In this document: positions 1-64,000 of the stretch, one piece after another
How the letters are laid out: the number at the start of each line of letters is the position of its first letter
How positions within the stretch are numbered: position 1 is the stretch's first letter
Assembly: GCA_002269645.1 (NCBI GenBank)
Contig: NIVC01004016.1
Coordinates: 1 to 64,000 of the forward strand
DNA from: Macrostomum lignano
Taxonomy: Eukaryota
Direction of reading: 5' to 3'
Length of the DNA stretch: 64,000 bases
Program-made: the position numbers and the translations under genes
Notes under the pieces: generated by a model
The model's database searches: none
Told to the model about the DNA's origin: nothing
The model's input: the letters and a program-made list of their open reading frames with translations, nothing else

Positions 1-1673
1 TGTTCGGCCCAGCTACGAAAATAGATGATTTGTTTTAATCCTGCCGTTTTAGGCGAATTCTTTCGAATTCTTTTAATTTGCTTTGGACATGACTGTGAGC
101 AGCGATTCTCAAAGAATTCGATAGTGAAAAGAATCGCTTCATTCTTCTTCGCTTTTAATTAGAACAACTTCGCTGATTTCAAACATGTTTTAATCGACAA
201 TTAATTATCTATTCGCTGCTCTTTTATGTGTTTGGGGTTATAAATTTTGTTTAATTGTAATACACATTTTGTGTCGTTGAGTAAAAAATGTTTATTTTTT
301 GTTCTTATAAAGTTATAAGTATTAAAAACCATAAAACAATTTTCGCTAATAGTCCCATATATGAGACATTTAAAACAATATATTCTGTACTTTATTAGCC
401 ATCTCTTCAAAAATTTGAAAGTTATAAAGTCCTGATTTAGAGACACTATATAATTCAGAAGGAAACAGCATTCTGATTTTTATTTAGAGATTAGACCTAC
501 ACTAAAACTTTCTTGAAAGTGGAGGTAAAGCTACTTTGAATTTGTTTTCCAGCATTTGTATGGCCTTCAAAATTGCTAGTTTTAATGAGTGAAAAGAAGA
601 AAGGCTTTATAAATTTTTAAAAACTTCAAAAGTTTGCATTTATAACTTTTTATAATTATAACTTTTATCTTAATTTAAAACAATAAATTTCAACTCTGAT
701 TTAAGCATAACATTAACACAATAACAATTGCCCATGTAGTTCGCTCATTAATTTTCTTTTTTAAATAATGTTAAAAATGGTATATCTTGTACTTCGCATT
801 CTCCAAGGCTTCTGTAGTTACAGTCGTAGACGTTTCTTGTTCTATTCATTTTGCCGAAACTATTGGGTTTATATGTGTCATCAAATCACTGTATTATAAA
901 CACAGTATTAGTATTTGATTTTTAAAATTTTATTTAACACACTATACATACTTAGATGATGAAGAGAAAAAATTAAGATATTTATTCACTTACAATTCCA
1001 ACGCTGTTGGGCTCCGGCCCACGAAATTCCCTTTGGCGCGTCCTCCTTTTTTCTACTGTAAGCATTCTGATATGAGGAACAATACCAAAGCGTAAAAAAC
1101 AGGCGAATTTGTGAAAAGTTAAAAATTGAATTGATAAACCCTAAATCTTTTACTATGGTTCCAATTAGCTAGGGCATATGTTTATTTATTTTTTAAAAAA
1201 ATACCTTTTTTTAATTTTTTAATAGGAATTTTTACGTAGATTGAAAGCTTTTGATTCGATCTAATAAAAACAGAGCATTAATTTGTTATAGTTTTTGTGA
1301 CGATAAAATTTTACCGGAAAACAACATACCATAGTAAAGTGTTAGAAGAGGCTAATTATGCCTAACCCTTGTGAAGAGACATGGGAGGGGTAGGGTAGTA
1401 TATTTAGAGCGTCAGACTTTAAAATCCCACTAGTTTTATCGTTTCTTTACTTATTCAGCGAAGCAGGAGCGGTCTTCATGGGACTCGTTTCTGATGTACC
1501 CACCGATGTAGTGGCAAAAATTGAAATGGCGACTGGTATTAGGGATATTTTTCGTTCATGTTCATGGAAATTTAAAAAATCGCTGCAAAGAAAGATAGCG
1601 GAAGTGTCTCCAAAGCTTACCTCTTATATGAGGTAAACTAATCTAGCTGCAAGACAATGCTACAAGCTTTTAT

Positions 1674-1712
1674 CAAGGACCACTGTAATATAGCTATATA
1701 CAGTGGTCCTTG
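1674..1712. repeat. Near-perfect 39-bp palindrome flanked by a 12-bp direct repeat
   Basis: Arms caaggaccactgta (1674-1687) and tacagtggtccttg (1699-1712) surround atatagctata. The direct repeat gcttttatcaag occurs at 1666-1677 and 1713-1724. Confidence 0.8.
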
Positions 1713-2236
1713 GCTTTTATCAAGATAAGCTGGATTTTTAACAACAGAGTTCTTTTTGGGTAGATTAGAAAGAAATTAGGTTGCTCTTAAAGATTGAGCT
1801 GTTGTGTATTCAAACATATACAAGTACATAAATACTGTACTGTACGAAATTATAAGAAGCTTTCTGGTAGTTATAGAAGGCAAGGATAGGATTAACTTAT
1901 TAAATAGAGCATGAATAGTACGTATCAGCTAGTCATTCGCAATTACACCCTACAGCAAAGTATCTATCTTAACAACATTCGAGTGAATATGCGCTGGAAA
2001 AATTTAAAGCGACAAGAGATTATGTTTACAATATAGCGCTATTGCTAACAGTCTGTTTTCCGACCCTATTTTAAAATTGATTTCAGCATGCATGTTTGTG
2101 GAGAGTTTATGTACAGTACGAGCTTGTACTAGCGAGGTAGTGAATCATAGCGTTAACAAGCTGCAATCCTAGGGGTGGCTGTTAACTGTTTTTTAATGCG
2201 ATTGATATGATACGATCATCATCGTACGATCATTTC

Positions 2237-2260
2237 ATCATGTATGGTACCATACATGAT
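2237..2260. repeat. Perfect 24-bp palindrome at the left edge of the satellite-bearing element
   Basis: atcatgtatggtaccatacatgat equals its own reverse complement. Confidence 0.9.
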
Positions 2261-5200
2261 CAAGCGCGTCGCCACCGGGGGGGGGGGAACAGGGGGAAAG
2301 TAAAAGCTATTGCCAATGCCCCCCTCACCACCACCTTGTGACTCGTTGTGGTAATTAATAATTTTTCTTAAGGGCGCTAAAATATAGCGCCTTCGGCGCC
2401 AAAATGAGTGCTGCGGCGCTAAAAGTAATGCCTGCGGCGCTAAAATGAGTATCTACGGCGCTAAAAGGAATGCCTGCGCGCTAAAATGAGTATCTACGGC
2501 GCTAAAAGGAATGCCTGCGCGCTAAAATGAGTATCTACGGCGCTAAAAGGAATGCCTGCGCGCTAAAATGAGTATCTACGGCGCTAAAAGGAATGCCTGC
2601 GGCGCTAAAATGAGTATCTACGGCGCTAAAAGGAATGCCTGCGGCGCTAAAATGAGTATCTACGGCGCTAAAAGGAATGCCTGCGGCGCTAAAATGAGTA
2701 TCTACGGCGCTAAAAGGAATGCTCGCGGCGCTAAAATGAGTATCTACGGCGCTAAAAGGAATGCCTGCGGCGCTAAAATGAGTATCTACGGCGCTAAAAG
2801 GAATGCCTGCGGCGCTAAAATGAGTATCTACGGCGCTAAAATGAGTATCTACGGCGCTAAAAGGAATGCCTGCGGCGCTAAAATGAGTATCTACGGCGCT
2901 AAAAGGAATGCCTGCGGCGCTAAAATGAGTATCTACGGCGCTAAAAGGAATGCCTGCGGCGCTAAAATGAGTATCTACGGCGCTAAAAGGAATGCCTGCG
3001 GCGCTAAAATGAGTATCTACGGCGCTAAAAGGAATGCCTGCGGCGCTAAAATGAGTATCTACGGCGCTAAAAGGAATGCCTGCGGCGCTAAAATGAGTAT
3101 CTACGGCGCTAAAAGGAATGCCTGCGGCGCTAAAATGAGTATCTACGGCGCTAAAAGGAATGCCTGCGGCGCTAAAATGAGTATCTACGGCGCTAAAAGG
3201 AATGCCTGCGGCGCTAAAATGAGTATCTACGGCGCTAAAAGGAATGCCTGCGGCGCTAAAATGAGTATCTACGGCGCTAAAAGGAATGCCTGCGGCGCTA
3301 AAATGAGTATCTACGGCGCTAAAAGGAATGCCTGCGGCGCTAAAATGAGTATCTACGGCGCTAAAAGGAATGCCTGCGGCGCTAAAATGAGTATCTACGG
3401 CGCTAAAAGGAATGCCTGCGGCGCTAAAATGAGTATCTACGGCGCTAAAAGGAATGCCTGCGGCGCTAAAATGAGTATCTACGGCGCTAAAAGGAATGCC
3501 TGCGGCGCTAAAATGAGTATCTACGGCGCTAAAAGGAATGCCTGCGGCGCTAAAATGAGTATCTACGGCGCTAAAAGGAATGCCTGCGGCGCTAAAATGA
3601 GTATCTACGGCGCTAAAAGGAATGCCTGCGGCGCTAAAATGAGTATCTACGGCGCTAAAAGGAATGCCTGCGGCGCTAAAATGAGTATCTACGGCGCTAA
3701 AAGGAATGCCTGCGGCGCTAAAATGAGTATCTACGGCGCTAAAAGGAATGCCTGCGGCGCTAAAATGAGTATCTACGGCGCTAAAAGGAATGCCTGCGGC
3801 GCTAAAATGAGTATCTACGGCGCTAAAAGGAATGCCTGCGGCGCTAAAATGAGTATCTACGGCGCTAAAAGGAATGCCTGCGGCGCTAAAATGAGTATCT
3901 ACGGCGCTAAAAGGAATGCCTGCGGCGCTAAAATGAGTATCTACGGCGCTAAAAGGAATGCCTGCGGCGCTAAAATGAGTATCTACGGCGCTAAAAGGAA
4001 TGCCTGCGGCGCTAAAATGAGTATCTACGGCGCTAAAAGGAATGCCTGCGGCGCTAAAATGAGTATCTACGGCGCTAAAAGGAATGCCTGCGGCGCTAAA
4101 ATGAGTATCTACGGCGCTAAAAGGAATGCCTGCGGCGCTAAAATGAGTATCTACGGCGCTAAAAGGAATGCCTGCGGCGCTAAAATGAGTATCTACGGCG
4201 CTAAAAGGAATGCCTGCGGCGCTAAAATGAGTATCTACGGCGCTAAAAGGAATGCCTGCGGCGCTAAAATGAGTATCTACGGCGCTAAAAGGAATGCCTG
4301 CGGCGCTAAAATGAGTATCTACGGCGCTAAAAGGAATGCCTGCGGCGCTAAAATGAGTATCTACGGCGCTAAAAGGAATGCCTGCGGCGCTAAAATGAGT
4401 ATCTACGGCGCTAAAAGGAATGCCTGCGGCGCTAAAATGAGTATCTACGGCGCTAAAAGGAATGCCTGCGGCGCTAAAATGAGTATCTACGGCGCTAAAA
4501 GGAATGCCTGCGGCGCTAAAATGAGTATCTACGGCGCTAAAAGGAATGCCTGCGGCGCTAAAATGAGTATCTACGGCGCTAAAAGGAATGCCTGCGGCGC
4601 TAAAATGAGTATCTACGGCGCTAAAAGGAATGCCTGCGGCGCTAAAATGAGTATCTACGGCGCTAAAAGGAATGCCTGCGGCGCTAAAATGAGTATCTAC
4701 GGCGCTAAAAGGAATGCCTGCGGCGCTAAAATGAGTATCTACGGCGCTAAAAGGAATGCCTGCGGCGCTAAAATGAGTATCTACGGCGCTAAAAGGAATG
4801 CCTGCGGCGCTAAAATGAGTATCTACGGCGCTAAAAGGAATGCCTGCGGCGCTAAAATGAGTATCTACGGCGCTAAAAGGAATGCCTGCGGCGCTAAAAT
4901 GAGTATCTACGGCGCTAAAAGGAATGCCTGCGGCGCTAAAATGAGTATCTACGGCGCTAAAAGGAATGCCTGCGGCGCTAAAATGAGTATCTACGGCGCT
5001 AAAAGGAATGCCTGCGGCGCTAAAATGAGTATCTACGGCGCTAAAAGGAATGCCTGCGGCGCTAAAATGAGTATCTACGGCGCTAAAAGGAATGCCTGCG
5101 GCGCTAAAATGAGTATCTACGGCGCTAAAAGGAATGCCTGCGGCGCTAAAATGAGTATCTACGGCGCTAAAATGAGTATCTACGGCGCTAAAAGGAATGC

Positions 5201-8200
5201 CTGCGGCGCTAAAATGAGTATCTACGGCGCTAAAAGGAATGCCTGCGGCGCTAAAATGAGTATCTACGGCGCTAAAAGGAATGCCTGCGGCGCTAAAATG
5301 AGTATCTACGGCGCTAAAAGGAATGCCTGCGGCGCTAAAATGAGTATCTACGGCGCTAAAAGGAATGCCTGCGGCGCTAAAATGAGTATCTACGGCGCTA
5401 AAAGGAATGCCTGCGGCGCTAAAATGAGTATCTACGGCGCTAAAAGGAATGCCTGCGGCGCTAAAATGAGTATCTACGGCGCTAAAAGGAATGCCTGCGG
5501 CGCTAAAATGAGTATCTACGGCGCTAAAAGGAATGCCTGCGGCGCTAAAATGAGTATCTACGGCGCTAAAAGGAATGCCTGCGGCGCTAAAATGAGTATC
5601 TACGGCGCTAAAAGGAATGCCTGCGGCGCTAAAATGAGTATCTACGGCGCTAAAAGGAATGCCTGCGGCGCTAAAATGAGTATCTACGGCGCTAAAAGGA
5701 ATGCCTGCGGCGCTAAAATGAGTATCTACGGCGCTAAAAGGATCTGCGGCGCTAAAAGGAATGCCTGCGGCGCTAAAATGAGTATCTACGGCGCTAAAAG
5801 GAATGCCTGCGGCGCTAAAATGAGTATCTACGGCGCTAAAAGGAATGCCTGCGGCGCTAAAATGAGTATCTACGGCGCTAAAAGGAATGCCTGCGGCGCT
5901 AAAATGAGTATCTACGGCGCTAAAAGGAATGCCTGCGGCGCTAAAATGAGTATCTACGGCGCTAAAAGGAATGCCTGCGGCGCTAAAATGAGTATCTACG
6001 GCGCTAAAAGGAATGCCTGCGGCGCTAAAATGAGTATCTACGGCGCTAAAAGGAATGCCTGCGGCGCTAAAATGAGTATCTACGGCGCTAAAAGGAATGC
6101 CTGCGGCGCTAAAATGAGTATCTACGGCGCTAAAAGGAATGCCTGCGGCGCTAAAATGAGTATCTACGGCGCTAAAAGGAATGCCTGCGGCGCTAAAATG
6201 AGTATCTACGGCGCTAAAAGGAATGCCTGCGGCGCTAAAATGAGTATCTACGGCGCTAAAAGGAATGCCTGCGGCGCTAAAATGAGTATCTACGGCGCTA
6301 AAAGGAATGCCTGCGGCGCTAAAATGCTACGGCGCTAAATGAGTATCTACGGCGCTAAAAGGAATGCCTGCGGCGCTAAAATGAGTATCTACGGCGCTAA
6401 AAGGAATGCCTGCGGCGCTAAAATGAGTATCTACGGCGCTAAAAGGAATGCCTGCGGCGCTAAAATGAGTATCTACGGCGCTAAAAGGAATGCCTGCGGC
6501 GCTAAAATGAGTATCTACGGCGCTAAAAGGAATGCCTGCGGCGCTAAAATGAGTATCTACGGCGCTAAAAGGAATGCCTGCGGCGCTAAAATGAGTATCT
6601 ACGGCGCTAAAAGGAATGCCTGCGGCGCTAAAATGAGTATCTACGGCGCTAAAAGGAATGCCTGCGGCGCTAAAATGAGTATCTACGGCGCTAAAAGGAA
6701 TGCCTGCGGCGCTAAAATGAGTATCTACGGCGCTAAAAGGAATGCCTGCGGCGCTAAAATGAGTATCTACGGCGCTAAAAGGAATGCCTGCGGCGCTAAA
6801 ATGAGTATCTACGGCGCTAAAAGGAATGCCTGCGGCGCTAAAATGAGTATCTACGGCGCTAAAAGGAATGCCTGCGGCGCTAAAATGAGTATCTACGGCG
6901 CTAAAAGGAATGCCTGCGGCGCTAAAATGAGTATCTACGGCGCTAAAAGGAATGCCTGCGGCGCTAAAATGAGTATCTACGGCGCTAAAAGGAATGCCTG
7001 CGGCGCTAAAATGAGTATCTACGGCGCTAAAAGGAATGCCTGCGGCGCTAAAATGAGTATCTACGGCGCTAAAAGGAATGCCTGCGGCGCTAAAATGAGT
7101 ATCTACGGCGCTAAAAGGAATGCCTGCGGCGCTAAAATGAGTATCTACGGCGCTAAAAGGAATGCCTGCGGCGCTAAAATGAGTATCTACGGCGCTAAAA
7201 GGAATGCCTGCGGCGCTAAAATGAGTATCTACGGCGCTAAAAGGAATGCCTGCGGCGCTAAAATGAGTATCTACGGCGCTAAAAGGAATGCCTGCGGCGC
7301 TAAAATGAGTATCTACGGCGCTAAAATGAGTATCTACGGCGCTAAAAGGAATGCCTGCGGCGCTAAAATGAGTATCTACGGCGCTAAAAGGAATGCCTGC
7401 GGCGCTAAAATGAGTATCTACGGCGCTAAAAGGAATGCCTGCGGCGCTAAAATGAGTATCTACGGCGCTAAAAGGAATGCCTGCGGCGCTAAAATGAGTA
7501 TCTACGGCGCTAAAAGGAATGCCTGCGGCGCTAAAATGAGTATCTACGGCGCTAAAAGGAATGCCTGCGGCGCTAAAATGAGTATCTACGGCGCTAAAAG
7601 GAATGCCTGCGGCGCTAAAATGAGTATCTACGGCGCTAAAAGGAATGCCTGCGGCGCTAAAATGAGTATCTACGGCGCTAAAAGGAATGCCTGCGGCGCT
7701 AAAATGAGTATCTACGGCGCTAAAAGGAATGCCTGCGGCGCTAAAATGAGTATCTACGGCGCTAAAAGGAATGCCTGCGGCGCTAAAATGAGTATCTACG
7801 GCGCTAAAAGGAATGCCTGCGGCGCTAAAATGAGTATCTACGGCGCTAAAAGGAATGCCTGCGGCGCTAAAATGAGTATCTACGGCGCTAAAAGGAATGC
7901 CTGCGGCGCTAAAATGAGTATCTACGGCGCTAAAAGGAATGCCTGCGGCGCTAAAATGAGTATCTACGGCGCTAAAAGGAATGCCTGCGGCGCTAAAATG
8001 AGTATCTACGGCGCTAAAAGGAATGCCTGCGGCGCTAAAATGAGTATCTACGGCGCTAAAAGGAATGCCTGCGGCGCTAAAATGAGTATCTACGGCGCTA
8101 AAAGGAATGCCTGCGGCGCTAAAATGAGTATCTACGGCGCTAAAAGGAATGCCTGCGGCGCTAAAATGAGTATCTACGGCGCTAAAAGGAATGCCTGCGG

Positions 8201-11200
8201 CGCTAAAATGAGTATCTACGGCGCTAAAAGGAATGCCTGCGGCGCTAAAATGAGTATCTACGGCGCTAAAAGGAATGCCTGCGGCGCTAAAATGAGTATC
8301 TACGGCGCTAAAAGGAATGCCTGCGGCGCTAAAATGAGTATCTACGGCGCTAAAAGGAATGCCTGCGGCGCTAAAATGAGTATCTACGGCGCTAAAAGGA
8401 ATGCCTGCGGCGCTAAAATGAGTATCTACGGCGCTAAAAGGAATGCCTGCGGCGCTAAAATGAGTATCTACGGCGCTAAAAGGAATGCCTGCGGCGCTAA
8501 AATGAGTATCTACGGCGCTAAAAGGAATGCCTGCGGCGCTAAAATGAGTATCTACGGCGCTAAAAGGAATGCCTGCGGCGCTAAAATGAGTATCTACGGC
8601 GCTAAAAGGAATGCCTGCGGCGCTAAAATGAGTATCTACGGCGCTAAAAGGAATGCCTGCGGCGCTAAAATGAGTATCTACGGCGCTAAAAGGAATGCCT
8701 GCGGCGCTAAAATGAGTATCTACGGCGCTAAAAGGAATGCCTGCGGCGCTAAAATGAGTATCTACGGCGCTAAAAGGAATGCCTGCGGCGCTAAAATGAG
8801 TATCTACGGCGCTAAAAGGAATGCCTGCGGCGCTAAAATGAGTATCTACGGCGCTAAAAGGAATGCCTGCGGCGCTAAAATGAGTATCTACGGCGCTAAA
8901 AGGAATGCCTGCGGCGCTAAAATGAGTATCTACGGCGCTAAAAGGAATGCCTGCGGCGCTAAAATGAGTATCTACGGCGCTAAAAGGAATGCCTGCGGCG
9001 CTAAAATGAGTATCTACGGCGCTAAAAGGAATGCCTGCGGCGCTAAAATGAGTATCTACGGCGCTAAAAGGAATGCCTGCGGCGCTAAAATGAGTATCTA
9101 CGGCGCTAAAAGGAATGCCTGCGGCGCTAAAATGAGTATCTACGGCGCTAAAAGGAATGCCTGCGGCGCTAAAATGAGTATCTACGGCGCTAAAAGGAAT
9201 GCCTGCGGCGCTAAAATGAGTATCTACGGCGCTAAAAGGAATGCCTGCGGCGCTAAAATGAGTATCTACGGCGCTAAAAGGAATGCCTGCGGCGCTAAAA
9301 TGAGTATCTACGGCGCTAAAAGGAATGCCTGCGGCGCTAAAATGAGTATCTACGGCGCTAAAAGGAATGCCTGCGGCGCTAAAATGAGTATCTACGGCGC
9401 TAAAAGGAATGCCTGCGGCGCTAAAATGAGTATCTACGGCGCTAAAAGGAATGCCTGCGGCGCTAAAATGAGTATCTACGGCGCTAAAAGGAATGCCTGC
9501 GGCGCTAAAATGAGTATCTACGGCGCTAAAAGGAATGCCTGCGGCGCTAAAATGAGTATCTACGGCGCTAAAAGGAATGCCTGCGGCGCTAAAATGAGTA
9601 TCTACGGCGCTAAAAGGAATGCCTGCGGCGCTAAAATGAGTATCTACGGCGCTAAAAGGAATGCCTGCGGCGCTAAAATGAGTATCTACGGCGCTAAAAG
9701 GAATGCCTGCGGCGCTAAAATGAGTATCTACGGCGCTAAAAGGAATGCCTGCGGCGCTAAAATGAGTATCTACGGCGCTAAAAGGAATGCCTGCGGCGCT
9801 AAAATGAGTATCTACGGCGCTAAAAGGAATGCCTGCGGCGCTAAAATGAGTATCTACGGCGCTAAAAGGAATGCCTGCGGCGCTAAAATGAGTATCTACG
9901 GCGCTAAAAGGAATGCCTGCGGCGCTAAAATGAGTATCTACGGCGCTAAAAGGAATGCCTGCGGCGCTAAAATGAGTATCTACGGCGCTAAAAGGAATGC
10001 CTGCGGCGCTAAAATGAGTATCTACGGCGCTAAAAGGAATGCCTGCGGCGCTAAAATGAGTATCTACGGCGCTAAAAGGAATGCCTGCGGCGCTAAAATG
10101 AGTATCTACGGCGCTAAAAGGAATGCCTGCGGCGCTAAAATGAGTATCTACGGCGCTAAAAGGAATGCCTGCGGCGCTAAAATGAGTATCTACGGCGCTA
10201 AAAGGAATGCCTGCGGCGCTAAAATGAGTATCTACGGCGCTAAAAGGAATGCCTGCGGCGCTAAAATGAGTATCTACGGCGCTAAAAGGAATGCCTGCGG
10301 CGCTAAAATGAGTATCTACGGCGCTAAAAGGAATGCCTGCGGCGCTAAAATGAGTATCTACGGCGCTAAAAGGAATGCCTGCGGCGCTAAAATGAGTATC
10401 TACGGCGCTAAAAGGAATGCCTGCGGCGCTAAAATGAGTATCTACGGCGCTAAAAGGAATGCCTGCGGCGCTAAAATGAGTATCTACGGCGCTAAAAGGA
10501 ATGCCTGCGGCGCTAAAATGAGTATCTACGGCGCTAAAAGGAATGCCTGCGGCGCTAAAATGAGTATCTACGGCGCTAAAAGGAATGCCTGCGGCGCTAA
10601 AATGAGTATCTACGGCGCTAAAAGGAATGCCTGCGGCGCTAAAATGAGTATCTACGGCGCTAAAAGGAATGCCTGCGGCGCTAAAATGAGTATCTACGGC
10701 GCTAAAAGGAATGCCTGCGGCGCTAAAATGAGTATCTACGGCGCTAAAAGGAATGCCTGCGGCGCTAAAATGAGTATCTACGGCGCTAAAAGGAATGCCT
10801 GCGGCGCTAAAATGAGTATCTACGGCGCTAAAAGGAATGCCTGCGGCGCTAAAATGAGTATCTACGGCGCTAAAAGGAATGCCTGCGGCGCTAAAATGAG
10901 TATCTACGGCGCTAAAAGGAATGCCTGCGGCGCTAAAATGAGTATCTACGGCGCTAAAAGGAATGCCTGCGGCGCTAAAATGAGTATCTACGGCGCTAAA
11001 AGGAACGGCGCTAAAAGCCTGCGGCGCTAAAATGAGTATCTACGGCGCTAAAAGGAATGCCTGCGGCGCTAAAATGAGTATCTACGGCGCTAAAAGGAAT
11101 GCCTGCGGCGCTAAAATGAGTATCTACGGCGCTAAAAGGAATGCCTGCGGCGCTAAAATGAGTATCTACGGCGCTAAAAGGAATGCCTGCGGCGCTAAAA

Positions 11201-14200
11201 TGAGTATCTACGGCGCTAAAAGGAATGCCTGCGGCGCTAAAATGAGTATCTACGGCGCTAAAAGGAATGCCTGCGGCGCTAAAATGAGTATCTACGGCGC
11301 TAAAAGGAATGCCTGCGGCGCTAAAATGAGTATCTACGGCGCTAAAAGGAATGCCTGCGGCGCTAAAATGAGTATCTACGGCGCTAAAAGGAATGCCTGC
11401 GGCGCTAAAATGAGTATCTACGGCGCTAAAAGGATCTACGGCGCTAAAAGGAATGCCTGCGGCGCTAAAATGAGTATCTACGGCGCTAAAAGGAATGCCT
11501 GCGGCGCTAAAATGAGTATCTACGGCGCTAAAAGGAATGCCTGCGGCGCTAAAATGAGTATCTACGGCGCTAAAAGGAATGCCTGCGGCGCTAAAATGAG
11601 TATCTACGGCGCTAAAAGGAATGCCTGCGGCGCTAAAATGAGTATCTACGGCGCTAAAAGGAATGCCTGCGGCGCTAAAATGAGTATCTACGGCGCTAAA
11701 AGGAATGCCTGCGGCGCTAAAAGGAATGCCTGCGGCGCTAAAATGAGTATCTACGGCGCTAAAAGGAATGCCTGCGGCGCTAAAATGAGTATCTACGGCG
11801 CTAAAAGGAATGCCTGCGGCGCTAAAATGAGTATCTACGGCGCTAAAAGGAATGCCTGCGGCGCTAAAATGAGTATCTACGGCGCTAAAAGGAATGCCTG
11901 CGGCGCTAAAATGAGTATCTACGGCGCTAAAAGGAATGCCTGCGGCGCTAAAATGAGTATCTACGGCGCTAAAAGGAATGCCTGCGGCGCTAAAATGAGT
12001 ATCTACGGCGCTAAAAGGAATGCCTGCGGCGCTAAAATGAGTATCTACGGCGCTAAAAGGGCGCTAATGCCTGCGGCGCTAAAATGAGTATCTACGGCGC
12101 TAAAAGGAATGCCTGCGGCGCTAAAATGAGTATCTACGGCGCTAAAAGGAATGCCTGCGGCGCTAAAATGAGTATCTACGGCGCTAAAAGGAATGCCTGC
12201 GGCGCTAAAATGAGTATCTACGGCGCTAAAAGGAATGCCTGCGGCGCTAAAATGAGTATCTACGGCGCTAAAAGGAATGCCTGCGGCGCTAAAATGAGTA
12301 TCTACGGCGCTAAAAGGAATGCCTGCGGCGCTAAAATGAGTATCTACGGCGCTAAAAGGAATGCCTGCGGCGCTAAAATGAGTATCTACGGCGCTAAAAG
12401 GAATGCCTGCGGCGCTAAAATGAGTATCTACGGCGCTAAAAGGAATGCCTGCGGCGCTAAAATGAGTATCTACGGCGCTAAAAGGAATGCCTGCGGCGCT
12501 AAAATGAGTATCTACGGCGCTAAAAGGAATGCCTGCGGCGCTAAAATGAGTATCTACGGCGCTAAAAGGAATGCCTGCGGCGCTAAAATGAGTATCTACG
12601 GCGCTAAAAGGAATGCCTGCGGCGCTAAAATGAGTATCTACGGCGCTAAAAGGAATGCCTGCGGCGCTAAAATGAGTATCTACGGCGCTAAAAGGAATGC
12701 CTGCGGCGCTAAAATGAGTATCTACGGCGCTAAAAGGAATGCCTGCGGCGCTAAAATGAGTATCTACGGCGCTAAAAGGAATGCCTGCGGCGCTAAAATG
12801 AGTATCTACGGCGCTAAAAGGAATGCCTGCGGCGCTAAAATGAGTATCTACGGCGCTAAAAGGAATGCCTGCGGCGCTAAAATGAGTATCTACGGCGCTA
12901 AAAGGAATGCCTGCGGCGCTAAAATGAGTATCTACGGCGCTAAAAGGAATGCCTGCGGCGCTAAAATGAGTATCTACGGCGCTAAAAGGAATGCCTGCGG
13001 CGCTAAAATGAGTATCTACGGCGCTAAAAGGAATGCCTGCGGCGCTAAAATGAGTATCTACGGCGCTAAAAGGAATGCCTGCGGCGCTAAAATGAGTATC
13101 TACGGCGCTAAAAGGAATGCCTGCGGCGCTAAAATGAGTATCTACGGCGCTAAAAGGAATGCCTGCGGCGCTAAAATGAGTATCTACGGCGCTAAAAGGA
13201 ATGCCTGCGGCGCTAAAATGAGTATCTACGGCGCTAAAAGGAATGCCTGCGGCGCTAAAATGAGTATCTACGGCGCTAAAAGGAATGCCTGCGGCGCTAA
13301 AATGAGTATCTACGGCGCTAAAAGGAATGCCTGCGGCGCTAAAATGAGTATCTACGGCGCTAAAAGGAATGCCTGCGGCGCTAAAATGAGTATCTACGGC
13401 GCTAAAAGGAATGCCTGCGGCGCTAAAATGAGTATCTACGGCGCTAAAAGGAATGCCTGCGGCGCTAAAATGAGTATCTACGGCGCTAAAAGGAATGCCT
13501 GCGGCGCTAAAATGAGTATCTACGGCGCTAAAAGGAATGCCTGCGGCGCTAAAATGAGTATCTACGGCGCTAAAAGGAATGCCTGCGGCGCTAAAATGAG
13601 TATCTACGGCGCTAAAAGGAATGCCTGCGGCGCTAAAATGAGTATCTACGGCGCTAAAAGGAATGCCTGCGGCGCTAAAATGAGTATCTACGGCGCTAAA
13701 AGGAATGCCTGCGGCGCTAAAATGAGTATCTACGGCGCTAAAAGGAATGCCTGCGGCGCTAAAATGAGTATCTACGGCGCTAAAAGGAATGCCTGCGGCG
13801 CTAAAATGAGTATCTACGGCGCTAAAAGGAATGCCTGCGGCGCTAAAATGAGTATCTACGGCGCTAAAAGGAATGCCTGCGGCGCTAAAATGAGTATCTA
13901 CGGCGCTAAAAGGAATGCCTGCGGCGCTAAAATGAGTATCTACGGCGCTAAAAGGAATGCCTGCGGCGCTAAAATGAGTATCTACGGCGCTAAAAGGAAT
14001 GCCTGCGGCGCTAAAATGAGTATCTACGGCGCTAAAAGGAATGCCTGCGGCGCTAAAATGAGTATCTACGGCGCTAAAAGGAATGCCTGCGGCGCTAAAA
14101 TGAGTATCTACGGCGCTAAAAGGAATGCCTGCGGCGCTAAAATGAGTATCTACGGCGCTAAAAGGAATGCCTGCGGCGCTAAAATGAGTATCTACGGCGC

Positions 14201-17200
14201 TAAAAGGAATGCCTGCGGCGCTAAAATGAGTATCTACGGCGCTAAAAGGAATGCCTGCGGCGCTAAAATGAGTATCTACGGCGCTAAAAGGAATGCCTGC
14301 GGCGCTAAAATGAGTATCTACGGCGCTAAAAGGAATGCCTGCGGCGCTAAAATGAGTATCTACGGCGCTAAAAGGAATGCCTGCGGCGCTAAAATGAGTA
14401 TCTACGGCGCTAAAAGGAATGCCTGCGGCGCTAAAATGAGTATCTACGGCGCTAAAAGGAATGCCTGCGGCGCTAAAATGAGTATCTACGGCGCTAAAAG
14501 GAATGCCTGCGGCGCTAAAATGAGTATCTACGGCGCTAAAAGGAATGCCTGCGGCGCTAAAATGAGTATCTACGGCGCTAAAAGGAATGCCTGCGGCGCT
14601 AAAATGAGTATCTACGGCGCTAAAAGGAATGCCTGCGGCGCTAAAATGAGTATCTACGGCGCTAAAAGGAATGCCTGCGGCGCTAAAATGAGTATCTACG
14701 GCGCTAAAAGGAATGCCTGCGGCGCTAAAATGAGTATCTACGGCGCTAAAAGGAATGCCTGCGGCGCTAAAATGAGTATCTACGGCGCTAAAAGGAATGC
14801 CTGCGGCGCTAAAATGAGTATCTACGGCGCTAAAAGGAATGCCTGCGGCGCTAAAATGAGTATCTACGGCGCTAAAAGGAATGCCTGCGGCGCTAAAATG
14901 AGTATCTACGGCGCTAAAAGGAATGCCTGCGGCGCTAAAATGAGTATCTACGGCGCTAAAAGGAATGCCTGCGGCGCTAAAATGAGTATCTACGGCGCTA
15001 AAAGGAATGCCTGCGGCGCTAAAATGAGTATCTACGGCGCTAAAAGGAATGCCTGCGGCGCTAAAATGAGTATCTACGGCGCTAAAAGGAATGCCTGCGG
15101 CGCTAAAATGAGTATCTACGGCGCTAAAAGGAATGCCTGCGGCGCTAAAATGAGTATCTACGGCGCTAAAAGGAATGCCTGCGGCGCTAAAATGAGTATC
15201 TACGGCGCTAAAAGGAATGCCTGCGGCGCTAAAATGAGTATCTACGGCGCTAAAAGGAATGCCTGCGGCGCTAAAATGAGTATCTACGGCGCTAAAAGGA
15301 ATGCCTGCGGCGCTAAAATGAGTATCTACGGCGCTAAAAGGAATGCCTGCGGCGCTAAAATGAGTATCTACGGCGCTAAAAGGAATGCCTGCGGCGCTAA
15401 AATGAGTATCTACGGCGCTAAAAGGAATGCCTGCGGCGCTAAAATGAGTATCTACGGCGCTAAAAGGAATGCCTGCGGCGCTAAAATGAGTATCTACGGC
15501 GCTAAAAGGAATGCCTGCGGCGCTAAAATGAGTATCTACGGCGCTAAAAGGAATGCCTGCGGCGCTAAAATGAGTATCTACGGCGCTAAAAGGAATGCCT
15601 GCGGCGCTAAAATGAGTATCTACGGCGCTAAAAGGAATGCCTGCGGCGCTAAAATGAGTATCTACGGCGCTAAAAGGAATGCCTGCGGCGCTAAAATGAG
15701 TATCTACGGCGCTAAAAGGAATGCCTGCGGCGCTAAAATGAGTATCTACGGCGCTAAAAGGAATGCCTGCGGCGCTAAAATGAGTATCTACGGCGCTAAA
15801 AGGAATGCCTGCGGCGCTAAAATGAGTATCTACGGCGCTAAAAGGAATGCCTGCGGCGCTAAAATGAGTATCTACGGCGCTAAAAGGAATGCCTGCGGCG
15901 CTAAAATGAGTATCTACGGCGCTAAAAGGAATGCCTGCGGCGCTAAAATGAGTATCTACGGCGCTAAAAGGAATGCCTGCGGCGCTAAAATGAGTATCTA
16001 CGGCGCTAAAAGGAATGCCTGCGGCGCTAAAATGAGTATCTACGGCGCTAAAAGGAATGCCTGCGGCGCTAAAATGAGTATCTACGGCGCTAAAAGGAAT
16101 GCCTGCGGCGCTAAAATGAGTATCTACGGCGCTAAAAGGAATGCCTGCGGCGCTAAAATGAGTATCTACGGCGCTAAAAGGAATGCCTGCGGCGCTAAAA
16201 TGAGTATCTACGGCGCTAAAAGGAATGCCTGCGGCGCTAAAATGAGTATCTACGGCGCTAAAAGGAATGCCTGCGGCGCTAAAATGAGTATCTACGGCGC
16301 TAAAAGGAATGCCTGCGGCGCTAAAATGAGTATCTACGGCGCTAAAAGGAATGCCTGCGGCGCTAAAATGAGTATCTACGGCGCTAAAAGGAATGCCTGC
16401 GGCGCTAAAATGAGTATCTACGGCGCTAAAAGGAATGCCTGCGGCGCTAAAATGAGTATCTACGGCGCTAAAAGGAATGCCTGCGGCGCTAAAATGAGTA
16501 TCTACGGCGCTAAAAGGAATGCCTGCGGCGCTAAAATGAGTATCTACGGCGCTAAAAGGAATGCCTGCGGCGCTAAAATGAGTATCTACGGCGCTAAAAG
16601 GAATGCCTGCGGCGCTAAAATGAGTATCTACGGCGCTAAAAGGAATGCCTGCGGCGCTAAAATGAGTATCTACGGCGCTAAAAGGAATGCCTGCGGCGCT
16701 AAAATGAGTATCTACGGCGCTAAAAGGAATGCCTGCGGCGCTAAAATGAGTATCTACGGCGCTAAAAGGAATGCCTGCGGCGCTAAAATGAGTATCTACG
16801 GCGCTAAAAGGAATGCCTGCGGCGCTAAAATGAGTATCTACGGCGCTAAAAGGAATGCCTGCGGCGCTAAAATGAGTATCTACGGCGCTAAAAGGAATGC
16901 CTGCGGCGCTAAAATGAGTATCTACGGCGCTAAAAGGAATGCCTGCGGCGCTAAAATGAGTATCTACGGCGCTAAAAGGAATGCCTGCGGCGCTAAAATG
17001 AGTATCTACGGCGCTAAAAGGAATGCCTGCGGCGCTAAAATGAGTATCTACGGCGCTAAAAGGAATGCCTGCGGCGCTAAAATGAGTATCTACGGCGCTA
17101 AAAGGAATGCCTGCGGCGCTAAAATGAGTATCTACGGCGCTAAAAGGAATGCCTGCGGCGCTAAAATGAGTATCTACGGCGCTAAAAGGAATGCCTGCGG

Positions 17201-20200
17201 CGCTAAAATGAGTATCTACGGCGCTAAAAGGAATGCCTGCGGCGCTAAAATGAGTATCTACGGCGCTAAAAGGAATGCCTGCGGCGCTAAAATGAGTATC
17301 TACGGCGCTAAAAGGAATGCCTGCGGCGCTAAAATGAGTATCTACGGCGCTAAAAGGAATGCCTGCGGCGCTAAAATGAGTATCTACGGCGCTAAAAGGA
17401 ATGCCTGCGGCGCTAAAATGAGTATCTACGGCGCTAAAAGGAATGCCTGCGGCGCTAAAATGAGTATCTACGGCGCTAAAAGGAATGCCTGCGGCGCTAA
17501 AATGAGTATCTACGGCGCTAAAAGGAATGCCTGCGGCGCTAAAATGAGTATCTACGGCGCTAAAAGGAATGCCTGCGGCGCTAAAATGAGTATCTACGGC
17601 GCTAAAAGGAATGCCTGCGGCGCTAAAATGAGTATCTACGGCGCTAAAAGGAATGCCTGCGGCGCTAAAATGAGTATCTACGGCGCTAAAAGGAATGCCT
17701 GCGGCGCTAAAATGAGTATCTACGGCGCTAAAAGGAATGCCTGCGGCGCTAAAATGAGTATCTACGGCGCTAAAAGGAATGCCTGCGGCGCTAAAATGAG
17801 TATCTACGGCGCTAAAAGGAATGCCTGCGGCGCTAAAATGAGTATCTACGGCGCTAAAAGGAATGCCTGCGGCGCTAAAATGAGTATCTACGGCGCTAAA
17901 AGGAATGCCTGCGGCGCTAAAATGAGTATCTACGGCGCTAAAAGGAATGCCTGCGGCGCTAAAATGAGTATCTACGGCGCTAAAAGGAATGCCTGCGGCG
18001 CTAAAATGAGTATCTACGGCGCTAAAAGGAATGCCTGCGGCGCTAAAATGAGTATCTACGGCGCTAAAAGGAATGCCTGCGGCGCTAAAATGAGTATCTA
18101 CGGCGCTAAAAGGAATGCCTGCGGCGCTAAAATGAGTATCTACGGCGCTAAAAGGAATGCCTGCGGCGCTAAAATGAGTATCTACGGCGCTAAAAGGAAT
18201 GCCTGCGGCGCTAAAATGAGTATCTACGGCGCTAAAAGGAATGCCTGCGGCGCTAAAATGAGTATCTACGGCGCTAAAAGGAATGCCTGCGGCGCTAAAA
18301 TGAGTATCTACGGCGCTAAAAGGAATGCCTGCGGCGCTAAAATGAGTATCTACGGCGCTAAAAGGAATGCCTGCGGCGCTAAAATGAGTATCTACGGCGC
18401 TAAAAGGAATGCCTGCGGCGCTAAAATGAGTATCTACGGCGCTAAAAGGAATGCCTGCGGCGCTAAAATGAGTATCTACGGCGCTAAAAGGAATGCCTGC
18501 GGCGCTAAAATGAGTATCTACGGCGCTAAAAGGAATGCCTGCGGCGCTAAAATGAGTATCTACGGCGCTAAAAGGAATGCCTGCGGCGCTAAAATGAGTA
18601 TCTACGGCGCTAAAAGGAATGCCTGCGGCGCTAAAATGAGTATCTACGGCGCTAAAAGGAATGCCTGCGGCGCTAAAATGAGTATCTACGGCGCTAAAAG
18701 GAATGCCTGCGGCGCTAAAATGAGTATCTACGGCGCTAAAAGGAATGCCTGCGGCGCTAAAATGAGTATCTACGGCGCTAAAAGGAATGCCTGCGGCGCT
18801 AAAATGAGTATCTACGGCGCTAAAAGGAATGCCTGCGGCGCTAAAATGAGTATCTACGGCGCTAAAAGGAATGCCTGCGGCGCTAAAATGAGTATCTACG
18901 GCGCTAAAAGGAATGCCTGCGGCGCTAAAATGAGTATCTACGGCGCTAAAAGGAATGCCTGCGGCGCTAAAATGAGTATCTACGGCGCTAAAAGGAATGC
19001 CTGCGGCGCTAAAATGAGTATCTACGGCGCTAAAAGGAATGCCTGCGGCGCTAAAATGAGTATCTACGGCGCTAAAAGGAATGCCTGCGGCGCTAAAATG
19101 AGTATCTACGGCGCTAAAAGGAATGCCTGCGGCGCTAAAATGAGTATCTACGGCGCTAAAAGGAATGCCTGCGGCGCTAAAATGAGTATCTACGGCGCTA
19201 AAAGGAATGCCTGCGGCGCTAAAATGAGTATCTACGGCGCTAAAAGGAATGCCTGCGGCGCTAAAATGAGTATCTACGGCGCTAAAAGGAATGCCTGCGG
19301 CGCTAAAATGAGTATCTACGGCGCTAAAAGGAATGCCTGCGGCGCTAAAATGAGTATCTACGGCGCTAAAAGGAATGCCTGCGGCGCTAAAATGAGTATC
19401 TACGGCGCTAAAAGGAATGCCTGCGGCGCTAAAATGAGTATCTACGGCGCTAAAAGGAATGCCTGCGGCGCTAAAATGAGTATCTACGGCGCTAAAAGGA
19501 ATGCCTGCGGCGCTAAAATGAGTATCTACGGCGCTAAAAGGAATGCCTGCGGCGCTAAAATGAGTATCTACGGCGCTAAAAGGAATGCCTGCGGCGCTAA
19601 AATGAGTATCTACGGCGCTAAAAGGAATGCCTGCGGCGCTAAAATGAGTATCTACGGCGCTAAAAGGAATGCCTGCGGCGCTAAAATGAGTATCTACGGC
19701 GCTAAAAGGAATGCCTGCGGCGCTAAAATGAGTATCTACGGCGCTAAAAGGAATGCCTGCGGCGCTAAAATGAGTATCTACGGCGCTAAAAGGAATGCCT
19801 GCGGCGCTAAAATGAGTATCTACGGCGCTAAAAGGAATGCCTGCGGCGCTAAAATGAGTATCTACGGCGCTAAAAGGAATGCCTGCGGCGCTAAAATGAG
19901 TATCTACGGCGCTAAAAGGAATGCCTGCGGCGCTAAAATGAGTATCTACGGCGCTAAAAGGAATGCCTGCGGCGCTAAAATGAGTATCTACGGCGCTAAA
20001 AGGAATGCCTGCGGCGCTAAAATGAGTATCTACGGCGCTAAAAGGAATGCCTGCGGCGCTAAAATGAGTATCTACGGCGCTAAAAGGAATGCCTGCGGCG
20101 CTAAAATGAGTATCTACGGCGCTAAAAGGAATGCCTGCGGCGCTAAAATGAGTATCTACGGCGCTAAAAGGAATGCCTGCGGCGCTAAAATGAGTATCTA

Positions 20201-23200
20201 CGGCGCTAAAAGGAATGCCTGCGGCGCTAAAATGAGTATCTACGGCGCTAAAAGGAATGCCTGCGGCGCTAAAATGAGTATCTACGGCGCTAAAAGGAAT
20301 GCCTGCGGCGCTAAAATGAGTATCTACGGCGCTAAAAGGAATGCCTGCGGCGCTAAAATGAGTATCTACGGCGCTAAAAGGAATGCCTGCGGCGCTAAAA
20401 TGAGTATCTACGGCGCTAAAAGGAATGCCTGCGGCGCTAAAATGAGTATCTACGGCGCTAAAAGGAATGCCTGCGGCGCTAAAATGAGTATCTACGGCGC
20501 TAAAAGGAATGCCTGCGGCGCTAAAATGAGTATCTACGGCGCTAAAAGGAATGCCTGCGGCGCTAAAATGAGTATCTACGGCGCTAAAAGGAATGCCTGC
20601 GGCGCTAAAATGAGTATCTACGGCGCTAAAAGGAATGCCTGCGGCGCTAAAATGAGTATCTACGGCGCTAAAAGGAATGCCTGCGGCGCTAAAATGAGTA
20701 TCTACGGCGCTAAAAGGAATGCCTGCGGCGCTAAAATGAGTATCTACGGCGCTAAAAGGAATGCCTGCGGCGCTAAAATGAGTATCTACGGCGCTAAAAG
20801 GAATGCCTGCGGCGCTAAAATGAGTATCTACGGCGCTAAAAGGAATGCCTGCGGCGCTAAAATGAGTATCTACGGCGCTAAAAGGAATGCCTGCGGCGCT
20901 AAAATGAGTATCTACGGCGCTAAAAGGAATGCCTGCGGCGCTAAAATGAGTATCTACGGCGCTAAAAGGAATGCCTGCGGCGCTAAAATGAGTATCTACG
21001 GCGCTAAAAGGAATGCCTGCGGCGCTAAAATGAGTATCTACGGCGCTAAAAGGAATGCCTGCGGCGCTAAAATGAGTATCTACGGCGCTAAAAGGAATGC
21101 CTGCGGCGCTAAAAGGAATGCCTGCGGCGCTAAAATGAGTATCTACGGCGCTAAAAGGAATGCCTGCGGCGCTAAAATGAGTATCTACGGCGCTAAAAGG
21201 AATGCCTGCGGCGCTAAAATGAGTATCTACGGCGCTAAAAGGAATGCCTGCGGCGCTAAAATGAGTATCTACGGCGCTAAAAGGAATGCCTGCGGCGCTA
21301 AAATGAGTATCTACGGCGCTAAAAGGAATGCCTGCGGCGCTAAAATGAGTATCTACGGCGCTAAAAGGAATGCCTGCGGCGCTAAAATGAGTATCTACGG
21401 CGCTAAAAGGAATGCCTGCGGCGCTAAAATGAGTATCTACGGCGCTAAAAGGAATGCCTGCGGCGCTAAAATGAGTATCTACGGCGCTAAAAGGAATGCC
21501 TGCGGCGCTAAAATGAGTATCTACGGCGCTAAAAGGAATGCCTGCGGCGCTAAAATGAGTATCTACGGCGCTAAAAGGAATGCCTGCGGCGCTAAAATGA
21601 GTATCTACGGCGCTAAAAGGAATGCCTGCGGCGCTAAAATGAGTATCTACGGCGCTAAAAGGAATGCCTGCGGCGCTAAAATGAGTATCTACGGCGCTAA
21701 AAGGAATGCCTGCGGCGCTAAAATGAGTATCTACGGCGCTAAAAGGAATGCCTGCGGCGCTAAAATGAGTATCTACGGCGCTAAAAGGAATGCCTGCGGC
21801 GCTAAAATGAGTATCTACGGCGCTAAAAGGAATGCCTGCGGCGCTAAAATGAGTATCTACGGCGCTAAAAGGAATGCCTGCGGCGCTAAAATGAGTATCT
21901 ACGGCGCTAAAAGGAATGCCTGCGGCGCTAAAATGAGTATCTACGGCGCTAAAAGGAATGCCTGCGGCGCTAAAATGAGTATCTACGGCGCTAAAAGGAA
22001 TGCCTGCGGCGCTAAAATGAGTATCTACGGCGCTAAAAGGAATGCCTGCGGCGCTAAAATGAGTATCTACGGCGCTAAAAGGAATGCCTGCGGCGCTAAA
22101 ATGAGTATCTACGGCGCTAAAAGGAATGCCTGCGGCGCTAAAATGAGTATCTACGGCGCTAAAAGGAATGCCTGCGGCGCTAAAATGAGTATCTACGGCG
22201 CTAAAAGGAATGCCTGCGGCGCTAAAATGAGTATCTACGGCGCTAAAAGGAATGCCTGCGGCGCTAAAATGAGTATCTACGGCGCTAAAAGGAATGCCTG
22301 CGGCGCTAAAATGAGTATCTACGGCGCTAAAAGGAATGCCTGCGGCGCTAAAATGAGTATCTACGGCGCTAAAAGGAATGCCTGCGGCGCTAAAATGAGT
22401 ATCTACGGCGCTAAAAGGAATGCCTGCGGCGCTAAAATGAGTATCTACGGCGCTAAAAGGAATGCCTGCGGCGCTAAAATGAGTATCTACGGCGCTAAAA
22501 GGAATGCCTGCGGCGCTAAAATGAGTATCTACGGCGCTAAAAGGAATGCCTGCGGCGCTAAAATGAGTATCTACGGCGCTAAAAGGAATGCCTGCGGCGC
22601 TAAAATGAGTATCTACGGCGCTAAAAGGAATGCCTGCGGCGCTAAAATGAGTATCTACGGCGCTAAAAGGAATGCCTGCGGCGCTAAAATGAGTATCTAC
22701 GGCGCTAAAAGGAATGCCTGCGGCGCTAAAATGAGTATCTACGGCGCTAAAAGGAATGCCTGCGGCGCTAAAATGAGTATCTACGGCGCTAAAAGGAATG
22801 CCTGCGGCGCTAAAATGAGTATCTACGGCGCTAAAAGGAATGCCTGCGGCGCTAAAATGAGTATCTACGGCGCTAAAAGGAATGCCTGCGGCGCTAAAAT
22901 GAGTATCTACGGCGCTAAAAGGAATGCCTGCGGCGCTAAAATGAGTATCTACGGCGCTAAAAGGAATGCCTGCGGCGCTAAAATGAGTATCTACGGCGCT
23001 AAAAGGAATGCCTGCGGCGCTAAAATGAGTATCTACGGCGCTAAAAGGAATGCCTGCGGCGCTAAAATGAGTATCTACGGCGCTAAAAGGAATGCCTGCG
23101 GCGCTAAAATGAGTATCTACGGCGCTAAAAGGAATGCCTGCGGCGCTAAAATGAGTATCTACGGCGCTAAAAGGAATGCCTGCGGCGCTAAAATGAGTAT

Positions 23201-26200
23201 CTACGGCGCTAAAAGGAATGCCTGCGGCGCTAAAATGAGTATCTACGGCGCTAAAAGGAATGCCTGCGGCGCTAAAATGAGTATCTACGGCGCTAAAAGG
23301 AATGCCTGCGGCGCTAAAATGAGTATCTACGGCGCTAAAAGGAATGCCTGCGGCGCTAAAATGAGTATCTACGGCGCTAAAAGGAATGCCTGCGGCGCTA
23401 AAATGAGTATCTACGGCGCTAAAAGGAATGCCTGCGGCGCTAAAATGAGTATCTACGGCGCTAAAAGGAATGCCTGCGGCGCTAAAATGAGTATCTACGG
23501 CGCTAAAAGGAATGCCTGCGGCGCTAAAATGAGTATCTACGGCGCTAAAAGGAATGCCTGCGGCGCTAAAATGAGTATCTACGGCGCTAAAAGGAATGCC
23601 TGCGGCGCTAAAATGAGTATCTACGGCGCTAAAAGGAATGCCTGCGGCGCTAAAATGAGTATCTACGGCGCTAAAAGGAATGCCTGCGGCGCTAAAATGA
23701 GTATCTACGGCGCTAAAAGGAATGCCTGCGGCGCTAAAATGAGTATCTACGGCGCTAAAAGGAATGCCTGCGGCGCTAAAATGAGTATCTACGGCGCTAA
23801 AAGGAATGCCTGCGGCGCTAAAATGAGTATCTACGGCGCTAAAAGGAATGCCTGCGGCGCTAAAATGAGTATCTACGGCGCTAAAAGGAATGCCTGCGGC
23901 GCTAAAATGAGTATCTACGGCGCTAAAAGGAATGCCTGCGGCGCTAAAATGAGTATCTACGGCGCTAAAAGGAATGCCTGCGGCGCTAAAATGAGTATCT
24001 ACGGCGCTAAAAGGAATGCCTGCGGCGCTAAAATGAGTATCTACGGCGCTAAAAGGAATGCCTGCGGCGCTAAAATGAGTATCTACGGCGCTAAAAGGAA
24101 TGCCTGCGGCGCTAAAATGAGTATCTACGGCGCTAAAAGGAATGCCTGCGGCGCTAAAATGAGTATCTACGGCGCTAAAAGGAATGCCTGCGGCGCTAAA
24201 ATGAGTATCTACGGCGCTAAAAGGAATGCCTGCGGCGCTAAAATGAGTATCTACGGCGCTAAAAGGAATGCCTGCGGCGCTAAAATGAGTATCTACGGCG
24301 CTAAAAGGAATGCCTGCGGCGCTAAAATGAGTATCTACGGCGCTAAAAGGAATGCCTGCGGCGCTAAAATGAGTATCTACGGCGCTAAAAGGAATGCCTG
24401 CGGCGCTAAAATGAGTATCTACGGCGCTAAAAGGAATGCCTGCGGCGCTAAAATGAGTATCTACGGCGCTAAAAGGAATGCCTGCGGCGCTAAAATGAGT
24501 ATCTACGGCGCTAAAAGGAATGCCTGCGGCGCTAAAATGAGTATCTACGGCGCTAAAAGGAATGCCTGCGGCGCTAAAATGAGTATCTACGGCGCTAAAA
24601 GGAATGCCTGCGGCGCTAAAATGAGTATCTACGGCGCTAAAAGGAATGCCTGCGGCGCTAAAATGAGTATCTACGGCGCTAAAAGGAATGCCTGCGGCGC
24701 TAAAATGAGTATCTACGGCGCTAAAAGGAATGCCTGCGGCGCTAAAATGAGTATCTACGGCGCTAAAAGGAATGCCTGCGGCGCTAAAATGAGTATCTAC
24801 GGCGCTAAAAGGAATGCCTGCGGCGCTAAAATGAGTATCTACGGCGCTAAAAGGAATGCCTGCGGCGCTAAAATGAGTATCTACGGCGCTAAAAGGAATG
24901 CCTGCGGCGCTAAAATGAGTATCTACGGCGCTAAAAGGAATGCCTGCGGCGCTAAAATGAGTATCTACGGCGCTAAAAGGAATGCCTGCGGCGCTAAAAT
25001 GAGTATCTACGGCGCTAAAAGGAATGCCTGCGGCGCTAAAATGAGTATCTACGGCGCTAAAAGGAATGCCTGCGGCGCTAAAATGAGTATCTACGGCGCT
25101 AAAAGGAATGCCTGCGGCGCTAAAATGAGTATCTACGGCGCTAAAAGGAATGCCTGCGGCGCTAAAATGAGTATCTACGGCGCTAAAAGGAATGCCTGCG
25201 GCGCTAAAATGAGTATCTACGGCGCTAAAAGGAATGCCTGCGGCGCTAAAATGAGTATCTACGGCGCTAAAAGGAATGCCTGCGGCGCTAAAATGAGTAT
25301 CTACGGCGCTAAAAGGAATGCCTGCGGCGCTAAAATGAGTATCTACGGCGCTAAAAGGAATGCCTGCGGCGCTAAAATGAGTATCTACGGCGCTAAAAGG
25401 AATGCCTGCGGCGCTAAAATGAGTATCTACGGCGCTAAAAGGAATGCCTGCGGCGCTAAAATGAGTATCTACGGCGCTAAAAGGAATGCCTGCGGCGCTA
25501 AAATGAGTATCTACGGCGCTAAAAGGAATGCCTGCGGCGCTAAAATGAGTATCTACGGCGCTAAAAGGAATGCCTGCGGCGCTAAAATGAGTATCTACGG
25601 CGCTAAAAGGAACGGCGCTAAAAGCCTGCGGCGCTAAAATGAGTATCTACGGCGCTAAAAGGAATGCCTGCGGCGCTAAAATGAGTATCTACGGCGCTAA
25701 AAGGAATGCCTGCGGCGCTAAAATGAGTATCTACGGCGCTAAAAGGAATGCCTGCGGCGCTAAAATGAGTATCTACGGCGCTAAAAGGAATGCCTGCGGC
25801 GCTAAAATGAGTATCTACGGCGCTAAAAGGAATGCCTGCGGCGCTAAAATGAGTATCTACGGCGCTAAAAGGAATGCCTGCGGCGCTAAAATGAGTATCT
25901 ACGGCGCTAAAAGGAATGCCTGCGGCGCTAAAATGAGTATCTACGGCGCTAAAATGAGTATCTACGGCGCTAAAAGGAATGCCTGCGGCGCTAAAATGAG
26001 TATCTACGGCGCTAAAAGGAATGCCTGCGGCGCTAAAATGAGTATCTACGGCGCTAAAAGGAATGCCTGCGGCGCTAAAATGAGTATCTACGGCGCTAAA
26101 AGGAATGCCTGCGGCGCTAAAATGAGTATCTACGGCGCTAAAAGGAATGCCTGCGGCGCTAAAATGAGTATCTACGGCGCTAAAAGGAATGCCTGCGGCG

Positions 26201-29200
26201 CTAAAATGAGTATCTACGGCGCTAAAAGGAATGCCTGCGGCGCTAAAATGAGTATCTACGGCGCTAAAAGGAATGCCTGCGGCGCTAAAATGAGTATCTA
26301 CGGCGCTAAAAGGAATGCCTGCGGCGCTAAAATGAGTATCTACGGCGCTAAAAGGAATGCCTGCGGCGCTAAAATGAGTATCTACGGCGCTAAAAGGAAT
26401 GCCTGCGGCGCTAAAATGAGTATCTACGGCGCTAAAAGGAATGCCTGCGGCGCTAAAATGAGTATCTACGGCGCTAAAAGGAATGCCTGCGGCGCTAAAA
26501 TGAGTATCTACGGCGCTAAAAGGAATGCCTGCGGCGCTAAAATGAGTATCTACGGCGCTAAAAGGAATGCCTGCGGCGCTAAAATGAGTATCTACGGCGC
26601 TAAAAGGAATGCCTGCGGCGCTAAAATGAGTATCTACGGCGCTAAAAGGAATGCCTGCGGCGCTAAAATGAGTATCTACGGCGCTAAAAGGAATGCCTGC
26701 GGCGCTAAAATGAGTATCTACGGCGCTAAAAGGAATGCCTGCGGCGCTAAAATGAGTATCTACGGCGCTAAAAGGAATGCCTGCGGCGCTAAAATGAGTA
26801 TCTACGGCGCTAAAAGGAATGCCTGCGGCGCTAAAATGAGTATCTACGGCGCTAAAAGGAATGCCTGCGGCGCTAAAATGAGTATCTACGGCGCTAAAAG
26901 GAATGCCTGCGGCGCTAAAATGAGTATCTACGGCGCTAAAAGGAATGCCTGCGGCGCTAAAATGAGTATCTACGGCGCTAAAAGGAATGCCTGCGGCGCT
27001 AAAATGAGTATCTACGGCGCTAAAAGGAATGCCTGCGGCGCTAAAATGAGTATCTACGGCGCTAAAAGGAATGCCTGCGGCGCTAAAATGAGTATCTACG
27101 GCGCTAAAAGGAATGCCTGCGGCGCTAAAATGAGTATCTACGGCGCTAAAAGGAATGCCTGCGGCGCTAAAATGAGTATCTACGGCGCTAAAAGGAATGC
27201 CTGCGGCGCTAAAATGAGTATCTACGGCGCTAAAAGGAATGCCTGCGGCGCTAAAATGAGTATCTACGGCGCTAAAAGGAATGCCTGCGGCGCTAAAATG
27301 AGTATCTACGGCGCTAAAAGGAATGCCTGCGGCGCTAAAATGAGTATCTACGGCGCTAAAAGGAATGCCTGCGGCGCTAAAATGAGTATCTACGGCGCTA
27401 AAAGGAATGCCTGCGGCGCTAAAATGAGTATCTACGGCGCTAAAAGGAATGCCTGCGGCGCTAAAATGAGTATCTACGGCGCTAAAAGGAATGCCTGCGG
27501 CGCTAAAATGAGTATCTACGGCGCTAAAAGGAATGCCTGCGGCGCTAAAATGAGTATCTACGGCGCTAAAAGGAATGCCTGCGGCGCTAAAATGAGTATC
27601 TACGGCGCTAAAAGGAATGCCTGCGGCGCTAAAATGAGTATCTACGGCGCTAAAAGGAATGCCTGCGGCGCTAAAATGAGTATCTACGGCGCTAAAAGGA
27701 ATGCCTGCGGCGCTAAAATGAGTATCTACGGCGCTAAAAGGAATGCCTGCGGCGCTAAAATGAGTATCTACGGCGCTAAAAGGAATGCCTGCGGCGCTAA
27801 AATGAGTATCTACGGCGCTAAAAGGAATGCCTGCGGCGCTAAAATGAGTATCTACGGCGCTAAAAGGAATGCCTGCGGCGCTAAAATGAGTATCTACGGC
27901 GCTAAAAGGAATGCCTGCGGCGCTAAAATGAGTATCTACGGCGCTAAAAGGAATGCCTGCGGCGCTAAAATGAGTATCTACGGCGCTAAAAGGAATGCCT
28001 GCGGCGCTAAAATGAGTATCTACGGCGCTAAAAGGAATGCCTGCGGCGCTAAAATGAGTATCTACGGCGCTAAAAGGAATGCCTGCGGCGCTAAAATGAG
28101 TATCTACGGCGCTAAAAGGAATGCCTGCGGCGCTAAAATGAGTATCTACGGCGCTAAAAGGAATGCCTGCGGCGCTAAAATGAGTATCTACGGCGCTAAA
28201 AGGAATGCCTGCGGCGCTAAAATGAGTATCTACGGCGCTAAAAGGAATGCCTGCGGCGCTAAAATGAGTATCTACGGCGCTAAAAGGAATGCCTGCGGCG
28301 CTAAAATGAGTATCTACGGCGCTAAAAGGAATGCCTGCGGCGCTAAAATGAGTATCTACGGCGCTAAAAGGAATGCCTGCGGCGCTAAAATGAGTATCTA
28401 CGGCGCTAAAAGGAATGCCTGCGGCGCTAAAATGAGTATCTACGGCGCTAAAAGGAATGCCTGCGGCGCTAAAATGAGTATCTACGGCGCTAAAAGGAAT
28501 GCCTGCGGCGCTAAAATGAGTATCTACGGCGCTAAAAGGAATGCCTGCGGCGCTAAAATGAGTATCTACGGCGCTAAAAGGAATGCCTGCGGCGCTAAAA
28601 TGAGTATCTACGGCGCTAAAAGGAATGCCTGCGGCGCTAAAATGAGTATCTACGGCGCTAAAAGGAATGCCTGCGGCGCTAAAATGAGTATCTACGGCGC
28701 TAAAAGGAATGCCTGCGGCGCTAAAATGAGTATCTACGGCGCTAAAAGGAATGCCTGCGGCGCTAAAATGAGTATCTACGGCGCTAAAAGGAATGCCTGC
28801 GGCGCTAAAATGAGTATCTACGGCGCTAAAAGGAATGCCTGCGGCGCTAAAATGAGTATCTACGGCGCTAAAAGGAATGCCTGCGGCGCTAAAATGAGTA
28901 TCTACGGCGCTAAAAGGAATGCCTGCGGCGCTAAAATGAGTATCTACGGCGCTAAAAGGAATGCCTGCGGCGCTAAAATGAGTATCTACGGCGCTAAAAG
29001 GAATGCCTGCGGCGCTAAAATGAGTATCTACGGCGCTAAAAGGAATGCCTGCGGCGCTAAAATGAGTATCTACGGCGCTAAAAGGAATGCCTGCGGCGCT
29101 AAAATGAGTATCTACGGCGCTAAAAGGAATGCCTGCGGCGCTAAAATGAGTATCTACGGCGCTAAAAGGAATGCCTGCGGCGCTAAAATGAGTATCTACG

Positions 29201-32200
29201 GCGCTAAAAGGAATGCCTGCGGCGCTAAAATGAGTATCTACGGCGCTAAAAGGAATGCCTGCGGCGCTAAAATGAGTATCTACGGCGCTAAAAGGAATGC
29301 CTGCGGCGCTAAAATGAGTATCTACGGCGCTAAAAGGAATGCCTGCGGCGCTAAAATGAGTATCTACGGCGCTAAAAGGAATGCCTGCGGCGCTAAAATG
29401 AGTATCTACGGCGCTAAAAGGAATGCCTGCGGCGCTAAAATGAGTATCTACGGCGCTAAAAGGAATGCCTGCGGCGCTAAAATGAGTATCTACGGCGCTA
29501 AAAGGAATGCCTGCGGCGCTAAAATGAGTATCTACGGCGCTAAAAGGAATGCCTGCGGCGCTAAAATGAGTATCTACGGCGCTAAAAGGAATGCCTGCGG
29601 CGCTAAAATGAGTATCTACGGCGCTAAAAGGAATGCCTGCGGCGCTAAAATGAGTATCTACGGCGCTAAAAGGAATGCCTGCGGCGCTAAAATGAGTATC
29701 TACGGCGCTAAAATGGTATCTACGGCGCTAAAAGGAATGCCTGCGGCGCTAAAATGAGTATCTACGGCGCTAAAAGGAATGCCTGCGGCGCTAAAATGAG
29801 TATCTACGGCGCTAAAAGGAATGCCTGCGGCGCTAAAATGAGTATCTACGGCGCTAAAAGGAATGCCTGCGGCGCTAAAATGAGTATCTACGGCGCTAAA
29901 AGGAATGCCTGCGGCGCTAAAATGAGTATCTACGGCGCTAAAAGGAATGCCTGCGGCGCTAAAATGAGTATCTACGGCGCTAAAAGGAATGCCTGCGGCG
30001 CTAAAATGAGTATCTACGGCGCTAAAAGGAATGCCTGCGGCGCTAAAATGAGTATCTACGGCGCTAAAAGGAATGCCTGCGGCGCTAAAATGAGTATCTA
30101 CGGCGCTAAAAGGAATGCCTGCGGCGCTAAAATGAGTATCTACGGCGCTAAAAGGAATGCCTGCGGCGCTAAAATGAGTATCTACGGCGCTAAAAGGAAT
30201 GCCTGCGGCGCTAAAATGAGTATCTACGGCGCTAAAAGGAATGCCTGCGGCGCTAAAATGAGTATCTACGGCGCTAAAAGGAATGCCTGCGGCGCTAAAA
30301 TGAGTATCTACGGCGCTAAAAGGAATGCCTGCGGCGCTAAAATGAGTATCTACGGCGCTAAAAGGAATGCCTGCGGCGCTAAAATGAGTATCTACGGCGC
30401 TAAAAGGAATGCCTGCGGCGCTAAAATGAGTATCTACGGCGCTAAAAGGAATGCCTGCGGCGCTAAAATGAGTATCTACGGCGCTAAAAGGAATGCCTGC
30501 GGCGCTAAAATGAGTATCTACGGCGCTAAAAGGAATGCCTGCGGCGCTAAAATGAGTATCTACGGCGCTAAAAGGAATGCCTGCGGCGCTAAAATGAGTA
30601 TCTACGGCGCTAAAAGGAATGCCTGCGGCGCTAAAATGAGTATCTACGGCGCTAAAAGGAATGCCTGCGGCGCTAAAATGAGTATCTACGGCGCTAAAAG
30701 GAATGCCTGCGGCGCTAAAATGAGTATCTACGGCGCTAAAAGGAATGCCTGCGGCGCTAAAATGAGTATCTACGGCGCTAAAAGGAATGCCTGCGGCGCT
30801 AAAATGAGTATCTACGGCGCTAAAAGGAATGCCTGCGGCGCTAAAATGAGTATCTACGGCGCTAAAAGGAATGCCTGCGGCGCTAAAATGAGTATCTACG
30901 GCGCTAAAAGGAATGCCTGCGGCGCTAAAATGAGTATCTACGGCGCTAAAAGGAATGCCTGCGGCGCTAAAATGAGTATCTACGGCGCTAAAAGGAATGC
31001 CTGCGGCGCTAAAATGAGTATCTACGGCGCTAAAAGGAATGCCTGCGGCGCTAAAATGAGTATCTACGGCGCTAAAAGGAATGCCTGCGGCGCTAAAATG
31101 AGTATCTACGGCGCTAAAAGGAATGCCTGCGGCGCTAAAATGAGTATCTACGGCGCTAAAAGGAATGCCTGCGGCGCTAAAATGAGTATCTACGGCGCTA
31201 AAAGGAATGCCTGCGGCGCTAAAATGAGTATCTACGGCGCTAAAAGGAATGCCTGCGGCGCTAAAATGAGTATCTACGGCGCTAAAAGGAATGCCTGCGG
31301 CGCTAAAATGAGTATCTACGGCGCTAAAAGGAATGCCTGCGGCGCTAAAATGAGTATCTACGGCGCTAAAAGGAATGCCTGCGGCGCTAAAATGAGTATC
31401 TACGGCGCTAAAAGGAATGCCTGCGGCGCTAAAATGAGTATCTACGGCGCTAAAAGGAATGCCTGCGGCGCTAAAATGAGTATCTACGGCGCTAAAAGGA
31501 ATGCCTGCGGCGCTAAAATGAGTATCTACGGCGCTAAAAGGAATGCCTGCGGCGCTAAAATGAGTATCTACGGCGCTAAAAGGAATGCCTGCGGCGCTAA
31601 AATGAGTATCTACGGCGCTAAAAGGAATGCCTGCGGCGCTAAAATGAGTATCTACGGCGCTAAAAGGAATGCCTGCGGCGCTAAAATGAGTATCTACGGC
31701 GCTAAAAGGAATGCCTGCGGCGCTAAAATGAGTATCTACGGCGCTAAAAGGAATGCCTGCGGCGCTAAAATGAGTATCTACGGCGCTAAAAGGAATGCCT
31801 GCGGCGCTAAAATGAGTATCTACGGCGCTAAAAGGAATGCCTGCGGCGCTAAAATGAGTATCTACGGCGCTAAAAGGAATGCCTGCGGCGCTAAAATGAG
31901 TATCTACGGCGCTAAAAGGAATGCCTGCGGCGCTAAAATGAGTATCTACGGCGCTAAAAGGAATGCCTGCGGCGCTAAAATGAGTATCTACGGCGCTAAA
32001 AGGAATGCCTGCGGCGCTAAAATGAGTATCTACGGCGCTAAAAGGAATGCCTGCGGCGCTAAAATGAGTATCTACGGCGCTAAAAGGAATGCCTGCGGCG
32101 CTAAAATGAGTATCTACGGCGCTAAAAGGAATGCCTGCGGCGCTAAAATGAGTATCTACGGCGCGCTAAAAGGAATGCCTGCGGCGCTAAAATGAGTATC

Positions 32201-35200
32201 TACGGCGCTAAAAGGAATGCCTGCGGCGCTAAAATGAGTATCTACGGCGCTAAAAGGAATGCCTGCGGCGCTAAAATGAGTATCTACGGCGCTAAAAGGA
32301 ATGCCTGCGGCGCTAAAATGAGTATCTACGGCGCTAAAAGGAATGCCTGCGGCGCTAAAATGAGTATCTACGGCGCTAAAAGGAATGCCTGCGGCGCTAA
32401 AATGAGTATCTACGGCGCTAAAAGGAATGCCTGCGGCGCTAAAATGAGTATCTACGGCGCTAAAAGGAATGCCTGCGGCGCTAAAATGAGTATCTACGGC
32501 GCTAAAAGGAATGCCTGCGGCGCTAAAATGAGTATCTACGGCGCTAAAAGGAATGCCTGCGGCGCTAAAATGAGTATCTACGGCGCTAAAAGGAATGCCT
32601 GCGGCGCTAAAATGAGTATCTACGGCGCTAAAAGGAATGCCTGCGGCGCTAAAATGAGTATCTACGGCGCTAAAAGGAATGCCTGCGGCGCTAAAATGAG
32701 TATCTACGGCGCTAAAAGGAATGCCTGCGGCGCTAAAATGAGTATCTACGGCGCTAAAAGGAATGCCTGCGGCGCTAAAATGAGTATCTACGGCGCTAAA
32801 AGGAATGCCTGCGGCGCTAAAATGAGTATCTACGGCGCTAAAAGGAATGCCTGCGGCGCTAAAATGAGTATCTACGGCGCTAAAAGGAATGCCTGCGGCG
32901 CTAAAATGAGTATCTACGGCGCTAAAAGGAATGCCTGCGGCGCTAAAATGAGTATCTACGGCGCTAAAAGGAATGCCTGCGGCGCTAAAATGAGTATCTA
33001 CGGCGCTAAAAGGAATGCCTGCGGCGCTAAAATGAGTATCTACGGCGCTAAAAGGAACGGCGCTAAAAGCCTGCGGCGCTAAAATGAGTATCTACGGCGC
33101 TAAAAGGAATGCCTGCGGCGCTAAAATGAGTATCTACGGCGCTAAAAGGAATGCCTGCGGCGCTAAAATGAGTATCTACGGCGCTAAAAGGAATGCCTGC
33201 GGCGCTAAAATGAGTATCTACGGCGCTAAAAGGAATGCCTGCGGCGCTAAAATGAGTATCTACGGCGCTAAAAGGAATGCCTGCGGCGCTAAAATGAGTA
33301 TCTACGGCGCTAAAAGGAATGCCTGCGGCGCTAAAATGAGTATCTACGGCGCTAAAAGGAATGCCTGCGGCGCTAAAATGAGTATCTACGGCGCTAAAAG
33401 GAATGCCTGCGGCGCTAAAATGAGTATCTACGGCGCTAAAAGGAATGCCTGCGGCGCTAAAATGAGTATCTACGGCGCTAAAAGGAATGCCTGCGGCGCT
33501 AAAATGAGTATCTACGGCGCTAAAAGGAATGCCTGCGGCGCTAAAATGAGTATCTACGGCGCTAAAAGGAATGCCTGCGGCGCTAAAATGAGTATCTACG
33601 GCGCTAAAAGGAATGCCTGCGGCGCTAAAATGAGTATCTACGGCGCTAAAAGGAATGCCTGCGGCGCTAAAATGAGTATCTACGGCGCTAAAAGGAATGC
33701 CTGCGGCGCTAAAATGAGTATCTACGGCGCTAAAAGGAATGCCTGCGGCGCTAAAATGAGTATCTACGGCGCTAAAAGGAATGCCTGCGGCGCTAAAATG
33801 AGTATCTACGGCGCTAAAAGGAATGCCTGCGGCGCTAAAATGAGTATCTACGGCGCTAAAAGGAATGCCTGCGGCGCTAAAATGAGTATCTACGGCGCTA
33901 AAAGGAATGCCTGCGGCGCTAAAATGAGTATCTACGGCGCTAAAAGGAATGCCTGCGGCGCTAAAATGAGTATCTACGGCGCTAAAAGGAATGCCTGCGG
34001 CGCTAAAATGAGTATCTACGGCGCTAAAAGGAATGCCTGCGGCGCTAAAATGAGTATCTACGGCGCTAAAAGGAATGCCTGCGGCGCTAAAATGAGTATC
34101 TACGGCGCTAAAAGGAATGCCTGCGGCGCTAAAATGAGTATCTACGGCGCTAAAAGGAATGCCTGCGGCGCTAAAATGAGTATCTACGGCGCTAAAAGGA
34201 ATGCCTGCGGCGCTAAAATGAGTATCTACGGCGCTAAAAGGAATGCCTGCGGCGCTAAAATGAGTATCTACGGCGCTAAAAGGAATGCCTGCGGCGCTAA
34301 AATGAGTATCTACGGCGCTAAAAGGAATGCCTGCGGCGCTAAAATGAGTATCTACGGCGCTAAAAGGAATGCCTGCGGCGCTAAAATGAGTATCTACGGC
34401 GCTAAAATGCTACGGCGCTAAAAGGAATGCCTGCGGCGCTAAAATGAGTATCTACGGCGCTAAAAGGAATGCCTGCGGCGCTAAAATGAGTATCTACGGC
34501 GCTAAAAGGAATGCCTGCGGCGCTAAAATGAGTATCTACGGCGCTAAAAGGAATGCCTGCGGCGCTAAAATGAGTATCTACGGCGCTAAAAGGAATGCCT
34601 GCGGCGCTAAAATGAGTATCTACGGCGCTAAAAGGAATGCCTGCGGCGCTAAAATGAGTATCTACGGCGCTAAAAGGAATGCCTGCGGCGCTAAAATGAG
34701 TATCTACGGCGCTAAAAGGAATGCCTGCGGCGCTAAAATGAGTATCTACGGCGCTAAAATGAGTATCTACGGCGCTAAAAGGAATGCCTGCGGCGCTAAA
34801 ATGAGTATCTACGGCGCTAAAAGGAATGCCTGCGGCGCTAAAATGAGTATCTACGGCGCTAAAAGGAATGCCTGCGGCGCTAAAATGAGTATCTACGGCG
34901 CTAAAAGGAATGCCTGCGGCGCTAAAATGAGTATCTACGGCGCTAAAAGGAATGCCTGCGGCGCTAAAATGAGTATCTACGGCGCTAAAAGGAATGCCTG
35001 CGGCGCTAAAATGAGTATCTACGGCGCTAAAAGGAATGCCTGCGGCGCTAAAATGAGTATCTACGGCGCTAAAAGGAATGCCTGCGGCGCTAAAATGAGT
35101 ATCTACGGCGCTAAAAGGAATGCCTGCGGCGCTAAAATGAGTATCTACGGCGCTAAAAGGAATGCCTGCGGCGCTAAAATGAGTATCTACGGCGCTAAAA

Positions 35201-36358
35201 GGAATGCCTGCGGCGCTAAAATGAGTATCTACGGCGCTAAAAGGAATGCCTGCGGCGCTAAAATGAGTATCTACGGCGCTAAAAGGAATGCCTGCGGCGC
35301 TAAAATGAGTATCTACGGCGCTAAAAGGAATGCCTGCGGCGCTAAAATGAGTATCTACGGCGCTAAAAGGAATGCCTGCGGCGCTAAAATGAGTATCTAC
35401 GGCGCTAAAAGGAATGCCTGCGGCGCTAAAATGAGTATCTACGGCGCTAAAAGGAATGCCTGCGGCGCTAAAATGAGTATCTACGGCGCTAAAAGGAATG
35501 CCTGCGGCGCTAAAATGAGTATCTACGGCGCTAAAAGGAATGCCTGCGGCGCTAAAATGAGTATCTACGGCGCTAAAAGGAATGCCTGCGGCGCTAAAAT
35601 GAGTATCTACGGCGCTAAAAGGAATGCCTGCGGCGCTAAAATGAGTATCTACGGCGCTAAAAGAGTATCTACGGCGCTAAAAGGAATGCCTGCGGCGCTA
35701 AAATGAGTATCTACGGCGCTAAAAGGAATGCCTGCGGCGCTAAAATGAGTATCTACGGCGCTAAAAGGAATGCCTGCGGCGCTAAAATGAGTATCTACGG
35801 CGCTAAAAGGAATGCCTGCGGCGCTAAAATGAGTATCTACGGCGCTAAAAGGAATGCCTGCGGCGCTAAAATGAGTATCTACGGCGCTAAAAGGAATGCC
35901 TGCGGCGCTAAAATGAGTATCTACGGCGCTAAAAGGAATGCCTGCGGCGCTAAAATGAGTATCTACGGCGCTAAAAGGAATGCCTGCGGCGCTAAAATGA
36001 GTATCTACGGCGCTAAAAGGAATGCCTGCGGCGCTAAAATGAGTATCTACGGCGCTAAAAGGAATGCCTGCGGCGCTAAAATGAGTATCTACGGCGCTAA
36101 AAGGAATGCCTGCGGCGCTAAAATGAGTATCTACGGCGCTAAAAGGAATGCCTGCGGCGCTAAAATGAGTATCTACGGCGCTAAAAGGCGCTAAAAGAGT
36201 ATCGGCGCTAAAAGAATGCCTGCAGCGGCGCCAAAATGAGCGCTGACAACACGCTTCTTAAAATAATGGAAATGTAGGAATTTAGTCATGTACATGTTGA
36301 ATTATTTGCTTTGTGCCCCCCCCTCACCATATAAAATCCATGGCGACTCCCTGATCAT
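2256..36358. mobile_element. Putative non-autonomous DNA transposon (MITE-like shell) whose internal tandem repeat has expanded to ~34 kb
   Basis: Imperfect terminal inverted repeats: left atgatcaagcgcgtcgcca (2256-2274) versus the reverse complement of the right end (36341-36358), atgatcagggagtcgcca. There is a subterminal G-run on the left, and gcccccc(cc)tcacca occurs near both ends (~2318 and ~36315). No clean direct target-site duplication was found. Confidence 0.55.
2373..36245. repeat. Satellite DNA array: ~800 copies of the 42-bp dimer ggcgctaaaatgagtatctac-ggcgctaaaaggaatgcctgc
   Basis: Read directly from the sequence. The two 21-bp subunits are identical at 16/21 positions and share the core cggcgctaaaa. 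Units are degenerate only at the two edges; interior changes are rare short indels or subunit skips. Confidence 0.99.
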
Positions 36359-36392
36359 ATACATCTTATCTACATGTATCTATTGATGTACA

Positions 36393-36798
36393 TGTAACCC
36401 GTGCGACTATTAGGCTCTGGCCGAACACCCCTGCTTCCTCGAACTACGAGTTTCTTCCCTTAGTTCATAGTGGTTGCTTGTGGTGTGGCTGAGTGGCAAA
36501 GGTCCCTCGAACCAAACTAGCTCGTAGAGGCTCCGGGGTGTTTTATATAGGTACACGCCAAAGGCGTGGGCGCCTCCAGCCTTCTGCGTAGAAGTAAGTG
36601 GCACCGGGACCTTTCACTAATGAGACTGAGCTCCCAGCCTGTACGGGCAACGAATTAAGGGACTCTATGCGAAGTATCAATAAAGTAGTCTAGACTAATG
36701 CCAAAACGAGGATTATTTTCGACCCTGGAGCGCGGTATCCCAAGGGCTTTACTATTTCCTAATTCCCCGCGTCTCGTTATGCGTTCTGAGATGTGACA
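36393..36798. mobile_element. Possible solo or partial LTR (~400 bp)
   Basis: Begins tgtaac and ends gtgaca (TG...CA, 5/6 inverted match). There is a TATATAAAA on the minus strand (~36540-36549) and aataaa on the plus strand at 36679. No TSD or partner LTR is seen. Confidence 0.3.
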
Positions 36799-37118
36799 GC
36801 GATAAGACTGTGATTTCTCTTCAACTAGCGCTTGTATGCGCTATTTCGATTAAGTACACTACGTGGTATCCAGACTCCATAGTGATGCACGCGTGGTCTC
36901 GGAGCTTATATGTACTTTTTTTAGTCGGGCATACTGTATTGGTGGTAAATTTGCTAATTATACATTACCTGAACTTCAGTTTCTCCGATCTATATCTGCA
37001 GCACATCACTTTACTCTCGCAGCTTAACCTTAAGGCAGTGGCAGCTTACGACTGGACATCAATTTGACTAACTAAAAGCAATTGGCCAAGAAGTTTAGCT
37101 CCCGCAATAATTAATCAT

Positions 37119-37810
37119 NNNNNNNNNNNNNNNNNNNNNNNNNNNNNNNNNNNNNNNNNNNNNNNNNNNNNNNNNNNNNNNNNNNNNNNNNNNNNNNNNN
37201 NNNNNNNNNNNNNNNNNNNNNNNNNNNNNNNNNNNNNNNNNNNNNNNNNNNNNNNNNNNNNNNNNNNNNNNNNNNNNNNNNNNNNNNNNNNNNNNNNNNN
37301 NNNNNNNNNNNNNNNNNNNNNNNNNNNNNNNNNNNNNNNNNNNNNNNNNNNNNNNNNNNNNNNNNNNNNNNNNNNNNNNNNNNNNNNNNNNNNNNNNNNN
37401 NNNNNNNNNNNNNNNNNNNNNNNNNNNNNNNNNNNNNNNNNNNNNNNNNNNNNNNNNNNNNNNNNNNNNNNNNNNNNNNNNNNNNNNNNNNNNNNNNNNN
37501 NNNNNNNNNNNNNNNNNNNNNNNNNNNNNNNNNNNNNNNNNNNNNNNNNNNNNNNNNNNNNNNNNNNNNNNNNNNNNNNNNNNNNNNNNNNNNNNNNNNN
37601 NNNNNNNNNNNNNNNNNNNNNNNNNNNNNNNNNNNNNNNNNNNNNNNNNNNNNNNNNNNNNNNNNNNNNNNNNNNNNNNNNNNNNNNNNNNNNNNNNNNN
37701 NNNNNNNNNNNNNNNNNNNNNNNNNNNNNNNNNNNNNNNNNNNNNNNNNNNNNNNNNNNNNNNNNNNNNNNNNNNNNNNNNNNNNNNNNNNNNNNNNNNN
37801 NNNNNNNNNN
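37119..37810. other. Assembly gap (692 N)
   Basis: Run of n characters. Confidence 1.
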
Positions 37811-38094
37811 TCGCCTGTTTGCACTGTGCAGTATTGGAAATTGCTAGTCATATGCAGGTAGTTTAGTTTGAAATTCTAGGAGAGGGATGACAAAACTGTG
37901 TAGTTAAAACTGAAATGTCAATAGATAATTTCAATTTTTTGTATGCGCATAGTCAGCAAATATCAATAAATTCAGTTGATCACGAAGCTACAGAGTGCTG
38001 AGAACGTCGGTTTTAAAAATCGATTTTTCGAGTTATTTTCTGCTACTGCATTATCCCCAGACTTTGCTAGTCACTTAATTAGCCAATTAGTTAA

Positions 38095-38534
38095 TCACCC
38101 AGTCAATCAGTTGGTCACCCAGTCAATCAGTTGGTCACCCAGTCAATCAGTTGGTCACCCAGTCAATCAGTTGGTCACCCAGTCAATCAGTTGGTCACCC
38201 AGTCAATCAGTTGGTCACCCAGTCAAACAGTTGGTCACCCAGTCAAACAGTTGGTCACCCAGTCAATCAGTTGGTCACCCAGTCAATCTGTTGGTCACCC
38301 AGTCAAACAGTTGGTCACCCAGTCAAACAGTTGGTCACCCAGTCAAACAGTTGGTCACCCAGTCAATCTGTTGGTCACCCAGTCAATCAGTTGGTCACCC
38401 AATCAGTTGGTCACCCAGTCAATCAGTTGGTCACCCAGTCAATCAGTTGGTCACCCAGTCAATCAGTCGGTCACCCAGTCAATCAGTTGGTCACCCAGTC
38501 AATCAGTCGGTCACCCAGTCAATCAGTTGGTCAC
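38095..38534. repeat. 20-bp minisatellite (tcacccagtcaatcagttgg)n, ~22 copies
   Basis: Direct reading. Variants include aaacag, aatctg and gtcgg, plus one 4-bp-shorter unit near 38400. It explains the overlapping low-complexity ORFs here. Confidence 0.97.
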
Positions 38535-38823
38535 TGCTATTCCGGGTATGTATGACAGTTTTCTGATAAGAATTCATATCTCGTAGGCATGCACAGCACA
38601 AGCGTATAAAGAAAATGGTTTATAAAATATCTTTGCCAATTCTAAGCAATGAAGCCAGTTAGTGGCAGAGAAAAGGCCAACAATGTCTCAGGTCTAAGTA
38701 GGAAACTCAAAATGTATTTCTAGTAATTTGAATGAAAATCAATGCATGCTAAAAACCGTGGTCGACATGATAATGTTGACTGTCATATACAAAGTAGACT
38801 TAATATTTTACAACCCATTTGGG

Positions 38824-39504
38824 ACTCTGAATGGAGGGGCACTCTGAACGGAGGGGCACTCTGAGTGGAGGGGCACTCTGAACGGAGGGGTACTCTGAAC
38901 GGAGGGGCACTCTGAACGGAGGGCCACTCTGAGTGGAGGGGCACTCTGAACGGAGGGGCACTCTGAGTGGAGGGGCACTCTGAACGGAGGGGCACTCTGA
39001 GTAGAGGGGCACTCTGAACGGAGGGGCACTCTGAGTGGAGGGGCACTTTGAATTAAGGGGCACTCTGAGAGAAGGGGCACTCTGGAAGGAGAAGCACCCG
39101 GGAATGATGGGCACTCTGGAAGGAGGGGAACTCGTGAAGAAGGGGCACTCGGGAAAGAGGGGCACTCGGAAAGAAGGGGCACTCGGGAAGGAGGGGCACT
39201 CGGGAAGGAGGGGAACTCATGAAGAAGGGGCACTCGGGAAAGAGGGGCACTCGGGAAGAAGGGGCACTCGGGAAGGAGGGGCACTCGGGAAGGAGGGGAG
39301 CTCATGAAGAAGGGGCACTCGGGAAAGAGGGCACTCGGGAAGGAGGGGCACTCGGGAAGGAGGGGAACTCATGAAGAAGGGGCACTCGGGAAGGAGGGGA
39401 GCTCATGAAGAAGGGGCACTCGGGAAAGAGGGCACTCGGGAAGGAGGGGCACTCGGGAAGGAGGGGAACTCATGAAGAAGGGGCACTCGGGAAGGAGGGG
39501 CACT
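38824..39504. repeat. 17-bp G-rich minisatellite with two sequence domains, ~40 units
   Basis: 38824-39045 consists of actctga(acg/gtg)gaggggc units. After a transition zone, actcgggaaggaggggc and actcatgaagaaggggc units follow, with a 101-bp higher-order block repeated at 39300 and 39401. Confidence 0.95.
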
Positions 39505-39603
39505 ATCTGAAGAGTGGCACTATCAAGTTCGGCACACGAATATACCACCTGAAAAGATGGCTAAGAGGCAATACCATTAGACTAGTGCTACTGCTAGACA
39601 CCG

Positions 39604-40243
39604 CTACCGTGGCTGTGCGGACCGGGCAGTCCTTAGCCGGCGCAGCTCTTCAAAGGTGACCCAGGACACGGCGCCGAAACCCAATCTACGCAGCAGCCTG
39701 GGTGCCAGGCCCCTCGTCAGGCCGGCGGCGAGCGAGCCCTCGCTATCCCGGATTCGCTGCAGCAGATCCGCCAGGCGCAGACGGCCGCCAGCAGCCAGCA
39801 GCTGTTGGTGAGTTTTCACAACATCTGCCGGATGGGTGGCCAGCGTGGCAATCAGGGAGCCGCAGGCGGACGCAAAGCAGAGCCGGGCAAGGCGGTACTT
39901 GAAGTTGGCATTATTTTCTAGGAATATGGGCAGGTGAATTAATAAGCTATTGGTCTCGGAGTACACAGCAAAGTAGATGCTAGAATAGGGCACATCTCTG
40001 GCTAGGGTTGCCGCCAAGCCTCTGTAGAAGGCAGCGGGGCCGCCGCCAGCGCGCCAGAGCCAGCCGGCTGCGCTGAACAGGCCGGGCGGGCACCGGCCGC
40101 CAGCCTCGATGTTGGTCTTCAGTGTCACCAGCGGCTGCAGAGCGACAGCCGTGGCGGATCTGGCGGCGGCGGCGACGCCGGCCGCTTTAGCGAGGCCGCC
40201 GATTGATGCGTCGTCGCGACTTGTCGACAGTCTGTCGTGCAGG
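39604..40243 (-). CDS. SLC25A38: Mitochondrial glycine carrier (SLC25A38/Hem25-like), exon 2 (3' exon)
   Basis: Acceptor ...cgcctgcag|C at 40244/40243 completes the phase-2 codon from exon 1. Translation gives (S)LHDRL...ARSATAVALQPLVTLKTNIE...RDVPYSSIYFAVY...HPADVVKTHQQ...RGLAPRLLRR...WVTFEE. These match carrier repeats 2 and 3 with the SLC25A38-type signatures (RDAPF/Y, PADVxKT, PRxLRR). Confidence 0.9.
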
Positions 40244-40920
40244 CTGCAGGCGGCGATGTTGTTAAAAGTTTCCGCATCATCAAAAAATCGTTGCGATGCA
40301 TTCGACTACTTATAGTAGAAATATTCGATTTTTTGTTTACGATTTAACTGCCTAACTGTTTCAAATTACTCGCATACTTTTCGGCGAGCCAGTTGGATAA
40401 ATTCGACTGCTCCCTGCTCGGGTTTCCCTAAGTCAACTGAGCTACATGGGGTCCACCAAAACTAGATAGATGATAGATGATCCGCTTGTGATTGAATCGG
40501 TACATCACAATACATGTATTTTGTACAATTATGAGCCTATTTGCACCATGCAAGTTCAAACGATAAGAAATTACCAGAAGTCACTAGCCGCCACAAGCTA
40601 ATAGTAATTTCAAAATAATAAATAAAAATATTCTCAGGAAGGCCGTGAACACCCTGGCGCTACCATTTCGGCGAAATCGTCCCTCACACCCAGAGCTGAG
40701 GCAATTCTGCCCATTCCGCTGACCCCTGAGCACACACAAGCGCGCCAATGCTGCACGCACTCATGCACACGCTCACACAGGGTGTACAGCGGCACACAGG
40801 GTGTCAGGCATGTACACTCTCTGTGCCTTGGGGGGGGGGGGGCTGCGCACGGAATCAAACCAGGGAGAGTCGGGCGTTTTAACCCCTGAGCTGCTCTGTC
40901 ACCAATGGTAACCTTATTAC

Positions 40921-41198
40921 CTGTTCACAGCAGCCAGGTACATTGCCAGTCCCGGCACAGTCCGCAGTAGGGTTGGCGAGGTGCCCCGCCACAGCGCCAG
41001 CGGCCCCTCCCGTCTGATCAGCTCTGCCGCAAACCTCGGCAGGCTTCGGCGAGATGCCGCCGGCTGCTGCACAGCGGCCGCCTGGACTCGAGTCTTCAGC
41101 ACGTCCAACGGTTGGAAAACAACGGAGCTGATGGCGCCGCTGGTGGCGCCGTAGGCCAGGGACCAGGCAAAGTCGCTGCCGCCTCTGCTAGGCTGCAT
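40921..41198 (-). CDS. SLC25A38: Mitochondrial glycine carrier (SLC25A38/Hem25-like), exon 1
   Basis: ATG at 41198 (the ORF track starts at an upstream TTG). Translation MQPSRGGSDF...QPLDVLKTRVQ...LWRGTSPTLLRTVPGLAMY contains the first PX[DE]XX[KR] motif. Donor AG|gtaata at 40921/40920 is phase 2. The spliced product is 305 aa, the normal carrier size. An extra upstream exon cannot be excluded. Confidence 0.88.
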
Positions 41199-41434
41199 TC
41201 TAAGCAAGGTGGAATCCCTTTAACTGCAGTAGTCAGTGTCTGTAAACATGGACCAGATGTAGGCAGTAATGAGGATGCAGGGAAACTTTTGCAATAAATA
41301 AAGCTTGGCTATTGAAACTTCGGGCATCCAGCATTCAGACGGGTGCAAGCGTTCTCTAAGGGTTGCCATTGTCTTTGAAAGATAAATTAGTGCCTGTGCG
41401 CCAATACTAGTGGATGTTAATATGGATGCGTTTC

Positions 41435-42115
41435 TGTCTATAGTAGGTGCCAGTGTGCCTATAGTAGGTGCCCACATGTCTATAGTAGGTGCCAGTGTGC
41501 CTATAGTAGGTGCCCACATGTCTATAGTAGGTGCCAGTGTGCCTATAGTAGGTGCCCACATGTCTATAGTAGGTGCCAGTGTGCCTATAGTAGGTGCCCA
41601 CATGTCTATAGTAGGTGCCCACCTGTCTATAGTAGGTGCTTAAATGTCTATAGTAGGTGCCCACCTGTCTATAGTAGGTGCTTAAATGTCTATAGTAGGT
41701 GCCCACCTGTCTATAGTAGGTGCTTAAATGTCTATAGTAGGTGCCCACCTGTCTATAGTAGGTGCTTAAATGTCTATAGTAGGTGCCTAAATGTCTATAG
41801 TAGGTGCCTAAATGTCTATAATAGGTGCCTAAATGTCTATAGTAGGTGCCTAAATGTCTATAGTAGGTGCTTAAATGTCTATAGTAGGTGCCTAAATGTC
41901 TATAGTAGGTGCCCACCTGTCTATAGTAGGTGCCTAAATGTCTATAGTAGGTGCCTAAATGTCTATAGTAGGTGCCTAAATGTCTATAGTAGGTGCCTAA
42001 ATGTCTATAGTAGGTGCCAATGTGCCTATAGTAGGTGCCAGTGTGTCTATAGTAGGTGCCCACATGTCTATAGTATGTGCCCATATGTCTATAGTAGGTG
42101 CCTAAATGTCTATAG
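41435..42115. repeat. 21-bp minisatellite (tctatagtaggtgcc-N6)n, ~32 units, partly organised as 42-bp dimers
   Basis: Alternating ccagtgtg/cccacatg units, then alternating cccacctg/cttaaatg units, then cctaaatg monomers. Confidence 0.96.
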
Positions 42116-43188
42116 ACCTCTACAAAGAGGCTACATAGACGCAAAAGGTGACTATTATGTAGTAGGCCAACAATATTTAACGTAACTCTGCAAAGAACCG
42201 GAATGTCATAGCTAAGATGCCCGTGTCAAAAAACCTACAACAATGGAAAAACCCACGAGTCCAAGAGCCACATTATTTGCAAGCAGAATATCAAAAAGCA
42301 GACCGTTTAGCCAATACACGGGAGAAAAATGCTTTGTTTTCAATCAATAGACGGACGGTCTGCGCCTGCAGCACAGCCAGCCGCTGCTAGGATTTCTTCA
42401 GTTCGCATAGCATTTCAAGAATCCATGGGAAGGAAGGGAAGCCGCATCTGCATAGCAGTTTATCACGGTAGCTGAGGGAGGGGAAGGCAGAGATGGAGCA
42501 TCGGGATAAGACCACAACACAGCGCGCGTGCCAGGAAATGAACAGTGGATCAAGCAGTAGGCTTCGAAATTCGAGACAGGCGGACAGCTGATGCTTTGAC
42601 AGCTGAGTGCAACTGGGGGACCAGGACTGGAACACAAATGTAAAGGTAATTGAAATTATATTTTGGCTGATAAAGAAAATAAAGTTTAGTCGTAAAAAAT
42701 TAAAGTTTCCGATTTCTTTCAGTGTTGTATAAGATTGGTAATTTATTTTATTGTAATAGCTAACGAAACTGTGTTACACAAATAGCAGAACACGTTTCGG
42801 AATCATTAAATAATTACAACAAATATAACCGGTGTGGTCTTATTTCATTAAAACAAAAGTTCAGCCAAGCAACAGGTAGCTGCTTATTTAACAGTGAAAA
42901 GGACAATAAAAACCCACCGCGCAAGGGACTAGATAAACTAACAATTAATTGTAAACAGTTGTGAATAAAATCAAATAAACCATTGACATTTGAGTTTGCA
43001 ATTTGAAGAGTCATTTAACATAAATTAAAATTGAATAAAATCAATTGTGTTCAATTGAAACTCAATAAAAACAATGCAACCGCTATACAGTAAAACAATT
43101 TTAAGCAGCAATAAAATACGTATTAATAATTTCTGTGGAGCAAACCAGACTTTGGTTACGGGGAATCCCAGGTACTATTTAAAAAATA

Positions 43189-43692
43189 TTCTCGGCACTT
43201 GACGTGCTGCGGAAATCTATGAGTCTATAGTTTTTTAGAAAGATTTTAGAAAGAGAAAGAAACATCCGCCTTGCTGCGGAAATCTATGGGTGTTTCCCAG
43301 TTTCTATTTTTAGAAAGATTCTGGCACACCCGCCATGCTGCGGAAATCTATGGGTGGTTCCCAGTTTCTATTTTTAGAAAGATTCTGGCACACCCGCCAT
43401 GCTGCGGAAATCTATGGGTGGTTCCCAGTTTCTATTTTTAGAAAGATTCTGGCACACCCGCCATGCTGCGGAAATCTATGGGTGGTTCCCAGTTTCTATT
43501 TTTAGAAAGATTCTGGCACACCCGCCATGCTGCGGAAATCTATGGGTGGTTCCCAGTTTCTATTTTTAGAAAGATTCTGGCACACCCGCCATGCTGCGGA
43601 AATCTATGGGTGGTTCCCAGTTGCTGTTTTTAGAAAGATTCTCGCACACTCGACGTGCTGCGGAAATGTCTTGGTGTTTCCCAATTGCTATT
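43189..43692. repeat. 64-bp tandem repeat, about five near-identical units plus degenerate edge units
   Basis: Unit tgctgcggaaatctatgggtggttcccagtttctatttttagaaagattctggcacacccgcca. The period of 64 was measured from ctggca at 43321, 43385 and 43449. Confidence 0.95.
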
Positions 43693-44313
43693 AGTAATAC
43701 AATAATTGCCAATCATGCCCCAAAACATGAAAATTCCGATTGTAAACAAGATAATCAAAAAAGATAACGAGGCAATAATTACGCTACCTGCAGACTCCAG
43801 AAGTCAAGTCTAAAACATTTTGGTAACACTTGACGCGAAACTTGAAACAGTTAAAAAATCCAGGGAAGGGCCATAAATTATAAAATATCGAGTATGAACA
43901 ACGAATAAAGCAAATTAACAGCAAGCAATTAAAAACAGCTATGAGAAGATCAGATATACTTATATAAGAGTATAAGAGCAGCGACGAACACGAAAAAGAG
44001 GACACACAAACACGCACATTGGATATTTGGTGCAAATTAACAATAATAAAAGCTTTATTATTACTCGTAATATTATTTAATTTTTTCCAAGCCTAAATTA
44101 GCATTATAATCCAGACAAAGCTGTTATTGTTTCTAACAAGAAAAGTGCAAATGCGGCAGCCAATATTAACAAAAAAATCGTTTACGCTTGTCTATTTCAC
44201 ACTTTGGACACCGGAAATTTTTCAGAATGCGCCAAGCAACGTCAAAGTAACGAAAGTTTTCGCCTCTGAAAAGTCCATTTTGGATACCCAGATTGACATT
44301 ATCTTAGATCATC

Positions 44314-44366
44314 CAGATAGACAGACTGACGTGGACATATGAACAGACAGACAAACTCTGAGACGG

Positions 44367-44410
<44 letters not shown>

Positions 44411-44419
44411 CTGAGACGG

Positions 44420-44475
<56 letters not shown>

Positions 44476-45108
44476 CTGAGACGGGATAGACAGACAGACA
44501 GACATACAGACAGACAGACAGACAAACACTGAGACGGGATAGACAGACAGACAGACAGACAGAGACAGACAGACAAACACTGAGACGGGATAGACAGACA
44601 GACAGACATACAGAGACAGACAGACAAACACTGAGACGGGATAGACAGACAGACAGACAGACAGAGACAGACAGACAAACACTGAGACGGGATAGACAGA
44701 CAGACAGACAGACAGAGACAGACAGACAAACACTGAGACGGGATAGACAGACAGACAGACAGACAGAGACAGACAGACAAACACTGAGACGGGATAGACA
44801 GACAGACAGACATACAGAGACAGACAGACAAACACTGAGACGGGATAGACAGACAGACAGACATACAGACAGACAGACAAACACTGAGACGGGATAGACA
44901 GACAGACAGACATACAGACAGACAGACAAACACTGAGACGGGATAGACAGACAGACAGACATACAGAGACAGACAGACAAACACTGAGACGGGATAGACA
45001 GACAGACAGACATACAGACAGACAGACAAACACTGAGACGGGATAGACAGACAGACATACAGACAGACAGACAGACAGACAGACATGCAGACAGACAGAC
45101 ATGCAGAC

Positions 45109-45157
<49 letters not shown>

Positions 45158-45180
45158 TGCAGACAGACAGACATGCAGAC

Positions 45181-45233
<53 letters not shown>

Positions 45234-45234
45234 G
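44314..45234. repeat. Compound (GACA)n microsatellite with a recurring spacer aaacactgagacgggata (~14 copies)
   Basis: Direct reading. It produces the (SVCL)n and (QTDR)n ORFs. Confidence 0.97.
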
Positions 45235-45322
45235 CTATGTCGTTATCTAAAGACTTTTTGGTTAATATGTGTAATTTCCAAACGCGAAAATGTAAAGAGC
45301 GCCAAGAATCAATGCCAAGCGG

Positions 45323-45861
45323 TTAGAAATCTTGTTTGGTGCGTTTAGCGGCCGGCGGCCCGTCCTGGCTGGCGTCCTGGCAGGCGGACATCAGGTCGCT
45401 ATTGGTGTTGTCCTCGCTGGGTCCGCCGGGGCCCTGGCAGCTGCCGGCGGTGAACTCGGTGCCGCCCGATTTGCTGTCGTCGTCCATCAGCAGGTTGGTC
45501 GGCGGCGAATTGTTGGAATCGCCGACGCCCAGGCTGCCGCCCAAGCCGATGTTGGAGTCGCCGTTAGCTGAGTCCAGATCGACATCCAGGCCGGTTGGCG
45601 CTGAAGAAGCCGCCGCCGCTACCGCTGAAGCGGACGACATCGGAGCAATGATGCTGCTAGTGTCCACGGCTGCCGCGCTGTCAACGGCTACAGCGGCCGC
45701 GGCGGCGTCTGCGTCCGCTGCTGCTGCAGCTACGGCGGCGGCGGCCGCCGCCTCGTCCGGCGTGGCCGAGGAGGCAGCCTCGGGGCCGGACAGGGCAAAG
45801 CGGGCCTTGTCGGACACCTGGTAGGGCTTGGGCTTGTGCCGGGTGAAATTCTGTTCGGCGG
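45323..45861 (-). CDS. Terminal coding exon of an unidentified, probably nuclear protein (poly-Ala/Ser low complexity, C-terminal NLS-like motif)
   Basis: Polypyrimidine acceptor tcttctcttatccccgaacttccag| at 45862/45861. The open frame reads AEQNFTRHKPKPYQVSDKARFALSGPEAA...PPAAKRTKQDF-stop, with GC-rich codon use like the neighbouring gene. PAAKRTK resembles the c-Myc NLS PAAKRVKLD. Upstream exons were not identified. Confidence 0.7.
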
Positions 45862-48800
45862 CTGGAAGTTCGGGGATAAGAGAAGATTTCTATGTACTGT
45901 TAGTGTCACCTCGGGGTGATCGGCGGGTGCAGATTTTAAAATTCAGGTGACCTTGAAAATCGAATCATTTAAATAATCGACTATAGTGAATGTTACTGTA
46001 ATAAACATTGCTTGCGTATTTCACTTACATGGAATCCATTTGTACACGGTTAAACTTGTGTCCTTGATGTGCACCCATTTCTTCTCCCTAAAGTTTAATA
46101 GGAATAAATAAAGTTGTCTTATTAGTATTGTTGTTAGAAATTATTTACGTTGGACTTTCTCTATTATACAGAAATAAAATTCATGATTGATTAAAAAACT
46201 TGTAAAGTTGCAAAAGTACACTATGCACTTTGTGCAAATTCACAAGACACCTTTAAAATAACGATTGGCATCATCGGCAAAAGCTTACGACTGCAGCAAC
46301 CATCTTTTTGAAACTTAAAAAACGTTTCATTTTAAAGTTTTATCTCAAAGTGTATTAAAGTCTAAGATTAACTAAAAACTGGACAAAGCGTACAAACATT
46401 TAAAAACATTTTGGCCTTCGAAAAGTCACTGTCCAGCGTTATAAAAGTGGTAAATCAACTCGGGTTATACTTCAAGAAGTCCTTGAACTCGGATCGGGAA
46501 GAAATATTTTGCACATAAAATCATTCCCTTAGCCCTACTTAGCAAAGTCAATAAAAATTAAAGTGTGCTATAAGTGGACGTCAATCTATTGCATAAACAG
46601 TTCCCCCAGCGATCCTACCGAGTGGCTGTTAGAATTTTTTTAAATTACAGCTGAATAAAAAAACTAATATATGCTATTATTGTGGCTAAGTATACGTACC
46701 CAAAAAACTTCCATTACTTAATGGTACAACACTATGAAATAAAAAATCAAGACCATCCGTCATAAATTTGGTCAGAATTCATCCAGATCTACTACGAAAA
46801 GTTGGAACAGCACGAAGTTCTAATAAACAAAGCATGCTGCAACAGCATATGGCTTACTAGTCTAGCATAGAGTGGACGGAACAAGAGGTTTACTCAGCAA
46901 TATACACTGAAAACGGTGCAATGATGCGTACCCTCTGCGATGCAGACAGATACTTCTAATGGGCAGTGCGAACGCACAAAAGTACCAATAAACTGGATAG
47001 ATCGAACCATTCTTGTAAGGAGATGAAGGATGAGCTAGGAAGGAGAGAAGTTTTGAAAATTATTCTATAATACTTCAAGAGCAGCGGCTCCAGCCAAAGA
47101 GAGGGCGGGCCGAGTTCATTCAAACTGGGAGATGGTGCTCGTTTCCAGTGCAATTAGGTTAAGCTGCTGGCTGAAGCTATCAACTGCATTAGGCAAGGAG
47201 CGAGGGATACCAAGTGGACCGATAGTGGTAAGGAAGAAGGCGAGAGCTGCTCGATTCGTAAATAATGCATCCGTCCCTTGGCAGAGAAGCAAGTGAATGC
47301 TGAACAACTTAGAGCAACGCTGAGGCAGAGGAAATGGATTGGATATGACAGGCTTATTTTGCAGTTGCATTCCTGCCATAATCTCTAAGCATATTATTCT
47401 ATAGTATTTCTGTCGCCTTGTCGATCTGCATTAGAGAGTGCAGACAGCTCAGAGTACCGGGACCAAGACAGAACAGAGAAGGCAAAGTTTAATACTTGTA
47501 CACTTCGCGTCTCCAACTCATGCCGCTCAAAAATCTACGAGGGTTTTAATACATAATTATCGCCTGATTCGAGGCAAAAATCGAACAGTACTCAGCGTAC
47601 TCGTACAAGATAAAAAAATCAATTTTTCCCAATACAAAGCTGGGCTTCCTGGAGGGCGGATAGACTCAATATTTTTTGACAATCTCAAAGCCCCAGTGCT
47701 TCATTGAAAAATTCAAATACTGCAATTTCTTGGTTCGCCTTACGGCTATTTAGGGTAGTCGAATTTTTAACTTTTTAAGCAAAAAATATAGTGGGATGCC
47801 GATGCCGGAATTTATCCGCTACTTATTTCCGTAGGGAAATTTCACAAAGTCCTCCTTGCACTTTTGCCTGTCGCTGTTCATTGAATACTCGTTAGTTGTT
47901 GATTTTTCTTTATTATTCCTCATTCCATCGAGCCTGCCCATTTTGGTTGGCAATCGAATGTTCGAACAGTTTTCTTTCCAAGCAGTTTTGCCGAGGATGC
48001 AATTTGGGGCGAGATTTTTCGCGATCGAAATCAATGGGCGGGCTATAGGAAGGAGCCCCGAGGTCACTAGATTGCATTGGCCTGCCTGCAAGAACAGTCA
48101 GTAGTAGCAGAAGTCGCACCAGTCTGTCATCGACTGGCAACATTTCGGACTGCCCGCCCAAGTACAAAACGCCGCAAGAAGCTGGCAAAGCCGGCCCCTA
48201 AGGCAACTGAGGGCAATCTGTCTTGGCTTCTCGTATGCCGCGGCTTATACGCAGCAATAGCTCGAACACAGTCCCAATCATTATGTTGGCTTCATCCCTG
48301 GTAGAAAATGTTTATTAATTCTGCCGCGTCGCCTGACGGACGAAAAATCGAGGCAAAAAAGAAAAAAATGAAAAAATTCGTAGTAGAGACATGCGCCGAC
48401 AGATGCAGATTTGATCGAGCCCGAACTATGAACAGGACAGCAATTCAAATAACCCTTTTCTCAAGGTCTCGTCCATTCTCGCCGCAATTATTGATTAAAG
48501 GCCACACTTGCTCAATGCAGAGTGAGGAAAGTGTATAGCTGAATTATTTTCGGACCCTTCCATTTCTCTGACTGAGTCACTTGACTGAGACAACTCCTAC
48601 TGCCAATGCCCTCTAGATGCAATTAGAAATCTGTCTGACACTTTTTAGTCAAAGTTTTAGGAGGGTGCACTATAGAAGGTGAATGGGATTAGCAGCCAAT
48701 GGTAAAGTGACTATCTCTAGCCTTTATAAGGCACTCGAAAGTCTCTAGGACAGGCTGGAGGCATATGCGAATGAATATTGAATATTTAAGTGCCATGCAC

Positions 48801-50991
48801 GTTTAAAAAATTCCAGGGCAGGCAAAAGTGCATACGTAACTTAAATAAATGACGCGTTCTAGAGTTACAAAATCATGCGCAGCAAATGACGGTTCAACGA
48901 AATTTAAGGCGAAACCACAACTGGAAAGCCAAAGCCCAAATGGGAATTTGACCATTCTCTTGTCTCGTATGATTAATACCCAGCAACAATAATAATTTGC
49001 AAACCAAATACAGTCGAGACTTCTAATCCCTACCGTCCAAAACAGGCAAAGCCCTTGCTTCCAATAGAAAGCTTATCAGCTTAATTTCCTCTACGTTTTT
49101 GGCTTAGGGTCCCTTCAAAACAGCTTGCGGTTAGGAAGCTAATGCAAGACGTGCTGCTCAGGCCTATTTCTCTTCTCTTCAATAATTCCCTTGGCATTCC
49201 CTATTATTTTTTCTTTCCATACGGCCTTCTCTGGAGAGCTAAGTCACCGGAACTTTGCAGTGGAATTACTGAAAATCCAGCACAAACAGCCTCTGCTTCG
49301 CCGGCGATTTTTACCCTCTTCCTACCCTATAGTATCTCTGACTACCAACTCCTTCCCTCTGCGAAGTTGGTCCATCGACCAGCTGCATGACTCAGCGATA
49401 GCGTGCTTCTATCCATACAAGGAGAAATGCAATAAGAAGCCTACTTAGCTGCAGTGCACGATCAACTAGCTAAATCATCCGACCAGTTTTCCTTATCGCT
49501 TTTGCATCGATGCCCTGTCCGGCCGCTGTCGCCTGTCTCTCTTTTCATTTGATTGCCATAACCATCCTTACAGACAGCACTGCCTTGCCCATACTTCAAC
49601 ATCAGGTTTAGCAATACAAACTTTTTACTTCTCGAAGTAAAAAATACAGATGACAGACAGGCAACAAATATAAAGTTGTGTCCACTATAATATAATACTG
49701 CATTTGAATAGAACCAAATTTGTATTCGGCCAAAGAACCGCGCTGGAATGCGAAATATTCGATTCAGGCCTATAGTCCTGCCAGTCAAAGATGATGCCGA
49801 GTGCTAAGCAGCATAATCCTAAACTCCGGCCATAAAAGAAAGCCATCATCTGTTTTTATGGCAGAAAAATAATGGCACGCTTCTTTTTAGTCTTTCTGAA
49901 TCGCCGCACATAAAATATGATTGCTTTCTTTGAGCCACTGGCAGCCTCAACGGTAATAAATAAAGCCAAAAAGGCGAAAGATAAGCATGCTCCCAATACC
50001 TTTTCTGTTTGCACGTAGTTCAAACAGTATTTTACTTAGTAATACACAATAAAAGCCAGCGAATTTTTATTGCGTAGCTTCAACTTCCAAGTCAAGCATA
50101 AGAAGGGACCAAACGTCGGATGCATTCAACTGGTTAATAATCGGATGGAAGAAACTCTTTCTACATAATAGAAACCGTGTTCTCATCTGGTCATCTATGC
50201 TTTTCATCGATCGATAGTCAATACTTAATTTTTATAATTCCTAAGAGGCAACTTTTTTATGCAGCAAGCGATAACACGAGCTGAACTCGTTGACACTGTA
50301 TCGTAACTTTTTAGAAAGACGGAAATAGGGCATCTCCAGCAATACAAACTTTAGAATATCTTTAATTTTTTTAAACGCACACAAGCACTCGCGACACCCG
50401 CGAATTCGCGATTCTTAGTCAGCAGTAGCTGCTACAGAAGTTGTGTAGATTGTAAAGCTAAGAAACAGAAGAGTAGAATCGCAGAAGGATTGGTCCACGG
50501 AGGAAAGGGTAGACTTTAAGAAAAGCGTGTTAAGGCAACGGACAGAGCGGGAAGCGGAGAGAAAACATGAAGGCATGGATATGGAGGGGTGGTCGGGTAC
50601 CCGGGTGGATAGGTTCGCGGCACAAGCAACGCAGTGGTCAGAAGGGCATGGCGCCGAAGAGAAGGGGAAGTGGAGAATGTGGGGCAGGAAGGAGACAGAC
50701 AAGGCGGAAAGTCGACGACAGACTACACGTCTACCTCCCTCCCCATCGCTCCTTCCCAGCCGGCTACCTACCCGGAAGGTATTAAAAAGAGCGCAATGTG
50801 TCACGAAGTCAGCCATCTAAGCTGCCTGTCTTTCTTTTGCTTTAGCCAACTGTCTTTTCCGCCCACCAGTCTGGGGGTGTGAGAAGAAACACCGCAAAAA
50901 ACGGCATATGAATTAGCTGCTGCCCAAGCTGAAAGCCGAATTAACGCGCCGTAACTCGAGCAGGGAAGCCGGACTTCTAACCATTGCTATC

Positions 50992-51894
50992 ATGACTAAA
51001 GAAAGAAAACTCTGCAACGGCGACGCTCCGCAGGAAAAGTCCGTGTACGATCAGCAGCGAATAGCCCGGCCGGCAATTTACATGTACTGCGGCCGGGCCA
51101 GCTTCGGCATCGGCGTTCTCTGCATGCTGGCCGAGGTGTCCGTATTTATTATAAAGCGCGGCCTCACCTCCATGGGCATCGGTATCTGGACTGGGGCGCC
51201 GTTTGTTCTACTCGGCGCTGTAACCATGGCAGTACCCAAGACGCGCACCGTATGCTCCATTAATACCTGCCTAGTTTTTTGTGTCGCTTCATTGGCGATT
51301 GCATTTATTGGCGTGCTGCTCTGCATCGCGCACATACTGGAGTTGAGTCTCATTCTACAGCAGCAGTACACGCCGAGTCCAAATTTTGAGCTACACTGCC
51401 GAGGCTGTGGGCATTACATTGTGATAAAAGAGACTGGCCAGATTGGCCTGCTGCTGCTGCAATCGCTCGTGTCGGCCATACTACTCTGCTTCGCGTACAA
51501 GGACTGCCTGTGCTGCCATCCGACCGAAACACATCTGGTGACCGCCTCCACCCCTGTGCACGCGGGAGTCTCCCTAGTGACCGAGAATCAGAATGCCGCT
51601 TGTCCCTCGCCCACCTGTTCAGTAAGACAGATTCGAGCCTACCAACAGCAGCTGCAGCAGCACCAGCAATACTCTCCGCATCAGCCGCAGATGCGTCAGC
51701 AGCAACAGCTACATCATCCCCACCAGCAGCTGCAACAGTTACATCTGGTCCAACAACAGCAACCGCAGCAATATGGATATGGCAATCACAGTAATATCGC
51801 AACGGATTCTGCCCAATCACCAATGCCTTGCTCGTCATCAGCGCCTACTATACACAAGAACTATGCAACAACGCACATGTACTTCGAGTTGTAA
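50992..51894 (+). CDS. Intronless MS4A/CD20-like four-transmembrane protein with a Gln/His-rich cytoplasmic tail (300 aa)
   Basis: ATG with A at -3. There are four hydrophobic segments, GIGIWTGAPFVLLG matching the CD20-family GxxxWxG TM2 signature, a CxxC in the second loop and a CLCC cluster after TM4. Confidence 0.75.
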   Translation: MTKERKLCNGDAPQEKSVYDQQRIARPAIYMYCGRASFGIGVLCMLAEVSVFIIKRGLTSMGIGIWTGAPFVLLGAVTMAVPKTRTVCSINTCLVFCVASLAIAFIGVLLCIAHILELSLILQQQYTPSPNFELHCRGCGHYIVIKETGQIGLLLLQSLVSAILLCFAYKDCLCCHPTETHLVTASTPVHAGVSLVTENQNAACPSPTCSVRQIRAYQQQLQQHQQYSPHQPQMRQQQQLHHPHQQLQQLHLVQQQQPQQYGYGNHSNIATDSAQSPMPCSSSAPTIHKNYATTHMYFEL

Positions 51895-53333
51895 CTGCTG
51901 TCCTCTCATTATTTGCTTCTATGCTGTGTCCCATTGGACCCATTTTTTACACTAAAAAACGCACTATACTACTGTCTATATCAAAAGCATTGGATGGCCA
52001 CAGACATCGAAATTTAGTAAGCAGAAAATCACTAAGCAAATTAAAGAATACCAAGGTCTATGATAAATCTATATAAACATGGGCAGTGAAAACATTTGTT
52101 CTTGTAACTGTCTATTGCCATCAAATGATTATTGAAATGCAAAATATTATCTTTGAAACATTTAAGTTATTACCATAAACTATGCTTGTATCTCATACCT
52201 TTTGCAAAAATGTATTTATTCAGTATCTTCAAAAAAAGAAGATAAAATAAATATAAAAATAAAAATGATATTATTATAAAGACTTGCTAACATCAAGTGA
52301 AAAAAGCATATAAAAAATTCAATTTTTAAAAATTGTATTACAATGCCTAAAACAGTAACCCTTTTGACAAAAGTAAATAAAAAGTATTATTATATATGGT
52401 TGCAAGAATGCATCAAGAAATTTTTCATTTAAACTGTGCTAAAATGCAAAATACTTGCAATATTAAAAATGAAAATCTATAAATGCAAGAACTTAATTAC
52501 AACTTGATTACAACAGAATACAATTATAGATTGTTCTTTTTACAATTAAATAGTTTTTTAATTAATTGACCTTGACATTTATATTTATTCAATTTGCTGT
52601 ACTTTTTAAAAAGCATCCATTCATGCTATATAGCTGCTAACTACCCCCTAACTTAACTAAACAAAACCTTAAAATTAATAAAATCTTACCTCAAATATGC
52701 AACTGAGTACCCTTTTTTAAAGTAAACAAATTACTATTACTCTCTCAGAATTACTATTGACTAGGTCTTCTAAAAATATAAATAGAAACAAACTGGTTGA
52801 TAATCCAACAAATTTTCAACTTTAAATTTTAATTAAAAAAACTTTTAGTTTGAGACTTAGAAACTGTTTTAAGAACTATGAATTTTTCAGAGTGAAATAA
52901 AAGGAAATACCATATATACTACTAATATGTAGAATACTAAGAAAGAGACTAAAGTAAAACAAAATAGACCTTAGAAATAAGAGTACATATAAAGAATTAA
53001 AAACTCTGTGACCCACTAATCTTGGTAATGCTTAAGGACTGGATATGTTTCAATACCTAGAAACAAAGAAATATTTATACAAATAATTCCAAGAAATATA
53101 TTCTAGATCAGGGCAAAAATAAACTGCTTAATACATAATAAGTGAGAATGTTACTGATTTAGAAGTAAGAATGAAATTAGTAAGAATTAAACAAATATTC
53201 AGATTAAAATAAAATAAAAAATATAAAGAAACAATAAAATATTTTGCAAACACAAGAAACTAATAGTGAGCTCTGAATTGTAATATGATATATAAACTAG
53301 CACAATTCAATGTGCCTTTTGACAAGCTAACAG

Positions 53334-53513
53334 CAGTGACATAGCCAGGATTTCTTTCTGGGGGAGGTCACAGTCAGTCACAGGCTCACAGCAACAACTG
53401 AGGGCAGGGGGTGCTAGGCCTCAGCAATGGGGGATGGGGCCTGAAAATTTGGCCTGGATCAGCTGGCTGGGGGGGAGGGGTCATGGGGGTCTATGCCCCT
53501 GGCTAGCAGCAGC
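53334..53513. mobile_element. Decayed short MITE of the cagtggcgtagccagg...cctggctacgccactg type
   Basis: Left end cagtgacatagccagga; right end cccctggctagcagc; G-rich interior set in very AT-rich flanks. Confidence 0.5.
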
Positions 53514-53769
53514 TTATCAAAACTGATTGTGATATAACCTAGAGAATAATAGCCTACAGAACTATGGCTTGAGGTACTAATATCAGGGTAAAAAGGGATT
53601 AGAATTTATCTTCTTTTATACTAAAAAATTGTTTTTGGGCAACTAACCAACTAACTAGCCTTTAGCCTTTGAATTTTAGATTTCATTATGATGCAATAGC
53701 AAAAAAAATTAAAGTGCAAATAGTAATATTATAAAAGTTGTTTGTGTGGTATAGCATACATGCGCAACC

Positions 53770-53867
53770 CTCTGATTTACATTGGCTTGTATTTACTTTT
53801 TGACAAAAAATGTGACTTACCTATGAAAGAAACCCTATATAGTAAAAAGTAATGCAATTTTGGGTAA
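53770..53867 (+). repeat. Left arm of a ~100-bp inverted repeat pair (partner at 56062-56154)
   Basis: ttactttttgacaaaaaatgtgacttac...aaagaaacccta...aatgcaattttgggtaa matches the reverse complement of 56062-56154. Confidence 0.8.
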
Positions 53868-53926
53868 ATGGCAAGAGTAACATGACTGTCTTATTAGGGC
53901 TAAATGCCTTGTTATCTAATTGAAGC

Positions 53927-54054
53927 ATATATGGCTGATTTTGTCATCCTCTAATCAATAGGCGGAGTAGCCACAATGTAGGCACTAGGACTAGGTTTAG
54001 GATAGGCGTAAGGTCAAAGGTTCAAATCTGCCTCCCTGGCAGATAATTAAAATT
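53927..54054 (+). mobile_element. tRNA-derived SINE-like repeat, copy 1
   Basis: Aligns by eye with 54531-54658. It has an A-box-like tagccacaatgtagg and a B-box-like ggttcaaatc. Confidence 0.5.
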
Positions 54055-54530
54055 AAATTCATTCATTCATTTGTAGCTTGGGCCTTGACTGATTGGAACT
54101 TTTTTGATTAATTTCAATTGAAACATTTTTAATTAATTAGCAGTTCCACAATTTGATTTGTAAAAACTGCTTTGAGTATAACTGATCTCATCAATGGCTA
54201 TTGTCTAGCTCCATAAAAGTACAAAATTACTAAACTGCAGACAATGGTGCTAAATTTGTTAAAGGTAGTGCTAAATGCTGAGCTTTTTAAAACTGCCAAT
54301 ATGTGTCGAAAATTGATTAGTGAGCCATAAAATGCTGAGCAATTGAGCAAATTGCAGTTTTCTAAGGGGACTGAGGTGCTGGACAAAGAAGAACTGCTGA
54401 CTGTGAATTAGTTCCTCTAGACTTAAATCTAATTTATAGATTTCACTTAACTGAGCATTGGCTCTGCCTGTATGCAACCCGTGCACTGAGTAGCCTATCA
54501 TTGCTATGTATTTGATTGCAGTGCCAAAGA

Positions 54531-54658
54531 ATATATGGCTGATTTTGTCACCCTCCAATCAATAGGCGGAGTAGCCACACTGTAGGCACTAGGACCAGGT
54601 TTAGGATAGGCGAAAGGTCCCAGGTTTGAGTCTACCTTGCAGCGGACTATTAAAATTG
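54531..54658 (+). mobile_element. tRNA-derived SINE-like repeat, copy 2
   Basis: Second diverged copy, atatatggctgattttgtca...ggcggagtagccaca...ggtttgagtc, with a B-box-like motif. Confidence 0.5.
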
Positions 54659-55380
54659 GGTGCCCCAAAGGGGGGCCACACTAGATTTGCTAGTACATAA
54701 GACTATAAATGCAGTTTCCCTTGTTAAATTATTTTTTGTTTAAATCCATGCTCGTTTTAGCTGCAAAGATATAGCTAGGCATCCACCTACACTAACAACA
54801 ATAATTCTAATAGGTGATCTTTGATAACTAGCCAAACTGTATGATCTGGATGTTTTGCACTAGTAGGAATTATATAAAACATATATTCTATGATACAGTG
54901 GCTAGGCCTAGCCAAGTATTAGGCCTGGCTGATATATAATTTGGTTAACTTAGTTAATTTTATCTCCAAAATATTAATATCATGTAATTGTATGAAATAT
55001 ATGTATAATTTAATATGAGAAACTGCATTTATGCTTGCACAAATACTTACTAGGTTATACTGAATTCATTAACAAATTAATTTTATTATTATCGAAGGGA
55101 ACCAAAAAGAATGCCAAATTCATTAATATATCATGAATTATATAATTAGCAAAATAGATAAATTCATAGTTTTTGACAATTAAAACTAATATTTCATTCT
55201 AATGTGCATATATTTTAATTGTACCAAAATATTTATATTACATGTTTATCTAGATTGGCTATTGCTAAATACTACCTTTAGCAATATAAAAATTATATAG
55301 TCTAACTCTACACTCTTACTATGCTTTGCTACTCCTTACCTTGACTATCTTTGACCCATATGCTTTGTGCAACTCATTAA

Positions 55381-55781
55381 TAGAGGTCTTATAGGATCCC
55401 AATCCCAGATCCTAAAATCCTGGGATCCCAAGAAAAATTATATTTCTGCGGGACCAGGATCTTGACCCTAAAAAACACAAGAATTGGGAACAGGTCTTTT
55501 GATCAAAAGTTTATAGAATTAGTAATTATTTAAATGTATTTTGTTTTAACTTGCATTCATTATATCATTACTTTGTTCATTACAAAACTTTGCATCAATT
55601 TTGTTGTGTTTTACTTATGATCTTGACATTTTTTGCTCAATTTTGTTTAACTTTATATGGACTTACAAACTACAATACACTAAAAGACCTGATCTCAATT
55701 CCCAAATCCCAATCCCAATAAAAAACATTCCCAATCCCAATCCCAATCCCACCTGAAGATTTCAATCCCATCTGACCTCTA
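55381..55781. mobile_element. hAT-type MITE, 401 bp
   Basis: TIR tagaggtc...gacctcta and an 8-bp TSD, ctcattaa (55373-55380) / ctcattag (55782-55789). It has subterminal (atccca)n repeats and an internal inverted pair gaattgggaacaggtctttt / aaaagacctgatctcaattc. Confidence 0.75.
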
Positions 55782-56061
55782 CTCATTAGTGCCAATGCAT
55801 CTAAGGTAGCATGCATTAAAATGTAACTTACTAATATACAATAGATGGATATATTGGATAAGATGTTTAACAGGTTAGTGTTTTGCCTATTGTTACTATA
55901 TCAAGCTATACATGCGCAACTGCTAGCCAACCTAGCTAATCTAGCTATTATAAATTACGATAGACCAAAGGTAAGTCACAAAAATTCCTATCCCAAAGAA
56001 TATACTAATTAGATAACAAGACATTTATCCTTAATAAGACAGTTATAGTTATTTATATTGG

Positions 56062-56154
56062 TTACCCAAAATTGCATTGACTTGGTTTAGGGTTTCTTTT
56101 GTAAGTCACATTTTTTGGTCAAAAAGTAAGTTGCATAGCCAGTACAAATCAGGG
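56062..56154 (-). repeat. Right arm of the ~100-bp inverted repeat pair (partner at 53770-53867)
   Basis: ttacccaaaattgcatt...tagggtttcttttgtaagtcacattttttggtcaaaaagtaa is the reverse complement of the left arm, with small indels. Confidence 0.8.
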
Positions 56155-56299
56155 AAATAAGGCATATGTATATCAAACTATATTATAGGGCATTTTGAAC
56201 TTTTTCCATTAAATATATCCATTAAACTTTAACCAAAATTTCACCACTGCTTTATATTTATCATTGGAAAATATATTGGATAATTGGATAATTGTAGAC

Positions 56300-56881
56300 C
56301 AGTGTGCGGATCATGTATCAGTGTATGCCGGACTAAATTTGGGCGTCAAGGACTTTGTATGCCAATGTATGCCAAAAACAAAATGTTGCGCTAAAATGTC
56401 TGCCAAAAATACTTAAAAAAGGTAATACAGTTTTTACGAGTAGAGTTTTCTAAGAAAGGCTTTTGTGTAAAATGTGTTTTTAAAATATTATGAATATTTT
56501 CAATTTAAACTAACTTAAATTATACCTACAAAAAATTTGATGCAAAATTATTACTCTTAGCAAAAATTCACAATAATTTTATTCATTGTTAATTTCAAAG
56601 GTTCAAAAATTTTATCACTGACAATACAAATTTTCCGTTACTTTACATAAAAATGTTAATTTACATTACAATTTTCATGCATGGCATGAATTTATTCACC
56701 AAAATTTGTATGCCAAAAAAGTATGCCTGGCTGTGTTAGTGTTACTTATGTACACCAATAGTGTATGCCAACAAAGTTTTGCCAGGGGTTGTGTACGCCG
56801 ATTGTGTATGCCAAGGACTTAGGGTGGCTGTTTTGTACATCGGAAAAGTTCCGGCGTAAATGCATACCATCCGCAACCTAG
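56300..56881. mobile_element. Non-autonomous DNA transposon, 582 bp (hAT- or MULE-type)
   Basis: Perfect flanking duplication attgtagac (56291-56299 and 56882-56890). Imperfect TIRs cagtgtgcggat...gccgga / tccggc...atccgcaacctag. Multiple subterminal gtatgcc motifs. Confidence 0.75.
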
Positions 56882-57935
56882 ATTGTAGACAAATTACAAA
56901 AGTCTATAGGCTATGTTTTTAGGTAAAACTTTATAACTTTATAATTGTTTTATAGTTATCATCAACAATTATCATTGACCTTACAATGCTAAAAGTTAAT
57001 AATATTTTCATTTAAAAAAAATAATTTAACGTGTGAAACTACATGATATAATAGCCTAAATTGGTAACAGATAATTGACTAGATATTATAATTTATAGTA
57101 TCTGGCCTAGGCAAAGTTTTCATGTATTTTCATGTACAAAAGGCTCTAGTAGCCAAATTTTGACAGACAGTTCTTGCATTAAGAAATAGTGTAAACATTC
57201 TTTATAAATTGCCATAAAAATACCTCCTCTATGTATTGTGGCTAAAGCCTATGCCATGGTCCAACACATAACATAATGCAAGTAAAAACAGTGTTTGCAT
57301 CCAAAAAATTATGTCTGACACCTATACCTACCATTTTCTAACATGTTCAATAGTCGAAACAATTTTTTTCAGGTCTTCTTTAGCTTTGCTTCTTGTCTCA
57401 GATCTAAGTCCGCGGCTAAACATAGTGAACGAAAAACTAAATGGGAAATTGCCTTGAATTTAAAGATTAATAAACAAATAAAAATAATTTGCCAGTGAAC
57501 AACGATTTGACGTTGTCGAAGAAAGTCACATGTTGAATTTTAGTTACAGAAAACTGTTTTAAACAAAAAATACTCTTATTTATTTAAAGTAAACAACTTT
57601 TTTATTTCATTATTATTTAACTGAGTTTTTTAATTAAATTTATTTCACAATAATAAATATAACTTTACTTATCGTAAATACATATGGCGCGTGCGACCGC
57701 CGTGATAATAAAAAATGGTACGATCTACTTTTCGCATGACGTGAGCGTACGTGCTATTATTTACAGGTAATAGTAGAGTTCTTTATCATCCAATCGAGTA
57801 TCTTTACCCTGGCCAATGTCGTGACTTTTGCTGCCATTCCATTCACGCCTGAAATTTTACTGAATTAAGAAATTGCAGCACTGCTTTGTGCTTTACTGTT
57901 TTTATCTTTTTTTGCTCACATTATAATTTATAATT

Positions 57936-58500
57936 GTAGTAGGGCATTATTTTAGAAACGGAAATTTTACAGGTTTAGATATGCTTTTACCCTACTATCA
58001 GTAGTTTCAACCCGGGGAAATAATTAGAGCGGGGTTAAGTGGATAAAATTGGGGTTCCATTAGAAATACAGAGCAGTTGGGCTCTCGGGAAAGAAAACTC
58101 GGACCTTCGTTGGAGTGTCTTCTCCTGTTTAAACTTAGAGAGTTCACGAAGAAGTGGTAAGGAAAGGGAAATATAAGGGATAGGCTTGCACAGAGGAGTC
58201 TTGCCTCTAAAAACTGGGAGTCTTGCCCAAGCACTATAGCAGGAATAAGGAAATAGGGAATTAATGTAAAAGCAAAACTAACTTTTGTACCGTAATTCAC
58301 TTTTCTATTATAAAATTTTTTTTGTGTTAACTAAATCCAAATTGGTGTCCTGACTTGGTTCTTTAAGCCTAAAAGCTAGAATTAAGGAACAGCAGGAACC
58401 TGGTGGCAGCGAACTACCAAACATTAAGCAGTACCACAGATAGCAATCCGCTCATAATCCTTAGCAATAAGAACCAGTAGCTTAGCCGCGGTTACACGCC
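57936..58500 (+). repeat. Candidate 5' LTR (boundaries uncertain)
   Basis: TG start at 57936, TATA-like atataa at 58171 and PBS-like sites immediately downstream. The 3' end could be ~58400 or ~58497 (gttaca). Confidence 0.4.
58401..58411 (+). promoter_or_regulatory. Primer-binding-site candidate, tRNA-Leu(AAG)-type
   Basis: tggtggcagcg is complementary to the CGCUGCCACCA 3' end of metazoan tRNA-Leu(AAG). A second 10-nt copy lies at 58510-58519. Confidence 0.5.
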
Positions 58501-58961
58501 CATTCCAATTGGTGGCAGCTTAGAGGATTAGAATACCCGAGAAACGCATACATTAGACTGGAGCTCAGGATTAGAAAAGGGATTAACGGATTAACTCCTA
58601 TGTGCTGAAATTAGAACTAAAACTAACACAAAATTACTAATTAGGTTCTAAATTAGAGATTAATGTACATAGTCAGTGGTCTAAGATCGTCTAATCTCAG
58701 ATTAACGGATTAACGGATTAGGAACGGATTAACGCTCCTGAAAGGAATTTTAACTTAGTTCCTTCGCTAGAAGATTAGTAAAGTCTCAATTAAGACCAGA
58801 AGTAAGGCGGAAGTAATAAAACTAGAGTCACTGCTGTTTTATTAACTAAAGTCTTACCATTAGGCAATTAGCAGCTAAATTCGGAGTCTTGCCAATTTAA
58901 CTGACCAAAATTATTAAACCAGAAGCGTTAATTCTAAAATCCGACCTAAAAATAAACTAAT

Positions 58962-60005
58962 ATGGAAGCGAATGACGTAGTAGAAGCACTGGCTGAAGGC
59001 ATTAGAGACAGGCTAGACATTAGGAAACATATTAGGATCCAAAAGTACACGCCTAATCAGGATATAGACGTGTGGATTCAGGCTTTCGAGCAGAGGTGTA
59101 TCGCAGATGAGATACCCCCAGCTGAATGGAAGAATGAGCTACTGTCTAACCTAGATGTTCAGTCAGCGTTCGCTATCGTGACAAGGCTAAACTTAGACCC
59201 TAATCTAGCATACGCAGACTTTAAGGATAGACTAATTGAGCGGTTCACGCATGTAGGTAGTGCTCAAGAAGCTAGGGAAGAGTTCCGTAGTAGGTTCCAG
59301 TGCAAAACTGAGAGCACTGATGACTACGCTGAAAAACTGACAGAGCTAGCATGCAGGGCGTTTCCCCATCTAACTAACGATCAGAGACAGGAAGAGGTGG
59401 TGGAACAATTTATCAGAGGTGTTAGGGTTGCCCCAGAGACTAGGGAAAAGCTACTGCTAGCTCAGGTAAACTCGCTTCAAGAGACACGTCGAGTCTTGCG
59501 ACGTATCGAAATGGCGTACGCTATGTCTCGCAGAGGTAGAGACCCGCAGCAGTGTAAGGCAACTGGAGGAGAAGAAGCTGAGAATAGCTTGAAGGAATTA
59601 GTCCGCAAGCAGGGTGAGGCGCTAGAAAACCAGCAGAAGGTGCTTCAGGAGTTACTCCGACACCACCAGAACGTTGAGCAAAAGGTCAAGCAGCAGCAGC
59701 CGTCAGGTCAGCAGCAGCAAGGCCAGAATCAGCAAGGGCGTCCCCCAGTAAAGTGTAACAGGTGTGGCAAGCTAGGTCACTTAGCTAAGAATTGTAGACA
59801 GCCACATCCTCAGAACCAGCTTAGGTACCCGGCTCAGCAGCAGATGCAGTATCAGCAGCCGCAGTATCAGCAGCCGCAGTATCAGCAGCCGATGTACCCA
59901 CAGCAGCAAATGCAGCCGCAGTACCCGCAGCCGCATTACCCTCAGCAGCAGAATTCGGGAAACGGAGTAGACGGAAGCGTCGGAGGCAACGCTTTCCAGC
60001 AGTAG
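58962..60005 (+). CDS. gag: Retrotransposon Gag (347 aa) with a CX2CX4HX4C zinc knuckle and a Q/P/Y-rich tail
   Basis: Capsid-like helical region followed by CNRCGKLGHLAKNC at 59754-59795. Confidence 0.93.
   Translation: MEANDVVEALAEGIRDRLDIRKHIRIQKYTPNQDIDVWIQAFEQRCIADEIPPAEWKNELLSNLDVQSAFAIVTRLNLDPNLAYADFKDRLIERFTHVGSAQEAREEFRSRFQCKTESTDDYAEKLTELACRAFPHLTNDQRQEEVVEQFIRGVRVAPETREKLLLAQVNSLQETRRVLRRIEMAYAMSRRGRDPQQCKATGGEEAENSLKELVRKQGEALENQQKVLQELLRHHQNVEQKVKQQQPSGQQQQGQNQQGRPPVKCNRCGKLGHLAKNCRQPHPQNQLRYPAQQQMQYQQPQYQQPQYQQPMYPQQQMQPQYPQPHYPQQQNSGNGVDGSVGGNAFQQ
59957..59997 (+). promoter_or_regulatory. Predicted -1 ribosomal frameshift signal: G GGA AAC slippery site plus a downstream stem-loop
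   Basis: The heptamer at 59957-59963 is in X XXY YYZ register with gag. After a 9-nt spacer, ggaagcgt (59973-59980) can pair with acgctttcc (59989-59997). The -1 frame is open from 59825 and has no ATG before the protease active site. Confidence 0.8.
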
Positions 60006-63000
60006 ATCCCTCACAGTCTGTAGCCTCACAACCTGTAAATAGCAGCGATAGTTTTTCTGTAAATAGTGAATTGAATCCTTCAGTGTATAACAGTACGTAT
60101 GCGCAATCATTTAATCAATCATTTAATCAGCCGAACATTTACTCTCAGCACTTTTCAAACGCACCACAACAGCAACCTTATTCTAGTGAGCAGCAGCTAA
60201 AACAACCAAAATTAACTGAACAAACTAAAAAACAAAGTTACGATCCGTACATCACTGGCAGCATTTTAAATAAGGAAATAGTTTATCTATTAGACACTGG
60301 CAGTAATAGAAATATCTTAGGACGCGAAACCTGGAAGCATCTTTTCACTGGCAAGAATAGGCATCTAATTAAGCATTGGGACAATAGAATTGTTTCTTTT
60401 ATGGAAGAGCCTATTCCAATTAAGGGTTTCGTAGTTATTAAGGCAACATTTGGCGATTTCGAAGAGGAAGTTGAGTTTCTCTTATGTGACGCAGATGTAG
60501 ACAATGGTGTGACGTTTGTCCAAAATTATTGTACTACTATTGACTTCGATGCAGGAATGCTGACCATGAAACAAGGAACTAGAATTCCGCTTCGATCAAG
60601 CAGAGCTAAGCCTCAGGTTAGGAGAATTTATGTCGCAGAAAAGACGACAGTTCCAGCCAATAGTTCAGGATTAGTCAAGGTCAGATTAGCAGCAGGTAGT
60701 GAAACTAATTTCGGAGTGCCATCAGTTGTTGAGCCACTCAGATCAGGATTAAAGACTAGAACAGAGAAGGTAACCGTAGTGCCAAGTTTAGTAACTCTAA
60801 GACAAGGGGAAGCTTATTTAGAAGTAATTAACACCAGTTCACAGGAAGCTAAGGTACCAGCATCAGCATTAGTAGGGATGGCTAAACCACTCTTAGCTAG
60901 CGAGCTTAACTATCTGAAGGAACAGCCAGAAGAGGAGCAGAATAAGAGCACGCAGTCTTGCGGAAGCAGAGAAAAGATCAGTCAGGTACAGGAGAAGTCA
61001 GAAGACTGGATTAGTGAGATTAACATAGGAACTGAACTGACTCAGGAACAGAGACAAAAGGTGATCGAGGTCGTCAAGGAACATTCAGCAGCTTTCTCGC
61101 AGCACGAGTTAGACTTAGGCAGAACGCATTTAGTCACACATGAAATTATCTTGAAGGATAACAACCCAGTTCAGATACCAGCTAGGAAGATTCCACCTCA
61201 TTGGATCAAGGAGGTAGATGAGCAGTTGGATTTCATGTTGGCTAGAGGCATAATTAGGCCTAGTTACTCGCAGTACTCGACTCCATTAGTCATAGTACCT
61301 AAGAAAGACGGTTCGCTGAGATTAGTTAACGACTATCGAGCACTAAACAATAAATCGGAGTACTTTCCGTATCCAATAACTAATATCAATGAAACATTTT
61401 CATGTCTCCATGGAGCCAGTCAATTTTCTACGTTAGATCTATTTTCGGGATATTATCAGATAGCTCTTAGGGAAGAAGATAAGTGCAAGACTAGCTTTCC
61501 AACCTTACATCGAGGCTCGTTTGAGTACGAAGTATTGCCAATGGGATTGCAAGGAGCTCCAGGAACTTTTCAAAGGTGCATGAACTTAGTTCTTAAGGAC
61601 ATTGCACAAAAGTTCGCCATAGCTTACTTAGACGATGTAATAGTTTATAGTGCAGACTTTGAATCGCATTTAGAAAACCTGAAAGAAGTGCTCAAGAGAC
61701 TAATACAAGCTAACATGAAACTAAAGGCTAAGAAATGTCACCTTTTCAAATCAGAATTACAATATCTAGGACACGTCATAGGCAAAACAGGAATTAAGAG
61801 AGATGCGTCGAAATTAGAATCAATTAGGAACTGGCCGAAACCTAAATCTGTGACAGAGCTTCGAAGTTTTCTCGGACTCTGTAATTACTATAGAAAATTC
61901 GTTAGAGATTTTGCCGAGGTAGCAGCACCACTCTGTGAGTTAACTAAGAAGAACATCAAATGTATCCAGGACAAATGGACCAGGATTCATGATGAATGCT
62001 TCGAATTGTTGAAGGAACGGATGTGTTCCGAAGAAGTGCTTGCTTACCCAGAGTTCAATACAGACCCCCAAGTTTATTTTGTGTTAGACACTGATGCATC
62101 AGATGTCAGAATTGGGGCGGTCTTGAATCAAGTTCAGAGCGACGGCATAGAAAGACCGATCGCGTATTATAGTCGGAAGATGAGGCAGTCAGAAACTAGA
62201 TATCCGATTACGAGGAAGGAGCTTCTAGCGATTGTTGACTCGCTGAAGTATTTTAGATTTTACCTCGTAGGAAAACATTTTAAGGTGCGCACTGATCACA
62301 ATGCCCTAACCTGGTTGCTTCGCCAAACCGAACAGACAGGCATTTTAGGTCGTTGGATCGAAAGACTTTCCGAATTTGATTTTGAGATAGAACATAGGAG
62401 TGGCCCTAAACATGTGAATGCTGACGCTCTATCCAGGATCCCTGATCCTCAACCGGAAGAGATGTCCCCACATGCCAGGTCGCTAAGCTGTAGGGCAACT
62501 GTGAATACAGACCCAGCATCAGCTTGTACTGTCAGCTCAGGCAATTCCGCGTTCGCTGAAACCTGTAGCTCGAGCAGTGGAGTTCCGTCATGCTGTTCGT
62601 CACAAGACACTGTCACGAACCGACACAATACTCCGATCTTTAGTAGCAGTAGGCTAGACAATAGACAGGGACAGGAGCCTAAAACCGGAAATCCGCCTGC
62701 ATGCAATGCCCTGCTCAGTGACTATCTCCGTAGCCCAGTTCGCCGTGACCAATTGATCGCAGCACAGCTAGCCGATCCGGCGGTAGGCTTTGTTAGAAAT
62801 TTAATTGAGAATGACTCGCCTAAACCGACATTTCAAGAACGACTAGAGTTAACCCACGACTGTAGGAACCTCTTAGGTTACTATGAGTTGCTCAGAATTG
62901 AGGACGGCGTACTCAAAGTAGACTTATCTATGGGGCAGACTGATCCAAAAGTAGTGTTGCCCAAGTCTCTGGATAGTGAAGTCTTTCACCAATTCCATGA

Positions 63001-64000
63001 TTCACCGTTAGCGGGACACCTAGGTCGAGATAAAACTTATCAGAGAATTAAAATTCGATTTTGGAGGCCAGGATTAGCAACAGCAGTTGAACGCTACGTA
63101 GCCAAATGTAAATCATGCCTAGAAAGCAAAACTAGAAGAAGAATTAAGGCACCAATTCAGAACTATCCTGTAGTCGAACCGTTCGGTAGATTGCACATAG
63201 ATCTAATAGGACCTATTGGCCAAACTAGCAAATCAGGAAACAAATATGTACTTTCAGTCATAGACAGCACTAGCAAATTTCCATTCGCATTCGCAATTAG
63301 GAATCAGAAGGCTAAAACAGTTATCAAAATTCTACAAGAACGAGTTTTCGCTGATTTTGGGATTCCACAATGGATTCACACAGACCAGGGAACACAGTTC
63401 ACTGGTAGGGCCTTTAAGAAATTTTTAGACCTCTATGGCATTAGACACACTCGAACAACTAGTTATCATCCGCAGAGCAATGGCTTAGTAGAAAACCTTA
63501 ATAAGCAGATTAAATCAATTCTCACCTGTTTACTGGAGAAGGAGCATTCCAACTGGGACGTTCTGTTGCCAGGTTGCATAACAGCTCTGAGAACCAGCAC
63601 GCACACTGCCACAGGATTTAGTCCGCACTATTTAGTCTTTGGACGAGAGGCCAGAATGCCCTGTGACAATGAGCTGAACGAGCCAAAGCAGTTTCAGGAC
63701 CTGCCATCTTATGTCCAGGAACATCAGCAGAATCTGCAGGAAGGCCAAGAACTAGCAAGAAAGAGATTAAAATTAGTGCAGCAAAACCGTGAGCAGGAGT
63801 ACTCTAATAAGCCTAAGCCGAAAACATTGCCTGTAGGAAGCTTAGTATTTATCAATAATCCAGTAATTGCTAACACAGAAGCTAACAAATTTCACAGAAA
63901 ACAAAGGGCAGTTTACGAAATTGTAGAACAATTATCAGAAGTAGTCTTTAAGATTAGACCAGTTACCAAAAATAAGAAGGCTAGAAAGGAAGAACTTATT
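59957..64000 (+). CDS. pol: Retrotransposon Pol (protease, RT, RNase H, integrase), open to the window end
   Basis: Manual translation shows no stop. Motifs: LLDTGS (DTG at 60293), YLDD (61625-61636), DTDAS (62087) to NADALSR (62417), HHCC (62996/63017/63107/63116) and the catalytic D 63200, D 63383, E 63491 with D-35-E spacing. It is absent from the ORF track, probably because it has no stop inside the window. Confidence 0.95.

What the first reader, a model, noticed from the sequence alone, without database searches (positions are those of the whole stretch)
2256..36358. A ~34-kb satellite apparently born inside a small DNA-transposon shell
Seen: the array is enclosed by imperfect inverted termini, with gcccccctcacca near both ends. 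The first and last degenerate units are a 19/20 direct match (cggcgccaaaatgagtgctg at 2394-2413 and cggcgccaaaatgagcgctg at 36226-36245). Established: satellites arising from internal repeats of MITEs and Helitron-like elements are known in Drosophila and bivalves. Inference: a few-hundred-bp element had its central A-B dimer amplified ~800-fold in place, leaving both original ends readable. This would be a rare complete snapshot of satellite birth and is the best candidate for an undescribed system in this window.
Basis: partly seen in the sequence, partly recalled or inferred. Interest (0 to 1): 0.8.

Follow-up and report, generated by a model that had tools for sequence, protein, structure and literature searches.

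The report
Transposon-borne minisatellite grown into a satellite
A 34-kb block of a 42-bp repeat in the flatworm Macrostomum lignano lies inside the recognisable remains of a small cut-and-paste transposon whose relatives carry 0 or 17-23 copies of the same 21-bp unit: a clean new example of a known way satellites arise.

Summary
Positions 2389-36186 are 805 copies of a 42-bp dimer made of two 21-mers, A and B; 1590 of 1615 subunits are exact. Both edges carry older-looking units that match 19/20.

The window is a Macrostomum lignano scaffold (Mlig_3_7). Elsewhere in this assembly I found relatives of the flanks:
- An element in ALAD intron 2 has perfect 16-bp TIRs, a perfect 8-bp TSD and 23, 19 or 17 copies of a 21-bp unit intermediate between A and B in the three homeologs. 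Its shells are ~99% identical.
- A 192-bp array-less copy has perfect 15-bp TIRs and an empty site in the homeolog.
- A truncated array-less copy resembles the window's own subfamily.

The window's flanks align significantly with these shells and share their architecture: a CA-start terminus, then a G-run on the left; a C-run, then the terminus on the right. The window has an 18/22 inverted terminal match (p~0.001).

No TSD is detectable in the window. The ancestral units were not A-B dimers.

The kind is known (Tetris, DTC84/pearl, miDNA4); the family appears undescribed. Array length rests on a 2015-era PacBio/Canu assembly.

The parts
2237..2260 (.). Perfect 24-bp palindrome ATCATGTATGGTACCATACATGAT, directly abutting the left terminus. 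It lies outside the element by the family register.
2253..2274 (+). Left arm of the imperfect terminal inverted repeat (TACATGATCAAGCGCGTCGCCA). By register with family members the terminus proper starts at 2261 (CAAGCGCGTCGCCACC).
2277..2287 (+). G11 run just inside the left terminus. This is a family hallmark: G7 in the ALAD copy and G7 in MITE-192.
2319..2330 (+). Subterminal motif CCCCCCTCACCA. It is repeated directly at 36318, and MITE-192 has CATTGCCCCCCCTCA at the matching place.
2336..2392 (+). Array-proximal left shell, homologous to the left shell of the ALAD-intron element (58-nt alignment, 0/400 shuffles). It includes the degenerate 'unit 0' at 2373-2393.
2394..2434 (+). Ancestral-type edge units: A' (CGGCGCCAAAATGAGTGCTG), closest to the ALAD unit U, and B' (CGGCGCTAAAAGTAATGCCTG).
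2435..36186 (+). Homogenised core: about 800 copies of the 42-bp A+B dimer (two 21-mers). A 31-nt complex variant recurs at 10993, 25600 and 33045.
36187..36245 (+). Degenerate right edge units, ending in A' (CGGCGCCAAAATGAGCGCTG, 36226-36245). This matches the first edge unit 19/20.
36246..36353 (+). Right shell. Positions 36255-36339 are colinear with the right shell of the ALAD element (1/400 shuffles) and with the array-less copy at L142 19974-20071 (0/400). It contains the C8 run at 36316-36323 and the motif at 36318-36329.
36341..36361 (-). Right arm of the imperfect terminal inverted repeat (reverse complement TATATGATCAGGGAGTCGCCA). By family register the element ends at 36353 (reverse complement CAGGGAGTCGCC...).
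37119..37810 (.). 692-N scaffold gap (SSPACE join). Colinearity with the sister contig starts exactly at 37811, so the array-bearing piece is linked to the genes only through this gap.

Best explanation
The 34-kb array is the internal minisatellite of a small non-autonomous TIR (cut-and-paste) DNA transposon, expanded in place.

The family is present in Macrostomum lignano in several forms. The basic element is ~190 bp: CA-starting 15-16-bp TIRs, a G-run inside the left end, a C-run inside the right end, and an 8-bp TSD. One lineage acquired a central 21-bp tandem repeat (unit U = CGGCGCTAAAATGAGTGCCTG), whose copy number drifts by slippage or unequal exchange.

At the window's locus two adjacent, diverged units became a 42-bp register and were amplified about 800-fold. 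A differs from U by 3 changes and B by 2. The amplification replaced all but the outermost units, while the ~130-bp and ~110-bp shells stayed at the two ends and decayed.

Shown: the family, its mobility, the in-place length variation of the array, the homology of both window junctions and shells, and the family-type termini.

Inferred: the amplification mechanism (unequal crossing-over in 42-bp register, or rolling-circle or break-induced replication); its recency, suggested by near-perfect homogeneity; and that both ends come from one insertion.
For: 1. A bona fide element carries the same repeat. In L142 positions 10495-11333 lie in ALAD intron 2. The element has perfect 16-bp TIRs CATAGGCGTAGGAACG, a perfect 8-bp TSD CCAACATC, and 23 units of 21 bp.

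2. The shell is fixed and the array is fluid. The three homeologs carry it at the same site with 23, 19 and 17 units and different variant orders, while the shells are ~99% identical.

3. Mobility. MITE-192 (L142 19359-19550, perfect 15-bp TIRs) is absent from homeolog L143, which shows a clean empty site with one copy of ATTAGGCC.

4. The window junctions are homologous and in the same phase as in the ALAD copy. With repeat units included, z=20 on the left and z=11 on the right. With repeat units excluded, the left shell aligns over 58 nt (0/400 shuffles) and the right shell over 86 nt (1/400).

5. An array-less copy of the window's subfamily aligns to both window shells (2/400 and 0/400). 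Its terminus CAGCGGAGCC...+G12 parallels the window's CAGGGAGTCGCC...+G8.

6. The window's terminal inverted repeat is 18/22 (p~0.001). G/C runs of 7 or more occur only once per 5.7 kb, yet one sits just inside each end.

7. Unit genealogy. U-A differ by 3, U-B by 2 and A-B by 5. The edge units are closest to U, and intermediate variants (GAATGCCTG, GTGCCTA) exist in the ALAD arrays.

8. Control. Of 13 minisatellite arrays scanned for a perfect TIR plus TSD, only the ALAD one is positive.
Against: - No TSD in the window. By family register the flanking 8-mers (TACATGAT / ATCATATA) match 3/8 directly. The best TSD under free scanning is 7/8, which 21% of shuffles reach.
- The outermost ~70 nt of the left shell and the terminal 15 nt on both sides are too diverged from the ALAD and MITE-192 copies to align significantly on their own.
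- Only about 190 kb of this genome could be sampled, so copy number, consensus and the autonomous partner are unknown.
- The array is longer than I can show any read to span. The assembly is Canu on 2015-era PacBio data plus SSPACE, and a scaffold gap lies 760 bp downstream. Array length, homogeneity (polishing can erase variants) and even the pairing of the two ends could be assembly-dependent.
Confidence: 0.75

Rival explanations
1. Hybrid or rearranged element. The array and its two ends derive from two different copies of the family. These copies were joined by ectopic recombination between their internal arrays, or by aberrant transposition. The locus would then not be one intact insertion that simply grew.
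For: There is no matching TSD although the two termini still match 18/22. A perfect 24-bp palindrome abuts the left end. A similar 17+3+17 palindrome abuts the truncated end of another family member, which hints at break and hairpin events at element ends.
Against: Both ends carry the same subfamily-specific terminus (GTCGCCA core, against GTAGGAA or GCGGAAC in the other members). That is most simply explained by one element. TSD loss by point mutation cannot be excluded with only 8 nt.
Confidence: 0.2
2. Assembly artefact. The array's length, its near-perfect homogeneity or the joining of its two flanks was produced by the assembler or polisher. The real locus may be much shorter, or the two ends may belong to different loci.
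For: The assembly is Canu on 2015-era PacBio reads plus SSPACE scaffolding. Interior variants are almost all indels, as expected from PacBio consensus error. A scaffold gap lies 760 bp away, and the sister contig gives no support for the junction region. 15% of this genome is tandem repeat, and the assembly has redundant homeologous contigs.
Against: Left-type shell sits at the left and right-type shell at the right, in the correct orientation and phase, with a matching subfamily terminus. A 31-nt complex variant recurs three times at irregular spacing with different neighbouring variants, which is not simple read re-use. Even if the length were inflated, the TE-shell-plus-expanded-array conclusion would stand.
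Confidence: 0.15
3. Reverse direction. A pre-existing GGCGCTAAAA satellite came first, and a MITE lineage later captured a few units from it. The window array would then be the source, not the product.
For: Array-less family members exist (MITE-192 and the truncated copy), so the repeat is not an obligatory part of the element. Capture of tandem repeats by MITEs has been proposed for miDNA4 (PMC12628747).
Against: The window array is itself bounded on both sides by shell sequence and family termini. Its outermost units are the U-type found in the MITE, while the interior A/B units are derived. The array-less copy contains single-copy sequence resembling the unit and 'unit 0' (AAAATGAGTC...; GGCCCTAATTAATAGC), which is compatible with de novo origin inside the element.
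Confidence: 0.07
4. Ordinary satellite with chance flank resemblance; no transposon is involved.
For: Within the window alone the flank similarities are weak. The 12-mer has E=0.7, and whole-flank alignments are at the edge of the shuffle distribution.
Against: Independent loci show the same junctions inside a perfect TIR/TSD element, plus an empty site for a family member.
Confidence: 0.03

Closest known systems
miDNA4 (Tc1/mariner MITE with internal satellite) in Xenopus; Scalvenzi & Pollet model as summarised in PMC12628747
   Same: A MITE carries an internal tandem repeat present as one to many copies. The arrays lengthen inside the element. Long arrays become 'classical' satDNA as the terminal inverted repeats decay. 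That is the stage series seen here: 0 units, then 17-23 units, then ~1600 units with degenerate termini.
   Different: The superfamily signature differs (TA TSD for Tc1/mariner against 8 bp here). The unit here is only 21 bp, homogenised as a 42-bp dimer. The host is a flatworm.
Tetris / TIR-220 of Drosophila virilis (PMC4079207)
   Same: A non-autonomous DNA transposon whose pre-existing internal tandem repeats were amplified within the element into satDNA-like arrays. An array-poor relative (DAIBAM) shares the termini.
   Different: Tetris is a foldback element whose repeats lie inside long TIRs in both orientations, with 220-bp units and assembled arrays of up to 66 copies. Here there is a single central unidirectional array of 21-bp units and short TIRs.
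DTC84 / pearl-type tandem-repeat-containing MITEs of bivalves (PMC3879986)
   Same: Modular MITE: flanking 'cassette' sequences with short inverted repeats around a central array whose copy number varies between copies. Edge variants have fixed positions.
   Different: DTC84 has up to five ~160-bp-class core repeats, a microsatellite module and a putative AA target duplication. These elements are now linked to Helitron-like elements. Here the TIRs are perfect, the TSD is 8 bp and the units are 21 bp.
Cg_HINE Helentron non-autonomous elements of Crassostrea gigas (PMC7492417); DINE-TR1 in Drosophila
   Same: Mobile elements disperse short satDNA-like arrays that can expand locally.
   Different: Helitron and Helentron elements lack TIRs and TSDs. 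The elements here have both, so they are not Helitron-like.

Membership tests
Tandem-repeat-containing MITE (non-autonomous TIR DNA transposon) | Terminal inverted repeats | tested here: met
   ALAD copy 16/16 and MITE-192 15/15, both perfect. The window has 18/22, p~0.001.
Tandem-repeat-containing MITE (non-autonomous TIR DNA transposon) | Target-site duplication of fixed length flanking the element | tested here: inconclusive
   Met for relatives: 8-bp CCAACATC, perfect in three homeologs, and 8-bp ATTAGGCC confirmed by an empty site, with one copy carrying a 1-nt indel. Not met in the window: 3/8 in family register, and the best free scan of 7/8 is not significant.
Tandem-repeat-containing MITE (non-autonomous TIR DNA transposon) | Evidence of transposition (insertion polymorphism or empty site) | tested here: met
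   MITE-192 is present in L142 and absent from homeolog L143, with flanks colinear to the base. No empty site could be obtained for the window locus.
Tandem-repeat-containing MITE (non-autonomous TIR DNA transposon) | Small, non-coding, multiple dispersed copies | tested here: met
   Four loci in ~190 kb sampled, with shells of 192-355 bp. Genome-wide copy number is not testable with these tools.
Tandem-repeat-containing MITE (non-autonomous TIR DNA transposon) | Central tandem array variable in copy number between copies while the flanks are conserved | tested here: met
   0, 17, 19, 23 and ~1615 units of 21 bp.
hAT superfamily | 8-bp TSD | tested here: met
   Not exclusive: as I recall, P, Merlin, Zisupton and Novosib elements also make ~8-bp TSDs.
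hAT superfamily | Terminal YARNG motif in the TIR | tested here: inconclusive
   Termini read CATAG, CAGGC, CAAGC, CAGGG and CAGCG. Only two of the five fit YARNG.
hAT superfamily | Autonomous partner with the same TIRs encoding a hAT (DDE/BED, hAT-C) transposase | not testable with these tools
   This needs a whole-genome search of M. lignano, and no eukaryotic genome collection was searchable by DNA.
Helitron/Helentron-carried satellite (DINE-TR1, Cg_HINE) | No TIRs, no TSD, hairpin near the 3' end, insertion at AT/TT | tested here: not met
   Perfect TIRs and 8-bp TSDs are present.
Foldback element (Tetris-like) | Long TIRs themselves built of the tandem repeats, in inverted orientation | tested here: not met
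   All 1615 units are on one strand, and the only other match to the unit core in the window is an isolated one at 56388, also on the + strand. The TIRs are 15-22 nt.
Satellite DNA (classical sense) | Long (tens of kb), homogeneous head-to-tail array with a higher-order register | tested here: met
   33.8 kb, 99% matches, 42-bp dimer register. This holds in the assembly only; it was not verified on reads.
Satellite DNA (classical sense) | High genomic abundance or heterochromatic/centromeric location | not testable with these tools
   Requires k-mer counts in reads, or FISH.

The most novel reading that the evidence does not exclude
This recently active MITE family (8-bp TSD) may be a general vector that seeds 21-bp minisatellites across the M. 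lignano genome and contributes to its unusually high tandem-repeat load (15%). If so, the window shows a gene-adjacent seed that has just crossed to satellite scale. Because M. lignano is transgenic-capable, inbred and neopolyploid, with homeologs as internal controls, array birth and turnover could then be followed experimentally. The palindromes abutting element ends might mark hairpin-type breaks that trigger amplification.
Probability: 0.15. Interest if true: 0.6.

Novelty: new member of a known kind. Interest (0 to 1): 0.4.

Why it matters
It adds a well-resolved series from a phylum (Platyhelminthes) where TE-to-satellite transitions have, as far as I could find, not been described. The series runs from an array-less mobile element, to an element with a length-polymorphic 17-23-unit array, to a ~1600-unit array with decaying termini.

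It also helps explain part of why the M. lignano genome is so rich in tandem repeats and so hard to assemble.

It flags an annotation hazard. The satellite is open in two reading frames, with ORFs up to 4517 aa, and an older gene model already translated the intronic copy into ALAD.

It does not reveal a new mechanism.

Tried and rejected
1. Metagenome and viral pattern scans with CGGCGCYAAAATGAGYRY. The pattern was too short.

2. Literature search for the unit strings found 0 papers. Searches for satellites or MITEs in Macrostomum found nothing specific.

3. Walking to the array position on the homeologous contigs.
- The mito-carrier product exists only on the window contig.
- I reconstructed the 3-exon BCL7-like product and fetched the sister contig.
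- Colinearity begins exactly after the window's N-gap, and the preceding 1295 bp match nothing. This gave no empty-site information.

4. A gag ORF look-up to sample more genome was not on record.

5. Empty site for the ALAD element: all three homeologs are filled.

6. TSD scan in the window was not significant.

7. The other 12 minisatellites in the window and in L142 have no perfect TIR/TSD shell.

8. Coding reading of the array ORFs is rejected. The 14-aa periodic ORFs have no homologs except one mis-annotated model.

9. Rfam search on the right flank found nothing. ARAGORN found no tRNAs.
Full report
WHAT IS THERE

TRF reports one array at 2389-36186 with period 42, 805.4 copies and 99% matches. 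Parsing on the core GCGC[TC]AAAA gives 1615 subunits. Of these, 800 are exactly A (GCGCTAAAATGAGTATCTACG) and 790 are exactly B (GCGCTAAAAGGAATGCCTGCG), in strict alternation. There are 32 departures. In the interior they are single-unit losses or small indels, apart from one 2-nt change at 2707. The substitution variants are at the two edges. A 31-nt complex variant recurs at 10993, 25600 and 33045.

The cited motif is not inverted. CCCCCCTCACCA lies on the + strand at both 2319 and 36318. As a lone 12-mer it is a chance-level match (E=0.7).

It is marginal when whole flanks are scanned. It is significant (about 1 in 1000) when the search is limited to where the family architecture predicts the termini.

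WHERE IT COMES FROM

A neighbouring single-exon gene identified the window as NIVC01004016.1 of GCA_002269645.1. That is the Macrostomum lignano Mlig_3_7 assembly. It was built with Canu on earlier PacBio data plus SSPACE scaffolding. The genome is 15% simple or tandem repeat, and the assembly is redundant because the DV1 line carries additional large chromosomes; the species is a neopolyploid.

The 692-N gap at 37119-37810 is therefore a scaffold join. On the sister contig, colinearity with the window starts exactly at 37811, and the 1295 bp before it match nothing in the window. The array-bearing piece is tied to the gene-bearing piece only through that gap. The homeolog could not be used to look for an empty site.

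THE KEY COMPARATORS

The satellite is open in two frames. A search with the two periodic peptides hit one protein, an old M. lignano ALAD gene model containing THFSAAG repeats. Fetching the ALAD loci of this assembly showed a 21-bp array in intron 2 with unit U = CGGCGCTAAAATGAGTGCCTG. It lies inside an 839-bp element with perfect 16-bp TIRs (CATAGGCGTAGGAACG) and a perfect 8-bp TSD (CCAACATC).

All three homeologous ALAD copies carry it at the same site. Their shells are ~99% identical, but they hold 23, 19 and 17 units with different variant orders. This shows directly that the internal array turns over in place much faster than its shell.

A generic scan for a perfect TIR plus TSD around 13 minisatellites in the window and L142 was positive only for this one.

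Following up clusters of G/C homopolymers, which otherwise occur once per 5.7 kb, revealed two more members.

- MITE-192 (L142 19359-19550) has perfect 15-bp TIRs CAGGCGCCGCGGAAC, the same G-run/C-run architecture and the CATTGCCCCCCCTCA motif, but no 21-bp array. The homeolog L143 lacks exactly this segment and shows one copy of ATTAGGCC. This is an empty site, so the family transposed after the homeologs diverged and makes 8-bp TSDs.
- A left-truncated, array-less copy lies at L142 ~19905-20071 (also in L143). Its right terminus (reverse complement CAGCGGAGCC...TATTTTA+G12) resembles the window's (CAGGGAGTCGCC...ATTTTATATGGTGA+G8). It aligns colinearly with both window shells (2/400 and 0/400 shuffles).

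HOW THE WINDOW FITS

The array-proximal junctions of the window and the ALAD element are homologous and in the same repeat phase.

- Left: ATATAGCGCCTTCGGCGCCAAAATGAGTGC against ACATAGCGCCTACGGCGCCAAAATGAGTGC.
- Right: AAAATGAGCGCTGACAACA-CGCTTCTTAAAATAAT against AAAATGAGTGCTGAGAAGATGGATTCTGAAAATAAT.
- With the repeat units included, these give z of about 20 and 11.
- With the repeat units excluded, the left shells align over 58 nt (0/400 shuffles) and the right shells over 86 nt (1/400).

MITE-192 and the ALAD left shell align over ~135 nt (0/400), which ties the array-less and array-bearing forms together.

In a six-terminus alignment both window ends fall in register with the family: CA[A/G]G...GTCGCCA followed by the G-run. 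By that register the element spans 2261-36353. The inverted similarity continues 8 nt further out (7/8). The flanking 8-mers are therefore inverted, not direct (3/8), and no TSD is detectable. A perfect 24-bp palindrome (2237-2260) abuts the left end.

UNIT GENEALOGY

U differs from A by 3 positions and from B by 2, while A and B differ by 5. Both window edge units are closest to U. The ALAD arrays contain the intermediate variants ...GAATGCCTG (one step from B) and ...GTGCCTA (toward A). The ancestral array was therefore U-type. A and B are two diverged neighbours that became the 42-bp amplification register, replacing all but the outermost units.

MECHANISM

Shown:
- A mobile TIR element family with an 8-bp TSD.
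- A lineage of it with an internal 21-bp array.
- In-place copy-number change of that array.
- A locus where the same array, in the same shell, is about 70-fold longer and homogenised as a dimer.

Inferred:
- Expansion was by unequal exchange in 42-bp register, or by rolling-circle or break-induced replication.
- It was recent, given 98.5% exact subunits. Polishing of multi-mapped reads may exaggerate this.
- A4 tracts phased every 21 bp (two helical turns) may give intrinsic curvature, as in many satellites. I did not test this.

The lack of a TSD leaves open a hybrid origin, such as ectopic recombination between two copies or aberrant transposition, or simple decay.

COMPARISON WITH KNOWN SYSTEMS

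This is the pathway described for miDNA4 in Xenopus: arrays lengthen inside the MITE and the termini decay to leave classical satDNA (PMC12628747). It is also the pathway described for Tetris/TIR-220 in D. virilis (PMC4079207) and for DTC84/pearl MITEs in bivalves (PMC3879986).

It is not Helitron- or Helentron-like, because TIRs and TSDs are present. It is not a foldback element, because there is a single unidirectional central array.

An 8-bp TSD is compatible with hAT but also with several other superfamilies. The termini fit the hAT YARNG motif only in part, and no autonomous partner could be sought. The superfamily stays open.

I found no description of this repeat or family in the searchable literature.

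VERDICT

It is overstated as to novelty and as to 'both original ends'.

This is a new member of a known kind. The main caveats are the missing TSD, the tiny genomic sample (~190 kb) and the unverified length of an array assembled from 2015-era PacBio reads.

Noticed in passing
window 37119-37810: A 692-N scaffold gap lies 760 bp downstream of the array. The homeologous contig NIVC01001346.1 (L145) is colinear with the window only from the first base after the gap, and its preceding 1295 bp match nothing in the window.
   Followed up: yes
window 38084-38534 vs L145 (window orientation ~1600-3578): The 20-bp minisatellite CAATCAGTTGGTCACCCAGT has 22.8 copies in the window but spans ~2 kb on the homeologous contig. 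This is another strongly length-polymorphic array.
   Followed up: partly
window 38824-45234: A string of unrelated minisatellites (periods 17, 21, 64, 4/153) lies in and around the mito-carrier and BCL7-like genes. None has a perfect TIR/TSD shell in my scan.
   Followed up: partly
window 2237-2260; L142 19865-19901: Perfect palindromes directly abut family element ends: a 24-bp one at the window's left terminus, and a 17+3+17 one at the truncated left end of the array-less copy. These may be hairpin or break footprints. Unexplained.
   Followed up: no
P0044 (UniRef A0A1I8GI.., older M. lignano gene model) / L142 10662-11156: An older ALAD gene model translates the intronic 21-bp array into protein (THFSAAG repeats). 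This is an annotation artefact. The window array likewise gives ORFs of up to 4517 aa.
   Followed up: yes
L142 19359-19550 and 19905-20071: Two members of the family lie only ~355 bp apart. One is a recent insertion, absent in the homeolog; the other is older and present in both. This may reflect a local insertion preference or nesting.
   Followed up: partly
window 10993, 25600, 33045: The same 31-nt complex variant (GCGCTAAAAGGAACG + GCGCTAAAAGCCTGCG) recurs three times, 14607 and 7445 bp apart, with different neighbouring variants. It could reflect large internal duplications or recurrent assembly of the same reads.
   Followed up: partly
window ~40800-40870 (G13 at 40830); L142 ~11440-11480: The segment ...GGCATGTACACTCTCTGTGCCTTGGGG... 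beside a G13 run in the mito-carrier intron resembles sequence just upstream of the ALAD element. It is probably another dispersed repeat. ARAGORN finds no tRNA-like fold.
   Followed up: no
window 58962-60005 (+): This ORF has Retrotrans_gag and zf-CCHC domains, so it is a retrotransposon gag. Its exact product is not annotated anywhere in the collection.
   Followed up: partly
window 39607-41198 (-) vs L145: The mitochondrial-carrier (SLC25-like) gene is annotated only on the window's contig (product P0042). No such gene is called in the fetched stretches of the sister contig (L140, L145). Its closest non-Macrostomum relatives are at most 37% identical.
   Followed up: partly
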